Shown here piece by piece: positions 1-64,000 of a stretch of 64,000 nucleotides of DNA. The translations under genes were made by a program, and so were the position numbers. How positions within the stretch are numbered: position 1 is the first letter of the stretch; every line of letters begins with the position of its first letter. Below the pieces are notes generated by a model. It did not search any database. It was not told the DNA's origin and was given only the letters and a program-made list of their open reading frames with translations. The stretch is from an uncultured virus (IMG/VR IMGVR_UViG_3300035130_000204) (taxonomy: Duplodnaviria; Heunggongvirae; Uroviricota; Caudoviricetes): the IMG/VR virus record IMGVR_UViG_3300035130_000204; one strand, given 5' to 3'.

Positions 1-539
1 TGGTTGAACTTGCGGCAGTTGACGGCGCACGCGGCGAGTGCCCTGGCCAGGTCGTGCCGGTTGGCGCCGGGAATTACGGTCCCCAGTTTGGTCTGGACGC
101 CCAGCTTGCGTACAGCGCGGTAGCACCACTGCTTGAGTGCGTCGGCGTCCTTGATGTCCTGAGTATTCTCGATGATCGACTCGCCGCGATAGCGGGTGAT
201 CTGCCGGCCGTCGGCGTCCACCTCCACGCCGTCGACCGTCCGCTCGTTGTGCCTGCCACCTCGGATGCCGATCGAGGTCTGAGCGATCAGGCCGACCACC
301 TTTGTTACTCGCCCCTCGATGTCCTCGTAGCTCGGCCCGTCGCCCACGCCCTTCACCTGGCGGAACTGCTCCAGGAGCAGCTCCACCCGGGTCGGAGTCT
401 TGGGCTCGGCGCTCTTTTTTTTGGGCTTTGCCTTGGGCTTTGCCTTGGGCTTGGCGCTGTTCTTCTTGGCCTTCCCGTGCTGGCGCTTGGCCGTAGGAGT
501 GGGAGACTTGCCCGATCCCTTCGCCGTCGTGCTGCTCAT
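1..539 (-). CDS. Hypothetical protein with Lys/Pro-rich basic N-terminus (partial, runs off window start)
   Basis: ATG at 539 preceded by AAGGAGGGAC RBS; my translation begins MSSTTAKGSGKSPTPTAKRQHGKAKKNSAKPKAKPKAKPKKK and stays open toward position 1; absent from the ORF track because no stop lies in the window. Confidence 0.75.
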   Translation of the reverse strand, partial: MSSTTAKGSGKSPTPTAKRQHGKAKKNSAKPKAKPKAKPKKKSAEPKTPTRVELLLEQFRQVKGVGDGPSYEDIEGRVTKVVGLIAQTSIGIRGGRHNERTVDGVEVDADGRQITRYRGESIIENTQDIKDADALKQWCYRAVRKLGVQTKLGTVIPGANRHDLARALAACAVNCRKFN

Positions 540-558
540 GGTGTCCCTCCTTTGCAGC

Positions 559-633
559 GGTGCGCTATGCGGGAATCGAACCCGCTGACCAAATCCTCAG
601 GATTGTGATCACTGATACCAAATCAGATAACGC
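559..633 (-). ncRNA. tRNA-like cloverleaf (non-canonical / pseudo-tRNA)
   Basis: Minus strand: 7-bp acceptor stem GCGTTAT/ATAGCGC, hairpin CTGAT-TTGGT-ATCAG, long middle stem, canonical T-arm GCGGG-TTCGATT-CCCGC, ends A-CC-G; 73 nt to the discriminator. Confidence 0.55.
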
Positions 634-636
634 ATG

Positions 637-667
637 CCCAGGCAACATCCTCAGGATGTTGCCTGGG
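637..667. promoter_or_regulatory. Perfect 31-bp inverted repeat centred on the recurrent palindrome CATCCTCAGGATG
   Basis: CCCAGGCAACATCCT-C-AGGATGTTGCCTGGG, just downstream of the AAA gene stop. Confidence 0.7.
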
Positions 668-685
668 GTTAGAGCCCGGCGACCC

Positions 686-2338
686 TCAGGCCTCCGGGGC
701 TTCGCGGACCATTGGCGCCGTCAGGTCCGGGGCGTCAACCTCGGCCTTCGGGCGCCGTGCCTGGCGACGCTTGCCCTTGCCGCGCTTCGGCTCCTTCGTC
801 GATGCGAGCAGGGCACCCGTCTCGTTGGCCCAGGTCTTCAGAGCCTCGATCTGGGGCGTGTTGGACTGCGGCGTGATGAGCTTGAGCTGGTCGGCCACGT
901 CCTTGGCCGTCAACTCGCGGCGGTCCTGCTTGAAGCAGCGCCGCACCGCGCGGCTGACAGCCACCTCCAGCTCGGCGCCCGTGTAGCCCTTCGACTTGGC
1001 GGCCAGGTCGGCCACCTCGTCGTCGGTGAGCGTGCGCTTGCGCTTGCGGAGGTGAACGCGCAGGATGGCGGCGCGCTCGGTCGGCGTTGGAAGGTCCACG
1101 AAAAACGAGTAGTCCCACCGGCCGAGGCGCTTCAGCTCAGGCGGCAGGGCGCTCACGTCGTTGGCCGTCGCGAGCACGAGCACCTCCGAGGTGCGGTCCT
1201 GCAGCCAGATCAGCAGAGCGCGCCTGAGCTGGTCCTTGGAACCGGAGTCCAGCTCGCCGCCGGACCCTAGCGCCTTTTCGATTTCGTCGATGGCTAGGAC
1301 GCACGGCGCGAGAGCATCGACAACCCGAAGGGCCGCCATGATCTTGCTGTACGTCTCGCCCACCAGTGAACCCTCGCAGGCACTGGGGTCGAGCATGACC
1401 AGCGGCAGCCCGACCGCAGAGCTGATAGCTCTGCAGCTGAGGCTCTTGCCGCAGCCCGGCACGCCCACGAGCATGATGCCCTTGGGCGCGTCGCAGCCGA
1501 AGTCGCGAGCCTCCTGGCTGAAGGCGTCGCGGTAGTCCTCGGCTGTCGCCTGGAGCACGTCCAGGCCGCCCACGTCGGACATGGACTCGGCCTTGGACAC
1601 GAACTGCACCCCGTCGACCTTGGCAAGCTCCTTGGCCTTGTGGGCCGCGAGCCGCTCCGCGCTAACGGAGCCGCGCTCGGACCGTGCCAGGTCGATCAAA
1701 ATGGCGTCCTTGGCCTCGCGCGCACCGAGGCCCCGGAGGGCATCGGCGCACGCCTCAACGTCGTCGAGCTTGACGGCGCTGTTGGCCGAGTGGATGGCGT
1801 GGAAGGAGTCGCGCACGAGCCGCCGCAGCAGCTCGCGGTCGGGCAAGCCCGGCTCGATGATCGGCACGTCGGCCTTGATGTCGTCGGGCAGGTGCGACTC
1901 GCAGCTCAGGAGCACGAGCCGGCCCCTGGTGCCTCGTAGCCGCCGCGTAGCGTCCTTGATGGCGCGGCGGAAGAAGTCGGAGCGCAGGTGGGTATGGGCA
2001 TCGCGGTAGATCATGCAGACCGAGGCGCCCTTGTTGTCCTCGATCCAGTCGAGCGCGTGCAGCAGCGACCTGTGCTCCTTGGCCTCGTCGGACGGCTGCG
2101 GTGGCCTGAGCCCCTGGGGGATGTCCTCCCCCTTCCACCCGGCCGGCAGTTGCCAGCCGGGGTTGCCGCCGTCGCCGCTGGTCAGCGACCAGATCACGCA
2201 CATGCCCGCCGTGCCATCGGCAGACGGGTTAGCGTGCGCAGTGGCCGCGATGGCGCTCTCGGCTCGCGCCTCTTCGTGAGTCACGAGCCAGGAAACAGGT
2301 ATTCCAGCGTTCGCCAGAACGATCCAATTGTCGAGCAT
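686..2338 (-). CDS. AAA+ ATPase, Ycf46-like
   Basis: Walker A GVPGCGKS, Walker B LAIDEIEK, ATAND sensor, LPPELKRLGRWD arginine-finger region, DVGGLD and GYTGAELE motifs; degenerate N-terminal AAA-like domain; RBS GAGGAGG. Confidence 0.9.
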   Translation of the reverse strand: MLDNWIVLANAGIPVSWLVTHEEARAESAIAATAHANPSADGTAGMCVIWSLTSGDGGNPGWQLPAGWKGEDIPQGLRPPQPSDEAKEHRSLLHALDWIEDNKGASVCMIYRDAHTHLRSDFFRRAIKDATRRLRGTRGRLVLLSCESHLPDDIKADVPIIEPGLPDRELLRRLVRDSFHAIHSANSAVKLDDVEACADALRGLGAREAKDAILIDLARSERGSVSAERLAAHKAKELAKVDGVQFVSKAESMSDVGGLDVLQATAEDYRDAFSQEARDFGCDAPKGIMLVGVPGCGKSLSCRAISSAVGLPLVMLDPSACEGSLVGETYSKIMAALRVVDALAPCVLAIDEIEKALGSGGELDSGSKDQLRRALLIWLQDRTSEVLVLATANDVSALPPELKRLGRWDYSFFVDLPTPTERAAILRVHLRKRKRTLTDDEVADLAAKSKGYTGAELEVAVSRAVRRCFKQDRRELTAKDVADQLKLITPQSNTPQIEALKTWANETGALLASTKEPKRGKGKRRQARRPKAEVDAPDLTAPMVREAPEA

Positions 2339-2427
2339 TGTCCCTCCTCGCCGCCCTGGCGGGCGACTGCAGCTGGGGCGGTCAGGAGCCCCCTGCCGAC
2401 GACGTCCCGCAGGACGTCAGCAGCAGG

Positions 2428-2454
2428 GGGCCCCCGTCCTCAGGACGGGGGCCC
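2428..2454. promoter_or_regulatory. Inverted repeat centred on palindrome CGTCCTCAGGACG
   Basis: GGGCCCCCGTCCT-C-AGGACGGGGGCCC in the gap between the DUF1257-like and AAA genes; a second hairpin lies at about 2389-2429. Confidence 0.65.
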
Positions 2455-2479
2455 GTGGGAGTCACGCGGGGACGTGGAG

Positions 2480-2965
2480 TCAGCGAAAGGCCACGCACTT
2501 GAGTTCGATGTGGGTGTCGCACTCGACGCGCTTCAGATCGTAGCGCCCTTCGGCCATGGCGGCGCGCTCCAGCTCGGCCACCATGGCGACTGAGTGGAAG
2601 CGATCGGCTTGGCGGTCCCACCAGGCCGACTGGTCGTAGGCGCTCACAACGGCACTGTAGGTTCCGTCCTGCTGTCGCAGGAAGCCGACGTCGTTTGACG
2701 CGCCGCCGCCCAGGTAGGTGTTGACGATCTGCTGAGGCACGACGACGTGGGCTCGCTCCTTGCGGAGGTCGCCCTTGTAGCCGCGCAGCTGGACCGATTC
2801 GTTCAGGCTCACGACGATGCCGTCGCGCACCTGTGCGGCGGCCTCCTCTGCCTGGGCCTCGTTCTTGCCGTGCTGCAGGGCAAGCTGCTTGGCTCGGTCG
2901 CAGAAGGCCTCGATGAGGCCCTCGTGGTCACGAATGGCCGACTCGTGGACTCGGTACGCGCTCAC
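2480..2965 (-). CDS. DUF1257 / Ycf35-like protein
   Basis: LRGYKGD..RAHVVV...GGASNDVGFLRQQDGTYSAVVSAYD pattern; adjacent to a Ycf46-like ATPase as is typical for this family. Confidence 0.7.
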   Translation of the reverse strand: MSAYRVHESAIRDHEGLIEAFCDRAKQLALQHGKNEAQAEEAAAQVRDGIVVSLNESVQLRGYKGDLRKERAHVVVPQQIVNTYLGGGASNDVGFLRQQDGTYSAVVSAYDQSAWWDRQADRFHSVAMVAELERAAMAEGRYDLKRVECDTHIELKCVAFR

Positions 2966-3165
2966 GGCTGCACCTCCTCGTCGCAGAGAATGAGGCCCGA
3001 CACCGGACGCCCCAGCCAGGCCGCTTCGGCCATGGGGGAGGCCTGGTCCACGAGGACCACGCCGCCGGGCAGGATGACGATGTCAGCGCCGCCCTGGGCC
3101 ACGTCGCCCTGGCTTGCGCCCTGCTTGCCCTCAGAGGGCGCCCCGAAGGCGCTAGCGCCCGCCAT
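2962..3165 (-). CDS. Small hypothetical protein
   Basis: 67-aa ORF overlapping both neighbours; RBS-like GGAGG. Confidence 0.4.
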   Translation of the reverse strand: MAGASAFGAPSEGKQGASQGDVAQGGADIVILPGGVVLVDQASPMAEAAWLGRPVSGLILCDEEVQP

Positions 3166-3364
3166 GGCGCCCTCCTCGGCCGTCGTACAGGTGCTCCTCC
3201 TGGCGCTCGTCCAGGCGGGCCTCCTCGGTGGGCTCGTGCTTGACGACTCGACCGTGACGGTCGAGCCATTGACTCACGTCCTCGCAGGTGCGTCCCGGCG
3301 CTCCCTCCACCGTGCTGGTGAAGTTGCCGCCGGGGAACACCTTGATCGTGATGGTGTGTCCCAT
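3152..3364 (-). CDS. DUF2997-like small protein
   Basis: MGHTITIKVFPGGNFTSTVEGAPGRTCEDVS..L...G.V...EPT.E pattern; RBS AAGGAGGG; context with DUF1257 and AAA. Confidence 0.7.
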   Translation of the reverse strand: MGHTITIKVFPGGNFTSTVEGAPGRTCEDVSQWLDRHGRVVKHEPTEEARLDERQEEHLYDGRGGRHGGR

Positions 3365-3929
3365 GGTCCCTCCTTGCTGGACCGCCACCATGGCGGCCCT
3401 TGCTCCGCAGCTTGCAACCGACGTACTCAGGACGCAGGCTCCAAGCTGCGGAGCACGGCGGCCCACGCCCTGGTGGACGTAGGCCGCCGGCTCCGGGGAC
3501 TAGCGATTGGATCGGTGTCCCTCTTCGACGTCGTCGCGGGTGCGCCGCGTGGGCGCAGCTGGTAGGGTAGGCGACGGGCACGCGCCCTCGCGGGCGCGAG
3601 GGGGGTCCGGGGCAGCTCGCACTGCACCACTGGGGTGCAGGGCGGGCCAGGCGCGCGTCGTCGGGACGGGCGCGCACCTCCCCCTCCTGGTCGGCTGGCC
3701 TGGGGTCGGGGCTTTGGCCTCGGTGGCCCAGGGGCCGGGGTGCCTCGCGGGGGAGCCCTGCCTGGGGGCCGCCGTCCCGCTGGTCTGTCATAGAGCGCCC
3801 GGGGCCGAGGCCCCGGCGGGGGAGCCCGGCGCGATGCCATCGCACCCCCTCTCGTCCCGGCAGCCCTCCAGGCGGGCCGCCAGCCCCCCGTATTCCGGGG
3901 GGCCCGGGGAAACCCCCGGGGGAGTCTCA

Positions 3930-3959
3930 ACCGTACACCATGTGGCGACCATATGTCAA
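3930..3959 (-). promoter_or_regulatory. Putative sigma70-type promoter for the leftward operon
   Basis: Minus strand TTGACA-N18-TACGGT next to an AT-rich patch (3950-4015). Confidence 0.5.
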
Positions 3960-4466
3960 CAACTTTTTTTCGCCTATGGTTACGCATATTTCAAGCCTAT
4001 TGTATCATACGGACGCATGGGCAGGTAGGATGTCTCGGCACGGGCGGGGCCCGGCGGGACCGACGGGGCCGTAATGACGCGGCGCGTCAAGCGAGCAGTG
4101 CCCAGGGGGCCCTACGGGCCCCCTATCGTGCCCGCCCTGCGGACGCCCCGCCACGCCCGGCCGGCGCCCGGCGCCAGCCGGGCCAGACTGCGTCCGGGGC
4201 AGATGCGACTGGTGATCTGATCGGATGCCCATGGTGAGCTGACATTCTCATGGTCACTTCCTTTCGGCTCAGGCAGAGCCAGCAGTGGCAGCACCAGGGT
4301 TCATCGGTGCCGAAGGGGATGGGCAGAGGCGCTAAGATGCTCTTCGCGAGTGGTCGTGTTTGCCGCAAGGATACCCGTGTGGACGCCGTGTTAGCCAGGT
4401 GTCCCCCTAGTGTGCGCCCGTGCTGGCTTTAGTGGGTGTTCATGTGTTACCAAAGCGACTCTCCGC

Positions 4467-4517
4467 TTGACGGGAACATCCTCAGGACTTAGGATCGGCT
4501 CCAACATCCTCAGTACG
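4467..4517 (+). promoter_or_regulatory. Putative sigma70 promoter with two palindromic operator-like sites
   Basis: TTGACG(4467)-N17-TAGGAT(4490); CATCCTCAGGACT (4477-4489) in the spacer and CATCCTCAGTACG (4505-4517) downstream. Confidence 0.6.
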
Positions 4518-4554
4518 CGATCGTAAGTCACCGAATAATCGGGAGCACACCAAC

Positions 4555-5391
4555 ATGGGTGATGGGTACGACTTCGAAGACGCAGACAACGTGGGCATCT
4601 TTCTCGACACAGAAGCCGCTTCACATGGTGACCCTGCGATGCAGGAAGACCTAGAGCTAGAGGGACATGTCGAGGCGGTGCGCTTTGGTATGGTCGACGG
4701 CGATGGCATTCCTGTCCCTGACGTGCCGGACCGTGGGGTACTTGACGCGCCGAAGCCGGTCCACGAGCGCAACTTCATCTGCATCGCAGGCCCATGCGCT
4801 CATTACACGGAGTGTGCAGTGCTCACGCCCTCTGGGCCGGCGCCAGACGCCGAAGAGCACATCGAGATGGAGCGGTGGTGTGGGCGTCTACGTACATGGG
4901 CAGAGCAGACGAGCCTGAAAGAGCTTGAGGTATACGGCTGCACTTGCTACCAGCCCGACCAAGCCGCGGATCTCGACAAGACGCGAGCCGCGCTTCACCA
5001 GTCGGCGCTCCACATCAGGACAATGCGGCTAAGGGCCAAGGAGATTGGCACGAGATACGGCGTCTGCGCAGTGGGTCCTTGTGTCGACTTTGTCGAGCTG
5101 ATCGTTAGGCGTCCCAAGGACGACGACGAAACCAGGCGCTCGATGCGGTTCTGCACCAGGTTGCAGGGCCTAGGGCGCCTGCATCCACTTCGAGAGCATC
5201 CAGTAGTTGCGTGTTCGGCGTGGAAGCCGCGCTCGCGTTCAGAACAGGTTGGCGCCGTGGCCGCCAGTAACTGGGCCCGGCTAGAAAAGTACCGACAGGT
5301 GTTCGCAGAAAGGCAAGGCAATGGGACAGGCGACGGAGAACCCCAACGCGACGACGATCCAGCAGCCGGCTCCGCCGACACCGCCAGCTGA
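4555..5391 (+). CDS. Cys-rich protein with an internally duplicated putative metal-binding domain
   Basis: Two copies of CxxGPC...RxCxRL...CxxxxP. Confidence 0.7.
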   Translation: MGDGYDFEDADNVGIFLDTEAASHGDPAMQEDLELEGHVEAVRFGMVDGDGIPVPDVPDRGVLDAPKPVHERNFICIAGPCAHYTECAVLTPSGPAPDAEEHIEMERWCGRLRTWAEQTSLKELEVYGCTCYQPDQAADLDKTRAALHQSALHIRTMRLRAKEIGTRYGVCAVGPCVDFVELIVRRPKDDDETRRSMRFCTRLQGLGRLHPLREHPVVACSAWKPRSRSEQVGAVAASNWARLEKYRQVFAERQGNGTGDGEPQRDDDPAAGSADTAS

Positions 5392-6100
5392 GGCGGAGGC
5401 GGAAAACAACGATGAGGACTACGAGGAGCCCTTCGAGATATCGGACTACACACAGCTGAAGGGTGACGTGTTGGCCAGCGCCCAGGTGCTTGCCAAGATG
5501 ACCAAGCTCAGCCCACAGTCTATCCGCGGCTTCCTGGTCAACGATCTGTACCCGATGCTGGTTCACGTCATGGATGTGACCGAGTCCTACGTGATGGACC
5601 TGCATGGGCGAGTTTGGAATCTCGAGCACGACGAAGGGGGCGGTCCAGGCCTCAGCGAGGAAGATGGCAAGCGCCTGCTCGAGTACCTTGCTCGGACGTC
5701 GAACATTTTTCAGCACCTGGTTCAGTGGGCGGTGCAGACCGGCGTACAGCTCCCGCAGGAGTTTCTCGACGAGATGCAGCAGCTGTCAGTTCAGTTGCCA
5801 TCCATCATCGTCATCGTACAGGAGGCGATAGAATCCGAGGAGGACGAAGACGAAGAGGAGGGCGACGAGATAGATGAGGACGACATGATCGAGCCTGGCG
5901 CCGTGAATAACGCCGGAGATTCCGCGCCTGCTTCCCAGCCCGCTCCTACCGCACCGACAACTGAGGAGGCGAATCCCGAGGTGGCTGTTGAGCCGCAACC
6001 GCAGCCGCAAGAACCCGAGCCCGAGCCCGAGCCAACTGTTGCGCCTGCACCCGAGTCTCAGCCTGTCGAGGAGGCGAAGCCCGAGGAGCCAACGTCATGA
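5321..6100 (+). CDS. Acidic, Pro/Glu-rich hypothetical protein
   Basis: 259-aa ORF with a helical core and acidic PE-rich tail; stop overlaps the next start (ATGA); exact start uncertain. Confidence 0.7.
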   Translation: MGQATENPNATTIQQPAPPTPPAEAEAENNDEDYEEPFEISDYTQLKGDVLASAQVLAKMTKLSPQSIRGFLVNDLYPMLVHVMDVTESYVMDLHGRVWNLEHDEGGGPGLSEEDGKRLLEYLARTSNIFQHLVQWAVQTGVQLPQEFLDEMQQLSVQLPSIIVIVQEAIESEEDEDEEEGDEIDEDDMIEPGAVNNAGDSAPASQPAPTAPTTEEANPEVAVEPQPQPQEPEPEPEPTVAPAPESQPVEEAKPEEPTS

Positions 6101-8577
6101 GCGATACCACGGCAGAGACTGCAGAAAGCTCGCCGCCGGAGGACCCAGACCTCCTGAGTGAGCAGGATGTCGATGACGAACCGCCAGGTGGTGACGATCC
6201 AGGTTACGACGGAGGGTCTCCACGAAAAAATTCTTCGCCGAGGAAAAAGCGGAAGAAGAGCAAGAGCACTCGCGGGCAGTACGCCGAGGACTTCGCTGCG
6301 GCCAAGGCGCGGCCGTTCGTAGAATCCCAGGTACGCAGCTCGCTCGCCAAGACCGATCCGGCGGAAGTGATGAACCGCTGGGATTGGGACTCGGGAGACT
6401 ACGAGGTCATCGTAAAGCGCGTACAGCCTCAGTCGTTCATGGGGCGCAACTGCTTTGGCTACGTGGCCTCATTTCCCCACGCCGTAGACGAAAAGTTCAT
6501 CGACGACAATTTCGGCGGCGGCGTATATGACATGACGATTCGAGGACCACACCCGAAGACGGGGCACCAGAGGGCGTTTCTAGACGGGTGCCGTATGAAG
6601 GTGGCTGGCAACCCGAAGCTCTCGCCTATCGAGGCAACCGGGCCAACAAATTCGCTCACAGAAGTCACAAAACAACAGAATATCCAGGTTGAAAAAGGCT
6701 GGAGACAGTCTGGCGGTAACGGTTCTGGCGATCCGGACCGAGAGATGCTCCAGATGATCACCTCCCAGGCGCGCAAGGACCGAGAGGAGCTTTCGAAGAT
6801 GCAACAGAAGTTTCTCGAAACCGCTCGGTCGAAGCAGCCAGACACTGACCTTCAAAGGGAGGCACTCAGGATGGCGCAACAGTCCATGGATCGAGCCGTC
6901 GACGCTGAGCGCGCAGCCGGTGAGAAGTTCGAGCGGCTCATCCAGCGTATTGGCAGCCAAGACCACGGCATGCCACCGGAGATGCTCACAAGCCTTACCG
7001 AGCAACATCGGTCGGAGCTTTCACAGCTCACCACGATGCACACGCAGCAGCTGACGAGCGAGCGCGAACGGTACGATCGCGAGATCGCAACGGTGCGCGA
7101 GCGACTCGAGCGCGAGCTGGAGACGACGCGCAAGGAGCTTCAGGGTCGTCTCGATCGCGATAGCGAAGACTCGCGGCGTGAACTCGAGCGCACTCGGGAA
7201 GAGGCGCAACGGCGTATCGATGAAAAAGAGAAGGAATGGCAGCAGCGCTACGCCGACGCGACCAAGGAGTGGGAACGGCGCCTGGAGGACGCCCAGAAGG
7301 ACGCGAAGCGATCAATCGAACAGGAGCGGGAGCGTGCTGACCGCGACCGCGAAGCGCTCAGACAGCAGCAGCAGATGCAGGTAGAGCACATGAAAACGCT
7401 GCACGAGGGCCAGATCACGCAGATCACGGCGACCCACAAGGCGCAGGTCGACCAGATGTCCTCGCAGCACGAGACAGCTCTGAAGCTGGCCGAGGCCAGC
7501 TCGCAATCACGTCTCGAAGCGCTTAACTCCGAGCTGGACCGAACGCGCCGCGACCTCGACGATACCAAGAAGCGCGTTTCCGACCAGGGCGACATGGTCA
7601 GTCAGGCCAAGAAGCTCAAGGACGTTGGTGAGGCACTTGGAAGCGCTTTCGGTATGCGGCCTCTCGGCGAGATGTCAGCGATGCCGTCGACGGCTTCGGT
7701 TGAAGCCCCTGCGGCGGCCGAGGAGAAGGGTTTTCTCGGCACGATGATGCGCCTGGCTGATTCTCGTCTCGGGGAGAATCTGTTCGACTTCATCAAGATG
7801 GCTGCGGCCAACGCTGCGGGCATGGGGGCGCCGGTCGGTATGCTGCCTGGTGCCGCGATGCCAGGAGCCGCTGCGCAATACCCAGGACAAGGTGGTCCGA
7901 CCTATCCTCAGCAAGGTGGCTACCCACCGCCCAGCTATGCTCCACCTAGCTATCAGACCAATCAGTACCGACCCGTCTCAGAGGAGGAGGACGAGGAGGA
8001 ATACGGCCCCGAGGAGGAGCGCGAAGACAATGGCTTCGAGGGTCAGGGCGAAGAGGTCGACAGCTACGAGGAGGCCGAGAAAGACCAGCTGGGCGATGAG
8101 GGGCCGGTCATAAAAAGCCAGGTCGACGAGGACGGAACGGTCAGGGCGCACATGCCACACACAGGGGGGACACCCATCGGCATGAGTGCTGACGGTGAGC
8201 CAGTGGTGTCCCAGAAGCCGAGGGTCAAGGCAACGCCGAAGCGCCGTCGCCCCCCGACAGCACCGCGACAACCTCAGCAGCCAGACCTTCCTCCAGGGGT
8301 CACCCACGAACAGGTGATGGAGCAGATCAAAAGCCTCGTCGAGGGTATCGAGGCCGCCATGAACGATGGCGTACCTACAGCTCAGCTGGCCTCGAACATC
8401 GCGCGACTTGCTCCGGCTGACCAGCTGCTAGGTTTTGCTCGGACGCCTACCAATCAGCTTGCAGCACAGCTTGCAGATGTTGTACCGGAGACCCTGCTGA
8501 CCACGTATAACGGCAGGCAGTACCTCGGCTCTCTGCAGCAAGCGATGTTGCAGATTCTTCAGGCCCCAACATCCTGA
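6097..8577 (+). CDS. Large coiled-coil protein with acidic and Pro/Gln/Tyr-rich low-complexity regions
   Basis: 826 aa; long E/R/Q heptad region in the middle; small globular N-terminal domain (..FGGGVYDM..). Confidence 0.8.
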   Translation: MSDTTAETAESSPPEDPDLLSEQDVDDEPPGGDDPGYDGGSPRKNSSPRKKRKKSKSTRGQYAEDFAAAKARPFVESQVRSSLAKTDPAEVMNRWDWDSGDYEVIVKRVQPQSFMGRNCFGYVASFPHAVDEKFIDDNFGGGVYDMTIRGPHPKTGHQRAFLDGCRMKVAGNPKLSPIEATGPTNSLTEVTKQQNIQVEKGWRQSGGNGSGDPDREMLQMITSQARKDREELSKMQQKFLETARSKQPDTDLQREALRMAQQSMDRAVDAERAAGEKFERLIQRIGSQDHGMPPEMLTSLTEQHRSELSQLTTMHTQQLTSERERYDREIATVRERLERELETTRKELQGRLDRDSEDSRRELERTREEAQRRIDEKEKEWQQRYADATKEWERRLEDAQKDAKRSIEQERERADRDREALRQQQQMQVEHMKTLHEGQITQITATHKAQVDQMSSQHETALKLAEASSQSRLEALNSELDRTRRDLDDTKKRVSDQGDMVSQAKKLKDVGEALGSAFGMRPLGEMSAMPSTASVEAPAAAEEKGFLGTMMRLADSRLGENLFDFIKMAAANAAGMGAPVGMLPGAAMPGAAAQYPGQGGPTYPQQGGYPPPSYAPPSYQTNQYRPVSEEEDEEEYGPEEEREDNGFEGQGEEVDSYEEAEKDQLGDEGPVIKSQVDEDGTVRAHMPHTGGTPIGMSADGEPVVSQKPRVKATPKRRRPPTAPRQPQQPDLPPGVTHEQVMEQIKSLVEGIEAAMNDGVPTAQLASNIARLAPADQLLGFARTPTNQLAAQLADVVPETLLTTYNGRQYLGSLQQAMLQILQAPTS

Positions 8578-8688
8578 AGACGAACTTGACTCATATTCAA
8601 AAAGCGTTGTACTCCTAATAGCGATCCCTAGTGGTCTGAACGCGTCAACGGCCCCGGCGCAAAGGCCACGCTCACAGCTACGCCTGGA

Positions 8689-9300
8689 GTGCAGCCGGTG
8701 GCCAGCTCTTCCCAAAACGTGCGCGTACAGAAGTATTTGGGAACACCACAGACCGTCATCGAAATGGTTCGCGCGGCCAACGGCAACCGCGGATCTAAGT
8801 CATTTCAGTTGCGTGAGCGCGTCGAGGACGTTGTCCGTGGCGTGAGGCCTCGATCCTACTGGAGCGAGGTGCTGGCGATCTATTACTGGTGCTGCGGGCC
8901 GCAGTTCCGATACACGCACGACCCGCTGAGGGTAGAGCAGGTCAAGGACCCGCTAAGAATTCTGCACGAGATCGACACGAAGGGCTCGACGCTCGTCGAC
9001 TGTGATGATTTCGCGACGTTCATCCTGGCGTGCCTGGGTACCATCGGGGCGCGAGGTCGAATCGTTACCGTCGGCTTCGTGGATGCGTCGAATCACAAGG
9101 CGAACCCGAGGGCGCTCGATGATCCGGAGCTTCGGTTGATGACCTCGCCTCATTCGAGGCTTCCTGGTCCATTCACTCACGTGTTCTGTCAGGGGCGAAA
9201 GGGTCCCGACACTTGGGTTACCCTGGACCCCGTTGCGGGTCCGCGAACTGCAAAAATGCACAGGCGTGTCAAGCAGGTGCGCATCTACGTGCCCGACTAG
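8689..9300 (+). CDS. Transglutaminase-like (papain-fold) cysteine protease, candidate virion maturation protease
   Basis: FRYTHDP, VDCDDFA (Cys), FTHVFCQ (His), WVTLDP (Asp) in the order typical of transglutaminase-like proteases. Confidence 0.8.
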   Translation: MQPVASSSQNVRVQKYLGTPQTVIEMVRAANGNRGSKSFQLRERVEDVVRGVRPRSYWSEVLAIYYWCCGPQFRYTHDPLRVEQVKDPLRILHEIDTKGSTLVDCDDFATFILACLGTIGARGRIVTVGFVDASNHKANPRALDDPELRLMTSPHSRLPGPFTHVFCQGRKGPDTWVTLDPVAGPRTAKMHRRVKQVRIYVPD

Positions 9301-9314
9301 GGACGGAGGAGAGT

Positions 9315-10181
9315 ATGCGAAACGGGCGAAACGGCGTGTCCAGGTGGCAGAACCTCGGTGATGACTTCGACGGCATGTACGGAGACGACACCAGCGACGA
9401 AGACGTCGAGTACGTCGGCGTTGTCGAGGAAGAGGCTACCGCTGGCATGGGCAGCAACGGTGTAAGACCTGTCCCGAGCACGGTTTCACAAATGAGGATG
9501 CGACCCAGGGCACAACGTCCGGGGGCTGCGATTCCTCAACCTCAGCCACCTGATCAGCCCGTGGTCGTACCGACAGCGAGCGGTGAGGTCCGTCTGAATG
9601 CGGACGCTGTGCGCATGGCGCAGCAGTCGCCGACCATGGAAATGGGCGGCAAGGCGGTGAAGCGGGCTCAGCCTGGCACCTACCTCGTCATGGAGCCGAG
9701 CCGGTGGAACCGACTCGGCCAGGTGCCCGTCGAGGCTGCCTACGCGGGTCTCGGCTCCAGCAACACCCGTAGCGGTGGTGGTGGGTTCGACTGGGGTGGC
9801 CTGGTCTCTGGAGTCCTGGAGACGGGTGGCCAGATCACGGGCACCGTCCTGCAGTACCAGCAGAGCCAGGCCGAGCTTCAGGCTCGTCGTGAGGCGGAAC
9901 GCGCAGCGCGAGATGCACAGCTGGAAGCGGCTCGTGCAGAGCGAGCCTCTGCTTCGGAGCAGGCACAGCGCGACTTCGAGCTGCAGCTCGAGCGCATCAG
10001 GACGTTGCGCGAGGCTGGGCGCGAGGAGGAGGCTCGAGCTGTAGAAGAGCAGCTTCCTGTAGCGGCTTCAACGGGCCCTTCGCCGGTCGTGTGGGTTCTC
10101 GGTGCCCTGGTCTTGGCTGGCGGCATCGGTGCCGTCGTCTACTTCGTCACGAAGAAGGACAAGGACAAGGGCAAGGACTAG
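9315..10181 (+). CDS. Putative virion membrane protein with C-terminal TM anchor
   Basis: RBS GGAGGAG; C-terminal hydrophobic helix followed by KKDKDKGKD; contains VEAAYAGLG, identical to a segment of the 17837 protein. Confidence 0.75.
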   Translation: MRNGRNGVSRWQNLGDDFDGMYGDDTSDEDVEYVGVVEEEATAGMGSNGVRPVPSTVSQMRMRPRAQRPGAAIPQPQPPDQPVVVPTASGEVRLNADAVRMAQQSPTMEMGGKAVKRAQPGTYLVMEPSRWNRLGQVPVEAAYAGLGSSNTRSGGGGFDWGGLVSGVLETGGQITGTVLQYQQSQAELQARREAERAARDAQLEAARAERASASEQAQRDFELQLERIRTLREAGREEEARAVEEQLPVAASTGPSPVVWVLGALVLAGGIGAVVYFVTKKDKDKGKD

Positions 10182-10184
10182 CCG

Positions 10185-10622
10185 ATGGCTCTTGGTACGG
10201 ACTGGTCTGGGGTTGTCTCGGCTGTTGGTGGAGGTGTAGCGAACGCCTTCAACGTCGCCGCTCAGACAGAAGCACGTGCCGAGGCGGCACGTGTTGCCGC
10301 GGAGCAGCGTAGCTATGGGTGGGCTGAGGCCGCAGATATACAGAGACACGAGCGCGAGCTTGCAGAGCTGGACCGGCAAATTGAAGAAGAACAACGAAGG
10401 CTTCTCGCTGAAGGACGCCGCGCTATCGAGAGCGAGGAGCTTCAACTGCTTCAGGACCGCCGCCGCCGTGCTGTGAGCGAGGCAGCTGCAGCACGAGCTG
10501 CTCGTGATGCGGCGCTCGCCCGCCGTGTGCGCATACCTGCGTGGGGGTGGGTCGCTATCGGCGTGGTAGCCATCGGTGGCGTTTTCGGTCTGGTGGCCTG
10601 GCGCGCTACAGCCCAGGAGTAG
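10185..10622 (+). CDS. Putative virion membrane protein (coiled coil plus C-terminal TM)
   Basis: MALG start, coiled-coil middle, C-terminal WGWVAIGVVAIGGVFGLVAW. Confidence 0.75.
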   Translation: MALGTDWSGVVSAVGGGVANAFNVAAQTEARAEAARVAAEQRSYGWAEAADIQRHERELAELDRQIEEEQRRLLAEGRRAIESEELQLLQDRRRRAVSEAAAARAARDAALARRVRIPAWGWVAIGVVAIGGVFGLVAWRATAQE

Positions 10623-10638
10623 AAAGGTATTAAAGAGT

Positions 10639-11232
10639 ATGTACGAGTACACGCGATCGTTCGGAGGGCTCGGCGCACTCGGCTATTCCTATCCTCGAGG
10701 GACCTGCACCGAGGTGAGCGGCGGCGAGCAAAGGTGCTTTCGCCCGAGGGAGGAGAGCATCGCAACGCGTGCCGGGTGCAGCGACACTGGCGACGCCTGC
10801 GAAGTCGGAGGTGACACCGGTGCGCTCTACTGTTGCCCCGCGACCGCAGGTCTCCGGAGGCCTGCAGGATCTCCAGCCCCATCTGGCGAGGGGGCTCCTG
10901 CGGAAGAGGGTGAGCGAAAAGGTGTCTGGGAGACAGTCACCGAGTGGTTCACGGCTGGAGGAGAGCGAGTCACTGATCGACCTGCTCCAGCCGGAGCTGC
11001 GAAAGCGTCGGGAGCACCCGCTGGAGGTACTCCGACACCTGACGGGTTCGCTCAGTACGCAAGAGAGGTCGCCGGAAGCGAAGCAGCTCGTCAGGAGATG
11101 GAGAGCCTCCCCATCGAGGACGAGACCGAAGCTCCCTGGTATCAGCGGTATCAGACGCACATCACCATTGCTTCGACTGCCCTAGGTCTAGTGACTTTCC
11201 TTGGTTGGCTGGCGCTGCGAAAGAAGGACTAG
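10639..11232 (+). CDS. Cys-rich membrane protein (MYEY-leader family)
   Basis: MYEYTRSFGGLGALG leader; CxEVSGGxQRCFR..GC..C..CCP; C-terminal TM followed by RKKD. Confidence 0.75.
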   Translation: MYEYTRSFGGLGALGYSYPRGTCTEVSGGEQRCFRPREESIATRAGCSDTGDACEVGGDTGALYCCPATAGLRRPAGSPAPSGEGAPAEEGERKGVWETVTEWFTAGGERVTDRPAPAGAAKASGAPAGGTPTPDGFAQYAREVAGSEAARQEMESLPIEDETEAPWYQRYQTHITIASTALGLVTFLGWLALRKKD

Positions 11233-11235
11233 CCG

Positions 11236-11934
11236 ATGCCCCTGGGCGATGCAGCCAGAGCAAGGCAGCTTTACGCCGAGGCGGAGCGTCTGTACCAGCA
11301 GCGCCGTTACCGCGAAGCTGCGCGCCGGTACATGGACAGCTACCGCGAGGTCGAGGGTTCTTCTGACGAAAACCCAACACCCATATGGGCCGCTGCGCAG
11401 GCATACGAGCGGGCTCAGGATTGGGGCGCCGCGATCCAGCACTACGAGCGTGCTGGGCGCGAGGGCTATGCCTACCGCGGAACGCGAGAGCTAGAGTGGT
11501 ACCCCGAGTCGGCGCACCAATCGGCGGCACGACTGCGTCGCGCACATCCTGAGGCTGCCGGTGAACTCTCGCCGCCGTCGGAGCCATCAGCGCCGACGAC
11601 CGAAAAGGGTGTCATCGAGGAAGTTTGGGACTGGGTGACCGGCGGTGGTGGCGACGAGCCGGCTGCGGCAACAAGCGTGGGGGCAGCGACAAAGCGCGCA
11701 CGTACTGAGGATGTGAGAGAGACCGTAGGCGCTGCTGCGAGCAAGTTTGCGACCGATACGGCCAGACAGACTGCGGCTGTCGAGCGAGGTCCTGCACCGA
11801 GAGTTCAGATGCCGGCTAGGAGCACACCTTCTTGGGTGCCCTATGCAGTGCTCGGAGCAGCAGGGCTCGGAGTCGTCGCTGTCGTCGGATATTTCCTGAC
11901 ACGCAAGACCACGCCTGAGGGCGAGGAGGATTGA
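11236..11934 (+). CDS. TPR-like membrane-anchored protein
   Basis: A..LY....Y.EAA..Y and AQAYERAQDWGAAIQHYERA TPR-like helices; C-terminal TM followed by RK. Confidence 0.7.
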   Translation: MPLGDAARARQLYAEAERLYQQRRYREAARRYMDSYREVEGSSDENPTPIWAAAQAYERAQDWGAAIQHYERAGREGYAYRGTRELEWYPESAHQSAARLRRAHPEAAGELSPPSEPSAPTTEKGVIEEVWDWVTGGGGDEPAAATSVGAATKRARTEDVRETVGAAASKFATDTARQTAAVERGPAPRVQMPARSTPSWVPYAVLGAAGLGVVAVVGYFLTRKTTPEGEED

Positions 11935-11935
11935 T

Positions 11936-12388
11936 ATGCCCGACAACGGCAAGCCAAGCAAGAGAGTCGTGCAGAAGCCGAAGGGCCCGAAGCCGGCTCT
12001 GCAGGTCGTCGGAGGAGCTAAGCCGACCGGCAAGCTCCCGAAGGTTGTCGGGGCCGGCATCTTCGGGTTGCCAGGTCAGGACGAGGGAGTCTTCTCTTCG
12101 GATGCAAAGCCCATTGCGGCTGCGGGCATCTTCTTCAATCCCTACGCCGTGACCAACATCGCCATGGAGCAGCCGTCGACCAGCTGGACGCTTCTGCGCC
12201 GGCCTGGTCAGCCGCTCTATCCTGGCTCCTCTGCGCGAGGCATCGTGCTCATTGGTCCGTCGATGGGCGACAACGGTGATGGGAACGGTGAGCAGCAGGC
12301 TGGCGTCTGGGGACGCCCTTTGCTTTTTGCGCTCATCGGAGCTGCTGGAGCCTACGCTTTCTGGAAGCTCATTCTCGAGGGGAAGTGA
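11936..12388 (+). CDS. Small membrane-anchored protein
   Basis: C-terminal TM; GIFG / DEGVF / GIFF motifs; SMGD. Confidence 0.7.
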   Translation: MPDNGKPSKRVVQKPKGPKPALQVVGGAKPTGKLPKVVGAGIFGLPGQDEGVFSSDAKPIAAAGIFFNPYAVTNIAMEQPSTSWTLLRRPGQPLYPGSSARGIVLIGPSMGDNGDGNGEQQAGVWGRPLLFALIGAAGAYAFWKLILEGK

Positions 12389-12395
12389 GGCAACC

Positions 12396-12857
12396 ATGGC
12401 GCTCCTGTCGCAGCGGCCAGTCGTCGTCGACATGCGGTTCATCAATCCGCACGTCAAGAAGGGCGACTTCTACCTGATCAAGAGCCCAGTGAGCGGTCGT
12501 AACTACTACGTCTACCCCAGGATGGTTGGCCGCAAGAAGGGTCAGCGCTATATGCCTGGCTCAACGGGTCGCTTCCCTGTCGTCGAGGGCTTGGGCGACG
12601 ACGGCGATAGCAACTACATGCAGTTTTTCGAGGCCAGCCGCGACTTTCGTCAGGCGGCCATAAGCGAGGCTGTCGACACTGCGGAAGAGCTTCAGCAAGC
12701 GGCCGAACGGTTTCCGCGCAGCAACCTGAATGTACCTGCCGTTCCTTCTCCGGCAGGGTCGGTCAGTCCAGGTCAGGGCCGGGACCTCATGGTTTTTGGT
12801 CTGCTGGCCCTCGGAGCGATCGGCGTGGGCTACGTGCTTCTGAGGAAGAAGGACTGA
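12396..12857 (+). CDS. Small membrane-anchored protein
   Basis: RBS GAGG; EGLGD motif; C-terminal TM followed by RKKD. Confidence 0.7.
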   Translation: MALLSQRPVVVDMRFINPHVKKGDFYLIKSPVSGRNYYVYPRMVGRKKGQRYMPGSTGRFPVVEGLGDDGDSNYMQFFEASRDFRQAAISEAVDTAEELQQAAERFPRSNLNVPAVPSPAGSVSPGQGRDLMVFGLLALGAIGVGYVLLRKKD

Positions 12858-12869
12858 GGGAGGAGCGAC

Positions 12870-13586
12870 ATGTACGAGTACAACAAATCTTACGGTGGCC
12901 TCGGGTGGCTTTGGGCATCAGGATCATCGGAGCGTTTTCCTGGTGGCCGACGCGTCTGCTTTCGTCGGGACGAGGAGCAGTTCGCCTCGACACGTGGTTG
13001 CCAGCCCATTGGTGGCATTTGCAGGCTCGGAGACGGGAGCACCAGGCCGGCTCAGTGCTGTCCCGGCGACGACATGAAGACGCTGTGGGAATGCCCGTCG
13101 GGTTGGGAGACGGCGTCGGCTGCTCCAGCCACAAGCAGTGGTGCGCCGAGCAGAACGGAGGTCAGAAGGCTGCAGAACGCAATTTTGCAGTCAGGCTGCA
13201 CTCTGCCGAGGTATGGCGCTGACGGACGATGGGGCTCGGAGACCGAGGCAGGCGTCCGTTGCATGGCAGGGCGAGTGGGTTGGGCCGGCATCAGCTCGGG
13301 CTTCCCGTGGGTAGCGGCTTTCATGGCCACAGGAGCAGGAGCGGGCGCAAGGCCAGGCGCGGGGCCAGGCGCGGGGCCAGGCGCGGGGCCAGGCGCAGGC
13401 ATAGGCCCCGGCGTAGGCCCAGACAGAGAGACCCGTCCTGGCTTCATGTCAGCGCTGCCAGGTCCGTTGGGCGAATGGTGGTTCTGGGTGGCCTCTGCAG
13501 GAGTCGTGGGTCTTGGGGTGCTCGGCTACACGCAACTCAAGAAGAAGGACGAGGACGAGGAAGAGGAGCTGGGCCAGCAGTTCTGA
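12870..13586 (+). CDS. Cys-rich, peptidoglycan-binding-domain membrane protein (MYEY-leader family)
   Basis: MYEYNKSYGGLG leader; CFR..GC..C..CCP; PG_binding_1-like EVRRLQNAI....YGADGRWGSETEAGVR; GPGA linker; C-terminal TM followed by KKK. Confidence 0.75.
   Translation: MYEYNKSYGGLGWLWASGSSERFPGGRRVCFRRDEEQFASTRGCQPIGGICRLGDGSTRPAQCCPGDDMKTLWECPSGWETASAAPATSSGAPSRTEVRRLQNAILQSGCTLPRYGADGRWGSETEAGVRCMAGRVGWAGISSGFPWVAAFMATGAGAGARPGAGPGAGPGAGPGAGIGPGVGPDRETRPGFMSALPGPLGEWWFWVASAGVVGLGVLGYTQLKKKDEDEEEELGQQF
13351..13398 (+). repeat. 12-bp tandem repeat encoding a (GPGA)n linker
   Basis: GGCCAGGCGCGG repeated about 4 times in frame. Confidence 0.85.
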
Positions 13587-13598
13587 GGGAGGCGTTCG

Positions 13599-13928
13599 AT
13601 GGACTGGAAGAAGCTTGCTTTGGCAGGTGGTGCAGCCACGGGCGTGTGGTTGCTGATTCGGCATCATCAGAGGTCTACGGTGCCGACTGATGTTCATGCT
13701 TCCGAGGCCGTCAATCGAGCCATCGAGGAGGCTGTGCCAGTGACTTCCGCAGAGGAGCCGACGCCAGAGCAAGCTCAAGACCCGGCTTTCTGGGAGGCGA
13801 TGGCGCGTAACATCGTCGCTGACCTGGGTCTGGGCGCTCTGCCTCCATGGCCTGGTATTGGTCCCGTTCCACATCCGAGCCTAGGGCCCGTGTGGTCTAC
13901 GACAAACTGGTCCGTTACCTGGAGGTAG
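13599..13928 (+). CDS. Small protein with N-terminal TM
   Basis: RBS GGGAGG; MDWKKLALAGGAATGVWLLI; internal DLGLG. Confidence 0.65.
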   Translation: MDWKKLALAGGAATGVWLLIRHHQRSTVPTDVHASEAVNRAIEEAVPVTSAEEPTPEQAQDPAFWEAMARNIVADLGLGALPPWPGIGPVPHPSLGPVWSTTNWSVTWR

Positions 13929-13931
13929 ACC

Positions 13932-14345
13932 GTGTACGAGTTCGACGCGAGTGGCCTCGGATTCACGAACTGGCGCACCTCGCCAGGTGATCCGTGCAGT
14001 GAGGTCTCAGGTGGTCAGCAAAGGTGCTTTCGTACGACGACCGTAGCTGGCGACTGCCCACAGCACGGCGGTCAATGCCCGCCAGAGCAGGAGTTTGCGG
14101 CAGCGCAAGGTTGTATCTCGCGTCGCGAGCCGTGCTCGACGAGCGCAGGCAACCCGGGCATCGTCTGGTGTTGCCCTCCAGGGTGGCCACTGCAGCCGGG
14201 GTCGCCGCCACTCGGCCCTGGTGAGCGACCTCCACAGGCTCCGGTGGTTCCTGCAAGTGTCGCGCGGTATGCGCCTTGGGTCGTGGCAGTCGCAGCTGCT
14301 GGGGGCGCGCTCTGGTACTACATGCGCCAGAAGGGGCGCGTGTGA
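13932..14345 (+). CDS. Cys-rich membrane protein (MYE-leader family)
   Basis: GTG start, YEFDASGLG leader; CSEVSGGQQRCFR..GC..C..CCP, paralogous to 10639; C-terminal TM. Confidence 0.75.
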   Translation: MYEFDASGLGFTNWRTSPGDPCSEVSGGQQRCFRTTTVAGDCPQHGGQCPPEQEFAAAQGCISRREPCSTSAGNPGIVWCCPPGWPLQPGSPPLGPGERPPQAPVVPASVARYAPWVVAVAAAGGALWYYMRQKGRV

Positions 14346-15052
14346 TGTACGAGCGAGACCAAGGAATGGGTTACTCCCCTGCACCGGGGTATGTGAAGGC
14401 AACGACTCCAGGCGCGTGCGGCCCAGGCGCAAGCGTTTACTGCGTATCAAACCTTCCTGAGGATGTAGCTTGGCGAAGTATGACACGGCCGGACGGACGT
14501 CCGCAGTGTCAGCCAGTACGCATGGGTATCTGGGGAAGGTCGTGTCGTACGACAGACAGAAACGAAGGTCAGTATTATTGCTGCTACGATATCGCACCGA
14601 GTCTTTCTACCGTAGAGCAAATCGAATGGGCACAGGAAGAGGGTGCTCCTTTGTCTGCGCGTCGGTGCGAACGAGATCGCGTCGATCGCGGCCTGATGCG
14701 CAACGAGTCTCAGCGCGCCATCTGGGACATCCAGGATCGCCTGTGCAGTCAGCGCATGGATTCGGGACCTGTCAGCGGCGTCGTTTCGAGGGCGCTGGTG
14801 GACGCTGTGCGCCGCGTGCAGCGCCAGCATGGCATCACCATCAACGGCCAAGTCGACGCAGTCACGGCGCAGGCGATGGGGTTCGCTCCTGCAGATGCAC
14901 AGAGAATCGCTGCCGCTGTGGCTCGCTCTGGTGTCGGAACAAGTCCGGATGAACCTCCGCCGCTGTCGTTCAACCCCTGGTTGTTCGGCGCAGCAGCAGC
15001 AGCGGCTGGTTTTCTCGGATTCGCTTACTACCAGTACTCGAAGGCGAGGTAG
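14345..15052 (+). CDS. Cys-rich, peptidoglycan-binding-domain membrane protein (MYE-leader family)
   Basis: MYERDQGMG leader; Cys cluster ending YYCCY; PG-binding-like IQDRL...GPVSG...AVRRVQRQHGITINGQVDAVTAQAM; C-terminal TM. Confidence 0.75.
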   Translation: MYERDQGMGYSPAPGYVKATTPGACGPGASVYCVSNLPEDVAWRSMTRPDGRPQCQPVRMGIWGRSCRTTDRNEGQYYCCYDIAPSLSTVEQIEWAQEEGAPLSARRCERDRVDRGLMRNESQRAIWDIQDRLCSQRMDSGPVSGVVSRALVDAVRRVQRQHGITINGQVDAVTAQAMGFAPADAQRIAAAVARSGVGTSPDEPPPLSFNPWLFGAAAAAAGFLGFAYYQYSKAR

Positions 15053-15054
15053 AC

Positions 15055-15321
15055 ATGGAGCGCAATCCTGTTTGGTTGGTCCCTGCGCTTCTTGCAGCAT
15101 CGGCAATAGGAGGAGCGATCGGCTGGAGCGCCCTGACGTCAGGTCCTTCCGAGCCAACGGCCGAGCAGAGGGAAGTCGCGCAGAGAGCTGCAGTGACTGA
15201 GCGACTACGAGCCCAGATGGCGCTAGATACCTTTCAGCCCGTCCTGATGGCCGCCATCCCGCTGATGGTTGCCGGTGGAGCCTTCTTCATGTGGAAGGCG
15301 CACCAGGAGACTTCGGCGTGA
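15055..15321 (+). CDS. Small two-TM protein
   Basis: MERNP start; two hydrophobic segments. Confidence 0.65.
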   Translation: MERNPVWLVPALLAASAIGGAIGWSALTSGPSEPTAEQREVAQRAAVTERLRAQMALDTFQPVLMAAIPLMVAGGAFFMWKAHQETSA

Positions 15322-15746
15322 GTTCTCAGTACGCTCGTGGCAAGGCGTGGACGAACGTGCGGCCAGGATCGCTCGGTGCGCACAATGTCGTTTCGGCATG
15401 GAATTGGAACACGGGCCAGTACGACTACTACCGAATTCCCAAGCCGCTAGCGCCGCGATACGGTGACGAGGTCAAGCCGCCGTCTCCTGGAGTGTCCTTG
15501 GCTGGACTGGGCGAAGACCCTGATCAATCGGCACGTCCTATTCCATTCGGTGCACGGAAGGTGGGAAGCGGATCGCAGGCGCTTGGCGACATCGTGTCGC
15601 CCGATAGCGTGTCGGCGGGACCGGCGGCTTGGGTCGGCGTCGCAGTGGCCATCGCCATACCCGTGGGACTGCTTTTTGTTACGGCAAACCTCAAGGACTG
15701 GCTCGGTTTCGAAGAAAAATCACAGCGAGTCGAAGAAGCACTTTAG
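15318..15746 (+). CDS. Membrane-anchored protein
   Basis: GTG start after AGGAGA; SAWNWNTGQYDYY, LAGLGED; C-terminal TM. Confidence 0.65.
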   Translation: MSSQYARGKAWTNVRPGSLGAHNVVSAWNWNTGQYDYYRIPKPLAPRYGDEVKPPSPGVSLAGLGEDPDQSARPIPFGARKVGSGSQALGDIVSPDSVSAGPAAWVGVAVAIAIPVGLLFVTANLKDWLGFEEKSQRVEEAL

Positions 15747-15755
15747 GAGAATCCG

Positions 15756-16499
15756 ATGTCGAAACGCCGAATCGACTTGACGAAGATCCTCGAGGACCCA
15801 GAACAGCGCAAAGATCTGATGGTCCGGACCATCGTCGCTACTCAGGCGCGTGAGGGCATCGACGTGTCTTTCGAGGATGCCGAGGAGGCCTATGAGCGCA
15901 TCCAGGAGGAGCTGCGGCGCAAGGCTGCTATGCGCGAGAACCCTGGATTTGTCCGCAACGACGAGCAAAGCCTTGCTGGCGCTGTGCGGACCTACGAGCG
16001 CTTCCATGACGGCGAAGCTGGATTGGGTGCCTATCCGTTCAATGGGCGCAAAGAAGGCATCTTCCCGCTACCTGCCTATGTGCAGTGGCCCTGGGGCGTC
16101 GAGGTATTCGGTCAGGCTGTGCGAACGCTCTACGAGAGCGACAAGTGGCACCCGAAGGGCGACACGACGCAGTACTATCACGATCACGATGGCGGCGTGA
16201 CGTTCTACGTGCCTGCGGGGGAAGGCGAAGGTGAAGTTGTCCCGTTCAAGCACGAGTGGCCCGAGGAGGTTGCTCTTCTTGGTTCGTGCATCGGCTTCGT
16301 GGTCAAGGACGGCGCTGGAGAGCTTGCCGAGGGGATTATGAGCGGCAAGAACATCCTGGTGGCCTCGCCGGACGGTTGGGTCAATCCCAAGAAGCCGAAT
16401 CGTGTGTTCCTGGCCATCATCAACCTCGATGGCGGTGGTGTCGAGGGCATCATCGATGGTGGCAAGCTGCGAATTACTTCGCACGGGATCGAGGGTTAG
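15756..16499 (+). CDS. Hypothetical protein, two modules joined at RENP
   Basis: RBS AGGAG; helical N-terminal part, then YERFH..LYESDKW..YYHDH; ends ITSHGIEG. Confidence 0.75.
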   Translation: MSKRRIDLTKILEDPEQRKDLMVRTIVATQAREGIDVSFEDAEEAYERIQEELRRKAAMRENPGFVRNDEQSLAGAVRTYERFHDGEAGLGAYPFNGRKEGIFPLPAYVQWPWGVEVFGQAVRTLYESDKWHPKGDTTQYYHDHDGGVTFYVPAGEGEGEVVPFKHEWPEEVALLGSCIGFVVKDGAGELAEGIMSGKNILVASPDGWVNPKKPNRVFLAIINLDGGGVEGIIDGGKLRITSHGIEG

Positions 16500-16501
16500 C
16501 A

Positions 16502-16825
16502 ATGCGTGTCTTTCCGAAGTACCTCGAGAAGGCAGCGGCGCTGATGTGGAGGATGAACGAAGACTACTGGCGTTTGCGAAAAAGCGCCGATAATGCCATC
16601 GATCGCGGCGATTACGCTGCGGCAATCACTGACGCCGAAGACGCAGTCGAGATAAGCGCGCTGTACATGCACATTGGCTTCGCAATCCGTCCTCGTGACG
16701 AACGAGAGGGTCTGCGTGAGTTCAATCGCGAGACCGGTGAGTGGTATCAGGGCATAGAGCAATCCTATCGTGAGGCGCGCAGGCCTCCTGCGAACTTGTT
16801 CGCGAAACTGTTCGGAAGGGGCTGA
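16502..16825 (+). CDS. Hypothetical helical protein
   Basis: Fills the gap between neighbours; RBS GAGG. Confidence 0.6.
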   Translation: MRVFPKYLEKAAALMWRMNEDYWRLRKSADNAIDRGDYAAAITDAEDAVEISALYMHIGFAIRPRDEREGLREFNRETGEWYQGIEQSYREARRPPANLFAKLFGRG

Positions 16826-16826
16826 C

Positions 16827-17378
16827 ATGTACGAGTACCAACATGCTTTCGGGGCGCTCGGAACGAACGGAAAGACCAGTGCGTCGTTGCCACCAGAACG
16901 TCCATCGATTCCTAGCGGTCCCGTGACGAGTGAGCAGATCGACGAGTTCGTGCAGGAGCATCGACAGTACGAGCACGCCGTCGAGCAGCAGCGTGAATCG
17001 GAGCGCCAGGAAGAACAGGCGCGGTGGATGCTCAACGCTGCCCAACGTGCTGCGTACTTTGAGCAGAACCCAGCTGCTCTCGCTGCTGCCCAGTTTGGCG
17101 GCTGTCTTTTCGGCTCGCTGATTTGGGGTGCCATCATCGGCGCCATAGCGTCCCCCAAGGGTGAGCGTGGTGGTGGTGCCAAGTGGGGCATCCTGGGTGC
17201 AATGGCAACATGCCCGTTGGTTCCTCTGTGGACTCGCATCGGATACGTCGGCACTGTCCTCAACGTCGTGCTTGCCATTGGTGCGCCCATCGCAGCTGCT
17301 CGCTACCGCCTCGAGCGCGAGCGCGAGCGCGAGCGAGCGGCACTGCCTGGTCGTGTCGCAGAAGGAGGCCGTCCGTGA
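16827..17378 (+). CDS. Multi-TM protein (MYEY-leader family)
   Basis: MYEYQHAFGALG leader; three hydrophobic segments. Confidence 0.7.
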   Translation: MYEYQHAFGALGTNGKTSASLPPERPSIPSGPVTSEQIDEFVQEHRQYEHAVEQQRESERQEEQARWMLNAAQRAAYFEQNPAALAAAQFGGCLFGSLIWGAIIGAIASPKGERGGGAKWGILGAMATCPLVPLWTRIGYVGTVLNVVLAIGAPIAAARYRLERERERERAALPGRVAEGGRP

Positions 17379-17707
17379 GCTACGAAAACAGTGAGATGGG
17401 TGCGATCACCGCAGTACAACCTATGGGCGACAACGGTGGCATGTTTGGTGGAACGCTGTCATCACTGGTCGTATCCGCAGGAATGGGCGCCCTGGCGGCT
17501 GTGATGACGGGACCCAAGGAGAGGCGGAAGAAGATTGCCCTCTGGGGTGCTGCTTCAGGTGCTGCTCTGTACTTCGGAACCGGCATGATCACGGGCGATG
17601 TAGGTCCCTTTGGTATCATCCAACCCTTCACGCCGTTGATTGCCGGCTGGGGTGTCAGCAAGCTCGAGAAGATGGGCAAGCTTCCCGCCATCGGTCCAGC
17701 GTCCTGA
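17375..17707 (+). CDS. Small multi-TM protein
   Basis: GTG after AGGAGG; SYENSEMG leader; hydrophobic segments arranged like those of 16827. Confidence 0.65.
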   Translation: MSYENSEMGAITAVQPMGDNGGMFGGTLSSLVVSAGMGALAAVMTGPKERRKKIALWGAASGAALYFGTGMITGDVGPFGIIQPFTPLIAGWGVSKLEKMGKLPAIGPAS

Positions 17708-17752
17708 GTACGATCAAGAACCTTGACATAGTACTGAGGACGTTCGTAGACT
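17700..17752 (+). promoter_or_regulatory. Putative promoter of the core/capsid operon with two palindromic sites
   Basis: CGTCCTGAGTACG (17700-17712); TTGACA(17723)-N18-TAGACT(17747) with AGTACTGAGGACG (17730-17742) in the spacer. Confidence 0.65.
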
Positions 17753-17836
17753 CATCTTGCCTCAACCAAAAGTCCCCGCCCCATAGGACTGGAAGACAGA
17801 GGCGTCTTTCAACTCCATTGCGGAGGCGGGTGACCT

Positions 17837-20638
17837 ATGGCAAAAGGCTTCACCATCAATCGACCGAAGGCGCGGCGCAATCCAGAGCGCCTCACCCTGG
17901 TCAACCCTCGTCCTCGCGCAACTTCAGGGTGGTTCTCGACCAGCAGGTCGTCGTCGACCTCGTCTCCGGCCGAAAACCCCAAGCGCAAGGGCCAGAAAAA
18001 GCGCGTGACCCGACTGGCGAAGCCAGTTGGTGAAAAAGCGAAATCGGCTGGAAAGAAGCGCTCGACAAAGAAGTCGAGCACTCGAGCTTCGCGCTCTGGC
18101 GCGAAGAAGACGCAGCGGCAACGGCGCCAGCCCCGCACTGCCGCAGGGAAGAAGAAGACAGTGGCCAAGAAGACCGTGAGGTACGGCCGGGCGGTTTCGA
18201 CCCGCAAGAAGGCCGCGCCGAAGCGTAAGCGCAACGCTGCGCCGAAGCGGAACGCCTCCACCAAGAAGGCCCCTCGGGGCAAGGTCTGGCGCAAGGGCTA
18301 CGTGACCTCGACAGGCAAGCGCGTCAAGGGTGCCTGGGTCAAGAAGCCGAAGCGCAACCCCTTCGATGCCCAGGGTCGCTACTACACGGCGACCGTCGGC
18401 ACCGGCAAGGGCAAGCGGAAGGCGCAGACGATCCCCACCAAGAAGCAGGTGGAGGCGGAGGCCGAGCGCCGCAAGCGCAGCCGTGCGGCCAAGAAGGCAG
18501 CGGCGACTCGTGCTGCCAAGGCTGGCAAGAAGGCCGCTCCGAAGCGCAAGCCCGCCAAGAAGGCGCCGAAGAAGAAGAGGACCGCTGCCAAGAGGAGGCC
18601 CGCCGTGAAGCGTGCTCGATCCAAGACCCCGCGGTACTACCGGAAGAGTTCCGGTGCACCCAAGGCCGGGATGACCTGGCGGAAGGGCTACACCCGCAAG
18701 GACGGCACGCGCGTGTCGGGCATGTGGGTCAAGAAGGGCGGGACGAAGAAGCGCAAGAAGGCCGCTGCGAAGCGGAAGACGACCTACAAGCGCAAGCCTC
18801 GCGTGAGCGCCGGCCGCGGTCGGACCAAGAAGGGCAAGATCACCGTTCGTAGGAAGAAGACCTCCTACATGAGCGGGGGTCGCGCGGGACGCTACCGCGT
18901 GCGCACCAAGGCCAAGCGCTACGGCAAGCGGAAGAGCTACCTCCGCAGCTACCCGAAGCGGCGCCGGGTGCAGGCCAAGAAGAAGACCTACAAGCGGCGC
19001 TACCCGAAGAAGTACGTTCGGCGTTCGCGCGGCGGGAAGGTTTGGGTCAAGGGCTACACGCGCTCGGACGGCGTGAAGGTCAAGGGCCACTGGATGCGCA
19101 AGCCCAAGCGTGGTCGCTACGCGATCACGGGCTCCGGCAAGGCGCGCAAGATCGCAGCCAACCCTGGTCGGAAGCGCAAGCGCAACATGGGTCGCAAGAA
19201 GAATCCGTACAAGCGCACGGGCTACAAGGGCGGCAAGATCCGGGTCAAGGGCTACTCCTACAAGCACCCGCGTACCGGCAAGATCGTGCGCGTCAAGGGC
19301 CACAGCCGCAAGCAGTGGTACCCGAAGCGGTACCCGCGTCGCGGCAAGGGCTCCAAGTGGCTCAAGCAGCGCGACAGCTACCGCCATGGCCTCATGAGCA
19401 AGTACGAGGCCAAGCGCTTCGGCTTCGCCGCCAACCCCGGCGCGCTCGCGATGCTGCCCACGAAAGACCAGTTCATGGCAGTGGGCAAGGCTGCTGGCGT
19501 CGGAGCCATCGGCTTTGCTGGGTCAGTTGCCATCGGCAGGATGTTCGGCCGAATCGGCTTCATCGATCGCACCTTCGGCAGCTGGTCACCGGTGGTCGGC
19601 AACGTTCTCGGAGGTCTCGGCATGTGGATGGCAGCCAACGCCATCGACAATCCGCGGCTCAACGAGATGAAGCCGTTCCTGGTGGTCGGTGCTGGTGTCG
19701 CCGCTGCTGTCAACCTGGCACTGAACGTCATCGCTCGAGGCTGGGTGCCGCAGGGCTACGCCGCATGGTTCATGCCGGGCGCTGGGGCAGTCGAGGCGGC
19801 TCCGGCGGCAGCTGTGGCTCCCGACAGCCCGGCTGCTGGCCTCGGTCAGATCGATGTCTACGAGGCAGCTCTCGACGGCTTCGGTGACATCGAGACCGAC
19901 CTGGAGCGCGAGCTGGAGCGCATGAGCGGCGATGACGGCATCTTCGGCGACCAGGGCGTCTTCGGCGAGTACCTCGAGACCCCCATGGGCGCAATGGTCG
20001 AGGAGGCCTTTGCAGGCGGCGGAAGCGGCGGCGTCGGCGAGTACCTCGAGACCCCGATGGGCGAGTACCTCGAGACCCCCATGGGCGCGATGGTCGAGGA
20101 GGCCTACGCGGGCATGAACGAGTACCTCGAGACCCCGATGGGTGAGTACCTCGAGACCCCCATGGGCGCGATGGTCGAGGAGGCCTACGCGGGTATGGGC
20201 GCGCAGGTCGAGGCGGCCTACGCGGGCCTCGGTCAGGCCAGCGGCAACGGCAACGGGTGGGCAGCCTTCGAGCAGTCCATTCAGGCCAACCCGCTGATGC
20301 CAGGCTTCCGGTCCGCTGTTCAGAGCCTCGTGCGCAAGCGTATCGCCGCGGGTCAACCCCTCGACGACGCGTTCTACGCGAAGCTCGGCCGCGCTTCGGC
20401 GCAGCTGGCCAAGCAGAAGTTCCAGCAGCGCGTGCAGCAGGTCCAGGGGCGACCCACCGACCTGCCGGTCGAGCGTTGGAAGGCACCGCTGCTTCGCACC
20501 TCGGCGCCGACGTACAAGAAGAACATCGGCGATCCGAGCATGACCCCGGGCTGGCCGGAGCGCATCCCGGCGGCCGGACCTCAGGCCGGTGAAGGCATCT
20601 TCTTCGGCACGGGGGACAAGGACGAGGGCGTCCTGTAG
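17837..20638 (+). CDS. Tripartite core-like protein: Lys/Arg-rich DNA-binding region, TM segments, acidic repeat region
   Basis: About 530 N-terminal aa extremely K/R-rich with W[RV]KGYxxxxGxxVxGxW repeats; hydrophobic helices; EYLETPMG repeats; very strong G/C-ending codon bias. Confidence 0.8.
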   Translation: MAKGFTINRPKARRNPERLTLVNPRPRATSGWFSTSRSSSTSSPAENPKRKGQKKRVTRLAKPVGEKAKSAGKKRSTKKSSTRASRSGAKKTQRQRRQPRTAAGKKKTVAKKTVRYGRAVSTRKKAAPKRKRNAAPKRNASTKKAPRGKVWRKGYVTSTGKRVKGAWVKKPKRNPFDAQGRYYTATVGTGKGKRKAQTIPTKKQVEAEAERRKRSRAAKKAAATRAAKAGKKAAPKRKPAKKAPKKKRTAAKRRPAVKRARSKTPRYYRKSSGAPKAGMTWRKGYTRKDGTRVSGMWVKKGGTKKRKKAAAKRKTTYKRKPRVSAGRGRTKKGKITVRRKKTSYMSGGRAGRYRVRTKAKRYGKRKSYLRSYPKRRRVQAKKKTYKRRYPKKYVRRSRGGKVWVKGYTRSDGVKVKGHWMRKPKRGRYAITGSGKARKIAANPGRKRKRNMGRKKNPYKRTGYKGGKIRVKGYSYKHPRTGKIVRVKGHSRKQWYPKRYPRRGKGSKWLKQRDSYRHGLMSKYEAKRFGFAANPGALAMLPTKDQFMAVGKAAGVGAIGFAGSVAIGRMFGRIGFIDRTFGSWSPVVGNVLGGLGMWMAANAIDNPRLNEMKPFLVVGAGVAAAVNLALNVIARGWVPQGYAAWFMPGAGAVEAAPAAAVAPDSPAAGLGQIDVYEAALDGFGDIETDLERELERMSGDDGIFGDQGVFGEYLETPMGAMVEEAFAGGGSGGVGEYLETPMGEYLETPMGAMVEEAYAGMNEYLETPMGEYLETPMGAMVEEAYAGMGAQVEAAYAGLGQASGNGNGWAAFEQSIQANPLMPGFRSAVQSLVRKRIAAGQPLDDAFYAKLGRASAQLAKQKFQQRVQQVQGRPTDLPVERWKAPLLRTSAPTYKKNIGDPSMTPGWPERIPAAGPQAGEGIFFGTGDKDEGVL
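19967..20233 (+). repeat. In-frame coding repeats EYLETPMG x5 and [AM/AQ]VE[EA]A[FY]AG x4
   Basis: GAGTACCTCGAGACCCC[CG]ATGGG repeated five times. Confidence 0.9.
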
Positions 20639-20808
20639 CTCATCAACCTGTCGCGGGGCTAGAGGGACGCCTCGAAGAGCGGTTTTCCGGACCGCCTGCC
20701 CCGCGGCATAAACAAATTCCGGGAGTGCTCGTTCCGGAGCGGGCGTAGGGCGTAGCGAAGGGGAGACCACCCCTGGCCGAGAGGCCGAATCACTGGAAGG
20801 AGATAGTC

Positions 20809-21456
20809 ATGCCCGCAATCGTCGGCGTCATCGAGCGCCTCCACCAGCCTCTGTACGACACCCTCTGCCGTGGCGTCGCCACCGCGACCGTCAACATCGG
20901 TCCCGGCGGCCAGCCGGTCGGCACCCAGACGCGCCTGTTCTCGGGCGCCAACCTGGGCAACCGCGCCTGGACGAACATGAAGGTCGCCGGTCAGCTCGTC
21001 GCCGACCGTACCTTCAAGATCAAGGCGCTCCGCGTGCTCACGCACTTCCGTGCGGGTCTTCAGACCGCGGCGCTGGCCGGTCCTCCGGCCTACTTCGTCC
21101 ACCGGCTGTACCTGCAGTGCCAGTCGCAGCTGTTCTGGACGCTGAACGTCGGTGACAAGCCGCAGTTCGTGGCCGGGACGCACTACATCCCGATGGCCGC
21201 TGGCATCTACGGCGACGTGGGTGGCGACACGAGCCTCGTGCTCATCAACAACGGCGTGCCGAGCCACGCCGCGCTGCTCCGCCTCGGCCGGCCCATCAGC
21301 GTGCCGCCGCGCCAGGGCATCGAGGTCCTCGCCGAGATCTTCCAAATGAACAACACCGGCGACCACAGCCTCGACGCGGCCCTGAACGCGAACGACGACA
21401 TCGCCAAGGACGTCAAGTACTTCCTGGACGGCCTGGCGACGCGAGAGGTGCAGTGA
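20809..21456 (+). CDS. Candidate major capsid protein (beta-rich, single jelly-roll-like)
   Basis: 215 aa, alternating beta-strand pattern, extreme codon bias, RBS AAGGAG, follows the core-like gene and precedes a strong hairpin; fold is inferred, not shown. Confidence 0.55.
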   Translation: MPAIVGVIERLHQPLYDTLCRGVATATVNIGPGGQPVGTQTRLFSGANLGNRAWTNMKVAGQLVADRTFKIKALRVLTHFRAGLQTAALAGPPAYFVHRLYLQCQSQLFWTLNVGDKPQFVAGTHYIPMAAGIYGDVGGDTSLVLINNGVPSHAALLRLGRPISVPPRQGIEVLAEIFQMNNTGDHSLDAALNANDDIAKDVKYFLDGLATREVQ

Positions 21457-21515
21457 TTTCAGGCACTTAGGTGCCAAGTCACCGCATCTCTTGTCCCGTC
21501 TGTGACGGTTCGAGG

Positions 21516-21548
21516 GCCCCCGAGGCGCCATCGTGGCGCCTCGGGGGC
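21516..21548 (+). terminator. Strong 15-bp GC hairpin after the capsid candidate (terminator or mRNA stabiliser)
   Basis: GCCCCCGAGGCGCCA-TCG-TGGCGCCTCGGGGGC; no U-tract. Confidence 0.55.
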
Positions 21549-21662
21549 TGCTCATAGCCTGGCCGGCACTACACCTAGCTCGAGCTGGCCAGAGACGGCG
21601 TGCAAGGCGTCGTACCCCGCGGCCTACTGCGGGAGATAACGAAAGGTGATGAGGAGCTGACA

Positions 21663-22430
21663 ATGCCAGGAAAGCAGATTCGCATTCATCCGGCTGTCGC
21701 GGCTGAGTTTCGCAAGATCACGGACGCCATGGCCCTGCAGAAGCAGGAACTGGACCGTCTGGCCGGCAGGCTGGCGCAGGAAAGCCAGGCTCGAGAGGCC
21801 CTCGAAAAGGAAGAGGTCCACATCGACGACATGCCGGGCAAGCAGCTGCCCTTCAAGTTCCAGATCAACATCCCGTTGCCTGGTGGCACTGAGTCGCCGC
21901 AGACCGGCACCGTCACCGTCTCGCGCGACGGACCCTTTGTCGCGCGGCGGCTATACGCCTCGCTGTACATCAGCGACGCGCCTTTGCTCGAGGTTCCAGC
22001 GCCTCCTGTTGGCGGCATCACATGGGACTTCACTCACATGATCGGGCGCTACGCGCCGCGGTCGTCGCGCGAGTGCTGCGACTGGTTCACGTGGGCCAGG
22101 GCGCTCACCGACTTCGCCGTCGACAGCGTTGTCTTGCCGCCTATCGACTTCGAGTACAGCTACGACGACGGCGGCTCGGAGCGCAACAGGCAGGACAAGC
22201 CGATCAGCGGCGACATCCTCGCGATGAAGGACGAGGATGGCTACTTCATGAACAACGAGATGTTCGCGGCTGGTACGACCATCAGCTTCACGGTTCACCC
22301 GCTGCGAGCGACTCCGATCATCACCCTGGCGAACGAGGATGTTCCGCCTGTGACCGACGATGGACCGATCGATCTCGTTCTCCAGATCACCTTCGATGGC
22401 TTCAAGGTGCTGCAGCCCCTGGAGATGTAA
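21663..22430 (+). CDS. Beta-rich protein, candidate second or minor capsid protein
   Basis: RBS GAGGAG; N-terminal helix then beta strands; C-terminal LQITFDGFKV echoes VKYFLDG of 20809. Confidence 0.5.
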   Translation: MPGKQIRIHPAVAAEFRKITDAMALQKQELDRLAGRLAQESQAREALEKEEVHIDDMPGKQLPFKFQINIPLPGGTESPQTGTVTVSRDGPFVARRLYASLYISDAPLLEVPAPPVGGITWDFTHMIGRYAPRSSRECCDWFTWARALTDFAVDSVVLPPIDFEYSYDDGGSERNRQDKPISGDILAMKDEDGYFMNNEMFAAGTTISFTVHPLRATPIITLANEDVPPVTDDGPIDLVLQITFDGFKVLQPLEM

Positions 22431-22432
22431 AG

Positions 22433-23146
22433 ATGACGAAGTCTCGCCGCGGTCCGAAGACCAAGTCGAAGATGGGTACGGCGTTGCGCAGAGGCAGCGT
22501 CGACCCGCGGCGGCGAGGGTCTTCCAAGCACTTGATGACGCCGAAATCTACTGTCCTCGAGCCATCGAAGGATTACCTCGATCCTGAGCAGCTACGTGCA
22601 AGGCCGCTGCTTGGTAGTCCTTTGGACAGCAGGCGCGTGCGTACTGTCAAGGGTTTCTACGAAGCTCTTCCAGACAACCGCGTGCTGTATCTCGACATCA
22701 TGCGCGAGATCCCTTACGACGCTTCTCTGAACAGAAAAATCGTTATCTTCAGCGAGGAAGTTCCTAGCGCACGGATTTACATCATCGACAACATCGAGTT
22801 CTACGCCTGGCCAACCGGCGGGGGCGCTCCGCTGGCTGCAGGGATCATCGAAGGTGCGGTGCAGTTCAGCTTCGCCATCGGAAAAACCGCACCAGTGGAC
22901 ATCAACACGACACGGGTACAGACGGGGTTGCCTGCAACCAACGGGGGTTATTTCCCGTTCGTCAACGAACGAGTGGGCGCCGAGCAGGTAACTTTTTCGG
23001 TGTTCGCCAAGACAGGGCAGCCCGTCGAGGCTTTCTACGTAAACCGTGTAGCTTCTCCAGTTTCGCTCAGGACAGTAGCAGCAAGAGTTCAGGGGTGGAT
23101 GGCTGACGTGTCGATTCTCGAGGAGATTTTGGAGCAGCAGCGATGA
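22433..23146 (+). CDS. Beta-rich protein with basic N-terminus, candidate minor capsid or vertex protein
   Basis: Beta-strand pattern (EVPSARIYIIDNIEFY..VQFSFAI..VAARVQGW). Confidence 0.45.
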   Translation: MTKSRRGPKTKSKMGTALRRGSVDPRRRGSSKHLMTPKSTVLEPSKDYLDPEQLRARPLLGSPLDSRRVRTVKGFYEALPDNRVLYLDIMREIPYDASLNRKIVIFSEEVPSARIYIIDNIEFYAWPTGGGAPLAAGIIEGAVQFSFAIGKTAPVDINTTRVQTGLPATNGGYFPFVNERVGAEQVTFSVFAKTGQPVEAFYVNRVASPVSLRTVAARVQGWMADVSILEEILEQQR

Positions 23147-24012
23147 CGGACAACGCCCAGAACGGACAGTCAGCTTCAGCGACGCCGCAGCCAGCCGATC
23201 CAGGTCAGCCGGCCGCTTCACCTGCACAGATCGCTGCGGCGCAACGCGTACTCAAGAAGGTGCGCAAGCAGATCGCGAGGTTTCACAACGTCCGCAGGCG
23301 CAACAACGAGGTCGCAGCAGGTCTTCGTCAGGGCGCCGTGATGCCTGATCAGGCGCGGCAGATCATCTCGATGAATCGCGACCCGGAAAAGGAGCGCGAA
23401 GCCGTCGACAAGCTGCGGCAGCTGATTGGCATCGTTCTAGGTCGCGAACCTACTTCAGAGGAGATGAGGCAGGGGATTCCGGAGGGGTTCGAAAACAGTC
23501 TGGGTATGGGTCTCTGGCCTCAGGTTGTGGCTGTCGGCGTCGCCTCCTCCGCTGTGGGTGTCTACTCCGTCTTCAACTACCTCACCACACGTGAAGAGAC
23601 CATACAGCTGCAGACAGCTACGCCGACCGAGCGCTTGCTCAACGCAGCAGCCAACAACGTGTGGGCTATCGCTGCAGCTGGCGCTGTGGGTGTGGGCGCT
23701 CTGATGTACTACCGCGGCAAGCAAGCCGGCGAGGAAGAGGCTAAGGAGGAAAGCTCCTTTGCCAAACTCTCCGCAAAGCTCACAGGTGGCAAGGGTGGTC
23801 CGGTCGAAAATCCATCTGCTGGTCTCAAGGTGTGGATGGACGAGCTGACGCCGGATCAAAAGCGGAAGCTCGCCAAGATCCTCGCGGATGAGCCTGAAGA
23901 AGAAGCCGAGGAAGAAGAGATCGAGGAGGAGGAGTACGACGGCTCAGAGGGTGAGGCGACGCCTGAGGAAGAAGCCGAAGACGACGCTGCGGCAGACGAG
24001 GAAGAGGGTTAG
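23143..24012 (+). CDS. Two-TM protein with acidic tail
   Basis: SLGMG before TM1, VENP before the acidic tail. Confidence 0.7.
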   Translation: MTDNAQNGQSASATPQPADPGQPAASPAQIAAAQRVLKKVRKQIARFHNVRRRNNEVAAGLRQGAVMPDQARQIISMNRDPEKEREAVDKLRQLIGIVLGREPTSEEMRQGIPEGFENSLGMGLWPQVVAVGVASSAVGVYSVFNYLTTREETIQLQTATPTERLLNAAANNVWAIAAAGAVGVGALMYYRGKQAGEEEAKEESSFAKLSAKLTGGKGGPVENPSAGLKVWMDELTPDQKRKLAKILADEPEEEAEEEEIEEEEYDGSEGEATPEEEAEDDAAADEEEG

Positions 24013-24025
24013 CGCCGAGCACTAG

Positions 24026-24155
24026 CGGCGAGGCGTTGATGAGGGCGCCCTGGGTCATGACGAGCATGCGCGCAAACAAGGGGTGGCAGGGGAAGCCACT
24101 CGCGTGCCGAGTGCTTATGGGGCCGGCCCCTGGCGCCCTCATCAACGCTTCGCCG
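24026..24155. ncRNA. Structured intergenic element (long inverted repeat enclosing inner stems)
   Basis: 24-bp arms 24026-24049 and 24132-24155 with one G-U pair; inner GTGGC/GCCAC and GCATGCGCG/CGCGTGC stems. Confidence 0.45.
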
Positions 24156-24176
24156 AGGATCACGGAGTAGAACACC

Positions 24177-24986
24177 ATGGCAAAAAAGAAGACACTGTGG
24201 ACGCCTCCTCGAGACCCGAAGACCGGAGCCTTCAAGCCACGCGAAGAGTGGACAAAGAGTGAGGAGCGCGCCTATCGCAAAGCGCAGCGAGAAGGGCGCA
24301 TAGCGGCGGCCAAGCAGGCAAAGAAGATGCCGCGCGGTCCACATGGGCGCTTTGTCTCTCCAACGGGCAGGACCAAGCCAAGGAAGGCTGCATCGTCGGC
24401 TGCACAGCCAGTGTACGTCGAGCAGGAGTGCCCACCGTGTGTCCCTGAGTTCCCAGGGTTGGAGTCGCGAGTGGCTCAGCCGCTGGCTACGACGTCTGCT
24501 CAGGTCGCGCAGATTCAGGCGGACATAGCTGAGATGAAGGCGCGACTGAGGCTTGCACCGGCGCAGCCTCAGGCGAACCCGATCGAGACGCTGACCATCG
24601 TCAACGGTGTTGGCGAACGCGAACAGACGCAGATGACGAAGCTGTGGGATTCGATCAAGGACAACCCCCTGCTCGCCGCCGCTGCGGTTGGCGCTGTGGT
24701 CCTGATCGGTTACCTGATGTACCGCTCGTGGCGGCGTTCGCAGGAGCAAACTGGCGTTGCAGAGCCAGAACCGCAGCCAGTCACAGGTGGTCTGATGCAA
24801 CCACCTGGTGGCGCCCTTCCGCCTACGACCGTTCGTCCTGCGGACGTGATTCCAAAGCATCCTACGTACAGGCTGGTTCAACCAACGATCGGCGACACAC
24901 TCATGAGGCCGAACGTCAACGTCGAGCAGCAAGAGCTTCCGGGGCTCGAGGGCGCCGATGGCGACGGCGAGGGCATCTTCACGTGA
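24177..24986 (+). CDS. Basic N-terminus, central TM protein
   Basis: RDPKTGAF and RGPHGRFVS basic hairpin motifs; TM; ends DGDGEGIFT. Confidence 0.7.
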   Translation: MAKKKTLWTPPRDPKTGAFKPREEWTKSEERAYRKAQREGRIAAAKQAKKMPRGPHGRFVSPTGRTKPRKAASSAAQPVYVEQECPPCVPEFPGLESRVAQPLATTSAQVAQIQADIAEMKARLRLAPAQPQANPIETLTIVNGVGEREQTQMTKLWDSIKDNPLLAAAAVGAVVLIGYLMYRSWRRSQEQTGVAEPEPQPVTGGLMQPPGGALPPTTVRPADVIPKHPTYRLVQPTIGDTLMRPNVNVEQQELPGLEGADGDGEGIFT

Positions 24987-25840
24987 TCCGTACGGCTGAC
25001 AGACGTCCTGAGGAGAACGGAATCGGAGACGTCTTCGGCCGAGCGGTCGAGTTTGCAAGGGCCAACCCTCTTCTGACGGTTGCTGGAGTCAGCGCAGTCG
25101 CGCTCGGTGGTGTCGCCATCGGAGCGCTGCTACTGCAGCGTGGCGACAACGTCATCATCTACCTCGATCAGGGCGAGGGCTCGGGCGAGTTTCGCACGGT
25201 AGCCAACCGAATGGCTGGCGTTATCAACGCCAGCATCTATCCGGCACACAACGGCCAGCAGGTGCTCGATGCGCTGAGTCGCCACCGTCGCATCAAGACG
25301 CTGATCTTCGCCGGCCACGGGACGACGACCCAGTTTCTCCGGCCTGGCCGGGGTGGAATCCGTGTTGGTACGGACGCACTGCCCACCTGGATCTCTACGG
25401 GTACGCTCGCGCGCGTACTTTCCTTTAAGATGGTTCCTGGTGGCGTCATCAGCTGGGCTGGGTGCAGCGCAGCGTCGAACCCCGGCGAATCCAGTTGGAG
25501 CTACAGGTCCTACGGTCCCGGAGGCGAGCGCAGCTTCATAGCTCGAGTGCGCGACAGCATGGCTAGGTTGCCCTGGACGGCATGGGGCATCGAGCACCGC
25601 GGGCACTCGTCACCGGGCCACACCACGGCGAATCCTGCGGCCAGAGCTTGCGACGTTGCTTTGTGGGAGATTGGTCAGCCCTGCGATTCATTCATGGACG
25701 AAGAGTGGGGAGAGGGCTCATACGAGAGCCAGCACCGACAGTGGGCAGCCGCCTTCGAAGGCCAGGCTGCTGAGGCATGGATGACGGGAGCTGACGTCGA
25801 TGTGCCGCGTGGTGCAGCTGTCGAGGTGAGGTACGCGTGA
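24983..25840 (+). CDS. Membrane-anchored caspase-fold-like (C80 / DUF4347-like) putative cysteine peptidase
   Basis: N-terminal TM; LIFAGHG (His) and ISWAGCSAA (Cys) dyad pattern; GTG start overlaps the previous stop. Confidence 0.5.
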   Translation: MIRTADRRPEENGIGDVFGRAVEFARANPLLTVAGVSAVALGGVAIGALLLQRGDNVIIYLDQGEGSGEFRTVANRMAGVINASIYPAHNGQQVLDALSRHRRIKTLIFAGHGTTTQFLRPGRGGIRVGTDALPTWISTGTLARVLSFKMVPGGVISWAGCSAASNPGESSWSYRSYGPGGERSFIARVRDSMARLPWTAWGIEHRGHSSPGHTTANPAARACDVALWEIGQPCDSFMDEEWGEGSYESQHRQWAAAFEGQAAEAWMTGADVDVPRGAAVEVRYA

Positions 25841-27027
25841 TGGACCGCAATCCCGTCGAGGCCTTGGCCATCATAAATCCTGAGGACGAGGGCCTGTTCT
25901 CTCGAGCGATGTACTACCTCATGCGCAAGGCAGAGGGCGCGGCCGAATACGCACGTGAAGAGCCGTTCAAGGCAGTCATGGTTGTAGCTGCGGGGGTCTC
26001 TGCAAGCTACGGCGTGTATCGCCTGTTCAACTACCCGTTCCCGCTATGGGGTGCGACGCTTGAGCTGAACGGAAATCGCTACCACATGAGCAACACCGAT
26101 CGGTTGTGGATGGGTCGGATGGTTGTAGGTGAGGCTGGTGAGTCGGGATGGGATAACCCGTCGACGGCGGAAGCGAAGCGCAGGGCTGGTGCTGCAGTTC
26201 TGTGGTCCGTGGCAACTCGTCACATGACCAAGCCGGCCTTTCGCGACTGGACGCTGACGCGCACAATGCGTGCGTTCTCACAGCCGATCAACCCTATCTG
26301 GGCAAGCCCGTTGGGCGAGGGTTGCTTGCGGAGGCCGAGCGCTTGTACACCGTCAAGACTGGAGCGCAGGTTCCGTATCACCCATCTGCCATGGTACGCA
26401 CTGCCTGAAGGCGTGCGGCAACTGGTGGACGAATTTTTCCGCGGGCGTTTGGAAAACCCGATTCCAGGATACAACAACTTCGCCGCTTCAGGCGCGATCA
26501 GCTCGTCGGCACTGGCTCAGTCGACTTTGCCGCCAACGACCATCGGTGGAAACACCTTCGTGAGAGATCGTGGATCGACGCCTGGCGATGTCAGCATGGC
26601 CGGTCACGACGATTCAATGGTGGTCGATGTAGAAAGTCTCGCGCTGGGCGATTACCACCCGTTGCAGGTCGGAAGCGCTGTCACTTTGGCTGCTTTGACT
26701 GTCGGCGGTTTGTGGGTTTTCAACGCGGCGTACAAGGAAAAAGAAGAGCGTTTGCGTGCTCGGCACAAAGCCAATCCTCGAAACAAACGCTACTACGTGA
26801 AGATCAAGGGCGAGCGTGTGACTTACGGTCCCTACGCGCTCAAGTCGGCGAAGAGCTTCGCCAGGATCGGCTCGCAACACGGCAAGGACAGGTTCGTCCG
26901 ACGTGATCGCCCAGGTGGTTCCAGAGTGCGCCACTACAGCGACGGCAAGCGTGTGTGGCCGGTGCGCGAGTCTCAGCTGCGTGGATTGCTTTCTTCCGAG
27001 CAGCCGCGCCGTCTACAATCAGCTTGA
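25840..27027 (+). CDS. Membrane protein with SleB / Hydrolase_2-like cell-wall hydrolase domain
   Basis: LWMGRMVVGEAG...AVLWSVATR...FSQ pattern flanked by two TMs; basic C-terminal module after KANP. Confidence 0.55.
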   Translation: MDRNPVEALAIINPEDEGLFSRAMYYLMRKAEGAAEYAREEPFKAVMVVAAGVSASYGVYRLFNYPFPLWGATLELNGNRYHMSNTDRLWMGRMVVGEAGESGWDNPSTAEAKRRAGAAVLWSVATRHMTKPAFRDWTLTRTMRAFSQPINPIWASPLGEGCLRRPSACTPSRLERRFRITHLPWYALPEGVRQLVDEFFRGRLENPIPGYNNFAASGAISSSALAQSTLPPTTIGGNTFVRDRGSTPGDVSMAGHDDSMVVDVESLALGDYHPLQVGSAVTLAALTVGGLWVFNAAYKEKEERLRARHKANPRNKRYYVKIKGERVTYGPYALKSAKSFARIGSQHGKDRFVRRDRPGGSRVRHYSDGKRVWPVRESQLRGLLSSEQPRRLQSA

Positions 27028-27039
27028 GGGAGGAATACG

Positions 27040-27606
27040 ATGGCAACGAGCCGCAAGAAGACCGCCAAGAAGAAGACGACTGCGAAGCGTCGGCCGGCGG
27101 CCAAGAAAAAGACAACCAAGAAGAACGCCGCCAAGAAGGTCCTGAAGTGGGGCAAAGGCGTCGTCCATCCTGTGACAAAGCGTCCTTGCGGCGGAAGAGC
27201 TATGTCGCAGCGCGACCAAAAGCTCTTCACACGCATGGGTAAGCGTCGCGCTGGCGTGACGCCGACCAAGGTGCGTGAGGCCTATGGGCTGAAGAAGCCG
27301 GCTCGCCAACCTGCCAAGAAGAAGGCGGTCGCAAAACGTCCAGCTCGCAAGGCTGCGACCAAGCGCAAGCCTGCGAGGAAGGCCGCTCCGAAGAAGCGCA
27401 CGATGGCCGCCAAGAAGAAGGCGCCCAAGGGCTACCGTGAGAAGAAGGTCAGTCCTGGCCGGTCCAGGTTCAAGTACGTCATCTTCGATGCAAGCGGGCG
27501 TGACCACTATGGCTGCAACAAGCTGACGGACGCACGCCGAAAGCTCAAGGAGCTGAAGGCGGAGAAACCCAAGGCAAAGCTGCAGATCTACGAAATGAAG
27601 GGCTAG
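27040..27606 (+). CDS. Histone H1-like basic protein
   Basis: RBS GGGAGG; K/A/R/P-rich PAKKK and PARKAA repeats. Confidence 0.75.
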   Translation: MATSRKKTAKKKTTAKRRPAAKKKTTKKNAAKKVLKWGKGVVHPVTKRPCGGRAMSQRDQKLFTRMGKRRAGVTPTKVREAYGLKKPARQPAKKKAVAKRPARKAATKRKPARKAAPKKRTMAAKKKAPKGYREKKVSPGRSRFKYVIFDASGRDHYGCNKLTDARRKLKELKAEKPKAKLQIYEMKG

Positions 27607-27610
27607 CACC

Positions 27611-28120
27611 ATGTATGCACAGCAGCAACAGCCTCCAATGGCACTCGCACAGCTGGGAGGTCAGCTTCAGAGCTTGGCCCTCTCGCCCATCCAGCGGTGG
27701 CAGCAAGCCTCGCTCACGCACAAGGTCCTCGCCGTAGCGGCAGGGGCTGGCATGGCCTGGTGGCTTCACAAGAAGGGCATGGACGACCTTGCAGTGGCCG
27801 CAGCCGGTGTTGGCGCGGCCTACGGAGCTTCTGCCCTGATGCACTACCCACGGGTCATGACAGCGGCGCCTGCAGCTGGAGCGGCCCCAGTGAGCCCCCA
27901 GGCTCTTCCTGCGGCCCAGGTCAACGGCATGGCCGCCAGGGCTCAGGCGGCGCTGACGAGCGGCACAGCGCATCTGCCAGCGCCTCCGGCGCAGCCTCAG
28001 CCGGCCGCGCAGCCAGCCTCGACCGTCAGCAGCCAGAACGTGCCGCCCGCGCAGCCGGCTCCGATGGCTGGAATGCCCAGGCGCAGCAAGGACCCGTCGA
28101 GGTTCAACGCCCTCGGGTAG
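27611..28120 (+). CDS. Membrane protein with Ala/Pro/Gln-rich tail
   Basis: Two short hydrophobic segments; ends RFNALG. Confidence 0.65.
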   Translation: MYAQQQQPPMALAQLGGQLQSLALSPIQRWQQASLTHKVLAVAAGAGMAWWLHKKGMDDLAVAAAGVGAAYGASALMHYPRVMTAAPAAGAAPVSPQALPAAQVNGMAARAQAALTSGTAHLPAPPAQPQPAAQPASTVSSQNVPPAQPAPMAGMPRRSKDPSRFNALG

Positions 28121-28132
28121 GAGGTTCTCGCA

Positions 28133-28633
28133 ATGCCAGGACAGCGCCGAAGACAACCTCCAAACGAGCAATCGCCGTTCAGGACCTTTTTGGACGACAT
28201 GCTCGGCTCGGGTGTGCAGTACGTCGTCGAGACGGTCAAGCAGGCGGCTCCGAAGTGTGCCTTCTGTGGCGCTGCCACTGTGCTCCGATGCGTCGCGTGT
28301 GGGCGCGTCGTGTGCAACATGCACGGGTTCATCAACTACCAGGCGGTCGACAAGATCACGACCATCTGTGCCCAGTGCGTCAGCGAATCGATGCCGCATG
28401 TGGATCTCGAGGACCCAAGGCCACCTTCTCAGGACGGAGAAGAGTGGCCGTACCGCGAGAAAGCGTGGACGATTCTCGGAGTCGGCCCCTTTGCTACGAC
28501 CGAGGAGATCAACAAGGCCTACAAGAGGCTTGCGGCAGATGCTCACCCCGATCACGGCGGCGACCCCGAGCAGATGAAGAAGCTCAACGCGGCCAGGGCG
28601 TACATGATGGGTCGAAAAAGGAGGCCAAGATGA
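28133..28633 (+). CDS. Zn-finger plus C-terminal J-domain (DnaJ-like co-chaperone)
   Basis: CxxC..CxxC..CxxH..CxxC; AWTILGV...EEINKAYKRLAADAHPDHGGD with HPD motif. Confidence 0.85.
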   Translation: MPGQRRRQPPNEQSPFRTFLDDMLGSGVQYVVETVKQAAPKCAFCGAATVLRCVACGRVVCNMHGFINYQAVDKITTICAQCVSESMPHVDLEDPRPPSQDGEEWPYREKAWTILGVGPFATTEEINKAYKRLAADAHPDHGGDPEQMKKLNAARAYMMGRKRRPR

Positions 28634-29037
28634 GCCCCTGGATGCAGGCAGGGATCGGCATAGGCGTCGGCTACTTGCTTTACACGTACGTGCTCAAGGG
28701 TCGCGTGATCGTTCCCAACGGGTCTGTCCTGTCAGGTGACATCGAACACAACGGATACAAACGTTCGGGGCGCAAGGCCTGGAAGAGTCGGACCGCCATG
28801 CGCGTCGAAGAGCGTGAGGCCATGCACGCTCGCGCTCCCGGGTGCTTTCTGAAACCGAAAGAGATGAAGTACCCCGTGTGCTCCAAGGGTGGCTCCAAGC
28901 CGACCTGTGAAGGCCTGCTTGCCGCACGCCGCCGTGCGATCCTGAACAGGGACAGGAAGGTGAGACGCAAGGCCGAGTCCATGGCGCTGACGATGGGCTG
29001 CGGCTGGGCTCTTCGGAGCGAAAAGCTGGTAGTTTGA
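28630..29037 (+). CDS. N-terminal TM plus basic Cys-containing domain
   Basis: ATG overlaps the previous stop; CFLKP..KYPVC..CEGLLAARRRA. Confidence 0.65.
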   Translation: MSPWMQAGIGIGVGYLLYTYVLKGRVIVPNGSVLSGDIEHNGYKRSGRKAWKSRTAMRVEEREAMHARAPGCFLKPKEMKYPVCSKGGSKPTCEGLLAARRRAILNRDRKVRRKAESMALTMGCGWALRSEKLVV

Positions 29038-29333
29038 TGACCTACGACGGGCCGAACAAGAACGCCTTTGTGGCTATCAAGCCACAGCAGTCTCCTGAAA
29101 GGGGTCTGGTCTGGCGCGTGTTCGTGTTCGTTGGTGGCCAAAGACTCATAAGGCCGGGCTTTCAAAAATACAAAGCTGCTGTGAAGCTAGCAGCTATGCT
29201 TGTACAGCAGATGCTTGCTCATGGTTGGAGCGTCCGTTGGGAGGTCCGTGACGAGAAGGGTCACATGAAGGATGTAAACCTGGCGAGCCTTGGCAGCAAA
29301 ATGCAACGCGGCGAGAAGGGTAACAAACCATGA
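29037..29333 (+). CDS. Hypothetical protein
   Basis: Coupled start and stop with neighbours. Confidence 0.55.
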   Translation: MTYDGPNKNAFVAIKPQQSPERGLVWRVFVFVGGQRLIRPGFQKYKAAVKLAAMLVQQMLAHGWSVRWEVRDEKGHMKDVNLASLGSKMQRGEKGNKP

Positions 29334-29563
29334 GCTACAAGCGTTACGTGATCCCTGGCGAGGCTGCTGCGCTTGTCGAAGAGGTGCATCAGCCGGTCTA
29401 TACGACAGCGGTTCGTGGGGTTGGTGCGGCTGCTCTTGGAAACGGGGCGGTGTCTACGGACAGAACGCTAATGGGTGCCGTTGCCATCATGGCGTTGGCG
29501 GGTCTAGGCATCTTGTGGTGGACCCGACGAGAGCGTGGACGTGGGCTTCTGGCGCTGAACTAG
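29330..29563 (+). CDS. Small protein with C-terminal TM
   Basis: GVG..ALG motif, TM followed by RR. Confidence 0.6.
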   Translation: MSYKRYVIPGEAAALVEEVHQPVYTTAVRGVGAAALGNGAVSTDRTLMGAVAIMALAGLGILWWTRRERGRGLLALN

Positions 29564-29722
29564 AAGCTCGTCGGATAAAAGCATGGACGCTATGATCGAC
29601 ATGGGGGCAACGGCAGCGTCGGACCTACCGTTAACGAGATCGCTCGAGCGCGAGCAGCTCACGCTGCGGCCGAGCAACACTACACGTTTGGCAGGCTATT
29701 CTGCCGAGAACGTGAGGAGGAG

Positions 29723-30121
29723 ATGATGCTCCAACCTCTGAGGAAGAAGCACTTGACGCGGCTCAGTCCAGTAATGCACGCCTACAACCGATCTTTCGTG
29801 CGACCCGAGCTGGGCGTTCCGATCACGGGCATGGCTGGTCTCGGGGACAACTACGAAAAGTCCTCAGTGGATGATCCTGGTCTGCCCCACGGGACTCGTA
29901 TTGATCCGCGTGGCGAGGCGCTGTGGTCCAACCTGTACCGCATCGGCGCTGCTGGTTCGCTGAGCCGCACGACGCCGTTCGGTCCCGCTGCCTTCAGCGG
30001 TCTCGGCACAAACGGCAACGGCAACGGGGCGCGTCCTATCGGTGAGAGGGTTCGCGACATGGCTCCTCTGCTGTTGGCACTGGGTGCGACGATTGGCGTG
30101 CTGTTCCTCGTCAACCGCTGA
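29723..30121 (+). CDS. Small protein with C-terminal TM
   Basis: RBS GAGGAGG; MAGLGD and FSGLGT motifs. Confidence 0.7.
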   Translation: MMLQPLRKKHLTRLSPVMHAYNRSFVRPELGVPITGMAGLGDNYEKSSVDDPGLPHGTRIDPRGEALWSNLYRIGAAGSLSRTTPFGPAAFSGLGTNGNGNGARPIGERVRDMAPLLLALGATIGVLFLVNR

Positions 30122-30216
30122 CCTATCCCTGAAAGCCCCTGCCCATTGGGGCCGCGCACCAGCAGTGCTTGCGCCCTACAGTGGCGCAGGGCGATGATGC
30201 TGTAGAGGCGCGACCC

Positions 30217-31824
30217 ATGAGCGAAAATCGCAAGCAAGAAGGCTCCAACATAATTACGGCCGAGGCGTACACAGGTCGCTGCCCTGTTCAGTGTGAGCTG
30301 TGCTACGTCAACTTCGGCGAGCCAGGGCAAGCCAAGGTCAAGGGCATCCTCCACGGTGGAGGCAACCTAGGCAAGAAAACACGCGAGTATGCAACACGCC
30401 ATGGTTGGAAGGGCGGTCCGTTCAGGGTTTGGTTGAGACCTGCGGCTGCATGGTATGACCATGGCCCGAGGATGTTCAGGTTGCCGACTGGGCACGTGCT
30501 TCCAGCCATCCTCAGGATTTCTTCATGCAGTGATTCATCGATGTCTCCAGCCGCCTGGTGTCGCGACATCAAGGCACTTTGGGGCTCGAGCTGTTTCTTC
30601 AACTCCGCCATCCGAGCGATCAAGCAGAAGCCGGGAAATCTTCGTGGAGACGTGTTCCACAAGCTCGTGGTGACGACCAACGGTGGCTACCAGAAGGTCT
30701 ACGAGCACTCTGATCCGAGACCATCCTACGCCATCAAGAACGCTGACTATTTCTTCCGCAAGGTTTACGGAACGATGGACCCGCCATCGGTGGGCGCCTC
30801 TTACTCCAACTTCCTAGATCCTCAAACGCTTACGACGGCTGGTTTTGCTGAGTACGAGGATAGGATCAAATTTTACCGGCTCAGGACGCTTCCGACGGTC
30901 GTACCGTTGCTCGAGACGTACAAGCCCGTGGTGCACACCATGGTGCGATTCAAGGGTGTGTGGAATGCCTGCGAATTCGCGCGAGCCTACGGTATGGAGC
31001 TTGAGGTTGATAGCGCCGACGGGTTCAGGCGCGCGATGGTGGAGAAGTTCGGATTTCGGGCGCGCAAGGCTGCAAAGGGAACGCACATTCGTATCAGGCT
31101 GCGCTCTGAGTATAACGCGTATCAGAATCAGGACGAGTGGACGCACCTTGTTCACCGAAAGTCCTACTACAGGCCAGATCCGCGCCAGTTCGAGGGATTC
31201 GAGTACGTTTGTGACAGGATCTACAAGGGGTGCAAGGGTTGCGGATTGTGCGCGACGCTCGACGCGCAGTACGAAGGTGACATCAATCCGATCATGGCCG
31301 AATACGGATTCGAGCCAAAGCCGTTCGAGGGTGGCTACGTCGAAGAGCGTCTTCCTGGTTCAGGGCGACTTTACCAAAATCCTGAGGACAAGCTGCGTAC
31401 AGTTAGCGATGACGCCGGGTCTGTCAACGGGAGCTTCTTCGAAGAGATCCTTGATGACATCTACCTGTGCGCGAACCCAAATGGTGAGTGCATCGTCGTC
31501 GAACAAAGCGAGGCGTGGCTCGAGCGTGCGCTGTGGGAGTGCGGCTCGTACTGCCTGTCGAACGGCTACTACGTCGAGGACTGGGACACCCACGAGGATG
31601 TAGGAATGCTCATCGCCTACTGCTTGTGGTGCATGCTGCGCAAGGCTCGCCGGGGCGGCATGGGGCCCGAGGAGGCGTGGCAGGCAGCCCGAGGGTTTGC
31701 CGCTATGGCGACTGACGGTGCGGAGCTTTTCGCGGCTAATGCCGACCTGATGCTGATGTGGAACAACGAGGGCCCGTACATCGAGCAGTTTGGCACGCTC
31801 GATGAGTCGGTGCCGGTGTACTAG
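30217..31824 (+). CDS. Radical SAM-like Fe-S protein with extra C-terminal domain
   Basis: CPVQCELCY (CxxxCxxC) near the N-terminus; LRISSCSD; second cluster C..GCKGCGLC. Confidence 0.6.
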   Translation: MSENRKQEGSNIITAEAYTGRCPVQCELCYVNFGEPGQAKVKGILHGGGNLGKKTREYATRHGWKGGPFRVWLRPAAAWYDHGPRMFRLPTGHVLPAILRISSCSDSSMSPAAWCRDIKALWGSSCFFNSAIRAIKQKPGNLRGDVFHKLVVTTNGGYQKVYEHSDPRPSYAIKNADYFFRKVYGTMDPPSVGASYSNFLDPQTLTTAGFAEYEDRIKFYRLRTLPTVVPLLETYKPVVHTMVRFKGVWNACEFARAYGMELEVDSADGFRRAMVEKFGFRARKAAKGTHIRIRLRSEYNAYQNQDEWTHLVHRKSYYRPDPRQFEGFEYVCDRIYKGCKGCGLCATLDAQYEGDINPIMAEYGFEPKPFEGGYVEERLPGSGRLYQNPEDKLRTVSDDAGSVNGSFFEEILDDIYLCANPNGECIVVEQSEAWLERALWECGSYCLSNGYYVEDWDTHEDVGMLIAYCLWCMLRKARRGGMGPEEAWQAARGFAAMATDGAELFAANADLMLMWNNEGPYIEQFGTLDESVPVY

Positions 31825-31832
31825 GAGGGGTC

Positions 31833-34829
31833 ATGGTGCAGGGCTACAACATCCGCAGCATCGATAAGCTTCCGCAGTATAAGGACAATCCCGAGATGAA
31901 CAAACATCCGGAGATGGAGCTGGAGACGCGTCCGACATTGATCGAGGACGAGTTCGATCCGCGGCTGCTCGAGCCCGGGATGTACACGGCCTATTCCAAC
32001 ACGCCAGCCTATCCGATCCTCTACGGCTTGGCCGTCACAGGCCAGGTCGTCTACGGCGGAGCGCGCTACTACGACGGCGGGGTCAAGGAGATACTGGTCA
32101 TGGTGGGCGCGCCTCAGGCCGAGGCAAATCCTGAGGAGAATGCCAAGTGGAAGGCTGCTGTCGTTGTGCCCCATGAAGCCTTCACGTCGATCCCAGAGGA
32201 AGAGTACGGCGACACAACGTGGCAACAGATGTGGTGGCGCGAGGTCATCCAGAATGCTGTCGACGCGGGCGCCACCAAAGTCGACTGCCGCATCGAAGAG
32301 CAGCCTGACGGGACGTGGCTGGCCAGCTGTCAGGACAACGGCCACGGCATGACGGCTCAGGACATCGTAGACCGCTTCTTTCAGCTCAAGGCCAGCAAGA
32401 AGTTTGGCGAGACGACCATCGGAGGCTTCGGCGAGGCCAAGAAGTTCATTGCGCTCGCATGGATCGGCTACCGAGTGCGCAGCCTCGACGCGCAGGTGCA
32501 GGGCAGCGGCGCTGACTGGCCGGACCTCGAGGTCGAGGATGAGCTGGAGCGTTTGGATGGGACGCTCGTTGAGGTCATCATGCCGGCGGACAAACATACG
32601 ACCGACATGGCGGCGCGCGACTTCATTTCGAAATGCACCCTGACTGGGATCAAGTTTACTGTCAACGGTGAGCAGGTGCGAGCGAATTTGCGGCCAGGTC
32701 AGTTCAAGCGCGATCTTCCGTACGGCACGAAGCTTTACTACAACAAGAACGGTAACATCAACGCAGCGTTGGTGCGTGCCAATGGTCTGTACATGTTTTC
32801 GAAGGACCTGCCGAGCGATTTCAAGGGCACTGTGACCATCGAGCTGTTCCCGAAGCGTCAGGAGTTTCCGCAGCCCAAGGATTTGTTCAACGCGACGCGA
32901 ATGGACTTGCGATGGAACGAGTTGGGCGAGTCGGTAAGAAATTTCCTACAGAAAGCCCGTTCGGACGTACGCGAAGCGCTTCGCGATCCTGAGGCATTGA
33001 CCCGGAAACCCTACCCAGGCACGGGTCTGTTCACAAGTGAAGATCCTGTCAATAAGGCGAAGCTGCGCGACAGCATGGGCCCGTTGCCACCTCGTGCGCC
33101 TGGCAAGGATACCGAGCTGCGTATGGGCGGAGAGCAGCAAAAGGAGTTCCTGGCCGAGATCATGGGGCAGTACCAGTCGGCTACAGAGCGTAGCAGTGGC
33201 AACGTCACGGATGCGATCGGCATCTTGGACCCACAGACGGCCGCGGTGCTATCAGCTGTCGGTTTCAAGGGCGAGTCGCACGTAGATGCCGCGGTCGAGC
33301 AAATGGTCTGGAAGCCGGACTTCTTCATCATGAACGACGAGACGATGCGCGAAGGTTTTCGCATCGACAAGCGCTTCGAGCCGGCGACGATGACCTCGAA
33401 GGTCCTCGCGCTGGCCAAGTGTTGGGCCGAGCTGGTGCGTCTCATCTTCGTGGTGGCTGGAGTGCGAACGCAGTGGGGCGTTGGCTTCGTCTTCTCCAAA
33501 GAAGCGCTCGGAATGTGGCAGACAATGCCGGACGGCAAGAAGTACATCTGCCTGAACCCGTTTGATCTGGAAACAGGTAAGATTCTCAGTATCCGTGACG
33601 ATAAGAGCCTGAGCCACATCTTCGCGGTGGCCATCCACGAATGCGCACATCACATCGACGGCTACGATTATCACAGCGAGGGTTGGCGCGCGGCTGTAGA
33701 CCGCATCCTCAAGGACATGATGCGCTACTGGCCGCAGGTCAAGCGCATCGCGAAGAGCATCAAGATCAAGGGCACAGGAGCTGAGGCACGACCGAAGACG
33801 AAAAAGCGTGGAGCGACAGTCCCGTGCGAGATTGGGTTCATTGCGACGGAGAGGGTTTCGCACATGATCGTGCGGCCAGATGACTCATGCAGCCAGGTGC
33901 TCGACCTGTTCTACGAGTACTTCATTCCGGAGGACCGGCTCAACCTGTTCGTCTATGACGACATGCGGTCTAAGTTCGTGAGGGAACAGATCGACAGGGA
34001 GAAACAGTGGCACCAGCTTGGGACCTACGAGTCGGTCAACCGCAACTGGGTGCTCGAGTCGATCGCGGACGCTTACTCGGTTCAAAGCGCTGAGACCCTC
34101 AGCCCGAAGAAGTGGTTCGTCGAGGACGTGATGCCGACAGAGGTCTGGATCAGGCCTGATGGCTTCTTGCAGATGCGCCCGGCGGATCGGCGCTCGGTCC
34201 GGTACATGATGGTCGATTGGAACATCCCGATGTCGGTCACGGCGCCGGTGCTCGCGGAGTACGGGGACCTCAACAAACTGGTCAACGCCGTCATCGACAT
34301 GAAGCTAAAGCCCGCTACGGATACTGGGTACGAAGCGATTTACGACGCGCTGGTGCGCGGTGAGCACGTCATATTGCCCTATGATCCATACCTCTATACC
34401 GAGGAGCTGAGAAACTACCTAGACAACCTGAGAGCTGGTCTGTACGACCAGTTCGGCGCAGTGCAGTACCCGCCGATGGGCGACCCAGGAGCGCCTGTCA
34501 ACGTCAACGTGATGCCCACGGCTGACTCGCACGGCAGAGCTGTAGGTTTCTCGTTGCAGGTTGTCCACCTGCACAGCCTGAAGTGGTACAACTGGGCCTA
34601 CGACCTTGACCAGCCCAACGAGATCGAGATCAAGATCGCCAGCGGACCACGCTTGGACGCGTTCCTTCAGTACGTTCCGAAGATGGCGAGGGAAGATCTT
34701 GAGAACCACTACAACGTCTGGGATCTCGAGCTGGACAGGCACGTGTTCGAGCTGCTGCTCGAGCACCAGCTATCGGTGACGTTGCACCCGGCAAAACAGC
34801 CACCTGCCCTGATTGTCCAGCGTTCCTAG
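31833..34829 (+). CDS. GHKL (Hsp90/MORC-type) ATPase fused to a HEXXH metallopeptidase-like domain
   Basis: REVIQNAVDAGA (N-box), DNGHGM (G1), IGGFGEA (G2), GTLVEV; AIHECAHH......HSEGW. Confidence 0.8.
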   Translation: MVQGYNIRSIDKLPQYKDNPEMNKHPEMELETRPTLIEDEFDPRLLEPGMYTAYSNTPAYPILYGLAVTGQVVYGGARYYDGGVKEILVMVGAPQAEANPEENAKWKAAVVVPHEAFTSIPEEEYGDTTWQQMWWREVIQNAVDAGATKVDCRIEEQPDGTWLASCQDNGHGMTAQDIVDRFFQLKASKKFGETTIGGFGEAKKFIALAWIGYRVRSLDAQVQGSGADWPDLEVEDELERLDGTLVEVIMPADKHTTDMAARDFISKCTLTGIKFTVNGEQVRANLRPGQFKRDLPYGTKLYYNKNGNINAALVRANGLYMFSKDLPSDFKGTVTIELFPKRQEFPQPKDLFNATRMDLRWNELGESVRNFLQKARSDVREALRDPEALTRKPYPGTGLFTSEDPVNKAKLRDSMGPLPPRAPGKDTELRMGGEQQKEFLAEIMGQYQSATERSSGNVTDAIGILDPQTAAVLSAVGFKGESHVDAAVEQMVWKPDFFIMNDETMREGFRIDKRFEPATMTSKVLALAKCWAELVRLIFVVAGVRTQWGVGFVFSKEALGMWQTMPDGKKYICLNPFDLETGKILSIRDDKSLSHIFAVAIHECAHHIDGYDYHSEGWRAAVDRILKDMMRYWPQVKRIAKSIKIKGTGAEARPKTKKRGATVPCEIGFIATERVSHMIVRPDDSCSQVLDLFYEYFIPEDRLNLFVYDDMRSKFVREQIDREKQWHQLGTYESVNRNWVLESIADAYSVQSAETLSPKKWFVEDVMPTEVWIRPDGFLQMRPADRRSVRYMMVDWNIPMSVTAPVLAEYGDLNKLVNAVIDMKLKPATDTGYEAIYDALVRGEHVILPYDPYLYTEELRNYLDNLRAGLYDQFGAVQYPPMGDPGAPVNVNVMPTADSHGRAVGFSLQVVHLHSLKWYNWAYDLDQPNEIEIKIASGPRLDAFLQYVPKMAREDLENHYNVWDLELDRHVFELLLEHQLSVTLHPAKQPPALIVQRS

Positions 34830-34909
34830 TACTCTCGACACGCTGATCCCTCTCTGGTAGTCTGCTAGCATCCGTTAGATCGCACCATTGCGCACGAAGG
34901 ACGAACATC

Positions 34910-35458
34910 ATGGCAAACCAGCCCAGCTTCGACGACGAAGGGCACGAGATCGAGGACAAGGTCGAAGAGCCCGTCAAGCAAGAGCCAGTTCGTAGCGAGG
35001 TCAAGCATTTCACGGACAGAGACGGCCGTGCAAACGTCAAGGGTTTGACCACAGTCGAGGAGGCCAAGGAGGAGCACGTCTACGTGCTCTACAAGAATGC
35101 CTTCTGGGAGATGGTGCTGGAGGTCGACTTGATTGGCGACCAGGTTGTCTTCCGCAGCGACGGACGAATTCCGCCGGTCATTCACCTGCTGTGCCCTCGG
35201 TGCGTGCGCCAGGGTCACAAGGATAACGCGCTTTCGATCACGCACACCTCGATGGGCGGCACCAAAGGGTTCGAGATCGAGGACCTCGAAGAGAGGGACT
35301 GGGGTTTCATCATGAACCCTCAGACGAACCAACCCATTATGGGCTCGGACGGAATGCCCGTCGTCGTGCGGCGCAGCTTGACCGTAAAGGAGCCCTTCAA
35401 GTGCGAGTACTGCCAGGCGCGGTACAAGATCACCGATAACCAGATGCGGGACTCCTGA
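34910..35458 (+). CDS. Zn-ribbon hypothetical protein
   Basis: CPRC and CEYC pairs; RBS AAGGA. Confidence 0.7.
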   Translation: MANQPSFDDEGHEIEDKVEEPVKQEPVRSEVKHFTDRDGRANVKGLTTVEEAKEEHVYVLYKNAFWEMVLEVDLIGDQVVFRSDGRIPPVIHLLCPRCVRQGHKDNALSITHTSMGGTKGFEIEDLEERDWGFIMNPQTNQPIMGSDGMPVVVRRSLTVKEPFKCEYCQARYKITDNQMRDS

Positions 35459-35471
35459 AGAGGGGGCTATC

Positions 35472-36224
35472 ATGGACGTCTCGCTATGCCTTCTGGCCCA
35501 CAACGGCCACGAGGAAGCCGAGCAGCTGATCGCAAGCTTCAAGGCGATGGACCACCTTGATGTGGAGGTGGTTGTCGGCAAGCAGGGGTGTCGTCCTGAG
35601 GACTCCGCCTGGTACGACGCGCACGCTGACGTCGCCATCGAAGTTACAGACCGCGAACTGTGGGACTTTGGGTTCGGCTACGCACGTCAGGTAGTCACAG
35701 ACGCAGCGAACCGCGACTGGTGCATCTCTGCAGACCTCGGGGAAATTTGGCATCTCAACCAGCGGTACGAAAACCTCGATGAAGCAGTCCTTGATGCGAA
35801 TCCGTCGCCGGTTTTGCGGGTTCTGCGTGGCGATCCCGCGACAATCAGGTCGGTGGCCAAAGGTGAAGTTCCGAGCAGCTCCTTGACGGACGACAACGGT
35901 CGCATCTTCGACCGGCGTCAGATGAGTTGGCTAGGCATTATTCATGAAGCTCTATTCCATGTGGCGACGGGTGAGGTCTGGGCGCTCCACGCGCGCCGAT
36001 ATCCTCCGGCCTTCTACGTCGAGCACGGAGGCAAGGAAGAGGAACCTAAGGATTTTGTCAGCCGCAAGGAAGCACTCTACGACCACTTAATCTACGAGCT
36101 GGTTCAGAACCCGCAACGCCGCATAGGTACCCATCACTACTGGTGGACGCACCACTGGGAGAACTGCGTCAAGCCGCACTTCAAGGAGATTTCCTTCGAG
36201 GAGTGGCAGGAGATGCAGGGTTGA
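35472..36224 (+). CDS. Glycosyltransferase family 2-like protein
   Basis: VSLCLLAHN start, FGYARQ...ANRDWCISAD, W.GIIHE. Confidence 0.65.
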   Translation: MDVSLCLLAHNGHEEAEQLIASFKAMDHLDVEVVVGKQGCRPEDSAWYDAHADVAIEVTDRELWDFGFGYARQVVTDAANRDWCISADLGEIWHLNQRYENLDEAVLDANPSPVLRVLRGDPATIRSVAKGEVPSSSLTDDNGRIFDRRQMSWLGIIHEALFHVATGEVWALHARRYPPAFYVEHGGKEEEPKDFVSRKEALYDHLIYELVQNPQRRIGTHHYWWTHHWENCVKPHFKEISFEEWQEMQG

Positions 36225-36421
36225 GCAAAACGACCAAGGAAAAGCTTGGGCGTATCGTTCTGCACCAGATGGTGCGCGAGGCGATTGTTAGGTGGTTACG
36301 AAAGGACGTTCTTGCACGGCGACTGATTCTTGAAGAGATCGAAGCGAACCCAGATGTTGGGGCTAAAGTGCAGCTCAAGGAGTACGGGCTCCGCATCCAC
36401 ATCACCAAGGAAATCAAATGA
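36221..36421 (+). CDS. Small hypothetical protein
   Basis: TTG start overlapping the previous stop; stop overlaps the next start. Confidence 0.45.
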   Translation: MSKTTKEKLGRIVLHQMVREAIVRWLRKDVLARRLILEEIEANPDVGAKVQLKEYGLRIHITKEIK

Positions 36422-37854
36422 CCGATTCCTGGCCTGTTACCATGTGGTACTCGACGCTTGGCATGGGCGACGGCCACGACTACGCGACGCGTGGCTACCT
36501 TGCTGCGCTCATGCACGTAGGATACGAGGGCATTCGCATTCCGCCGTCCATTCAGACCTCGCTGATGCGCTTCGACGATGGCGTGGATTCAGACATCGCC
36601 AGATTCAGGCCGCTTGCGCAGTTGCCAGAGCATCTGCGAATGGCGCCACCGAAGCGGGTGCAGGCAGGAGACCCTAGGATCGGTGAGCGCGTCGTCGACG
36701 GCATCGACGAGCACGGCAACGCTATCAAGGAGACCATCGTCATCGCCGAGGGCTCCATCGATCCGGACGAGCCAATCCAGACCACGAGCAATGCCCAGAT
36801 GCACACTGAGTGCGTAGTTATCCATCACGATCCGTCATCCATTAGTCGCAACTACACCAACTTTACGCGCTCAGGGCGACCAGAGGGGGTGGCCTACGTC
36901 GGCATAACGGTCTGGGAGCCGGACTCCATCCCGAATGCTGTGGCTCGCATCCTGAGCGAGCTTGATGCCGTCGTGGTGCCTTCGGAGCACACGCGTAACG
37001 CGCTGCTTCGGAGCGGTCTCGAGACCGAGTGTGTTGTCGTGCCGCACACGTTCGATCCTGAGATCTGGAGTGAGCCAAGCTTCGAGGAGCTTGAGCGGGA
37101 TCGTGACAAGTACGTCTTCTACGCTATCGGAACCTCTATCGCGCGCAAGAACCTGGCGACGCTGTGTGCTGCGTACTTCACGGCCTTCGAGGGGCGTGAT
37201 GATGTGGTGTTGCGGCTCAAGGGTAGTGGTCAGTTCGCAGAGATAGCAGCGGTGGCGAAGAAGGGCTTCGAGCAATCGGGCATAGCGATGGACCGCAGGC
37301 CACCGATGCGAATCTACTGCGACAACTGGTCCGTCAACAAGATGCGAGCGTTTCATCTCGACGGTGACTGTTGCGTGAGCGCGACGCGCTCAGAGGGGTT
37401 TGGTCTCGTGGAGTTCGAGGCGAAGCTCTGTGCGAGCCGCGTCATCACGACGGGCTGGGGCGCTGCTCCAGAGTTTCTCGAACACGTCGAGTTGGCAGAC
37501 GTCGCCCAGGTAAAATATGGACCCTATCGAGGCTGTCTCGAGGGGGACATAAAAGTTTCGTCGGGACACGACATCCTGGTGCCGTATGAGCTGAAGCCAG
37601 TCGAGGGCATGTACGGCATCGGGTGTTACGACCCAAAACAGAAGTGGGCGGAGCCGGACTTCGATGCGCTCGTAGAGGCCATGCGTAGGACAGAGCGACA
37701 GCGGTTGGGACCAGATGTTTTTGCCTGGGGACGACTTCACAAGACGCACGGGCCAGAGGCTGTAGGCACCGCGCTAGCTGCTGTGCTGAGCGACGCGCGA
37801 GCCGAGGTCAAGGAGAGCGAAGATGGGTTCGGAACGCAACAGACCGCAGACTGA
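36418..37854 (+). CDS. Glycosyltransferase, GT-B (GT4-like)
   Basis: TVWEPD, VVPSEH, RKNL, DCCVSATRSEGFGLVEFEA, WAEPD. Confidence 0.85.
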   Translation: MTDSWPVTMWYSTLGMGDGHDYATRGYLAALMHVGYEGIRIPPSIQTSLMRFDDGVDSDIARFRPLAQLPEHLRMAPPKRVQAGDPRIGERVVDGIDEHGNAIKETIVIAEGSIDPDEPIQTTSNAQMHTECVVIHHDPSSISRNYTNFTRSGRPEGVAYVGITVWEPDSIPNAVARILSELDAVVVPSEHTRNALLRSGLETECVVVPHTFDPEIWSEPSFEELERDRDKYVFYAIGTSIARKNLATLCAAYFTAFEGRDDVVLRLKGSGQFAEIAAVAKKGFEQSGIAMDRRPPMRIYCDNWSVNKMRAFHLDGDCCVSATRSEGFGLVEFEAKLCASRVITTGWGAAPEFLEHVELADVAQVKYGPYRGCLEGDIKVSSGHDILVPYELKPVEGMYGIGCYDPKQKWAEPDFDALVEAMRRTERQRLGPDVFAWGRLHKTHGPEAVGTALAAVLSDARAEVKESEDGFGTQQTAD

Positions 37855-38185
37855 GATCAGGTTTCCGATCGAGGCGCGGAAAGACAAGTACGGCGATACG
37901 TACTATCTCGGGTGGACGGATGCTCCTGCGCAGCTCGACTTGAGCGATTGCGCCTTCTTCATCTTCCTAGGTGACGATGCCGAGGTGTGCATTCGTAAGC
38001 GGCGAGACATCAGGGACAACCGCAACAAGCGGCAGAGGTCGAAGTTTTACAGAGATAACGGCCGAGGCAGTCGTGAAGACCACAAGCACAGGGACGGCGA
38101 TTGCCAGCAGGGTATCGTCGCTGAGGAGCAAGACGACGACTACTTCGCGGGGGACGAGCACGGAGATGAGGAGCTGGACCGATGA
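37823..38185 (+). CDS. Hypothetical protein
   Basis: RBS AAGGAG; coupled to the next gene. Confidence 0.55.
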   Translation: MGSERNRPQTEIRFPIEARKDKYGDTYYLGWTDAPAQLDLSDCAFFIFLGDDAEVCIRKRRDIRDNRNKRQRSKFYRDNGRGSREDHKHRDGDCQQGIVAEEQDDDYFAGDEHGDEELDR

Positions 38186-39312
38186 TGGAGGTACTGTTCG
38201 TTGCTCCTGTCTCTGGCTACGTGAGCTACAACGTGGTGGCCAAGGGGCTTCTCCGTGCGTTGACCAAGGCAGGCATCAGGCCGCTCGTGGCCGACACGTC
38301 TTGGGACGGCTCACCAAGTCACACCGACGGCTACTTCGATGCCACCGACATTCGATGGCTGGAACGCCGCGATGTCTCGAACCTACTTCAGAAGGGCGTG
38401 ACCTGGGAAGGGGCGCCCAAGCTCTGCATCGCCATCAACCCGACTCACCATTTGATGGATATCACGGACAGCGGCATCAAGGTCGCCGGCCTACACGTCG
38501 GGGACGTCGACGAGATCCCACCAGCTTGGCGAGACGTCATCGAGCGTGAGGCTGTCGTGCTCGCCCCCTCGTCCTGGGTTGCCGGCGTCATCGAAGACTC
38601 GGGCGTTACCACACGGACAATGGTGCTCAACCATGGTGTCGGGCCGATGTTTCGACCATCGCTCGAGGCATCCTCCCTCGACGAACTTCCCTGTGTACTT
38701 CTTCATGCCTGCGCCTCTGTCTTCTATCCGGAGCGGAAGAGCACACCACAGGTGCTTGAAGCTTTCAAGATCCTTGTCGACCGTGGCCACGACATCGTAC
38801 TGCGACTCGTCTTCGGCTTGAGGACGAAGCAGGTCAAGCGCATGCTTCGCAGCGTGCCGCAGGAGATTCGCCCGCGGCTGCAGGTCTTCTTCCACGAGGG
38901 TTCGCGTCCTCAGGATGAGATGGCCGAGGTCTATCGCAACGCCCACGTTCTGCTGGCGCCGAGCCGTGCGGAAGGATTCGGGATCATGCCGGTAGAGAGT
39001 CGTGCTTGCGGTGTGCCTGTGATCCAAACTTTGTGCACCGGACACTTTGATCATCTTGAGCTTGGAGCCGACCCTGTCGAATGGGGAATCTGCCCCGTGT
39101 CGCACGGCGATTTAGTTTCGGCATGGGGGGACTACGGCAGGGCCCCCGAAGTGCGGACCGAATGGATCGTCAACGCGACGGAGGCCTTCCTTCACAACCG
39201 CAGGCTGTTCACGAGCAATGCGCGAGAGCATGCCGCAGCAGTGCGTGAGAACTGGTCCTGGGAGCGTGTCAGCCAGCCGTTGATTGATTGGGTGCGCTCC
39301 GAGCTGTCCTAG
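38182..39312 (+). CDS. Glycosyltransferase, GT-B (GT4-like)
   Basis: APSSWV, ERKS, YRNAHVLLAPSRAEGFGIMPVESRACGVPVI, WSWE. Confidence 0.9.
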   Translation: MMEVLFVAPVSGYVSYNVVAKGLLRALTKAGIRPLVADTSWDGSPSHTDGYFDATDIRWLERRDVSNLLQKGVTWEGAPKLCIAINPTHHLMDITDSGIKVAGLHVGDVDEIPPAWRDVIEREAVVLAPSSWVAGVIEDSGVTTRTMVLNHGVGPMFRPSLEASSLDELPCVLLHACASVFYPERKSTPQVLEAFKILVDRGHDIVLRLVFGLRTKQVKRMLRSVPQEIRPRLQVFFHEGSRPQDEMAEVYRNAHVLLAPSRAEGFGIMPVESRACGVPVIQTLCTGHFDHLELGADPVEWGICPVSHGDLVSAWGDYGRAPEVRTEWIVNATEAFLHNRRLFTSNAREHAAAVRENWSWERVSQPLIDWVRSELS

Positions 39313-40082
39313 CAGATTTCGCGAGTCTCCTCGCCTTCGATCATGATCATGATCTCGGCGTACGATGCGAACAGAGCGCCCGACTCGATGAGCTGCATGT
39401 CGCGGACGAAGTGCGGGTCCTCGCACTCCAGTAGCCAACCGAGCCCTTGCCGCGCCGGGATCGCTATGTTCCGAGTTAGATCGAGGAACCCGCAGTAGCC
39501 GTCCTCGTATGTTGGTCTGGGGGGATCATGAAGCTTGTTGTCGGCCATCTCGAGGGGATCGAAGCGGCGGTCTTCGGATGCGTAGTAGGATGCTGGAAGC
39601 TCGATCATCGGCTTGTCACCGACTATGAACGACAGGCGGCAAGAGCGGAAGAAAGCTGCGTAGTGCCGCTTGTCCGAAAACGCGGCATGGATTCCGATTC
39701 GCTTGACCCGAAACGTGCGGTCGCCTACCAAGCAGCCGGCACACAGCATGTTCGTTCGTGACAGGTCTCCTGCGTCGGTAGCGAAGAAGCGCATCCTGTC
39801 GGCGAAGCGAAGACCCTTGTTGACGCCAAGGCCGTCGGGGCGTGTGTCTGCGATCCAGGCATGCCAGTAGATGTGGTGTCGGCGCTCGCGCCAGCCGCGC
39901 ACGACCTTCGGGATGGCGCGTCGGTCTTCTTCATTCATGGGGTCGAGGGGAAAACCGTCGACGTGTTCGCCGCGCTTGATGGCTTCGATGAACTTCTGAA
40001 ATTCTTCCTTGGCGTACTTGGTGTATTGCGCGATGTCTTCTTCTGTGATGTCGCCATCGCTTTTTGTTGCGTCGTCGGTCAT
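39309..40082 (-). CDS. Diverged paralog of the capsid candidate at 20809
   Basis: Shares TNMxxAGxLVxDRTFx[IV]K, VGDKP, Ix[VI]PxRQG and [DE]GxxTRE[VI] with 20809; RBS AAAGGAG. Confidence 0.75.
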   Translation of the reverse strand: MTDDATKSDGDITEEDIAQYTKYAKEEFQKFIEAIKRGEHVDGFPLDPMNEEDRRAIPKVVRGWRERRHHIYWHAWIADTRPDGLGVNKGLRFADRMRFFATDAGDLSRTNMLCAGCLVGDRTFRVKRIGIHAAFSDKRHYAAFFRSCRLSFIVGDKPMIELPASYYASEDRRFDPLEMADNKLHDPPRPTYEDGYCGFLDLTRNIAIPARQGLGWLLECEDPHFVRDMQLIESGALFASYAEIMIMIEGEETREIC

Positions 40083-40421
40083 GGTGGTCTCCTTTGGCTT
40101 GCGTCCTGAGGATGTCCGAGGGTAGCACATGCGATCCTGAAGACGTATTAAAAGGAGACACCTGCGAGCGGCTCTTTCTGTGGGATGGCCTAGATTGTGC
40201 GTCCAAGCATCAGGTCCAGCGCTTCAGGCTGCCCGTCGTAGATCCACGTGCCCGCGCTGCTGATAGCGACCACGAGCGTGATGATGGCACCAACGGTCTT
40301 AGCCTGCGAACCGTACTGCCCCAGCAAACCGTCTGCCATGCGTTCATGATGCCACTTCAACATCCTTAGGACGCTGGACCCCCCGTGCTAGACTGGCTTT
40401 GCCGGCCCAAGGAGGAACGCT

Positions 40422-40934
40422 ATGAACGATCTTGGTGATCTTGTTGGGGTGGAGCTTGGTGACCTCGAAGCTCAGCTCCTACACATTCATGTTGTACTCA
40501 TGGCTATCGCTGCCTGGTTCGTCCTGTGGGCCATCCGCCGTATGTGGAAGACCATGGACGAAAACGAGTGGGTGCGGAAGCTCAAGCCGCTCTACCCGAC
40601 CGTCTTGTGCCAGGGGTTCGTCTGGATTCCAGGCATCCTTCCAGGGGCTACAACTGGGGACCGCATCCTGCTTGCTGTCTGGGCGGGAATCCTAGCTTCG
40701 ATCGGATACCAGATTATCAGGCGCTTCGTAAAGAAGGTTGGCGTAGAGCTGCCAGAGGACCCAAACAAGCTTGGCGAAAACGAAGCTGCCGCAGATGACG
40801 CGGACGATGACACGGACGATGACGCGGACGATGACGCGGACGAGGACCGTGACACGCCTCCAGAAACGCCAGCTCCGAAAAAAGCTGCCAGAGACAAAGA
40901 ACCCGACAAAAACACAGGCGACGACGTGGCATGA
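40422..40934 (+). CDS. Holin-like membrane protein with acidic tail
   Basis: RBS AAGGAGG; 2-3 TMs; DDDA repeats in the tail. Confidence 0.55.
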   Translation: MNDLGDLVGVELGDLEAQLLHIHVVLMAIAAWFVLWAIRRMWKTMDENEWVRKLKPLYPTVLCQGFVWIPGILPGATTGDRILLAVWAGILASIGYQIIRRFVKKVGVELPEDPNKLGENEAAADDADDDTDDDADDDADEDRDTPPETPAPKKAARDKEPDKNTGDDVA

Positions 40935-41161
40935 CCGATAAGGCCCGCTTCGGGGCCGTCATCCTCATCCTTCAGCTGACAGTGTTCGCGATGGTCCTCG
41001 CCATGCTGGTGCTGCTTGTCAGACAGTGTGCTACCGAACTTTCTGAGGTAGACTCTGTCATAGAGGATCATTTTGTCGAAGACCGCGCGAGGTGGGGGGA
41101 TGATCAAGCCACCGGAAATCGACCTTCCTTGGTGGGACAAGGCAATCATCTGGTTCCGTAG
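40931..41161 (+). CDS. Small TM protein
   Basis: Coupled start, long hydrophobic stretch; overlaps the next gene by about 60 nt. Confidence 0.4.
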   Translation: MTDKARFGAVILILQLTVFAMVLAMLVLLVRQCATELSEVDSVIEDHFVEDRARWGDDQATGNRPSLVGQGNHLVP

Positions 41162-41486
41162 GTGGGGCTGGATACCAGTTGCCATCGTAGTAGCTATCCT
41201 GGCTTTCGCCGCTGGCGGGTTCATCTTTCGGCGTCGCAAGGACGGCAAGGTTATGGACCCGCTGTCCGACATCCGCGAAGCAGTCGAGCGCAACAACCAG
41301 AAGATCGACGCTGAGCTGCAGGAGGCGGCCTACGCTCGTGATCAGCGCATCGCCGAGATTGAAGAAGAGCACGCCGAGACGATGCGCAATCTGACCGAGG
41401 ACCAGAAGAAACGTGCGAAAAGCTACCGGCGCAACCCCGACCGCATGGCCAGTTGGCTGACGGGCCTTGCTCAGGGCGAAGAATGA
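41100..41486 (+). CDS. N-terminal TM plus coiled coil (spanin-like candidate)
   Basis: WGWIPVAIVVAILAFAAGGFIF-RRRK followed by a coiled coil. Confidence 0.6.
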   Translation: MIKPPEIDLPWWDKAIIWFRRWGWIPVAIVVAILAFAAGGFIFRRRKDGKVMDPLSDIREAVERNNQKIDAELQEAAYARDQRIAEIEEEHAETMRNLTEDQKKRAKSYRRNPDRMASWLTGLAQGEE

Positions 41487-41686
41487 GTGGCCAGGTGCCA
41501 ATCGAATTGGCTGAAGAGATCACCACACACTGCGAAATGTGCCGACGTGTGATGGTCATTCGAAAGCTAGTAAACGGTGAGTACAGGTCGTTGGTTACGG
41601 ATCGTAACGTCATCTTGAGCTACAGCTCTCGTGGCGTCTACACGTATGTTTACGTTTGCGACAATTGCCTCGATGGAGGTATCTAG
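41483..41686 (+). CDS. Small Zn-ribbon protein
   Basis: CEMC and CDNC. Confidence 0.55.
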   Translation: MSGQVPIELAEEITTHCEMCRRVMVIRKLVNGEYRSLVTDRNVILSYSSRGVYTYVYVCDNCLDGGI

Positions 41687-41687
41687 G

Positions 41688-41942
41688 GTGTGCGATCTCT
41701 GTGGTCTCCATTCGGAGGTGGGCTTCGGAAATTTTTTTGTCGTCCAGTGCCGAAGCTGCGAGGTCCCCATGATCGTCTTAGCTGAGCACCGGGGCTGGAT
41801 CACGCCAGAAGAGTTCCAGCAGGTCGTAAGCTATGCGCGGGCGTATTTCCCCGGTTACAGTCTGCGAGGGGCCGGTATGCGCTCGATCCCGAGCCACTGG
41901 CACGAGCATCTATGCCCGCCGGGCCGCGGATGCCCTCTCTGA
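41688..41942 (+). CDS. Small HIT-like protein
   Basis: CDLC, CRSC and C-terminal HWHEH (HxHxH); GTG after GGAGGT. Confidence 0.55.
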   Translation: MCDLCGLHSEVGFGNFFVVQCRSCEVPMIVLAEHRGWITPEEFQQVVSYARAYFPGYSLRGAGMRSIPSHWHEHLCPPGRGCPL

Positions 41943-42164
41943 TCACGACGGAATAAATCCCACGCGCTGGAACATGTAGCTCGGGTGTGTGTAGCGGATT
42001 ACGAGCGGACCCCAGATGTGAACTCCTTTCGGAGTCTGGTACTTGAAGCGACTGCTGAACGGTCCTGATCGAACCTTCAACAGCTTGCAGTCGCCCAGCC
42101 CAGGAATATGAAACATGTCGCCGACATGGACTTCTCGTCCTGAGTAGGAGTTGATGACCTTCAT
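41943..42164 (-). CDS. Small hypothetical protein
   Basis: Fills the gap on the minus strand; protein-like composition. Confidence 0.5.
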   Translation of the reverse strand: MKVINSYSGREVHVGDMFHIPGLGDCKLLKVRSGPFSSRFKYQTPKGVHIWGPLVIRYTHPSYMFQRVGFIPS

Positions 42165-42258
42165 GTTGGGTATGGTAGCACGGCGCGTGGTATCATCGGT
42201 CACGGTGTGTTCTGCAGGCCCCGCGGAGCACTAGCATCGTTTCCAGAAGGAGTCGATC

Positions 42259-42483
42259 ATGGAGCGACCTATCTCCGCATCAAACCCGTTTGGCCTGGCA
42301 TCCTACAACGATGGGCTCGGTTGGCTCACGGTTCGTGTGACGGGCAACGAGGGGTTGGACAGAGTTCTGTACTGGGCGTTTCTGCTGGGTCTCGGCTACG
42401 CTGCCATCAGTTTGACCTACTACGGCGTCACAGGGCACTCGATGCTCGGATCGGGTCGCACACCTGCGGCCTGGGAAGTCTGA
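42259..42483 (+). CDS. Small TM protein
   Basis: RBS AAGGAG; SNP near the N-terminus, DGLG, TM. Confidence 0.55.
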   Translation: MERPISASNPFGLASYNDGLGWLTVRVTGNEGLDRVLYWAFLLGLGYAAISLTYYGVTGHSMLGSGRTPAAWEV

Positions 42484-42489
42484 AGACTC

Positions 42490-43539
42490 ATGCTTGCAGG
42501 TAAGTTCGCTGTTCACTGCAACGGACAGCTGCACACGGTGGAGATCGACGAAGAAGGCTTCGGCTACTCTCCTGACAACCATCATGACTTTGACCTCGAG
42601 CGCAGCCTTGTAGAGATGGGCGGCGAGCCGTCCGACTGTATGGGTTTTGTGCTGGAGCACGAAGACGTCCTGACGTCGGCTATGGAGTCGATTCTCTGGG
42701 ATCTATTCTCCTTGGTCTTCGACGATGACCAGGGAGAGATTATATACGAGCAAGCGACAAAGGCCGGCGTCAATTTCCCGAAGACTGTATACAACGCCGA
42801 CATGGAGATAATTGGCGGCGTCATGGATTCTGTTGGAATTAGCGAAGACGACCGCTACAAAATTATGCAAGAAGCACAGGAGCTTGGCCTCGAATTCGAG
42901 CCAAGAGCCAACGGGATTGTATTGGCAGGAGCACTGTCGTCGGTTTGGGGTTGGCTTCCGAAGCTAGAGGAGGTCATGCCTGTTGACGCCATTGTGCTGA
43001 GCGAGGGAATTGGACATGACGCAGCAAACGTAAGCGTCGACAAAAGCTGGGTAGAGCACGGCGCCGTAGACGAGTCTGGCGTCACTCAGGACGACCAGGG
43101 TCACATCAGTGCAGAGGTAAGCTTCTACTACAAATGGGCCGTCTACACGACACAAGAGGTGGTGCTCGAAAAGCGAAGCGAGAAGCTCGAGGATTTTATC
43201 GCGGAACAGCTAGGTAACATCGACGACGGTTTGAATAACGCTGGCGGTCACGCTGACGATAGGCGATGCGCGGATGCTTTTTTCGAGCTTGCCGAAAAAG
43301 TCTACCCAGCCTACGAGGCCCTCGCGGAACGACTCAGCGAACCAGGCACAGAGGCCGACGTGCTTTCCTTCTCGCTGCAGACCTTGCGATACTGGTCAAA
43401 GACCGTAAACCTCGACCTTTCGTGGTTGCAGGAAATCGAACATGACTGCGATGTAGGAAAAGGTGTCGATAGAAGGCCCCGCTTCGCGGTGCTGGATTTC
43501 TTTCAGAAGGTGTATGACGAAAAAGACGACGAGGGTTAG
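42490..43539 (+). CDS. Acidic hypothetical protein
   Basis: 349-aa ORF, D/E-rich. Confidence 0.7.
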   Translation: MLAGKFAVHCNGQLHTVEIDEEGFGYSPDNHHDFDLERSLVEMGGEPSDCMGFVLEHEDVLTSAMESILWDLFSLVFDDDQGEIIYEQATKAGVNFPKTVYNADMEIIGGVMDSVGISEDDRYKIMQEAQELGLEFEPRANGIVLAGALSSVWGWLPKLEEVMPVDAIVLSEGIGHDAANVSVDKSWVEHGAVDESGVTQDDQGHISAEVSFYYKWAVYTTQEVVLEKRSEKLEDFIAEQLGNIDDGLNNAGGHADDRRCADAFFELAEKVYPAYEALAERLSEPGTEADVLSFSLQTLRYWSKTVNLDLSWLQEIEHDCDVGKGVDRRPRFAVLDFFQKVYDEKDDEG

Positions 43540-43541
43540 CG

Positions 43542-44003
43542 ATGCGCTGTGCTGTAGCGACATTGGTTTTCGTTGTGGCTGTGGTCGTGCCGGTGTGTGC
43601 GCACGGAGAGGACGCGCCAACCGCTGACATGAGCGCCGTGGTTCCCATGGCAGAAGGCGACCGCGCGCCGTTCACTGGGATGCTGTTTCCGACCGAGCTT
43701 GCTATGCAGATGGGCTTTCGCATCGAGAACTTGCAGTTGCGCCTGCGCGCTGACGTAGAGCGCGAGCAGCGGCTGTGCGAGGCGCACCTGGAGTTCGAGG
43801 GGCGAAGGCTAGAGCTTGAGCAGCAGCGGCGAGACTTCGAGATCGAGCAGCTGACCGAACGCGTGCAAGAGCAAGCGGAAGACCTGTACGAGGCGCAAAA
43901 CGTGCCGTGGTATCGCACCTGGGGCTTTGCCTTTGGCATGGGCATCGTAGCGAGCTTGCTGCTTGTTGGTGGGTCGGTAGCGCTAATGGTGGGTCTGACA
44001 TGA
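43542..44003 (+). CDS. Signal peptide, coiled coil and C-terminal TM protein
   Basis: N-terminal hydrophobic signal, GDRAPFTGML, coiled coil, PWY followed by TM. Confidence 0.7.
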   Translation: MRCAVATLVFVVAVVVPVCAHGEDAPTADMSAVVPMAEGDRAPFTGMLFPTELAMQMGFRIENLQLRLRADVEREQRLCEAHLEFEGRRLELEQQRRDFEIEQLTERVQEQAEDLYEAQNVPWYRTWGFAFGMGIVASLLLVGGSVALMVGLT

Positions 44004-44467
44004 AACGCAACCCCATCCACCCCCAAGCACAAACCATGATGACCGAAGGACAGGTCATCACGCTCGAGGCACTCGAACAAGCTACTAGGGTTCTGGTGCA
44101 AGCAGCCGACGACCTGCGTGAGCGGCTCGGTGCACACGACCTGGCGACTGTTCTCGAGGTCGAGGCCGAGCGTATGCTTCTGGTGACGGAGACAACGGCA
44201 GAAGACCTTCTTCAAGGGACGCCAGAGTCCGATGTTTGGCCGTCGGTTGAAGAACAGCTCGGCGTCATTTGGCAGGACTACCAACAGTGGGCAAGTGGCC
44301 AGCCTTCGGCGCGTGGTGAGGAGTCGTACGGCACGAAGAAGCGGCTTGCCAGGCTATTGCGGCACGCCTTCGAGTTCGCAGGCTACGGAATTCCGCGGAG
44401 GAAGGTCAGCGACGACGCTTTGATTGCTGCGGCACGAGACGCCTGGGAAGCAAGGTCTAGACAATGA
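44000..44467 (+). CDS. Hypothetical protein (MKRNP start)
   Basis: Coupled ATGA overlaps at both ends. Confidence 0.65.
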   Translation: MKRNPIHPQAQTMMTEGQVITLEALEQATRVLVQAADDLRERLGAHDLATVLEVEAERMLLVTETTAEDLLQGTPESDVWPSVEEQLGVIWQDYQQWASGQPSARGEESYGTKKRLARLLRHAFEFAGYGIPRRKVSDDALIAAARDAWEARSRQ

Positions 44468-45366
44468 AGGTATTCCTGAGCGTGGATTGGGACTACTTCG
44501 TGCGCTCGCTGCCCGAGTGGGACTGGGGCCACAAGGAGTCGCCGTTCTTTCAGTCGTCGGCCATGTGGGCCATACGAGCTTCGCAGCTGCTCGTGAGCGG
44601 AGTCGATCTCCGCGAGGAGATGGACCCGGCGAAGTGGTCGACGCCGAAGCCTGAGACGTTCTTTTCGGTGCTTGAGCAGCTAGGCTACGACTTCAGCCAG
44701 TGTGACTACCTGAACATCAGCGACTCGCACGCGGGGGCTGGTCCCGTCTTCTGCCAAATCGGTGAGATGGACGAAGAGCCCGAAGTGCTGGTTAGCTTCG
44801 ATGCTCACCACGACCTGGGCTACCACGGGTGGGCACAGACGCGCGACCTGCTCGAGGCCGGACAGTTCATGTGCGACATGTGGATGTGCGGCGTCATGGC
44901 GAAGTTCCCGCAGCTCAAGGTTCGCATCCTGTACCCACCGTGGCAGACAAAGAAGGACCTCGAGTGGGAGCGGAAGAGCATCAAGAGCCAGTTGCCGTCA
45001 CCCATGCAGAAGCGAGTGCTCGCCGACATCTTCTACGACGACGCTAGCGACGGCGTCTCTCCTGTGGCCAAGCCGCCCAAGGGCGAGACCTTCGAGGTCA
45101 AGGCTCTCTACATCTGCAGGTCGAGCGCCTGGACGCCCCCATGGCTCGATGAGGCGTTCGTGGAGTTTGTCGAGTCGGCAGGCGAGGTCACTTACCTTGC
45201 AGCCTACAACCCGTTCCTGGAGCGCGGTCAGGACATCGACCCTCTGCAGGTGCGCTCGGACTTCCGCTGGGCCATGGCCGAAGAGCAAGCGGCGCAGATG
45301 AAGGCTGTGATGCGTATGACGCCTGAGGACTTCGAGCATCTGCGAGCTGACGACGAAAAAGACTAA
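44464..45366 (+). CDS. UPF0489 / arginase-deacetylase-fold putative metallohydrolase
   Basis: LSVDWDYF, SDSH, SFDAHHD, ICRSSAWTP. Confidence 0.65.
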   Translation: MKVFLSVDWDYFVRSLPEWDWGHKESPFFQSSAMWAIRASQLLVSGVDLREEMDPAKWSTPKPETFFSVLEQLGYDFSQCDYLNISDSHAGAGPVFCQIGEMDEEPEVLVSFDAHHDLGYHGWAQTRDLLEAGQFMCDMWMCGVMAKFPQLKVRILYPPWQTKKDLEWERKSIKSQLPSPMQKRVLADIFYDDASDGVSPVAKPPKGETFEVKALYICRSSAWTPPWLDEAFVEFVESAGEVTYLAAYNPFLERGQDIDPLQVRSDFRWAMAEEQAAQMKAVMRMTPEDFEHLRADDEKD

Positions 45367-45587
45367 TAATCTTCGTCCATACCATCCTTTGGAGGCGGTG
45401 GAACTGGCGTCGAGCTGATGCTCTCGCCAATGTGAACCGAGTGTCCCTTGACGACCGCTGAGAGCACTGTGAGTTGAGCCTCCATTGACCGCATCCGCCT
45501 CTCGAAGTTGTCCAGCCTGCAGCTCATGCCGGACAGAGAATCAGCTATCAGGTCGAGCTTCTCCAGGATATCAGCGTTGGTGCCCAT
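45363..45587 (-). CDS. Small coiled-coil protein
   Basis: MGTNADILEKLD..RLDNFERRMRSMEAQL; convergent with 44464. Confidence 0.45.
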   Translation of the reverse strand: MGTNADILEKLDLIADSLSGMSCRLDNFERRMRSMEAQLTVLSAVVKGHSVHIGESISSTPVPPPPKDGMDEDY

Positions 45588-45631
45588 CGTACTGAGGATT
45601 GTACTACGCAGTGTTCCGAGAACCTCGCGAC

Positions 45632-45659
45632 TTGACAATGATCTAGCACCTGCTATACG
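45632..45659 (+). promoter_or_regulatory. Putative promoter with TAGCA-NN-TGCTA palindrome
   Basis: TTGACA(45632), TAGCACCTGCTA (45644-45655), TATACG; near-identical arrangement at 53473. Confidence 0.5.
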
Positions 45660-45674
45660 TTTTCCCTTCGTGAG

Positions 45675-46028
45675 GTGATCACTGTGGATGAACGAGTCGT
45701 ACGTAACCGGAAGCTGCTCGACAGATACATGGATCAGGAGATCCTTGTGCAATACGCAAGAGATGGTGTCAGCGGCGTCATGCAAGGAACACTCGTCCGC
45801 TACGATCAGGACCTCGACACCTACGTATTGCTGATCAATCGCAACATGAAGCCGAACCCTGCCACTGGTGAGATGTTCGTGCTGCCGAAGACCGAGACAG
45901 AGTTCTTTGCCGAGGATGTCTTCTACATCCAGCGGCAGCTGGAGTCCGAGGACGACGCCAGGCGGGCCATCGAGATCGCGGGTGCTGTTGCAAGCGGCAT
46001 GGTGGGAGGGCCAGGGGGTTTGCAATGA
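45675..46028 (+). CDS. Hypothetical small beta protein
   Basis: 117-aa ORF coupled to the HTH gene; start uncertain. Confidence 0.6.
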   Translation: MITVDERVVRNRKLLDRYMDQEILVQYARDGVSGVMQGTLVRYDQDLDTYVLLINRNMKPNPATGEMFVLPKTETEFFAEDVFYIQRQLESEDDARRAIEIAGAVASGMVGGPGGLQ

Positions 46029-46216
46029 CCGGCAAGCGCGACGAGGCTTGGTCGCCGGAGCGCATAAAGCAGCTGCGGGAGAAGCTTGGCGTCACGCAGA
46101 AGGAGCTTGGCGAGAAGATCGGGGTGCATGTCATCACGGTCACGCGATGGGAGACTGGTGCGTGTGAGCCTTCCAACGTCTGCCTGAAGATGTTGCTTCA
46201 GCTCGAATCGGATTGA
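46025..46216 (+). CDS. XRE / Cro-C1 helix-turn-helix regulator
   Basis: IKQLREKLGVTQKELGEKIGVHVITVTRWETGACEP. Confidence 0.9.
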   Translation: MTGKRDEAWSPERIKQLREKLGVTQKELGEKIGVHVITVTRWETGACEPSNVCLKMLLQLESD

Positions 46217-46674
46217 TGATCGTCGTCTCTGACGAGCGTCTTGTGCGTCTGATCGCCATCGGCAAAAAGACGCGGCACACTTTTCCGGCAAACTATCGCG
46301 ACGACGGCCAGGTATGCCAGCCCAAGATCTCATCGGGGAAGGTCCACAAGGTCTACACCAAGGCGCCCTTCGGAAAGTACGGCGATCCGAACGCGAAGCC
46401 GATGGTCGCTGTATACATAGAAGACGTTTACCTTGATGTACTAATGGACCTGGCAGACGAAGATGCGTGGCCCGAAGGCTTCGCGGACATCAACGCCTTC
46501 ATCCGTTACTGGAACGCGCTCTACCATCCTGAGCACGGTAGGAAGAAGGCCCTAACTTACGCTAACGCCCCGCACACGCCGGTGTGGGTAGTAAAGTTCC
46601 GCCTCGATCAGGTGCTACCAGCAGGAAAACTTCTGGTAGATCGTCTCGAGTCTCGCGTGAACCGCACCAGTTAA
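46216..46674 (+). CDS. ASCH-domain-like protein
   Basis: IAIGKKTRHT, EDAWPEGF....F...W, VWVVKF. Confidence 0.7.
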   Translation: MIVVSDERLVRLIAIGKKTRHTFPANYRDDGQVCQPKISSGKVHKVYTKAPFGKYGDPNAKPMVAVYIEDVYLDVLMDLADEDAWPEGFADINAFIRYWNALYHPEHGRKKALTYANAPHTPVWVVKFRLDQVLPAGKLLVDRLESRVNRTS

Positions 46675-46810
46675 AGCCCAGCAAAAGTTCGAAAGAAGAG
46701 CTACGGCAGTGGTTTGTCTCGACCAACGCAAGTTTCTTTACGAAAGTACAAGGTCGGGGAGCATGGGTTGAACGTGGTAATATGCGCGACCCAAGGAAGG
46801 GAGGCGAGCC

Positions 46811-47800
46811 GTGGTAACAAAGCTCAAAACCGCCCTGGCAGCGACAGCGGCAGTTTCTGCTGTTGCGACTTGCGGTGTCCTGTACGTTGCTGGAGAGAAG
46901 ACGGCTGCAGCAGAACAGTCGGAGTTAGACGAGCCGCTTGAGTCCGCGCACACGCCTGTGGATTTCGATCCACCGACCAAAGAAGACCTTGAGCAAAGGG
47001 CGGAGCAGATTCGGCAAGAGGAGGGGGTGCGCAGGGTAAGTGAAGAAGAACAGGCTGCAGCAGAAGCAGAGGTTGCGCAAAAGCGGCGCAAGGTGAGGCG
47101 ATGGGTTTGGGAGTCGCCTGCCGACACAAGAGCGCGCGTATGGAACCTGCCTGAGGAGGAGAGCGACGAGGCGGCTGCTACGGGCTTGCTGCGTATCTGT
47201 TTGAGCGAGGCTGATGGTTCCTACAACGACTGCGTGGCCATCTGGCAGGTTCTACGAAACATACGTTCGAGGTCGTGCGATCGAAGACGGGTGCGGCGTA
47301 TCACGGAGTGCGATGATGATGGCGAGACGATGCTATCCGTCATGCGTCGAGCACAAAGGCATGCCATGGGGGTGAGCAAGGCACGCAGCAGTCGCACGCG
47401 ATGGATTCGCGAGGTCACGCTGGGATGTGAGCAGCCACCGAGCTGGCCGCATTCTGCGCGCATGTGGCAGCGACAGTATGGACGCAGCTGCAGCGAGACA
47501 GCTGCGTTGGCGCGGCGACTCATTTCTGGCGACAACGTTGCGTATGTCATTCGAGGTGTGCGCCCGATCACCTGGGGTGGTCGCTGCGAGAGCGGCAGGG
47601 GTGCCTGTGATGACCCGCTAGCCTGTGCTCGTGGGCTCATACGCATCCAGGGTGTCGACACTTTGAACGCATTCTGGAGACGCCCTAGGACGCCTGGGGA
47701 GGTTGATCCTATCTGTGCGGGGCTAGGCTACGGTAGTACTCAGGACGTTGACGGTGTCGCGCAGCGCGAGGAGTCCGACATGGAAGTTGAGGGTAGCTGA
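46811..47800 (+). CDS. N-anchored Cys-rich protein with SleB-like hydrolase motif (endolysin candidate)
   Basis: RBS GGGAGG; N-terminal hydrophobic anchor; LLRICLSEADG..DCVAIWQVLRN. Confidence 0.5.
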   Translation: MVTKLKTALAATAAVSAVATCGVLYVAGEKTAAAEQSELDEPLESAHTPVDFDPPTKEDLEQRAEQIRQEEGVRRVSEEEQAAAEAEVAQKRRKVRRWVWESPADTRARVWNLPEEESDEAAATGLLRICLSEADGSYNDCVAIWQVLRNIRSRSCDRRRVRRITECDDDGETMLSVMRRAQRHAMGVSKARSSRTRWIREVTLGCEQPPSWPHSARMWQRQYGRSCSETAALARRLISGDNVAYVIRGVRPITWGGRCESGRGACDDPLACARGLIRIQGVDTLNAFWRRPRTPGEVDPICAGLGYGSTQDVDGVAQREESDMEVEGS

Positions 47801-47821
47801 TCGTCGTGCGACACTAGCCTG

Positions 47822-48112
47822 GTGACGGCTCTCCGATGCGATCATCCGCGCCTTGTGCGAATAGACCTCGACGATCAAGGTGCGCCCCTCTATGGCAAGA
47901 TTTACATGTGTGAGACCTGTGACCTTTTGGTCGAGGTAGTGACAGGTCGCAGCTTTAGCCCAGAGGACGTGCTCAAGCTTGCTAGGCAGCTGTCTGGCGG
48001 CACTCCGATCCCGAAATCCAAAGAGCACGAAGAAGATCCTGACGCAACACCACTCGATGCTTCTGACCTCATCGAGGTCGACGACGCCGAGGACTCTTGG
48101 AGCGACGAATGA
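47822..48112 (+). CDS. Small hypothetical protein
   Basis: CDH..CETC, acidic tail. Confidence 0.5.
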   Translation: MTALRCDHPRLVRIDLDDQGAPLYGKIYMCETCDLLVEVVTGRSFSPEDVLKLARQLSGGTPIPKSKEHEEDPDATPLDASDLIEVDDAEDSWSDE

Positions 48113-48411
48113 CAGAGCTGACAGACCTGATACTCGAGGACGCGCAGCTTACCGAGCTGTGGGTATGGGACGGCGACCTGGATCAAGCTCTTGGGCATGT
48201 ACGGGATGAGGAGTCCGAGTGGCTGCTCGAGCGCGGAGTCCTGAGGACGGAGACGGATGACGTTCGATTCGGTAGCCTCAGCAACCTCATTGAGGGGGAC
48301 GTCGTTTACAGGTGTCGTTCGCATCGAGCCCTTCAGGGGCGTGCCGACAAGCGCGAACGTTTCTTCGACTGGCAGCTGGTCGATCCGTTCACAGGCGAGG
48401 TGCGGTCGTGA
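48109..48411 (+). CDS. Hypothetical protein
   Basis: Coupled overlaps with neighbours. Confidence 0.55.
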   Translation: MTELTDLILEDAQLTELWVWDGDLDQALGHVRDEESEWLLERGVLRTETDDVRFGSLSNLIEGDVVYRCRSHRALQGRADKRERFFDWQLVDPFTGEVRS

Positions 48412-48773
48412 AGCGACCCGAGGCCAAGCTCATCTACGAAATGATGAAGACGTCGCTCGACGATGCGCGGTTCAACATCCTGTCGGCGGACAAGCACGTC
48501 AAGACGAGCCGGTACAGGACGGCAGCAAAGCATTGCTCCATTGGCGCTCGCATCCTTCGTGATCTCCGTGCCGACGTGACTACCGACGAGGTGCTTCCGA
48601 CTCGTCAGCGCAATTTCTTGCTCCGTGGCATCGAGCAGCTGTACAAGGAACTTTGGAACCTGGCGAACCGCATCCGGCGTCGCGCAGGGCGCACCAAGGC
48701 GGTTGCTGAGCTACTCGAGGCGCTCGTGGTGCCAAAGGAGTTTCCTGGTGCAGCGCAGGTAGCGGAGGCGTGA
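48408..48773 (+). CDS. Hypothetical helical protein
   Basis: GTG after GAGGT; coupled overlaps. Confidence 0.55.
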   Translation: MKRPEAKLIYEMMKTSLDDARFNILSADKHVKTSRYRTAAKHCSIGARILRDLRADVTTDEVLPTRQRNFLLRGIEQLYKELWNLANRIRRRAGRTKAVAELLEALVVPKEFPGAAQVAEA

Positions 48774-49039
48774 TGGACATCCGTGAGCACATCGCCGAGA
48801 TCGACGACAACGCACTGCTGGCCGATGGCTACGACGACTGCGTCATCGGCGTCACCGACTCGTGGAGCGGCCACGCGCGGCCGACGCGGGTGGTCTACTC
48901 GGTGCAGAAGATCATCGACAAGCTCATGTCCGAGGACGGCCTCAGCTACGAAAACGCCATGGAGCACTTCGATTTCAACATTGCCGGAGCCTACGTAGGC
49001 GAGCACACGCCCATCTTTGTCAGGGCGCTCGAGGGGTAG
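48773..49039 (+). CDS. Conserved small phage-type protein of unknown function
   Basis: ADGYDDCVIG...VVYS...AMEHFDFNIAGAYVGEHTPIF, a pattern I recognise from phage hypothetical proteins. Confidence 0.7.
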   Translation: MDIREHIAEIDDNALLADGYDDCVIGVTDSWSGHARPTRVVYSVQKIIDKLMSEDGLSYENAMEHFDFNIAGAYVGEHTPIFVRALEG

Positions 49040-49042
49040 CTC

Positions 49043-49795
49043 GTGGGCGACTTCAACCCAGGCAGGCGTGTTCTATCCGAGGAACAGATACGTGAGATCA
49101 CCAAGGCCTACTTGAAGGGAATAGGACCTTCAGAGCTTGCACGGCGATACATCGTGTCAGAGAGAACCATCACGAGAGCACTTGAGAGGCAGGGGATCAA
49201 GCGCATGACTTCGAAGGAGCGTTCGGAGCTGGTCACAGCTCAATACGAGTCGCTCCTGAGAAAGTGGGTCGCAGAGGGAAGGACAAGAGAGGAGATAACC
49301 GAGCAGCTCGGCGTGTCAACCGGCATGCTTTCGAGGATGCTCAGGGATCTGGGCCTTCGCACAAGTGGTCGCGAAGTTCAGCTGCTCTCTGAAGAAGACC
49401 GCAAGCTAGTGGCCGAGCGCTACCTCGATGGCGAATCCACAAGGTCCCTGGCGAGGCAGTTCGATATCTCTCGCGAAACTATCCGAAAGTATCTCAGCGA
49501 TCAGGGAGTTCCGATGCGTCCAAGCATTAGAAAGAGTGCCCTGACACTCGAGATGAAGCAAGAGGCCGCCGAGGCTTACGAAGCTGGCATGACGCTGCAG
49601 CAGATTGCCGAGGTCTTTGGCGTAAGCTACACGACAATTCGGCGCGCCCTCAAGGAGCTTGGTGTCAGGAGCAGGCCGCCAGGGCACCGCCCACGGAAGA
49701 ACTCCAACTCCGACGCCCCCATTGGCCTCCTTGCCGCCGCGAGCCTCGCTGCCATAGCCATCGGCATCTGGGGCTGGGCGACGAGGATACGATGA
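49043..49795 (+). CDS. Four tandem HTH repeats plus C-terminal TM
   Basis: Repeats of Y..G.S...[LI]A..[FY]G[VI]S..T[IV]...L; C-terminal hydrophobic helix. Confidence 0.8.
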   Translation: MGDFNPGRRVLSEEQIREITKAYLKGIGPSELARRYIVSERTITRALERQGIKRMTSKERSELVTAQYESLLRKWVAEGRTREEITEQLGVSTGMLSRMLRDLGLRTSGREVQLLSEEDRKLVAERYLDGESTRSLARQFDISRETIRKYLSDQGVPMRPSIRKSALTLEMKQEAAEAYEAGMTLQQIAEVFGVSYTTIRRALKELGVRSRPPGHRPRKNSNSDAPIGLLAAASLAAIAIGIWGWATRIR

Positions 49796-51756
49796 GCGAC
49801 TTCCGCTACTGGGGCAACTGCACCAACTCCACGGCCGAGGACATCTGGGCCTTGCAGGAGTCTGCGCAGCGCGTCTCGTGGCGGACGTTCAAGAAGGCTG
49901 TGCCCGACGCGCGAGCGATGCTCGAGGAGATGGGCGCCGTCTGGCCCGAGACGACCAACAAGCAGATCGAGGACTCGTCGTTCTTTGCGTTCAACAAGGG
50001 CACCTTCATGGGTCGCCCGGCCTACTTCATCGACTGGGGTCGCATCGAGTGGATCTGGGTAGCTCCTGAGGAAAACCCTAGGCGTGTCACTCTTTCGAAA
50101 GAACAACAAGAAATCCTACTGGAGGCTTACAGATCTGGTTTGTCGTTGCGCTCCGTGGCGGAAATAGTTGGGACCTCCGCAAATACGGTACGCCGGTTCT
50201 TGAAGAGCAGTGGGGAGCCAGTCCGCCCTCCAAGTGTCGCTGCAAGTGTCGCTAGCCGACCCCGAAGGAAGTTGACCCCAGAGCAAGAGGAGCAGCTTGT
50301 TGAAAGCTACAGAGCAGGCTTAACAGCGGCTGCTGTGGGGGAGAGGTTTGGAGTTAGCGAAGTGACGGCTTGGAGCATATTGAAGCGTCGCGGCGCTAGC
50401 CGACCCCGAAGGAAGTTGACCCCAGAGCAAGAGGAGCAGCTTGTTGAAAGCTACAGAGCAGGCTTAACAGCAGCTGCTGTAGGGGAGAGATTTGGCATTA
50501 GCGAAGTGACGGCTTGGAGGATATTGAAGCGTCACGGCGTTAAAATGAGGCATAGAGGGGAGTACGAACGACCCGAATTACTGCTTGTTGCTGCCTACGA
50601 CTCAGGCATGTCGTTGCGAGCGATTGGTAGGGAGCTTGGCGTCTCTGCCGAGACGGTTCGTCGCTGGCTCAAGAAAGCTGGGGTGCCGATGCGTGTAGGC
50701 AGGAAGGAGCGGGTGCTTTTGCCAGGACAGGAACGAGCTGCAGCAGATGCCTACGAGTCTGGAGCCAGCATTGATAGCATTGCGGCGCGTTTTGGAGTTT
50801 CCAGCAACGCACTTCGCGCTGCCCTAATTAGGCAGGGAGTTGAGCGTCGCGAACCTAAAAGGGTCAGCTCTGCTCACGAGCATATCGATGAAGTGGTCGC
50901 TGCTTACGACGCAGGTATGTCAATTCGAGCGATTGGTAAGGAGATTGGTGTTTCTCACGAGACGGTTCGTCGTTGGCTGAAGGATGCGGGCGTAGAGCGT
51001 CGAGCAGGCCCTGGGCGCGATCGATCCTTTCGTCGCTGGCTAAATGAAGCAGGCGAAGAGCGTCGAGTAGTCTCTGGACGCGATCGTTCTTTATGGGACA
51101 CGGCGGAGGAGAACCCATCTCGCTCTGTCATCCGCGGCGCCCTTGGCATCGCGAGCATCACGGCGGTACTGGTAGGGCTTGGCTTCGCGATTCGCGCAGC
51201 GAGGATGAGGAAACGACGCGACCCTGGACCGGGGCAGACTGCGGCTGTGGGCAACAGCATCACTGCTAATCAAAACGGGTTCGTGTCGTTTCTTGATCGC
51301 TCGCTGCCTCATAGATCCTTTGCGAACATGGGCGTCGTGGGAGAGGGAGCTGCAGCCATCGCGCGCCGGCTCGAGCGCAATGTTGTTGGTCGTGGGTTCG
51401 ATGAGGTCATCATCGAGGCCGGCATCAACGACATTGGGCGTCGTGACGCGCTCGAGTACATCCCCAGGCAGCTCGCTGCGATGGTTCGCACGGCAAAAGC
51501 GGCTGGGCTCAAGGTCGTGCTCACCACCCTGCCTCCGTGGCAAGACCAGGCCACGCGTATCATGGCCATCAACCAGCGCATCAAGAATGAAGGCAGGACC
51601 TGGGGGGCGGATGTCATTGTGGACATTCACAGGCCGTTGGCTGACTGGCGTGGCGGTTTGCGAAGCGATCTGATCGGCGACCGCATGGGGCTCCATCCGA
51701 CGCGAGCAGGACAGGAGCTGATCGGCAGGGCTATCCTAGAGTCGGCGTACAGCTGA
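49792..51756 (+). CDS. Multidomain protein: N-domain, six HTH repeats, TM, SGNH/GDSL hydrolase
   Basis: HTH repeats between two EENP motifs; SGNH blocks VGNSIT, GVVG, AGIND, GLHP. Confidence 0.8.
   Translation: MSDFRYWGNCTNSTAEDIWALQESAQRVSWRTFKKAVPDARAMLEEMGAVWPETTNKQIEDSSFFAFNKGTFMGRPAYFIDWGRIEWIWVAPEENPRRVTLSKEQQEILLEAYRSGLSLRSVAEIVGTSANTVRRFLKSSGEPVRPPSVAASVASRPRRKLTPEQEEQLVESYRAGLTAAAVGERFGVSEVTAWSILKRRGASRPRRKLTPEQEEQLVESYRAGLTAAAVGERFGISEVTAWRILKRHGVKMRHRGEYERPELLLVAAYDSGMSLRAIGRELGVSAETVRRWLKKAGVPMRVGRKERVLLPGQERAAADAYESGASIDSIAARFGVSSNALRAALIRQGVERREPKRVSSAHEHIDEVVAAYDAGMSIRAIGKEIGVSHETVRRWLKDAGVERRAGPGRDRSFRRWLNEAGEERRVVSGRDRSLWDTAEENPSRSVIRGALGIASITAVLVGLGFAIRAARMRKRRDPGPGQTAAVGNSITANQNGFVSFLDRSLPHRSFANMGVVGEGAAAIARRLERNVVGRGFDEVIIEAGINDIGRRDALEYIPRQLAAMVRTAKAAGLKVVLTTLPPWQDQATRIMAINQRIKNEGRTWGADVIVDIHRPLADWRGGLRSDLIGDRMGLHPTRAGQELIGRAILESAYS
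50251..50538 (+). repeat. 144-bp near-identical tandem duplication of one HTH unit
   Basis: Copies start at 50251 and 50395 (GCTAGCCGACCCCGAAGGAAGTTGACCCCAGAG...). Confidence 0.9.
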
Positions 51757-51764
51757 GGCAAGCC

Positions 51765-52373
51765 ATGGCAGAGTACGAAGAGGTCGGCGAGCACATTATT
51801 GTTGCGAATCCTGAGGACGGCGAGTGCTTTGCGGTCGAGTTCGCGGCTGATGAGCAGCCCATCGCGAATCCAGCGCCTCGCATCAAGACGTCGAAGCGCA
51901 AGCTCGAGGGGTTCCGCATCGAGGTCCCGCTCGGCGAGTTCGAGAGCTTCCGAGTGCGCTTGGCCCTTGTGCGCCCTGTAGACTACGACAAGAGCAAGAG
52001 CGAAATCGTCGCTGGCTCAAATGTGGTCTACAAGATTATGAAGACAACCGCAGGGCTCAGCGCTGAGTCCGTCTACGTCCTGCTGCTCAATGCGCGCAAT
52101 CGGCTTCTTGGAATCCACGAAATCTCTATGGGCGGGGTTACCAAGACGGTTGTCGAGCCAGTGCGCGTATTTCAGGCCGCGATGCTTTCCAATGCCTCGG
52201 CAATCGTGATGGTGCACAATCATCCGAGTGGCAGCCCGGAGCCAAGCTCTGAGGACGTAGCGCTTGCCAGACGGGTGCAGGACCTCGGCGAGCAGCTCGG
52301 CATCAAGATGCTCGACTTCGTGATCGTCGGAATCGGCGAGTACGTGTCTTTTGCCGACCGCGGACTTATCTGA
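51765..52373 (+). CDS. radC: RadC-like JAB-domain protein
   Basis: ESVYVLLLNARNRLL, VHNHPSGSPEPSSED, LDFVIVG, YVSF. Confidence 0.9.
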   Translation: MAEYEEVGEHIIVANPEDGECFAVEFAADEQPIANPAPRIKTSKRKLEGFRIEVPLGEFESFRVRLALVRPVDYDKSKSEIVAGSNVVYKIMKTTAGLSAESVYVLLLNARNRLLGIHEISMGGVTKTVVEPVRVFQAAMLSNASAIVMVHNHPSGSPEPSSEDVALARRVQDLGEQLGIKMLDFVIVGIGEYVSFADRGLI

Positions 52374-52421
52374 GCTGCATAGAATTAGCAAGGACGACTC
52401 TTCTGACGCTACGATCGTGCC

Positions 52422-52697
52422 ATGGCGGTCAGCAAGCGGCTCACCTCTGATGATCTAGGTAAAGTCATTCGAGCCTTCAGCGGGCGCTGGAAACGCTACA
52501 GGAACCCGTACGGAGTTGTCAGGGCAGCTGAAGCTGCAGACAGCTTCGAAGTCGTTTTTAGCGAGGGTGTCTTGAAGGGTCGGCAGGGTGACTTTTTGTG
52601 TGTTGCTGAGGATACTTACGATTGCTGGGTTGAGGACAGTTTCAACTTCCGCCGGATGCACACGGAGATAGCTCGAGCAGGCACGGGCAAGGTGTAG
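52422..52697 (+). CDS. Small hypothetical protein
   Basis: EGVLKGRQGDFL..W pattern (PGDYG-like). Confidence 0.55.
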   Translation: MAVSKRLTSDDLGKVIRAFSGRWKRYRNPYGVVRAAEAADSFEVVFSEGVLKGRQGDFLCVAEDTYDCWVEDSFNFRRMHTEIARAGTGKV

Positions 52698-53476
52698 TGA
52701 CGATGCGCGTAATCGGCATATACTCGAGAGCGTTCTGCGGTACCACCATAACCATGCGGCTGCTGTCTTGTATCCCTGGCACGGTAGCTGTAGGGGAAGC
52801 CGAACGATTGACGCAGCCAGTGTTTCGTCACAGGCACTGTGCGCTATGCGGAATGCAACGCCGGTGCCCCGTATTCACGCCTGAGTTCATGGCACGTCAG
52901 TACTCTCGCAACACTGTTCTTCGGCAGCTGGCTCAGCTGCATGGAGACAAGACGATCATATCCTCCGACAAGGACCCTTTCTTTTACGAGGCAGCACTCG
53001 GCAAGAGGCAGGGTGACATCGTGGTGCTGCTGCGCGACCCCCGTGCAGTGGTGCGGAGCGACCTGGATAGAAGCTTGAGGTTCAGGACGGTCAAGGCTTC
53101 GCTCAAGTTCTGGGCTGAACGGTTTGGCGACGCTGAGAGGTGGTGCTCCGAGTGGGCACATCGATACGTGTACGTGACTTTCGAATCCATGATGCGAAAT
53201 CCTCAGGATGTGGTAGCAGCGGTAGCTGCAGCCTTTTCCCTTCCGGCGCCATCGGTGCCGTCGGACCTTTCGAAAATCGAGATGCACGGGATTGCAGGCA
53301 ACAATCGCGCTTACACCAGCAACAAGCTGGTCGACTCCGAGCGGTGGCGTACAGAGCTTCCGATGTCGGTGCAGCGGGAGATTTGCCAGAGCACGGCGAT
53401 GCGCATCTACAGAAGCCTCGATGCACGCAGTGTGGTCCCACTGGAAAACCTGCAGCACAGCTCCTCTAGGTCTTGA
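52697..53476 (+). CDS. Sulfotransferase-family protein
   Basis: CGTTITMRLL (degenerate 5'-PSB loop), LLRDPRAVVRS (3'-PB motif), FESMMRNP, RWRTEL. Confidence 0.75.
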   Translation: MTMRVIGIYSRAFCGTTITMRLLSCIPGTVAVGEAERLTQPVFRHRHCALCGMQRRCPVFTPEFMARQYSRNTVLRQLAQLHGDKTIISSDKDPFFYEAALGKRQGDIVVLLRDPRAVVRSDLDRSLRFRTVKASLKFWAERFGDAERWCSEWAHRYVYVTFESMMRNPQDVVAAVAAAFSLPAPSVPSDLSKIEMHGIAGNNRAYTSNKLVDSERWRTELPMSVQREICQSTAMRIYRSLDARSVVPLENLQHSSSRS

Positions 53477-53501
53477 CGGGATCTAGCAGGTGCTATAGAG
53501 T
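53473..53501 (+). promoter_or_regulatory. Putative promoter with TAGCAGGTGCTA palindrome
   Basis: TTGACG-N17-TAGAGT, palindrome at 53484-53495. Confidence 0.5.
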
Positions 53502-53515
53502 TCTCGCCGTATCTC

Positions 53516-54448
53516 ATGGCGTCTGCGCACAGCTATAAGTTGGTCAAGATCACAGGGGTTAGTGGCTACAAGTACACGAATCCTGGTGGTTTTGTCATGC
53601 GCGACGGTGTTCAGTACGTCATCGTACGAAGGACGCCGTTAGATGCTGACATGGCGACCGAAGAGGCCAAGGCGTCAGACATAGTCCTTCTGAGGCGATC
53701 CGAGCCGCGGACGCTGATCGACGCCGATGACGTGATCTTCAAGGCAGACTCCAGCAGGAGCGTCGGCTACGAAGACCCCCGGCTGCTTGTCGATGGAAGC
53801 GCTTTTACTCTAACGTTGGTTAGCAAGGATAGCTATCGCAGCTGGCTAGTCGATCTCGTCAAAGGACATCGCGGCCGAAGGATGTACCCTGTTGGTCCTA
53901 GGGGGGTCCTCTCTAAGAACGGTTACATGTACCAGACTGCGAACGGTCGTACGGTTGTGGTCAACCGTGCCTGTGAGACCAAGGCGATCCAGTTTTACCT
54001 TTTTGGGACAACAGAGATCGCTTACAGGGTTTGCATGGCTGATGAGCCGTTCGATGTCTGGGATGGTTACTGCATCGGTAAGTTGTCGGTGCCTCATTGG
54101 CTTCGGGGCAACCAAGGGGGGTTCGGCCATGCTGGGTTCGGCACGTGTTTGTCGCCGACGCTTGCCTTGATTCACTTTGGCAGGTCAGACGAACAGGGGA
54201 AGTATTACGTCACAGCGCTTCAGCGTCTTAGCGAATGGGGTATCCCGGCAGGGCCACCAGAGATAATAGCAGAGCCTGCCAAGAGTATTCCTCCAGGTGA
54301 CGTACCGAACGTCATCTACACAACGATGGCCTGGCTGGATGGCAGCGAAATTGTGCTTTGGTCTGGGCACGACGACAGCGCCATCATCGAGTGTCGTGCG
54401 AAGTTGCCGCGCTGGGCCTACCGAGAGATCAAGAGGCACGAAAAGTGA
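53516..54448 (+). CDS. GH130-like beta-propeller glycosidase/phosphorylase
   Basis: TNPG, GYEDPRL, SKN, GDVPNVIYTT, GHDD. Confidence 0.65.
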   Translation: MASAHSYKLVKITGVSGYKYTNPGGFVMRDGVQYVIVRRTPLDADMATEEAKASDIVLLRRSEPRTLIDADDVIFKADSSRSVGYEDPRLLVDGSAFTLTLVSKDSYRSWLVDLVKGHRGRRMYPVGPRGVLSKNGYMYQTANGRTVVVNRACETKAIQFYLFGTTEIAYRVCMADEPFDVWDGYCIGKLSVPHWLRGNQGGFGHAGFGTCLSPTLALIHFGRSDEQGKYYVTALQRLSEWGIPAGPPEIIAEPAKSIPPGDVPNVIYTTMAWLDGSEIVLWSGHDDSAIIECRAKLPRWAYREIKRHEK

Positions 54449-55227
54449 CGGAACATCAGCACCTAGAGGTCGTACCGCTTCGGCAAAGGCTTGATGATGA
54501 GCGTAAGGGGGCCGTCTGGAAGCTGGCTCTCGGACGTAAGGAGACTGTCGACGACATCATCGAGCACGCACGAGAAGAGGGCACTATTCCAACGCCCACC
54601 TACGTCAAGTGCTACGTCATCACGGGAGAGTACGATGATGGGTGCCTTGGCGAAATATTCATCGTGCCTCCGAAAGAGGGCTCGATGATGCGCGGTTTGC
54701 TCGACGGTTTCGCGACGATGATGTCGATCTCATTGCAGTACGGCATTCCTATCGCAGTCATCATTCGCAAGTTCATCAATACTCGCTTCGGTCCTGAGGG
54801 TATGACCAACGACCCGCAGATCCCAATGGCCACTAGCATCTTCGATCTGATCTGCCGTAAGCTCGCACTGAGATATTTGACCGAAGACCAGCTCGCAGAC
54901 TTGGGCGTCGAGGATCATGAGGAAAGGGCGAACCAGCTTGTAGCGATCGAGCTGGATAAGAAGTCTACAGGAGAGATTCATGACGAGAAGCACGAAGAAG
55001 AAAACGAGCCCACGCCGGAGGGCTGGCAGCGGGTCACGCAAAGGTTCTCGTCAGGGCGGAAGGTCGCAAGCCTCCTCAACATCCAAGCGTCCTGCCTCGC
55101 GAGCAGCGCAGATACGTCAGATTTCGCGGAAGCTCGAGATGGAGACGAAGCAGCTGGAGAAGGCTCAGTCCGAAAGGGAGAAGCTGCAGGCTCGACTGGA
55201 GACGCTACGGGACCAGTGTCCGCATAA
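54445..55227 (+). CDS. Stand-alone TSCPD domain (C-terminal domain of class II ribonucleotide reductase)
   Basis: YVITGEYDDG.LGEIFI..KEGS..GLLDGFA..SISLQYG.P...KF..RF.P.G.T..P.I..ATSI.D. Confidence 0.8.
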   Translation: MTEHQHLEVVPLRQRLDDERKGAVWKLALGRKETVDDIIEHAREEGTIPTPTYVKCYVITGEYDDGCLGEIFIVPPKEGSMMRGLLDGFATMMSISLQYGIPIAVIIRKFINTRFGPEGMTNDPQIPMATSIFDLICRKLALRYLTEDQLADLGVEDHEERANQLVAIELDKKSTGEIHDEKHEEENEPTPEGWQRVTQRFSSGRKVASLLNIQASCLASSADTSDFAEARDGDEAAGEGSVRKGEAAGSTGDATGPVSA

Positions 55228-55396
55228 ACGCCTTGAGCTGGACCAAAACACCGGCGAGACGATCTGCAAGGACTGCATGTTGGTTGTTGGTATTCCTCCA
55301 GCGTCGGATGCGTCAGGAGAAGACTCTGACGACACGCTAGAGGATGATGAGCTGCCGTTCCATCCGACAACTGACGAGGAGGTCGTGCGGAGGTAG
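54980..55396 (+). CDS. Basic N-terminus, coiled coil and Zn-ribbon protein
   Basis: RBS AGGAG; CPH...ICKDC; overlaps the tail of the TSCPD ORF. Confidence 0.6.
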   Translation: MTRSTKKKTSPRRRAGSGSRKGSRQGGRSQASSTSKRPASRAAQIRQISRKLEMETKQLEKAQSEREKLQARLETLRDQCPHKRLELDQNTGETICKDCMLVVGIPPASDASGEDSDDTLEDDELPFHPTTDEEVVRR

Positions 55397-55415
55397 CAGT
55401 CGCGGGTGGCGGGCA

Positions 55416-56639
55416 ATGGTGGACGTGGCTTTCCTTGGTCGCTTTGGCACGTGCTGCGGTGTCGCGACCTACACCGAGCAGCTGGCTGAGCAGCTTGTAA
55501 AAGCTGACAGCTTCGAGGTGGCAGCCGTTGCTTCCGTTCATGGACATCAGGAGCAAGGGCCTCATCGTACCGACTGTGTCGAGGGGATCAAGACCATTTC
55601 GTGTTGGGGGGAGGATAGCGACTTCGACGAGGCTTACCAGGTCATCCTGGACCTGCAGCCCAGCATCCTGCACGTTCAACACGAGCACGGCATCTTTCGT
55701 AATGGCGGTGCGCTGCTTGACCTGCTACGAAAACTTCCGAGCCTGCAAATTACGCGTATTCTCACCGCGCACACGGTGCCCCCAGAGGAAAACGCTGCGA
55801 TGCTCGATCTGATTACGAGCGTTGATGGCGTCATTGTACACTCGATGAGGGCGAAGAGAGTCCTTCACGAGCAGTGCGAGAGATGGAAACTAAAGAATCC
55901 ACCAGAGGTAGGACACATCGAGCACGGCATGTTGCCGCCTCAACAAAAAGCGAACAAGGCGTACGCACGCGCTGCGCTCGGTATACCTCTGGATAAAGAG
56001 GTTGTGGTGGCCCTGGCGCTGGGCTTCATCTCGCGGTCCAAAAAGCATATGGTGATGCTGCAGGTGCTCGAGGCGGTCATCAAGCGCCAGATGTGCGCGC
56101 CGAAGCGCCTTTTTTTGTTGATAGCAGGACTTCCAGATCCTCATGGTGGTGACGAGCTAGTTCGGATGGTGCGGCAGTTTGCTGCGCAGCGGGGCATAGC
56201 TCAGAACCTGCTCGTTATCCCTGAGTTCATTCCGTTCAGGTACTTGCCGATCATCTACGGTGCTGCGGACTTCACCCTTCACGTGCGTGGAGCAAGTCAG
56301 ATCAGTAGCTCGGGCAGTATCCGCCAAGACATGAGCTTCGGCATGCCTGTTTTGACGCAGAGGAGCGATCTGACCGAAGACCTGCCGTACGACGCGGTGA
56401 CGTTCTTCGCCAACGAGCAAGGGCTGCTGGCGATGCTTCCAAAGTTGGTGCGGGACGATACGATGCGTGAGAAACTGTCGAGCGAGGCCTTGTTGATGGC
56501 GCGCAAGTTCGAGTGGCGCAGGATATCGAAGAAGCACGTGCGGTTTTACGAGGCCGTCATGGGTCAGCAAATCACAAGCAGGCGCGAGGTTTTCCGGACA
56601 GCTCTTTCGCAAGCGACGCACTGGTTGAGGAAAAACTGA
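55416..56639 (+). CDS. Glycosyltransferase, GT-B (GT4-like)
   Basis: CGVATYT, LHVQHEHG, TAHTV, IEHG, LGFISRSK, YGAAD. Confidence 0.85.
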   Translation: MVDVAFLGRFGTCCGVATYTEQLAEQLVKADSFEVAAVASVHGHQEQGPHRTDCVEGIKTISCWGEDSDFDEAYQVILDLQPSILHVQHEHGIFRNGGALLDLLRKLPSLQITRILTAHTVPPEENAAMLDLITSVDGVIVHSMRAKRVLHEQCERWKLKNPPEVGHIEHGMLPPQQKANKAYARAALGIPLDKEVVVALALGFISRSKKHMVMLQVLEAVIKRQMCAPKRLFLLIAGLPDPHGGDELVRMVRQFAAQRGIAQNLLVIPEFIPFRYLPIIYGAADFTLHVRGASQISSSGSIRQDMSFGMPVLTQRSDLTEDLPYDAVTFFANEQGLLAMLPKLVRDDTMREKLSSEALLMARKFEWRRISKKHVRFYEAVMGQQITSRREVFRTALSQATHWLRKN

Positions 56640-57781
56640 TGAAGGTCACCTTTGTATCGCGCTGGGGCGTGCAGTGCGGCATCGCGACGTACACCGATCA
56701 GCTAGCTATGGCGTTGACGCAGCATCAAGGCGTCGACTGTACCTGTGCTGCTGAGCACCTAAAGGGGATACCGGAGATAGCAGTACAATCAGCGATTCCC
56801 TTCACCAGGTGCTGGAGCGGCGATAGCGAGATGTATGGCGACCTGGTAGAGCACATCCGTAACGACCGTACGGACGTCATTCACATACAGCACGAGTTTG
56901 GGTTGATGGACTCAGCGAGGGGCATGCTGGAGATGATGCCCAGGCTGCGCAGCCTTGGCGTGCCGGTAGTTGTGACGTGCCACACGGTGATGCCTCCACC
57001 GTCTAACAAGGGCTGGTTCTTCTTGAATGTGCTCTCGCAGGTGGCCAAGGTCGTAGCGCACAACGAAGACACACGCCAGGCGCTTCTCGATTGGAAGCTT
57101 AGGCCGCAGCTTGTGGAGGTCATACCGCACGGCACCCCAGAGGGATGTGTCTCGCAGGACAAGGTCACAGCGCGTCGACAGCTGTTCCTGCCTGAAGATC
57201 CAAATGTCGTCGTGGCGGTGTCGCTGGGGTTTATCACGCAAGGCAAGATGCAGCACGAGGCGGTCGAGGCAATTACTTGGTTGGTCAAGGAGGGCCTGCT
57301 AAATCCTGAGTATTTTGTTTACGTGATCGTTGGAAAGCCGGGCCAGAACACGCCTGAGAACATCGAGTACACCAGGCAGCTGCATGCAATGGTGGATCGT
57401 GAACGTGCTTGGAACTACGTGCGTATCTTCCCGCGGTTCATACCTGTCGAGGAGCTGCCGGTCTGGTACGGGGCTGCGGACTTCTTGATCACCGGATCAC
57501 ACGAAACTTTTTTCTCTGTGTCGGGCAGGTCGCATCAGGAGATGGCCTTCGGAGTTCCATCAGTATCCTCGCGCGCCAGGCTTTTGAGCGATCTGAACGA
57601 GCAACGGTCGATGAAGTACAGCTCCACTGAGGAGCTACGGGCACACATCCTGAGGATGTCAAAGGACGCGAATCTTCGAGGCCTCCTCGCGAGCAGGTGC
57701 GCACAGTTCGCTACGGAGACGTCGTGGACAAACGTCGCGCTCAAGCACATCCAGCTCTATCAGAGCGTGACAGGGAGATAG
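56639..57781 (+). CDS. Glycosyltransferase, GT-B (GT4-like), paralog of 55416
   Basis: CGIATYT, IHIQHEFG, TCHTV, IPHG, LGFITQGK, YGAAD. Confidence 0.85.
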   Translation: MKVTFVSRWGVQCGIATYTDQLAMALTQHQGVDCTCAAEHLKGIPEIAVQSAIPFTRCWSGDSEMYGDLVEHIRNDRTDVIHIQHEFGLMDSARGMLEMMPRLRSLGVPVVVTCHTVMPPPSNKGWFFLNVLSQVAKVVAHNEDTRQALLDWKLRPQLVEVIPHGTPEGCVSQDKVTARRQLFLPEDPNVVVAVSLGFITQGKMQHEAVEAITWLVKEGLLNPEYFVYVIVGKPGQNTPENIEYTRQLHAMVDRERAWNYVRIFPRFIPVEELPVWYGAADFLITGSHETFFSVSGRSHQEMAFGVPSVSSRARLLSDLNEQRSMKYSSTEELRAHILRMSKDANLRGLLASRCAQFATETSWTNVALKHIQLYQSVTGR

Positions 57782-57785
57782 GACA

Positions 57786-59582
57786 ATGAAGATCCTTTGC
57801 TGCGGTTTCTATGGGCATGGCAACGCCGGTGATGAGGCCATCGCACACGCGCTAGACTTTTATCTGCGGCGTCCCTTCGACAACGTCGAGATGATGTTCT
57901 CTTCCGAGCTATCGCCGGAGCAGGTCGCTGCGGTGCTGGATGCCGACGCGTTCTACAGGGACCGCCCGCTCATCTCAGTCTACGATCTGGAGACAGTCAA
58001 GGAGCCGGACATATTTCTGGTCGGTGGCGGTGATCTGTCTGCCAGCTACGGCATTCAGCAGGCGCAGATTGCTCGTGAAGCCAGCCGGTGCCGCCTAGTG
58101 GGGCGCATAGGGACATCGGCGAAAGATGACTTTCTCAAAGGTGGGCCGAAGAGCATCGAGCTGGTCAAGGCCTCTCTGGGGCTGTTCGATTACACCTCGG
58201 TGCGAGATCGGTCGAGCTTCGACGTACTCGCTGCGCTGGATGTTGAAGCTCATTGCGGTGCGGATTTGGCGCTGGACATCGGGCTCGACAAGAAGGTGAA
58301 GCTGCCGAAGCAGCCGTATACCGTCGTGGTCGTCCGCGAGGTCCGTGAGGGCGATGCAGATCGCCAAGCCACGGTAGCAAAGTTCGTTGTGGATGCTGTG
58401 CGTCGTGAGTTCGGCCAGGATTTCGTGCTGCTGCCTTTCTGTGCTGCAGACAGACATTTTGCCAAGCACGTCTCGGCCTCATGCGGCAATGCGATCATCT
58501 GTGATGACGCAGGAAGCGATCCGCACAAGCTGGCGCAGATTATCGCAAACGCGACGTACGTGGTCAGCGTTGGTCGATTGCACCCGCTCGTCTTTGCTAT
58601 CGGCAACCGCGTGCCGTGTTTCGGTGTGACCTACCCGTGGCTCAGCGGCTATGACAAGATCAGCGGCTTCATGAACCACGCTGCGCTGGGCAGGCGTGTT
58701 GCAGACTGGGGTTTGCCGCCCGAGGAGATCGGCGCGATGGTGCACGACGCCATTCGTCAAAGAGATGGAGACGTAGAGACGCTCAACGTCTACTCTGGAT
58801 ATCTCAAGGGTCTGATGCTCGAGTCGTTGTGTCCTATATGGGCAGCGATGGAGTCCGACCATGGCCTCGGTCTCGAGCGAGGAATGAAGTCCGGCGAATT
58901 CCAGGTTGATGACTACGATGCGAGCTACTACTTCGGCTCGCGCGTGTTCAAGGCGGGGAATGAGTTCAAGATCTACCACCCGACGCGAGGGGACTGGGAA
59001 GGATGGGAGGTGATCCGGCGGCTCATACTGAACACGCTGCATCCAGAGACGCTCATGGATGCTGGGTGTGGTCGCGGCTTTTTCCTTCAGAAGATGCTGC
59101 AGGCGGGCGTCAAGGCTGAGGGTATCGACACGTCTCGCGCTGCCTACGAGACATGTGCGCCGGGGGTCAAGGAGCACTTCAAGGTTGGTACGTTTCAAGA
59201 TCTCGGTCATCGCCGCTTCGATGTGGTTACGGCTTTCGACGTCATGGAGCACGTCTTCGAGGAGGACCTCGAGACAGTCATCGCCACGCTCAAGAAGTGC
59301 ACGGGGAAGTACCTCGTCCTCAACATTTGTGCAGCTCCAGACGACGAGAAGCCACACACCATCGCAAAGGGAAAGCCCGTGCCAGAGGGGCTCGAGTGGC
59401 TTGCGGTAAGCGGTCACGTTACCATCCGGCACCGGAGCTGGTGGAAGGCCAAGCTCGAAGATGATGACTGGAAGGTCGACGAGGACATCATCGACGGATG
59501 GTTCGGTGAGCCGCAATTCAACTACCCTTCGTGGCAGCGGCACAACCTCATCATCCTGAGGAGAAAGCGGGCGGCGTCTTAG
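57786..59582 (+). CDS. Polysaccharide pyruvyltransferase fused to a class I SAM methyltransferase
   Basis: GFYGHGNAGDEAI, GGGD, SVRDRSS, GRLH; C-terminal MDAGCGRG, FDVVTAFDVMEH. Confidence 0.85.
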   Translation: MKILCCGFYGHGNAGDEAIAHALDFYLRRPFDNVEMMFSSELSPEQVAAVLDADAFYRDRPLISVYDLETVKEPDIFLVGGGDLSASYGIQQAQIAREASRCRLVGRIGTSAKDDFLKGGPKSIELVKASLGLFDYTSVRDRSSFDVLAALDVEAHCGADLALDIGLDKKVKLPKQPYTVVVVREVREGDADRQATVAKFVVDAVRREFGQDFVLLPFCAADRHFAKHVSASCGNAIICDDAGSDPHKLAQIIANATYVVSVGRLHPLVFAIGNRVPCFGVTYPWLSGYDKISGFMNHAALGRRVADWGLPPEEIGAMVHDAIRQRDGDVETLNVYSGYLKGLMLESLCPIWAAMESDHGLGLERGMKSGEFQVDDYDASYYFGSRVFKAGNEFKIYHPTRGDWEGWEVIRRLILNTLHPETLMDAGCGRGFFLQKMLQAGVKAEGIDTSRAAYETCAPGVKEHFKVGTFQDLGHRRFDVVTAFDVMEHVFEEDLETVIATLKKCTGKYLVLNICAAPDDEKPHTIAKGKPVPEGLEWLAVSGHVTIRHRSWWKAKLEDDDWKVDEDIIDGWFGEPQFNYPSWQRHNLIILRRKRAAS

Positions 59583-59625
59583 CCATGCCGAAGATCCTTC
59601 GAGGGAATCTGGGGAGGTATCTCTA

Positions 59626-60654
59626 GTGAGCGAACCCGAGCGCCCGTTCTTCTCGATCGTCATCACGACGTGCCGAGATGACCATCCGATGCCGAAGCGT
59701 CCGGATGCACATGTGTTGGCGCTCATGGCGGAGAACTGCATCCGTCAAACATTTCGTGACTTTGAGTTAATCGTCGTAGACCTCTGCTACAAAGATCGCC
59801 GTAGGTGGCTGCAGGAAAATTACGGGATGCTGGATTTTCCTGTTTTGCACATTCCAGACAAGGCCTCGATATTTCGCGAGCTTCACCTGACACGTATCTG
59901 CTCGGCACGCAACACGGGCTTACTTTACGCCCGCGGCAAGTGCGTGATCTTCAGTGACGACTGCCAGGAATGGTCGGAGAACGCGCTCGAGCGGCTGTAC
60001 GACTGGGGCAGTCATGACTGTGGTGCCACGGTGCGTCTGCACAGGGACCGCGGTCGAGGTTCGTACGAGTGCGACTCACGATGGGTGGCTTACGGCATCC
60101 AGAACACGTTGAAGACGAAGGTCGTGCAGGCTGATGGCATCGGGTTCCTCGGGGGGACGCTCTCGATGGTGCCGATAGACAAGATGCTCGAGTGTAACGG
60201 CTGGGACGAGATGTTCGATGGTTCGCGCCAGCTCGAAGACTCGGACATGGCAAAGCGTCTTGGTGCCACGGGCCTCAAGATGGCTCTGGAAGGGCACGCG
60301 AAGTGCATCGAGTACAGTCACGGCTCTTGCAGTGGCAACATCCACCGAGGCGCAAAGGATGCCAAGTGTAACGGTGCGTACATCTATCCTATCTGGGAGG
60401 CGCAGCCGCAAAGGTATCGCGCCAACGATCGAGTTTTGACCGACGACGAGCTAGATCGGTTCATGTCAGGCGAGTGCGTGTGGCTTGCGGAAGGCGGCAA
60501 GTGTAAGGCCAGCGGCGACAAGTGCGAGGCTATGTGGAATCGACGCAGCCTGATGAACATCTACAAAGACAACCGGCTAGTGTTCGACCTTGCTGAAATG
60601 CGTGAAGACAGGGCATGGAGCACGGCTGAGCATGACCCGATTTTGCAGGTATAG
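59626..60654 (+). CDS. Glycosyltransferase family 2
   Basis: FSIVITT, QTFRDFELIVVD, ARNTG..ARG..IFSDD, NGWDEMFDG...ED. Confidence 0.85.
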   Translation: MSEPERPFFSIVITTCRDDHPMPKRPDAHVLALMAENCIRQTFRDFELIVVDLCYKDRRRWLQENYGMLDFPVLHIPDKASIFRELHLTRICSARNTGLLYARGKCVIFSDDCQEWSENALERLYDWGSHDCGATVRLHRDRGRGSYECDSRWVAYGIQNTLKTKVVQADGIGFLGGTLSMVPIDKMLECNGWDEMFDGSRQLEDSDMAKRLGATGLKMALEGHAKCIEYSHGSCSGNIHRGAKDAKCNGAYIYPIWEAQPQRYRANDRVLTDDELDRFMSGECVWLAEGGKCKASGDKCEAMWNRRSLMNIYKDNRLVFDLAEMREDRAWSTAEHDPILQV

Positions 60655-60656
60655 CC

Positions 60657-61073
60657 ATGCGCGGCGAAGACGAAGACGAGCACGAAGACGAAGAAGAGAA
60701 CCTTTCGGAGTTCCTTCTCAACTCAGGGATGGCTTCTGTAGCAACCCTGGGACAGAGCTACGGTGTCTGTCGCGACCTGCTTTACACGACTGCAGGGTCG
60801 CTGGCATTCGTTGCGGACGACTTGGATGAGTACCCACCAGAGCTTGTAGCTAAGGTATTCAAGTCGTGGATTCGGCAACAAGCAGATCGCGCCGATCGCG
60901 CAGCGCAGGAAATAACCGACAACGTCGTCCATCACAGAGAACAGCCTGACTTCACCCGCTGCATGGCTTTGACGGGGACGCTATTCGACTTCGACATGCA
61001 GATGACCTTGCTTCTGAACTGGGTCAAGACGAATCACGAGAAGGCTACGGCGTCAGAGGAAGAAACCGAGTAA
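60657..61073 (+). CDS. Acidic hypothetical protein
   Basis: 138-aa ORF filling the gap in the operon. Confidence 0.6.
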   Translation: MRGEDEDEHEDEEENLSEFLLNSGMASVATLGQSYGVCRDLLYTTAGSLAFVADDLDEYPPELVAKVFKSWIRQQADRADRAAQEITDNVVHHREQPDFTRCMALTGTLFDFDMQMTLLLNWVKTNHEKATASEEETE

Positions 61074-61075
61074 CG

Positions 61076-61867
61076 ATGGAAGAGACGATTCAGGTTCTCG
61101 TGTGTCATGTCCCGATTCGTCCGGTGGATTGTCTCGTCCGCACGCTGGACAGTCTTCGGGTAGCGTCGGCTAGTCGTGACGTCGTCGTTCAGGTTGTGGT
61201 GCAGGGCCCATGCGACCACGAGCTGCCACCCGGCGGCATCTGGCCCGAGGATAGGTTCTCTGTTCACTACGCCTACAACGACCGCAACACGGGCGTGGCG
61301 CAGCCGCTGGCAGAACACACAAAGACGTGGATCGACATGGGCAGCAGCAGCAGTTACTGGGCAAAGGTCGACGATGACGTCGTGCTGCGTCCTGGTGCGT
61401 TCGACCTCATGCTGCACGTGATCGTCGAAGCAGGCCGCCGTGGTTACCAGGTGGGTTGCTGCCAGATGAACGTCGCAGGCGCCCAGGCAATACTGCTCAG
61501 CGCGGAGTACGGGCAACTCAAGAGGACGGGAGGGTGGCACCAGGAGTTCAAGTGTGGTCCATGGACAGCCCGTGTCGTAGACGCCGTAGGGACTGGGTCG
61601 ACCATCTTTACGCCGTTGCCATTTCAGCAGGGATGTCGATTCGAGCCGAGCTACGTGATTGGTGGCGTGGACGTCGACATGAGCTGGCAGATGACGAACA
61701 AGCAGATTCGATCGATCCTCGTTGACGCCCCAGGCAATGTACACGACCTGGCTGGCTGCTCGTCGTCTGCGTACCACAAGGTTCGGTGGAACCCAAAGAG
61801 CATCAACAAGAGCGGCGAGACCTTCAGGCGACGCTGGGGCATCGTGGACCCATGCCTGAAGAGATGA
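61076..61867 (+). CDS. GT2-like glycosyltransferase
   Basis: RNTGVA, YWAKVDDDV (DxD), GGVDVD, F...WG. Confidence 0.7.
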   Translation: MEETIQVLVCHVPIRPVDCLVRTLDSLRVASASRDVVVQVVVQGPCDHELPPGGIWPEDRFSVHYAYNDRNTGVAQPLAEHTKTWIDMGSSSSYWAKVDDDVVLRPGAFDLMLHVIVEAGRRGYQVGCCQMNVAGAQAILLSAEYGQLKRTGGWHQEFKCGPWTARVVDAVGTGSTIFTPLPFQQGCRFEPSYVIGGVDVDMSWQMTNKQIRSILVDAPGNVHDLAGCSSSAYHKVRWNPKSINKSGETFRRRWGIVDPCLKR

Positions 61868-61876
61868 TGAAGTTCC

Positions 61877-62701
61877 ATGAGTCCAAGACGCCGCAGTGCA
61901 AGAGATGGGGTGACGACGGTAGTAGGTTATCGTCCTCAGTACTGCCCCGTGGACTGTCTAGCAATAACGCTTGAGTCACTCATCGACGCTACGGAGTTGC
62001 CGCATCACGTCAATGTCGTGGTGCAAGGGCGCTGTGAGTCGATGATCGGAAAATCCGGCGAAAAGCTACCGGCACCGATCAACTATCCTTACCGTTTGAC
62101 TTACACAATAAACGATACCGACGCAGGCGATGCTGATGTCATGAGTCGCACGCTTGCCGGATGCACAAGTCGCTACTGGGCCTTCATAAGTCATAACGTA
62201 ATCCTTCCACATCAGGGCATCGACGTGATGCTCAGGTGCCTACGCAACGAAGAGCGCCGCAAGGAACACAAGGTGGTTGCTGCGACGATGGCGTGCGTGG
62301 ACCAAGAGGATGAGACGCCAAAAACGTTGGAGGTGCGCAAGGGTGTTTTGTACGTGGTCCCAGATGGACGTGGTTGTCGCGAAGAAGAGTTTGCGGCATG
62401 GGATGTCTGTGATCACGCAGGCTACGGTCCTGTTGTGGTTTTCAAGACGCGCCTTGAAAAAACGGCGATTGCTTTCGACCGAGATTTCGGAGCGAGCGGC
62501 CACTGGTTGGATTTCAGCATGCAGTTACACGAAGAAAACTTACGTGTAGTGCGCGTGCGCCAACCAGGAACTCAGATGCACGTTGGGTGCGTTGACAACG
62601 ATTACGAGACGGCGCTCATGCCTGTGGGTGACGCTCCGCTGTTCTTTACGAAGTGGAAGAGCATCTGCGACAGGCTCGTCGCGGAAGAGGATGAGACGTG
62701 A
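61877..62701 (+). CDS. Degenerate GT2-like protein, paralog of 61076
   Basis: Shares PVDCL..TL.SL, VVVQG.C, YWA; DxD replaced by SHN. Confidence 0.6.
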   Translation: MSPRRRSARDGVTTVVGYRPQYCPVDCLAITLESLIDATELPHHVNVVVQGRCESMIGKSGEKLPAPINYPYRLTYTINDTDAGDADVMSRTLAGCTSRYWAFISHNVILPHQGIDVMLRCLRNEERRKEHKVVAATMACVDQEDETPKTLEVRKGVLYVVPDGRGCREEEFAAWDVCDHAGYGPVVVFKTRLEKTAIAFDRDFGASGHWLDFSMQLHEENLRVVRVRQPGTQMHVGCVDNDYETALMPVGDAPLFFTKWKSICDRLVAEEDET

Positions 62702-63741
62702 AGATTTCCTTGGTTATGCACACGTGTCGCAAGGACGACCCAGGTTTGCCGGCGCCAGTACTCAAGATGATGGTCGATACCGTTCTGGCACAGGACTACG
62801 ACGGCGAGATGGAGCTGATCATCGTCGACCTGGCCTACGACTATCGGCGCGAGCAGTTCGCCGACATTCTTGCTACTACGGAGATGCCGGGGCACCGGAA
62901 AGGAAAGTCCCCAGTGCCGGTTCTGCATGTGCCTGACAGGTCGACGCCGTTCAAGGACCGCAAGCTGCTGCGCATCTGCTCGCCCAAGAACACTGGAGCG
63001 ATGCTTGCGCGTGGCGACTGGGTAATCTTCACCGACGACTGTCAGGTGTTGCCAGAGAACGGCGTGTCCTTGTGCGCCAACTGGGCCAAGCAGGGCGTCG
63101 GCTGCACGATGGCCTACGAGAAGCGCATTTGGGGCCGTGGCGAAGAAGACCGCACCACGGGCAAGGACGCCCGCGGAGACCATCTTGGTGTCGCTGTGGG
63201 CGACGGAAAGCGCATCCCAGCGCGTCAGATCGGATTCCTCGGCGGCACGATGTCGATGTTGCCCATGGATGCTCTGCTTCAGCTCAACGGCTTCGACGAG
63301 ATGTTCGATGGCTCCAGGCAGCTCGAGGACGCCGACATGTGCATGCGCCTCGCTGCGCTCGGGCAGAACATGGCCTACGAGCGTCGAGCTAGCGTCATCG
63401 AGTACGAGGTAGGGGCCTATGATGAGCGCGTGGTGACGACCGAGCCCATCAAGTGCAACGGCGCCTATGCGGACTGGGTCTGGAAGAAGGGTGGTCGCGT
63501 GCGCGCCAACACTGGGCGCAACGCCTTGGAGGAGACGCAGGCCAGTGGATGGATGGCTTGCAGCCGACTTGAGCATCCTGACGTGTGCTTGCCGCACCGC
63601 AGTCCGTGTACGAAGTTGGGCGACCCTGATCTGCTCGAGGCTGTGTATTTGGACCCGAGGCTGACTTTCGACTTGGCCAAGGAGCGCGAGCGGCTAAATT
63701 GGAGTAACGCAGCAGAGGCGCTAGGGGGTGACTGTGGCTGA
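62698..63741 (+). CDS. Glycosyltransferase family 2, paralog of 59626
   Basis: ELIIVD, KNTG..ARG..IFTDDCQ, IGFLGGT.SM, NGFDEMFDGSRQLED.DM, KCNGAY. Confidence 0.85.
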   Translation: MKISLVMHTCRKDDPGLPAPVLKMMVDTVLAQDYDGEMELIIVDLAYDYRREQFADILATTEMPGHRKGKSPVPVLHVPDRSTPFKDRKLLRICSPKNTGAMLARGDWVIFTDDCQVLPENGVSLCANWAKQGVGCTMAYEKRIWGRGEEDRTTGKDARGDHLGVAVGDGKRIPARQIGFLGGTMSMLPMDALLQLNGFDEMFDGSRQLEDADMCMRLAALGQNMAYERRASVIEYEVGAYDERVVTTEPIKCNGAYADWVWKKGGRVRANTGRNALEETQASGWMACSRLEHPDVCLPHRSPCTKLGDPDLLEAVYLDPRLTFDLAKERERLNWSNAAEALGGDCG

Positions 63742-64000
63742 TAGACCCGAGAGAGAGGACGCGATCGACCTGTCGATCATCGTCATCATGGGATACCAGG
63801 GGCAAACGAACTTGAGCGCTCCTGTTGTCGGCGACGAGTTTGAGCACTTGGCCGAAGTGGCTAACACGAAGCACAACGTCGAGCTGATCATCGTCGACAA
63901 AGCGTGGCCCTACCGGAGTAAGCGTGTCATTCGCACGCTTGAGTCGATGCTCGCGCGGGTGCGGTACATCCCGCCGAGGCCGACGCTGCTGACGAGTCGC
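63734..64000 (+). CDS. GT2-like protein (partial, runs off window end)
   Basis: GTG start; DLSIIVI...VELIIVD. Confidence 0.6.
   Translation, partial: MADRPEREDAIDLSIIVIMGYQGQTNLSAPVVGDEFEHLAEVANTKHNVELIIVDKAWPYRSKRVIRTLESMLARVRYIPPRPTLLTSR

Follow-up and report, generated by a model that had tools for sequence, protein, structure and literature searches.

The dipeptide Asn-Pro (NP) occurs about twice as often as expected in the membrane and DNA-binding proteins of the window (the whole 64,000-nucleotide stretch analysed), and this doubling is confirmed as real and conserved. On balance, we read NP as a structural motif selected at the protein level and used heavily by membrane-anchored, basic and orphan proteins, and not as one functional tag. 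The earlier note had proposed a single tag for cleavage or packaging, by which modules would be appended as polyprotein segments, and this is not supported. The NP sites that it listed were nevertheless all found in the translations or site list, namely MERNP (ORF 15055), MDRNP and IINP (25837/25840), MKRNP (ATG 44000), GDFNP (49043), SASNP (42259), IVANP and IANP (RadC, 51765), KDNP and EANP (31833), RENP (15756), VENP (23143), KANP (25837, residue 313), QNP and ANP (30169) and two EENP (49792).

The suspected enrichment over shuffled proteins was borne out, as NP was about two-fold too frequent and ranked first among the 400 dipeptides in 200 within-protein shuffles, above random expectation. 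The provisional set of 67 ORFs held 59 NP, where the composition of the individual proteins predicts 26.0; the curated set of 69 ORFs held 61 against 26.7 (Poisson p 5e-06 against the bacterial background), a length-greedy set of 81 ORFs 57 against 25.9 (z 6.6) and the 56 ORFs for which the relative G001 has a homologue 46 against 20.6 (z 5.8). The reverse dipeptide PN was depleted (10 vs 21 expected). In the control, where 34 bacterial loci of at least 9000 bases, out of 43 fetched, were treated by the identical ORF method, NP was found 277 times against 227.8 expected, which is 1.22x as compared with 2.2x in the window, the background being that of bacterial loci in general and not of membrane or virion proteins. 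As both Asn codons (AAC 35 and AAT 24 of 59 sites) and all four Pro codons (CCT 18, CCG 17, CCC 14 and CCA 10) were used, the excess lies at the protein level. The other dipeptides able to cap a helix with Pro showed no enrichment in the window ORFs (DP 0.96x, SP 0.89x and TP 1.17x), and DP reached 0.67x in the relatives.

The NP excess is clade-wide and holds whatever the G+C content, with 172 NP against 79.2 expected in 15 metagenomic relatives of 51-65% G+C. Retention in related genomes was likewise upheld: NP was kept in 94 of 188 aligned cells, as compared with 27% for all dipeptides, and several sites were invariant. Being well above random and retained in related genomes, NP is a selected feature. 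The enrichment is not genome-wide but restricted to this section of the genome and to particular classes of protein; in G001, a relative of 183 kb, orthologues of the window ORFs showed 1.82x and the remaining genome 1.23x and 0.97x. Within the window the ratio was 3.42x (23 vs 6.7) for proteins with hydrophobic segments, 2.34x for other orphan proteins and 1.61x for enzymes with a Pfam family, and three capsid-candidate ORFs had no NP with 1.5 expected. Counted from the Asn, positions -2, -1 and +3 showed an approximately two-fold enrichment of Arg or Lys, and NPE(D/E) contexts were common.

The strongest NP excess was found in the basic region of the 17837 protein family, of which the window member and three NP sites are given below.

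17837..20638, + strand: large basic protein of 933 aa (sequence, counts, conservation)
17903..17908, + strand: NP of LVNPRPR, residue 23, kept in 8/8 aligned relatives
19202..19207, + strand: NP of the RKKNPYKR island, residue 456, kept in 8/9 aligned relatives
19433..19438, + strand: NP of FAANPGALAMLPT, residue 533, kept in 9/9 aligned relatives

The N-terminal region of this protein (residues 1-534) is rich in Lys and Arg (37% K+R), and the protein also carries hydrophobic segments; GEYLETPMG repeats and a closing (D/E)GIF-like tail are found in its acidic C-terminal part. NP is present at residues 15, 23, 47, 174, 442, 456, 533, 605 and 818. The count reported earlier, 7 of 11 Asn before Pro in residues 1-534, was reproduced and compares with 0.62 expected (binomial p 4.8e-07); across the basic regions of 36 cluster representatives of the family, Pro follows 126 of 313 Asn (16.7 expected). 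Of these 36 representatives, 32 have the RNPYKR-type island (NP[YHFP][KR]) and 33 have the NP..L..LP anchor. The NP of residue 533 marks the junction of the basic region and a conserved region adjoining the membrane segments, and the sites of the basic region probably lie in disordered sequence.

Between 15055 and 27027 several membrane-associated or basic proteins carry conserved NP sites.

15055..15321, + strand: small two-helix membrane protein, start MERNPVWLVPALL, NP kept in 4/5 relatives
23143..24012, + strand: membrane protein with a P-x-E-[KR]-N-P motif, NP kept in 9/9 aligned relatives
24177..24986, + strand: basic N-terminal protein, QANP at residue 134 (sequence, relatives aligned)
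25013..25840, + strand: membrane-anchored domain (ORF 24644 numbering) with weak likeness to DUF4347 (47 relatives)
25837..27027, + strand: NP-helix-NP segment, membrane helix, SleB-like lytic domain and basic C-terminal domain (model, Foldseek, conservation)

NP stands directly ahead of the first hydrophobic helix in the 15055 protein (residues 4-5) and directly ahead of the membrane helix in the 24177 protein (IKDNP, residue 163), where Pro is kept in six of six relatives as NP, RP and KP in two each. The motif of the 23143 protein reads VENP in the window (residue 223, bases 23809-23814). ORF 24644 has NP at residue 141, before its membrane helix, in SNPGES at 279 and in TANP at 330; among 47 relatives the pre-helix site is NP in 15, HP in 14 and RP in 10, and NP is found in 41 of 46 for SNPG and in 44 of 45 for TANP. 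This domain, with His102 in 48/48 and Cys151 in 47/48, is the sole protease-like candidate, and its distant relatives fuse it to wall-degrading and effector modules. The 25837 protein contains six NP, at residues 5, 14, 107, 152, 207 and 313 from the GTG start. In its AlphaFold model, a single prediction from a 10-row alignment with pLDDT below 50 in the N-terminal 20 residues, helices start exactly at P5, P107 and P152, that is at three of the six NP, with P107 and P152 in blocks of pLDDT of at least 93; of the other three, one falls in a linker, one in a loop and one immediately behind a long helix. The best PDB match of the model by Foldseek was the SleB catalytic domain (E 0.03, probability 0.99). 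In the window, L060 and G001 an ORF starts 2-3 residues ahead of an NPVE.L..INP motif, which is internal in fused proteins of L073 and others.

The NP-bearing genes towards the other end encode helix-turn-helix (HTH) and enzyme modules.

49043..49795, + strand: HTH repeat array with C-terminal membrane helix (Pfam HTH_23, HTH_7 and others)
49792..51756, + strand: HTH array, then membrane helix, then SGNH hydrolase (domain matches, sequence)
51765..52373, + strand: RadC-like JAB protein (Pfam RadC, residues 86-201)

GDFNPGRRV of the 49043 protein forms an arm ahead of its first HTH. The 49792 protein has two EENP, one at residue 95, where the first HTH repeat begins, and one at residue 441, ahead of the membrane helix; the first repeat reads NPRRVTLSKEQ against RPRRKLTPEQ in paralogous repeats, with a single NPRR copy and two RPRR copies. 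RadC has a leader of about 63 aa with IVANP at residue 15 and IANP at residue 35, and the suspicion that cellular RadC would lack it proved right, since 43 of 43 cellular loci matched only from query residue 64 or later. No counterpart of the RadC, GHKL and 30169 genes was found in G001. The contexts of NP are variable and the leaders share nothing beyond the dipeptide, which speaks against one uniform tag. The window genes are not a polyprotein either, because each is an ORF in its own right, with a start and a stop, and neighbours often share 4 bases.

The positions claimed for NP, at N-termini and domain junctions, held only moderately. Of the 26 hydrophobic segments, 6 had an NP within the 12 residues upstream of them (null 1.33), a number reached in none of 2000 permutations. 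NP was counted 13 times in the first 25 residues (5.5 expected, p 0.003) and 5 times in the first 10 (2.2 expected, p 0.07), both N-terminal figures being soft because the start codons were chosen by the analyst. Border sites, whether before membrane helices or ahead of HTH repeats, keep their Pro, while the Asn gives way to Arg, His, Lys, Thr or Asp; exchange of Asn and Asp was seen at residue 210 of 15756, at residue 264 of 56513 and ahead of the SGNH domain. Several of the invariant NP are internal to conserved enzyme-like domains, and the residues flanking NP vary, including those ahead of the motif.

The structural motif that we favour would be used in three settings. At helix starts, chiefly where a membrane helix follows at once or a small helical module begins, Asn would cap the helix and Pro would be its first residue, and at many of these sites only Pro may be required. 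Among basic residues, as in the Lys/Arg-rich region of the 17837 protein, the pre-HTH arms and other basic tails, NP would form turns of the type known as Asx-Pro turns, with the N-terminal arm of Hin-type HTH domains and the AT-hook as possible parallels. These turns may act in the DNA minor groove like SPKK and AT-hook turns, Asn perhaps being chosen for making the turn without added negative charge. In the third setting, NP would supply fixed turns within globular domains, such as the SleB-like domain and the domain with conserved His and Cys. Since such turns are where helices and modules begin, NP would naturally be seen at module borders and close to N-termini. According to PMC3044275, the first positions of regular helices favour Ser, Thr, Asn or Asp, followed by a strong preference for Pro and then by Glu. 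The viral NP sites at predicted helix starts and before hydrophobic helices resemble this [S/T/D/N]-Pro-Glu pattern, as do the common NPE(D/E) contexts and the Asn/Asp swap at some sites. However, the virus enriches only Asn-Pro, and to 2.2x as compared with 1.22x in bacterial loci; as DP, SP and TP are not enriched, capping alone fails to explain the choice of Asn. SP(K/R)(K/R) repeats of basic histone tails bind the DNA minor groove, as described in PMC9903204. The viral Pro turn likewise recurs between the Lys and Arg residues of a long basic region, in a protein presumed to bind DNA, and is found in the pre-HTH arm, but differs from the SPKK turns of sperm histones in having Asn in place of Ser/Thr, in post-Pro residues that are not fixed as basic-basic and in the membrane anchor of the protein.

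An alternative that we hold to be unlikely is that some of the NP sites are processed: the Asn side chain might attack its own peptide bond, or a protease that escaped recognition might act there. DNA-condensing or membrane-active pieces would thereby be released from their anchors at assembly or entry, and the candidates are the invariant islands of 17837, the EKNP site of 23143 and MxxNP at the N-termini of 15055 and 25837. Self-cleavage at Asn-Pro is established chemistry, FlhB/YscU with its NPTH being one case. It is also described for the anti-sigma factor RsgI in PMC10328401, which refers to Asn42 of the outer-capsid proteins mu1 of reovirus and VP5 of aquareovirus. The viral NP resembles these systems in being conserved and Asn-specific within virion- or membrane-associated proteins, with DP, SP and TP not enriched, and it is invariant within fast-evolving basic sequence. 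The anchor NP falls exactly between the basic region and the membrane-segment part of 17837, and the near-invariance of RNPYKR and of this anchor exceeds the needs of a generic turn and would be in keeping with a site that is recognised or reactive. The ORF start just ahead of NPVE.L..INP, a motif internal in the L073 fusions, points the same way. On the other hand, no likeness in sequence or fold to the autocleaving proteins was found, SleB being the best PDB match for the one model searched, and the known reaction needs a folded pocket whereas most viral sites are in probably disordered basic sequence. The analogy drawn in the earlier note was with maturation proteases and capsid-targeting leaders, such as T4 gp21 cutting at L/I-x-E, the phiKZ-type S/A/G-x-E sites and the adenovirus protease, and a short motif does recur here near N-termini and module borders in a structural gene block. 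However, no maturation protease family was recognised in 71 window ORFs or 110 G001 ORFs, nor among 64 window ORFs scanned against PHROGs; the relatives of the 24644 candidate carry the wall-degrading and effector modules mentioned above. The positions ahead of NP vary, and Pro would directly follow the cut bond, a position in which most proteases are not known to accept it.

It is highly improbable that NP leaders are recognised by a virion component which loads RadC, the GHKL ATPase, the SGNH hydrolase and DNA-binding modules. The RadC leader with its two ANP and the enrichment in the first 25 residues would agree with such sorting, but the leaders have nothing in common except the dipeptide, RadC, GHKL and 30169 are missing from G001, and three of the 'cargo' NP (RadC residue 15, GHKL residue 99 and 30169 residue 404) are encoded within copies of a DNA palindrome.

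25878..25886, no strand: palindrome TCCTNAGGA, one of 20 copies (0.71 expected)

The palindrome has the form RTCCTSAGGAY and in the phase xxT CCT SAG GAx codes x-P-E/Q-D/E. Its NPE/NPQ-coding copies are at 25878, 31380, 32129, 51809 and 53200, which cover four of the listed sites (IINP, QNP, EANP and IVANP) and a fifth NP in ORF 52697, so that 5 of about 59 NP are a coding by-product of its over-representation. These copies, together with the share of AAT among the NP Asn (24/59, against 95/459 for Asn overall), would suit an origin of the whole excess at the DNA level or in composition, through a favoured AAYCC, the palindrome or the rarity of Asn at about 60% G+C. This explanation is largely refuted and appears very improbable, since without the five palindrome sites the excess is still about two-fold, all synonymous codons are in use and relatives with 0-2 palindrome copies show an equal NP excess. 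Bacterial loci of 60-70% G+C reach only 0.83 to 1.27x, the remaining G001 is equally low, and individual NP sites are conserved at the amino-acid level.

Ribosome-skipping peptides of the 2A type (NPGP) share Asn-Pro-Gly with the 17837, 15756 and 49043 proteins, which contain NPG, but NPGP is absent from all window ORFs. Two NPGP are present in G001, and the known window orthologue reads DPGP (RRDPGPG in 49792 against RRNPGPG in its G001 orthologue).

Every Asn-Pro (NP) site that the earlier note had listed as a recurrent tag was found in the translations of the window, and NP ranked first of the 400 dipeptides by over-representation against the shuffled expectation. The 56 ORFs with a homologue in G001, a 182,770-base IMG/VR relative, contained 46 NP against 20.6 expected (z 5.8), and a length-greedy set of 81 ORFs contained 57 against 25.9 (z 6.6), while the reverse dipeptide PN was depleted (10 vs 21 expected). 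The same procedure applied to 34 bacterial loci gave 277 NP against 227.8 expected (ratio 1.22), and against this background of 1.22 the excess in the window had a Poisson p of 5e-06. NP was coded with both Asn codons and all four Pro codons, and the excess acts at the protein level. It is not a property of the whole viral genome: in G001 the NP ratio was 1.82 in the orthologues of window ORFs and 1.23 and 0.97 in the other two thirds. Protein classes of the window differed in their NP content as listed below.

NP content of protein classes in the window (class; NP counted; NP expected; ratio)
Proteins with a hydrophobic segment; 23; 6.7; 3.42
Proteins with a hydrophobic segment, without 17837 (a 933-aa basic protein); 14; 5.4; 2.59
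Other orphan proteins; 27; 11.6; 2.34
Enzymes with a Pfam family; 11; 6.8; 1.61
Three capsid-candidate ORFs; 0; 1.5; 0

The window carries densely packed + strand ORFs from about 4.5 kb on, at about 60% G+C. Most of the 71 ORFs scanned against Pfam had no family and most of the 64 scanned against PHROGs had no match; the recognisable families were as follows.

Recognisable families in the window
686-2338, - strand: AAA ATPase
ORF 14276: peptidoglycan-binding domain
ORF 31833: GHKL ATPase
49043 and 49792: HTH-domain array proteins, the latter ending in an SGNH hydrolase
ORF 51765: RadC-like JAB protein
Elsewhere in the window: several glycosyltransferases, a sulfotransferase and a pyruvyl-transferase/methyltransferase

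The two adjacent HTH proteins (49043-51756) each carry an array of HTH repeats (about 4 and 6) with a membrane helix after it, and the second runs on into the SGNH hydrolase; in G001 the SGNH part has an orthologue with no HTH array. Between 10576 and 17378 (ORFs 10576, 12870, 13932, 14276 and 16770, and also at 29723) there are paralogous small proteins starting with MYEY..S.GGLG, in which a Cys-rich segment comes next and a membrane helix lies at the C-terminus, with the peptidoglycan-binding domain in 14276.

Synteny with G001 covers the whole window, with amino-acid identities of 27-84%. The remaining 110 kb of G001 encodes a phage integrase, SSB, ParB, two DNA methylases, a peptidase M23, thymidylate kinase and synthase, and HNH and PD-(D/E)XK nucleases; no terminase, portal, HK97-type capsid or prohead protease was recognised among the families of this remainder. 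The same gene block around ORF 20809, its best-conserved ORF, was present in 15 metagenome contigs (76-84% identity, 51-65% G+C), and one relative of another protein carried the source label Planctomycetota. A megablast of window positions 20000-40000 against a phage collection gave no match, and viral contigs scanned with the 25837 protein yielded no relative. Because of the synteny with G001, the gene content and the metagenome relatives, the element is a large uncultured virus with bacterial-type genes. Three consecutive conserved ORFs at 20809-23146 (215, about 255 and about 237 aa), from which NP is absent, are probably its main structural proteins, because third-position G+C peaks in the first (0.91), which is also 76-84% identical across the clade. 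For this capsid candidate, ORF 20809, a 16-sequence profile matched nothing among the PDB sequences up to an E of 10 and the AlphaFold model was unusable (mean pLDDT 31.9); a protein atlas gave weak leads (scores 0.75-0.77) to the phage PRD1 P2 and P3 protein families.

The NP excess recurred in these relatives. Homologous ORFs of 15 metagenome loci had 172 NP against 79.2 expected (ratio 2.17), and 127 against 65.5 (ratio 1.94) when the basic-protein family was left out. G001 keeps 15 of 35 aligned NP, compared with 26.6% for all dipeptides (p 0.035), and in family alignments NP was kept in 94 of 188 cells compared with 27.1% for all dipeptides, fourth of 132 in rank. The EKNP of the 23143 protein was invariant in 9/9 aligned sequences, and the MERNP of 15055, directly followed by the first membrane helix, was kept in four of five relatives. 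The MKRNP of 44000, the RadC leader, the GHKL leader and ORF 30169 had no counterpart in G001. The RadC leader is specific to the virus, as had been supposed: all 43 cellular RadC loci match only from residue 64 or later. The earlier note would have given up the motif if NP were at random level or lost from related genomes; as NP is above chance and kept in relatives, neither was found, and the observation is confirmed and clade-wide.

Several general causes for this pattern were examined and rejected. Avoidance of glycosylation fails, as 9-10% of Asn not followed by Pro were in an N-{P}-[ST] sequon, which equals the Ser+Thr frequency, and avoidance of deamidation fails, as NG was not depleted (1.11 to 1.89 times expectation). 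Ribosome skipping of the 2A type, which uses NPGP closing a D-x-E-x context, fails as well, as the window ORFs contain no NPGP. Asn-Ser was depleted in the window (0.51), G001 (0.74) and the metagenome relatives (0.63), compared with 1.00 in the bacterial loci.

The strongest concentration of NP was in the basic protein 17837, where Pro follows 7 of the 11 Asn of the Lys/Arg-rich N-terminal region, just as first noticed. In the basic regions of 36 cluster representatives, including the protein of the window itself, 126 of 313 Asn precede Pro against 16.7 expected; each representative has 2-8 NP per basic region at 27-42% K+R. An RNPYKR-type island was present in 32/36 representatives, an NP..L..LP motif where the membrane part adjoins (the anchor NP, residue 533 in 17837) in 33/36, and VNPRPR close to the N-terminus in all eight aligned sequences. 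Members of this family (17837-20638; L060-L073 and P0049-P0084) are 550-1170 aa long, with repeated hairpin-like KGY..DG..V.G.W units in the N-terminal region; downstream of the basic region come hydrophobic segments, acidic GEYLETPMG / EEAYAG repeats and a (D/E)GIF extreme C-terminus, and ORF 24177 shares the GEGIFT-type tail. The protein may be a genome-condensing protein tethered to the membrane. Arg and Lys were enriched about twofold at positions +3, -1 and -2 around NP sites. S-P-K-K turns of sperm histones are described as binding the DNA minor groove (PMC9903204), and the 17837 basic regions resemble them in having a Pro turn repeated in a Lys/Arg-rich tail with basic residues after it. 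By this analogy, N-P-x-(K/R) would work like the S-P-K-K turn at the minor groove, with Asn giving an Asx-type turn without negative charge.

Outside the basic regions, NP was associated with the starts of helices. It lay 12 residues or fewer upstream of six of the 26 hydrophobic segments against 1.33 expected, a number reached in 0 of 2000 permutations. In the AlphaFold model of 25837, the one usable model (mean pLDDT 72.9), helices start exactly at P5, P107 and P152, that is, at three of the six NP of this one protein and in two cases at pLDDT of at least 93; of the other three NP, one is in a linker, one is in a loop and one directly follows a long helix. Regular helices are reported to favour Ser/Thr/Asn/Asp at the start, with a strong preference for Pro next and Glu after it (PMC3044275), and NP before hydrophobic segments and at modelled helix starts is what helix capping predicts. 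DP, SP and TP were at or below expectation, so helix capping alone fails to account for the use of Asn only. The meaning of NP is most likely structural, comprising helix starts and Asx-Pro turns in basic sequence: one use would be to begin the helices of membrane segments and modules, and the other to form turns in putative DNA-binding sequence.

The claims that NP marks N-termini and module borders held in part. NP was enriched in the first 25 residues (13 vs 5.5, p 0.003); the count for the first 10 was 5 vs 2.2 (p 0.07). NP does occur at borders, but Pro is the residue fixed there and Asn is exchanged. At the site before the membrane helix of the 24644 family, 47 relatives had NP 15, HP 14 and RP 10 times, and the site before the 24177 helix had NP, RP and KP twice each. 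In 49792 the first HTH repeat opens with NPRRVTLSKEQ and two paralogous repeats with RPRRKLTPEQ, and upstream of the SGNH domain the window has RRDPGPG where G001 has RRNPGPG; Asn and Asp are also exchanged at residue 210 of 15756 and residue 264 of 56513. Asn is replaced by Asp at several sites and by Arg, His or Lys before membrane helices with Pro kept, and is invariant at others. Some of the best-conserved NP are inside conserved domains: SNPGES and TANP of the 24644 domain have NP in 41/46 and 44/45 sequences, and the lytic domain of 25837 contains QPINP and NPIG.

The explanation offered originally was that NP is a cleavage or packaging signal by which enzymes and DNA-binding modules are appended as polyprotein segments. 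The modules are instead encoded on separate ORFs with their own starts and stops, many starts overlapping the preceding stop by four bases; they constitute no polyprotein. Nor is there one uniform tag, as only N and P are common to the sites, position -1 being Arg, Ala, Gly, Lys, Val or others, and the roughly twofold enrichment of Arg/Lys nearby gives no fixed context. The single-tag, polyprotein and packaging interpretation is therefore not supported. No maturation protease was found in the Pfam hits of the 71 window ORFs, in those of the 110 G001 ORFs that lie past position 64,000 and have a length of 110 aa or more, or in the PHROG hits of 64 window ORFs; with most ORFs outside any family, a novel protease may nevertheless be encoded. 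Asn-Pro self-cleavage is described in RsgI by a study that also refers to Asn42 of reovirus mu1 and aquareovirus VP5 (PMC10328401), and the invariant Asn-Pro pair of such a site is matched by a subset of sites only, namely RNPYKR, the anchor NP, VNPRPR and EKNP. RNPYKR and the anchor NP hardly vary although the rest of the sequence changes fast, which would also fit a site that reacts or is recognised, and the invariant islands may be cleaved. That the 17837 islands, and perhaps the EKNP of 23143, are self-cleaving mu1-type pairs or sites of an unrecognised viral protease appears improbable to us; in either case, a DNA-condensing polypeptide would be loaded into the particle on its membrane anchor and then cut loose. 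If the islands were cut, this would be a new maturation mechanism, with chemistry not described for viruses of bacteria.

The MDRNPVEALAIINP of 25837 is kept in relatives and in most of them is internal, inside a longer fused protein; in the window, L060 (a metagenome relative) and G001 a separate ORF starts two or three residues before it. Its NP marks the start of a helical module, free-standing or fused. A domain-initial helix cap explains this pattern, and a processing site would do so too. Comparison of 24177-27027 with G001 34267-37181 and L060-L074 revealed shuffled modules. Most relatives have one fused protein consisting of a basic N-terminus, the NP helix, a membrane helix and a SleB-like domain, which the window splits into 24177 and 25837; 25837 also appends a basic C-terminal domain that in G001 is part of a separate ORF of 194 aa. 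The central domain of 25837 resembles the SleB lytic transglycosylase (Foldseek E 0.03, probability 0.99), the SleB catalytic domain being the top match of its model, the sole model searched.

The membrane-anchored 24644 domain (25013-25840), which adjoins this SleB-like enzyme in the virus, has a Gly-His that never varies, a Cys kept in 47 of 48 sequences and another conserved His, and with its conserved His and Cys it is a weak protease candidate. PDB sequences gave no match to it with E under about 1, and weak atlas leads (score 0.82) were to clusters with Peptidase_C80 in 13% and DUF4347 in 30%. A profile search found 220 representative relatives, and 52 distant ones were scanned among the 150 matches listed. 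DUF4347 hits below the family threshold occurred in 9 of these 52, and other scanned relatives were fused to M15, GDSL, CHAP, subtilase, trypsin, eCIS-core, lysozyme or peptidoglycan-binding modules. These fusions suggest that the domain acts on the cell wall or as an effector rather than in maturation; of the two roles, attack on the cell wall is likelier than maturation, and the domain is possibly an uncharacterised hydrolase.

The NP motif most likely belongs to the ordinary grammar of proteins, which gives the finding, in this interpretation, modest weight. The excess marks a clade of large viruses (contigs of about 150-290 kb) with bacterial-looking genes that is known only from metagenomes and whose proteins are almost all without a known family. 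The placing of 40% of Asn before Pro in one basic region, throughout a family, provides a concrete handle on the putative genome-membrane tether.

During the codon check of NP sites, AATCCTGAGGAY was seen to be recurrent. The palindrome TCCTNAGGA had 20 copies in the window against 0.71 expected (at 14455, 25006, 25878, 31380, 32129, 35594, 48239, 50064, 51809, 57648 and 59554, for example), 40 against 3.7 in G001 and 9 against 0.35 in the metagenome relative L074; each of the other 14 relatives had 0-2, and 617 kb of bacterial loci had 6 against 5.2 expected. Its extended form is RTCCTSAGGAY, in which the central base on the coding strand is mostly G. Of 14 copies inside curated + strand genes, 10 were in the phase xxT CCT SAG GAx (x-Pro-Glu/Gln-Asp/Glu), and 5 of these 10 code Asn-Pro.

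Asn-Pro sites coded by the palindrome
IINPED in 25837
YQNPED in 30169
EANPEE in 31833
VANPED in RadC
RNPQD in 52697

As these five copies read Asn-Pro, four of the supposed protein tags turn out to be by-products of a lineage-specific feature of the DNA. A DNA-level cause was rejected as the main explanation of the NP excess, with codon use, the bacterial and G001 controls, the relatives and the palindrome counts all against it: without the five palindrome sites the excess is still about two-fold, and the same excess is present in relatives without the palindrome. The positions of its copies are not conserved between the window and G001, and the palindrome may be bound by the HTH-array proteins anchored in the membrane or modified by one of the two G001 DNA methylases.

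Follow-up and report, generated by a model that had tools for sequence, protein, structure and literature searches.

A candidate virion core precursor with a protamine-like arm, upstream of a putative single-jelly-roll capsid gene, and a possible Asn-Pro processing signal in uncultured viruses

In retroviruses a single chain, Gag, carries membrane-binding, nucleic-acid-binding and assembly parts, contains the capsid domain and packs RNA, and in ASFV (pp220/pp62) and adenovirus (pVII/pX) a cysteine protease encoded by the virus matures core precursors, which are bound to the inner membrane or to DNA, by cutting at a short motif found in many virion proteins. Among membrane-containing icosahedral viruses, motorless packing has been described for small genomes, those of SPV1 (~20 kb), FLiP and the Odin group, and in HCIV-1, HHIV-2 and P23-77 the membrane lies inside the shell. 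SPV1, of the Portogloboviridae, has its membrane inside the shell as well, with a lipid layer and a condensed nucleoprotein core (PMC8459092). SPV1 is reported to have no packaging ATPase, and the Halopanivirales to encode one of the FtsK-HerA type (PMC8812541).

The window analysed here is a stretch of 64,000 nucleotides from an uncultured virus (IMG/VR record IMGVR_UViG_3300035130_000204), and it contains a gene whose product we read as the core precursor of a virion assembled without a motor, condensing DNA on a viral membrane and cut at Asn-Pro (NP) sites (Table 1); the probability of this reading is roughly 0.5. On this view the virus would be a large tailless one of bacteria, its particle would have a lipid membrane and a single-jelly-roll capsid, and the protein would be the precursor of its chief internal (core) component. 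Many copies would be seated on the membrane through the three-helix core, while the protamine-like arm binds the dsDNA genome and collapses it onto the membrane. The acidic repeats and GIF tail would dock on the capsid or other structural proteins, and the particle would be built around condensed DNA, not filled by an ATP-driven motor. NP would be a virus-wide processing signal: the junction cut would free the arm from its anchor, and cuts inside the arm would yield basic peptides of 8 to ~270 residues and let the genome be released, the likeliest protease being the enzyme encoded at 8689. DNA binding and a virion location are the parts of this reading in which we place most trust, and both are quite likely.

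Table 1. Features of the precursor-capsid locus and of candidate partner genes in the window
Feature	Coordinates	Strand	Remarks
Transglutaminase-like Cys-His-Asp enzyme	8689..9300	+	candidate maturation protease
Sigma-70-like promoter (TTGACA, 18 nt, TAGACT)	17723..17752	+	1 found vs 0.3 expected; heads precursor-capsid operon
Putative core precursor, 933 aa	17837..20638	+	ORF with ribosome-binding site
Basic arm, residues 1-532	17837..19432	+	net charge +188, six internal NP
KGY hairpin-like repeat 1, residues 151-168	18287..18340	+	hairpin inferred from pattern
KGY hairpin-like repeat 2, residues 281-298	18677..18730	+	
KGY hairpin-like repeat 3, residues 403-420	19043..19096	+	
Looser fourth repeat, residues 468-490	19238..19306	+	
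Arm-core junction, Asn533-Pro534	19433..19438	+	candidate processing site; junction-blind profile test
Conserved three-helix hydrophobic core (543-571, 574-602, 606-633)	19463..19735	+	AlphaFold2 block pLDDT 85-91; hydropathy
Acidic, largely disordered repeats (GEYLETPM, VEEAYAGM)	19829..20236	+	
Tail helical hairpin, residues 824-869	20306..20443	+	AlphaFold2 block pLDDT 76-93; window's clade only
GIF motif at C-terminal end	20594..20602	+	acidic context
Structured RNA matching Rfam int-alpA	20652..20723	+	44.2 bits, gathering 35.8; covariation; between precursor stop and capsid start
Single-jelly-roll major capsid protein candidate	20809..21456	+	
Membrane-anchored protein with conserved GH and W..CS motifs	24983..25840	+	large clade only
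Stand-alone basic protein	27040..27606	+	its GVxHP module also inside basic arm of four homologous precursors

The composition of the chain largely follows the preliminary description of the locus. Residues 1-531 hold 199 K/R against 11 D/E, in agreement with the K/R-rich part of about 530 residues proposed there; NP does punctuate this arm, and the three to four KGY repeats reported correspond to three strict copies of W.KGY..xG.xV.G.W (starting at residues 151, 281 and 403) and a looser one near 468. The acidic repeat block and helical tail are likewise recovered, with 29 D/E against 2 K/R in residues 673-800, tandem repeats of 24, 33 and 81 nt at 20036-20226 in the acidic part, and the predicted hairpin behind it. 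The proposed G[LMF]G punctuation is real in the window's precursor, where five copies start at residues 593, 668, 681, 786 and 797, but other clades carry [GS][ED]Y, EEELG or VEEALA repeats in its place; G[LMF]G was accordingly rejected as a conserved cut site, and any cut between anchor and acidic part would have no conserved site. The terminal motif is of the form G[IV]F; 101 hydrophobic proteins of six genomes contain 23 copies, where 7.9 would be expected. For the acidic part, docking on the capsid is possible, with the chances somewhat short of even, and the scaffold role first proposed is conjectural. The codon bias noted earlier is also evident, the precursor's GC3s of 0.843 ranking fifth among 56 called genes of at least 120 aa and that of the capsid gene (0.923) first, and it suggests high expression. 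Contigs of all four runs examined cover the ORF with no indels listed, as judged at the contig level, with one contig skipping an 81-nt repeat unit.

The capsid model finds its best fold match in SPV1 (VIA Z 8.2, rmsd 3.3, 129 aligned), a score near the level reached by unrelated folds; the capsid proteins of HCIV-1, HHIV-2 and P23-77 follow at Z 5.5-6.2, and Foldseek gives no match at E 0.001, the comparison with Portogloboviridae yielding E 8.7e-3; identity is 6-9%. Halopanivirales (Helvetiavirae) are characterised by two paralogous single-jelly-roll major capsid proteins; here a paralogue of the capsid candidate lies at 39309-40130, and the gene at 21663 shows no profile match to the capsid alignment. 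Among 42 related loci, 34 place the precursor core ahead of a single-jelly-roll capsid gene and the remaining eight are cut off, which upholds the placement first described, and TTGACA or TTGACT occupies the same place in 8/8 aligned large-clade loci. The order of basic arm, hydrophobic core and acidic repeats is kept in three clades. Viral context of the homologues had been set as a test, and they are confined to contigs that are viral or unbinned, where they neighbour a jelly-roll capsid gene, with no match in a credible cellular setting; the sole match in cellular genomes is weak, covers residues 2-50 and reads as a chance frame, so that no provirus or host was found. The proposed comparison of KGY copy number gave 0-5 in the large clade and 0 in all homologues of the two small-protein clades, and these hairpins are one of several exchangeable modules and not the defining one. 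Neither the precursor, its pieces nor the capsid has a Pfam or PHROG family at E 0.01 or an NCBIfam match near the cut-off, no PDB chain matches by sequence, and the capsid and the C-terminal half of the precursor match nothing among phage records. Atlas features point to unnamed viral clusters at 0.86-0.87, as a lead only. Titles and abstract openings of the papers listed in full-text searches describe neither the virus group nor the protein, and tables of virome surveys might include the group.

In 56 of 59 homologues, as judged with a core profile blind to the junction, NP stands 4-18 residues before the core. The exceptions are RRNA in two and HND in one, and in seven small-clade proteins the N-terminal arm motif is VNG; proline is therefore not obligatory. 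Four database proteins (P0199-P0202) start just after the junction, which may reflect natural splitting or a start called too late; no locus was recovered with P0200 as query, and the four were consequently left out of the count. In the window's precursor NP occurs at residues 15, 23, 47, 174, 442, 456, 533, 605 and 818, that is, at nine of its 22 Asn, with a longest NP-free stretch of 268 residues, and across 28 basic arms 116 of 254 Asn are followed by Pro, a residue whose frequency is 5.6%. Homopolymers aside, no dipeptide is more enriched in the window's proteins than NP (59 vs 26.4); it is also enriched in late genes and recurs in orthologues in basic, acidic and N-terminal contexts. In one relative (G001) it is 1.8-fold in the morphogenetic region and 0.88-fold in the genome's other arm, and over the whole of G002 and G003 the enrichment is weak (49 vs 41 and 39 vs 31). 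At the level of sequence, NP is a strongly non-random signal marking the arm-core boundary, and we lean towards cleavage at NP. Skipping of the picornavirus 2A StopGo type was rejected: its consensus, DxExNPGP, has NPG followed by P and acidic residues upstream, whereas here NP has basic residues upstream and no fixed residue behind it.

NP is also frequent in helix caps and turns, a possible explanation of the junction, and the same virion role could be filled by a chain that is never cut, a permanent adaptor between DNA, membrane and capsid. NP would then be a helix N-cap at the junction, where it directly precedes the first helix, a DNA-binding turn of the Asx-Pro kind known from SPKK in the arms, where it is mostly followed by R or K, or a docking motif for a different protein of the virion; moreover, 8/8 small genomes encode a paralogous core whose leader, of RRNP type, is only 15-30 residues long, which leaves little to release. 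Against this, SP and TP show no enrichment in the arms (4.0% and 3.5%), NP recurs in acidic tails and in front of soluble domains, and a conserved Cys-His-Asp enzyme accompanies the module. We regard the uncut adaptor as unlikely, though worth serious consideration.

Self-cleavage, with the Asn side chain as the attacking group, assembly or entry as the trigger and the enzyme at 8689 otherwise employed, would fit the fact that Asn is the invariant residue and that Pro, then Gly, Ala and Thr follow it. Such autocleavage is described for reovirus mu1, at Asn42-Pro43, and for RsgI (PMC10328401), where the site belongs to a folded domain and is activated by its neighbours. Here most NP are embedded in low-complexity sequence, either K/R-rich or acidic, and their flanks are not conserved; self-cleavage looks improbable. 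Two gene products had been put forward for a processing assay, and the one encoded at 8689 retains its candidacy: its Cys-His-Asp triad is invariant in 8/8 aligned sequences, Transglut_core is found in 4/8 members of its family (best E 1.3e-6), and it is present in 9/9 relative genomes examined, including all eight complete ones. Should NP be cut, this would probably be the enzyme that does so; we know of no transglutaminase-fold protease that cuts at Asn-Pro, and the protein could alternatively be a cross-linker or a cell-wall enzyme. The second, encoded at 24983, which we take to be clan CD-like from its motif pattern, has no family or structure match and fell away as a general processing enzyme, not being found in 8/8 small complete genomes that keep the NP junction, in a search whose profile was built from eight large-clade sequences, so that a distant form could be missed.

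The transmembrane helices of the preliminary description persist in part, as three predicted helices of 28-29 residues of which only the third is clearly hydrophobic. Their best 19-residue Kyte-Doolittle means are 1.50, 1.20 and 2.15; among 28 homologues the medians are 1.38-1.53, values of at least 1.6 are reached in helices 1, 2 and 3 of 5, 6 and 13 proteins, and 21 proteins have central charges in helix 1 and 16 in helix 3. As transmembrane segments they are thus marginal candidates; some form of membrane binding by the core is nevertheless probable. The C-terminal model has no significant fold match, finding generic helical ones only (best E in BFVD 0.18; best VIA match photosystem I subunits, Z 8.3 with an rmsd of 9.4). 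Marginal, charged helices would also suit an enveloped virion in which the core is bound monotopically to the cytoplasmic face, like a matrix protein, with arm, acidic repeats and capsid all on one side, and the neighbouring proteins, whose C-terminal anchors are followed by basic tails and some of which have Cys-rich or peptidoglycan-binding N-terminal parts, fit an N-out topology under the positive-inside rule. Yet three helices of this length can span a bilayer, and the viruses with the closest capsid folds carry their membrane beneath the shell; we hold an enveloped particle to be highly improbable. That the protein acts outside the virion, as a membrane-bound nucleoid organiser or host shut-off factor of the sort that basic low-complexity proteins can be, is scarcely credible given that three clades keep it as the first gene of the capsid operon, after a conserved promoter, and that its codon bias is close to that of the capsid gene.

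Eight relatives are terminal-repeat-complete genomes of 76-86 kb, and another is of 183 kb. No credible GxxxxGK[ST] was found in G002, G003, G007 or G010 and none is common to the eight complete genomes, and DUF87, Pox_A32 and Terminase_6N were each found in 0/5 relative genomes. There is no shared P-loop ATPase in the complete relatives, in a test that covers relatives only (the window's own genome encodes AAA+ ATPases) and would miss a degenerate Walker A motor or a motor of another fold. The Caudoviricetes hallmarks (HK97 capsid, portal, terminase, tail) are missing from the complete genome G002 among 119/135 called genes, its matches to tail families being only weak beta-helix and M23 ones. 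Relatives carry a GH25 endolysin with a peptidoglycan-binding domain, an M23 peptidase and an integrase, and the endolysin and integrase indicate a bacterial host; the endolysin, the M23 peptidase and the sigma-70-like promoter also speak against a host among the Sulfolobales. The group seem to be tailless bacterial viruses without a DNA-pumping motor. The arm encoded by the 183-kb genome has a charge of +245, and those of nine genomes of 76-86 kb have +97 to +136, a scaling with genome size that rests on one large genome, and full charge neutralisation needs 1215-1560 copies in all ten; within the small clade a correlation of charge with genome size was rejected (rho 0.32, p 0.40). A wider reading, offered tentatively and with the odds somewhat against it, is that of an undescribed single-jelly-roll bacteriophage lineage that packs 76 to >180 kb without a motor and uses a virus-wide Asn-Pro code; DNA, membrane and shell would co-assemble, precursor charge would grow with genome size, and a transglutaminase-fold protease would read the code to load, mature and release many virion proteins. 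With one candidate protein that could link DNA, membrane and shell, the question of motorless packing becomes testable with a single gene, and the profiles built for capsid, core and protease can serve to recognise a virus group without match in INPHARED, PHROGs or Pfam.

The likeness to SPV1 would lie in a single-jelly-roll capsid protein like VP4, SPV1 being the best fold match of the candidate, and, if the reading holds, in a lipid layer and a condensed nucleoprotein core; it lies also in the lack of a packaging ATPase, none having been found in the relatives. SPV1 differs in its circular dsDNA genome of ~20 kb against 76-183 kb or more, the complete relatives being four times larger without a shared motor, in its archaeal (Sulfolobales) as opposed to bacterial host, and in a separate nucleocapsid protein, VP1, where here one chain holds arm, core and acidic repeats. 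For the Halopanivirales (Helvetiavirae), represented by HCIV-1, HHIV-2 and P23-77, the likeness is in the single-jelly-roll capsid proteins that appear among the fold matches, in several adjacent jelly-roll-like genes and in many small membrane proteins, but they have the FtsK-HerA ATPase not found in the complete relatives. Reovirus mu1/VP5 and RsgI use the same dipeptide at one site in a folded domain, compared with many sites in many proteins here, and the reovirus cut is reported also to prime a membrane-active capsid protein (PMC10328401). Cleavage as proposed here would imply a protease with unusual Asn-Pro specificity. The label 'Gag-like' holds as analogy and not as homology: the precursor joins the same three kinds of part in one chain, but the capsid is a separate gene, the basic arm comes first, reversing the order, and no Pfam family of Gag MA, CA or zinc-knuckle NC is found in the precursor, which lacks cysteine altogether. 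With ASFV and adenovirus the likeness is a conserved short motif, here NP, at domain boundaries of several virion proteins; those viruses are eukaryotic, with double-jelly-roll capsids, a Ulp1-like protease, Gly-Gly sites and an ATPase, and no homology to the precursor was detected. If the reading is true, viruses of prokaryotes would have in this precursor an independently evolved equivalent of the core polyproteins that large eukaryotic DNA viruses mature.

It is clear that the precursor, a 933-residue protein with a basic arm, a three-helix core, acidic repeats and a helical tail, represents a real, conserved and unannotated protein family. Its core domain lies upstream of the capsid gene in 34 of 42 loci fetched using the capsid as query; of the other eight, four show the C-terminal part where the contig ends and four have less than 540 nt upstream. 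Homologues of 400-1170 residues are spread over three capsid clades, and the core profile matches 19 longer and 5 shorter database proteins, none of these 24 bearing a family name. Contigs of all four runs cover the precursor stretch, with no indels listed; separately, one contig of run X3 lacks an acidic repeat unit, which is either a copy-number variant or an assembly collapse. Searches covering the main text of mostly open-access papers found no description of this virus group, and the lineage of the virus carrying the precursor is apparently undescribed.

Recounting in the sequence bore out the preliminary description of a basic part, KGY repeats, acidic repeats and Asn-Pro (NP) motifs: residues 1-531 hold 199 Lys/Arg versus 11 Asp/Glu, residues 673-800 hold 29 Asp/Glu versus 2 Lys/Arg, 9 of the 22 Asn stand before Pro, three strict KGY hairpin-like repeats are joined by a looser fourth, and the acidic block consists of 24-, 33- and 81-nt tandem repeats. 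Among 28 analysed homologues the basic arm spans 179-705 residues with a net charge of +69 to +245, the rest of the protein carrying -25 to +5. The arms are modular: KGY hairpins, whose copy number in relatives had been singled out for comparison, occur in 0-5 copies and are present in the window's clade, as are the GVxHP module and the KPGGGTY and VKSYLR repeats, whereas other clades have plain Arg-rich runs. A stand-alone basic protein (gene 27040) has as its folded part the GVxHP module seen in four homologues. Acidic repeats vary with clade ([GS][ED]Y, VEEA, EEELG), and most homologues contain G[IV]F, frequently C-terminally. The precursor's GC3s of 0.843 ranks fifth among 56 called genes, the capsid gene being first, and is compatible with the high expression previously suggested from codon bias, although compatibility is as far as it goes. 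In the conserved 5' leader a CCTGTCCC-like stretch is able to pair with the ribosome-binding region; covariation is slight, the pairing is weaker in the window than elsewhere, and translational self-control by the basic arm is possible.

We favour, with a probability of about 0.5, a core precursor that would condense the genome on the viral membrane, couple the condensed genome to shell assembly in place of a motor, and subsequently be cut at Asn-Pro; we infer DNA binding, insertion into the membrane, a place in the virion, cleavage and docking on the capsid. In support, each of the ten genomes whose length is known, the 183-kb one included, would be neutralised by 1215-1560 copies; this rests on that single large genome, and the small genomes show no trend (rho 0.32, p 0.40). 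Whole-genome tests were run on relatives' genomes rather than the window's own. In the complete genome G002, with 119 of 135 called genes compared with families, a GH25 endolysin with a peptidoglycan-binding domain, an M23 peptidase and an integrase were recognized, and terminase, portal and HK97 capsid families were not found, which argues for a tailless virus of bacteria; a search of cellular genomes found no host. Direct terminal repeats are the class of G002-G005 and G007-G010. A six-frame scan for GxxxxGK[ST], which a degenerate motif or different fold would escape, was empty for G002; G003 has one instance, which spans a stop, G007 has one within a frame of 36 residues, and G010 has three, whose frames (80-176 residues) are not gene-like; G001, G004, G005, G008 and G009 encode P-loop proteins resembling AAA+, helicase or kinase, with no type common to all. 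With working controls, DUF87 and Pox_A32 were found in none of G001-G005 and Terminase_6N in none of G006-G010. For the motif and families scanned, no packaging motor is shared among the relatives. Packaging ATPases are missing from SPV1 (Sulfolobus polyhedral virus 1) and FLiP but present in helvetiaviruses (PMC8812541). The window's large cluster of apparent sugar enzymes suggests a glycosylated virion.

The junction between arm and core (Asn533-Pro534) was examined with a core profile built without junction residues, in 59 distinct cores with upstream sequence, four proteins beginning at the core being set aside and about 7 of 33 'new' rows duplicating or nearly duplicating alignment rows. 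NP stands 4-18 residues ahead of the core in 56 of the 59, which share ancestry and are not 59 independent events; the exceptions are RRNA in two (NP 8-9 residues earlier) and HND in one. The chance of NP in a 21-residue window is about 0.21, and core identity to the window's precursor falls as low as 12-20% among aligned rows. Of the 254 Asn in basic arms, 116 have Pro as the next residue; for S, T, K, R, A and G the share followed by Pro is 3-6%. NP is also the top non-homopolymer dipeptide in the window's proteins (59 observed, 26.4 expected); in G001 its ratio to expectation is 1.8-fold across the morphogenetic region and 0.88-fold in that genome's other arm, and it is 2.15-fold in 101 hydrophobic proteins (precursors included) versus 1.27-fold in 508 others, and genome-wide enrichment is weak in G002 and G003. 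Orthologous neighbours have NP again at matching boundaries, in basic, acidic and N-terminal surroundings. Since VNG replaces VNP at the N-terminal motif of the arm in seven proteins, Asn is the constant residue. The junction might instead belong to an adaptor that stays uncut, NP being structural, an account that is unlikely but keeps appreciable weight. Elsewhere in the window, the proteins of 49043-52373 are possible virion cargo and the 15756 product a possible metal-binding enzyme. Several proteins of the 9315-17378 run have Cys-rich parts, a peptidoglycan-binding domain or MYE(Y)...G[LM]G leaders, the last of which might serve as a second signal for sorting or processing.

Should NP be cut in trans, the candidate enzyme is the product of gene 8689: Cys, His and Asp are invariant in 8/8 aligned sequences, of which four match Transglut_core (best E 1.3e-6), and the gene was found in 9/9 genomes examined. 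Both it and gene 24983 had been put forward for processing, and the former stays a candidate only. The product of gene 24983 has a membrane anchor followed by conserved GH and W..CS motifs, which resemble those of clan CD; it has no database match and, being present in G001 but not found in 8/8 small genomes (76-86 kb) with a profile from eight large-clade sequences, it is set aside as a general processing enzyme. Self-cleavage at Asn-Pro is on record for reovirus mu1/VP5 and for RsgI, where the site lies in a folded context (PMC10328401); for the precursor it is rather improbable. The homologue of 8689 in L009 bears a long insertion resembling an intein. The charged region of the neighbouring 6097 product is probably a coiled coil, and this protein is a better scaffold candidate than the precursor's acidic repeats.

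Transmembrane helices had also been claimed, and three helices are indeed predicted (AlphaFold2 with a 30-row alignment: confident at 543-571, 574-602 and 606-633), but their transmembrane nature is less clear than claimed: the median hydropathies of 1.44, 1.38 and 1.53 fall short of those of most neighbouring anchors (19 listed, 1.27-2.47), and helices 1 and 3 frequently carry charges. The acidic part is modelled as disordered and a hairpin at 824-869 as confident; fold searches with the C-terminal half gave no significant match. We read the core as membrane-associated. An enveloped particle with the precursor as matrix-like anchor is decidedly improbable, and a non-virion role somewhat more so. 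Outside the capsid operon, 8/8 small genomes have a paralogous three-helix core, which follows a basic leader of 15-30 residues and NP, continues into an acidic tail and mostly ends in G[IV]F; the window lacks this paralogue.

For the capsid gene, searches of Pfam, PHROG, PDB and phage records gave no match. Its close homologues number 49, with contigs reaching 270 kb, and at E 0.001 there are 256 representatives. From its modelled beta sandwich (pLDDT 80.8) together with the fold matches we read a single-jelly-roll capsid protein. Its best match among 48,161 chains is SPV1 (Z 8.2, rmsd 3.3, 129 aligned), and HCIV-1, HHIV-2 and P23-77 capsid proteins follow at Z 5.5-6.2, where unrelated jelly rolls score similarly; Foldseek returned the same viruses at E 0.007-0.01 and nothing at E 0.001, and the nearest named Atlas clusters, leads only, are PM2 P2 and PRD1 P3 jelly rolls at 0.75-0.77. 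Its placement in any one lineage is tentative. The int-alpA-like RNA has two-sided changes at 16 of 27 predicted pairs (10 loci), and a small hairpin precedes the capsid start in all three clades. Distant capsid paralogues like the window's occur in G002, G005 and G008, and L036 has an endonuclease-like ORF between core and capsid genes.

Features in the window and in fetched relative loci (L)
Feature	Location	Strand	Remarks
Precursor gene	window 17837-20638	+	
Sigma-70-like promoter	window 17723-17752	+	-35 box retained in 8/8 aligned relatives
Conserved 5' leader of precursor	window 17770-17836; L001 6200-6296		
81-nt unit missing in X3 contig	window 20062-20144		
RNA matching Rfam int-alpA	window 20652-20723		structured; in intergenic 20639-20811, precursor to capsid; 44.2 bits, gathering 35.8
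Capsid gene	window 20809-21456		
Second capsid paralogue	window 39309-40130	-	far from operon, opposite strand
Gene 6097	window 6097-8577		826 aa, long charged stretch; immediately precedes 8689 in both size classes
Run of small proteins	window 9315-17378		C-terminal membrane anchors, basic tails
Gene 15756	window 15756-16499		FH...YxSDKW...YxH[DE]H[DE]; conserved in all three clades, usually behind an NP
Glycosyltransferase- and sugar-modifying-enzyme-like cluster	window 35472-39312; 52697-63741		by eye
Helix-turn-helix repeat proteins, SGNH-like and JAB/RadC-like domains	window 49043-52373		by eye; each bounded by NP motifs or membrane anchor
Three-helix core paralogue	L047 1698-2280	-	short basic NP leader, acidic tail
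Three-helix core paralogue	L049 3300-3947		short basic NP leader, acidic tail
Three-helix core paralogue	L055 3901-4626	-	short basic NP leader, acidic tail
Three-helix core paralogue	L058 18155-18841		short basic NP leader, acidic tail
Capsid gene broken by endonuclease-like ORF	L009 9067-10492		
Tandem capsid-gene copies	L036 7274-9238; L039 2-1111		

Membership of Portogloboviridae is excluded because genome size and host differ, that of Halopanivirales because the ATPase is missing, and Gag membership by the absence of Gag domains from the precursor. The SPV1 genome measures about 20 kb, and inside the lipid layer of the particle lies a condensed nucleoprotein core (PMC8459092). The precursor would work like the SPV1 nucleoprotein and subcapsomer layer fused into one chain. 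African swine fever virus and adenovirus have matured core precursors, and the likeness would extend to these. By function the system resembles known core proteins; if motorless packing and an Asn-Pro code are true, it would be categorically new.
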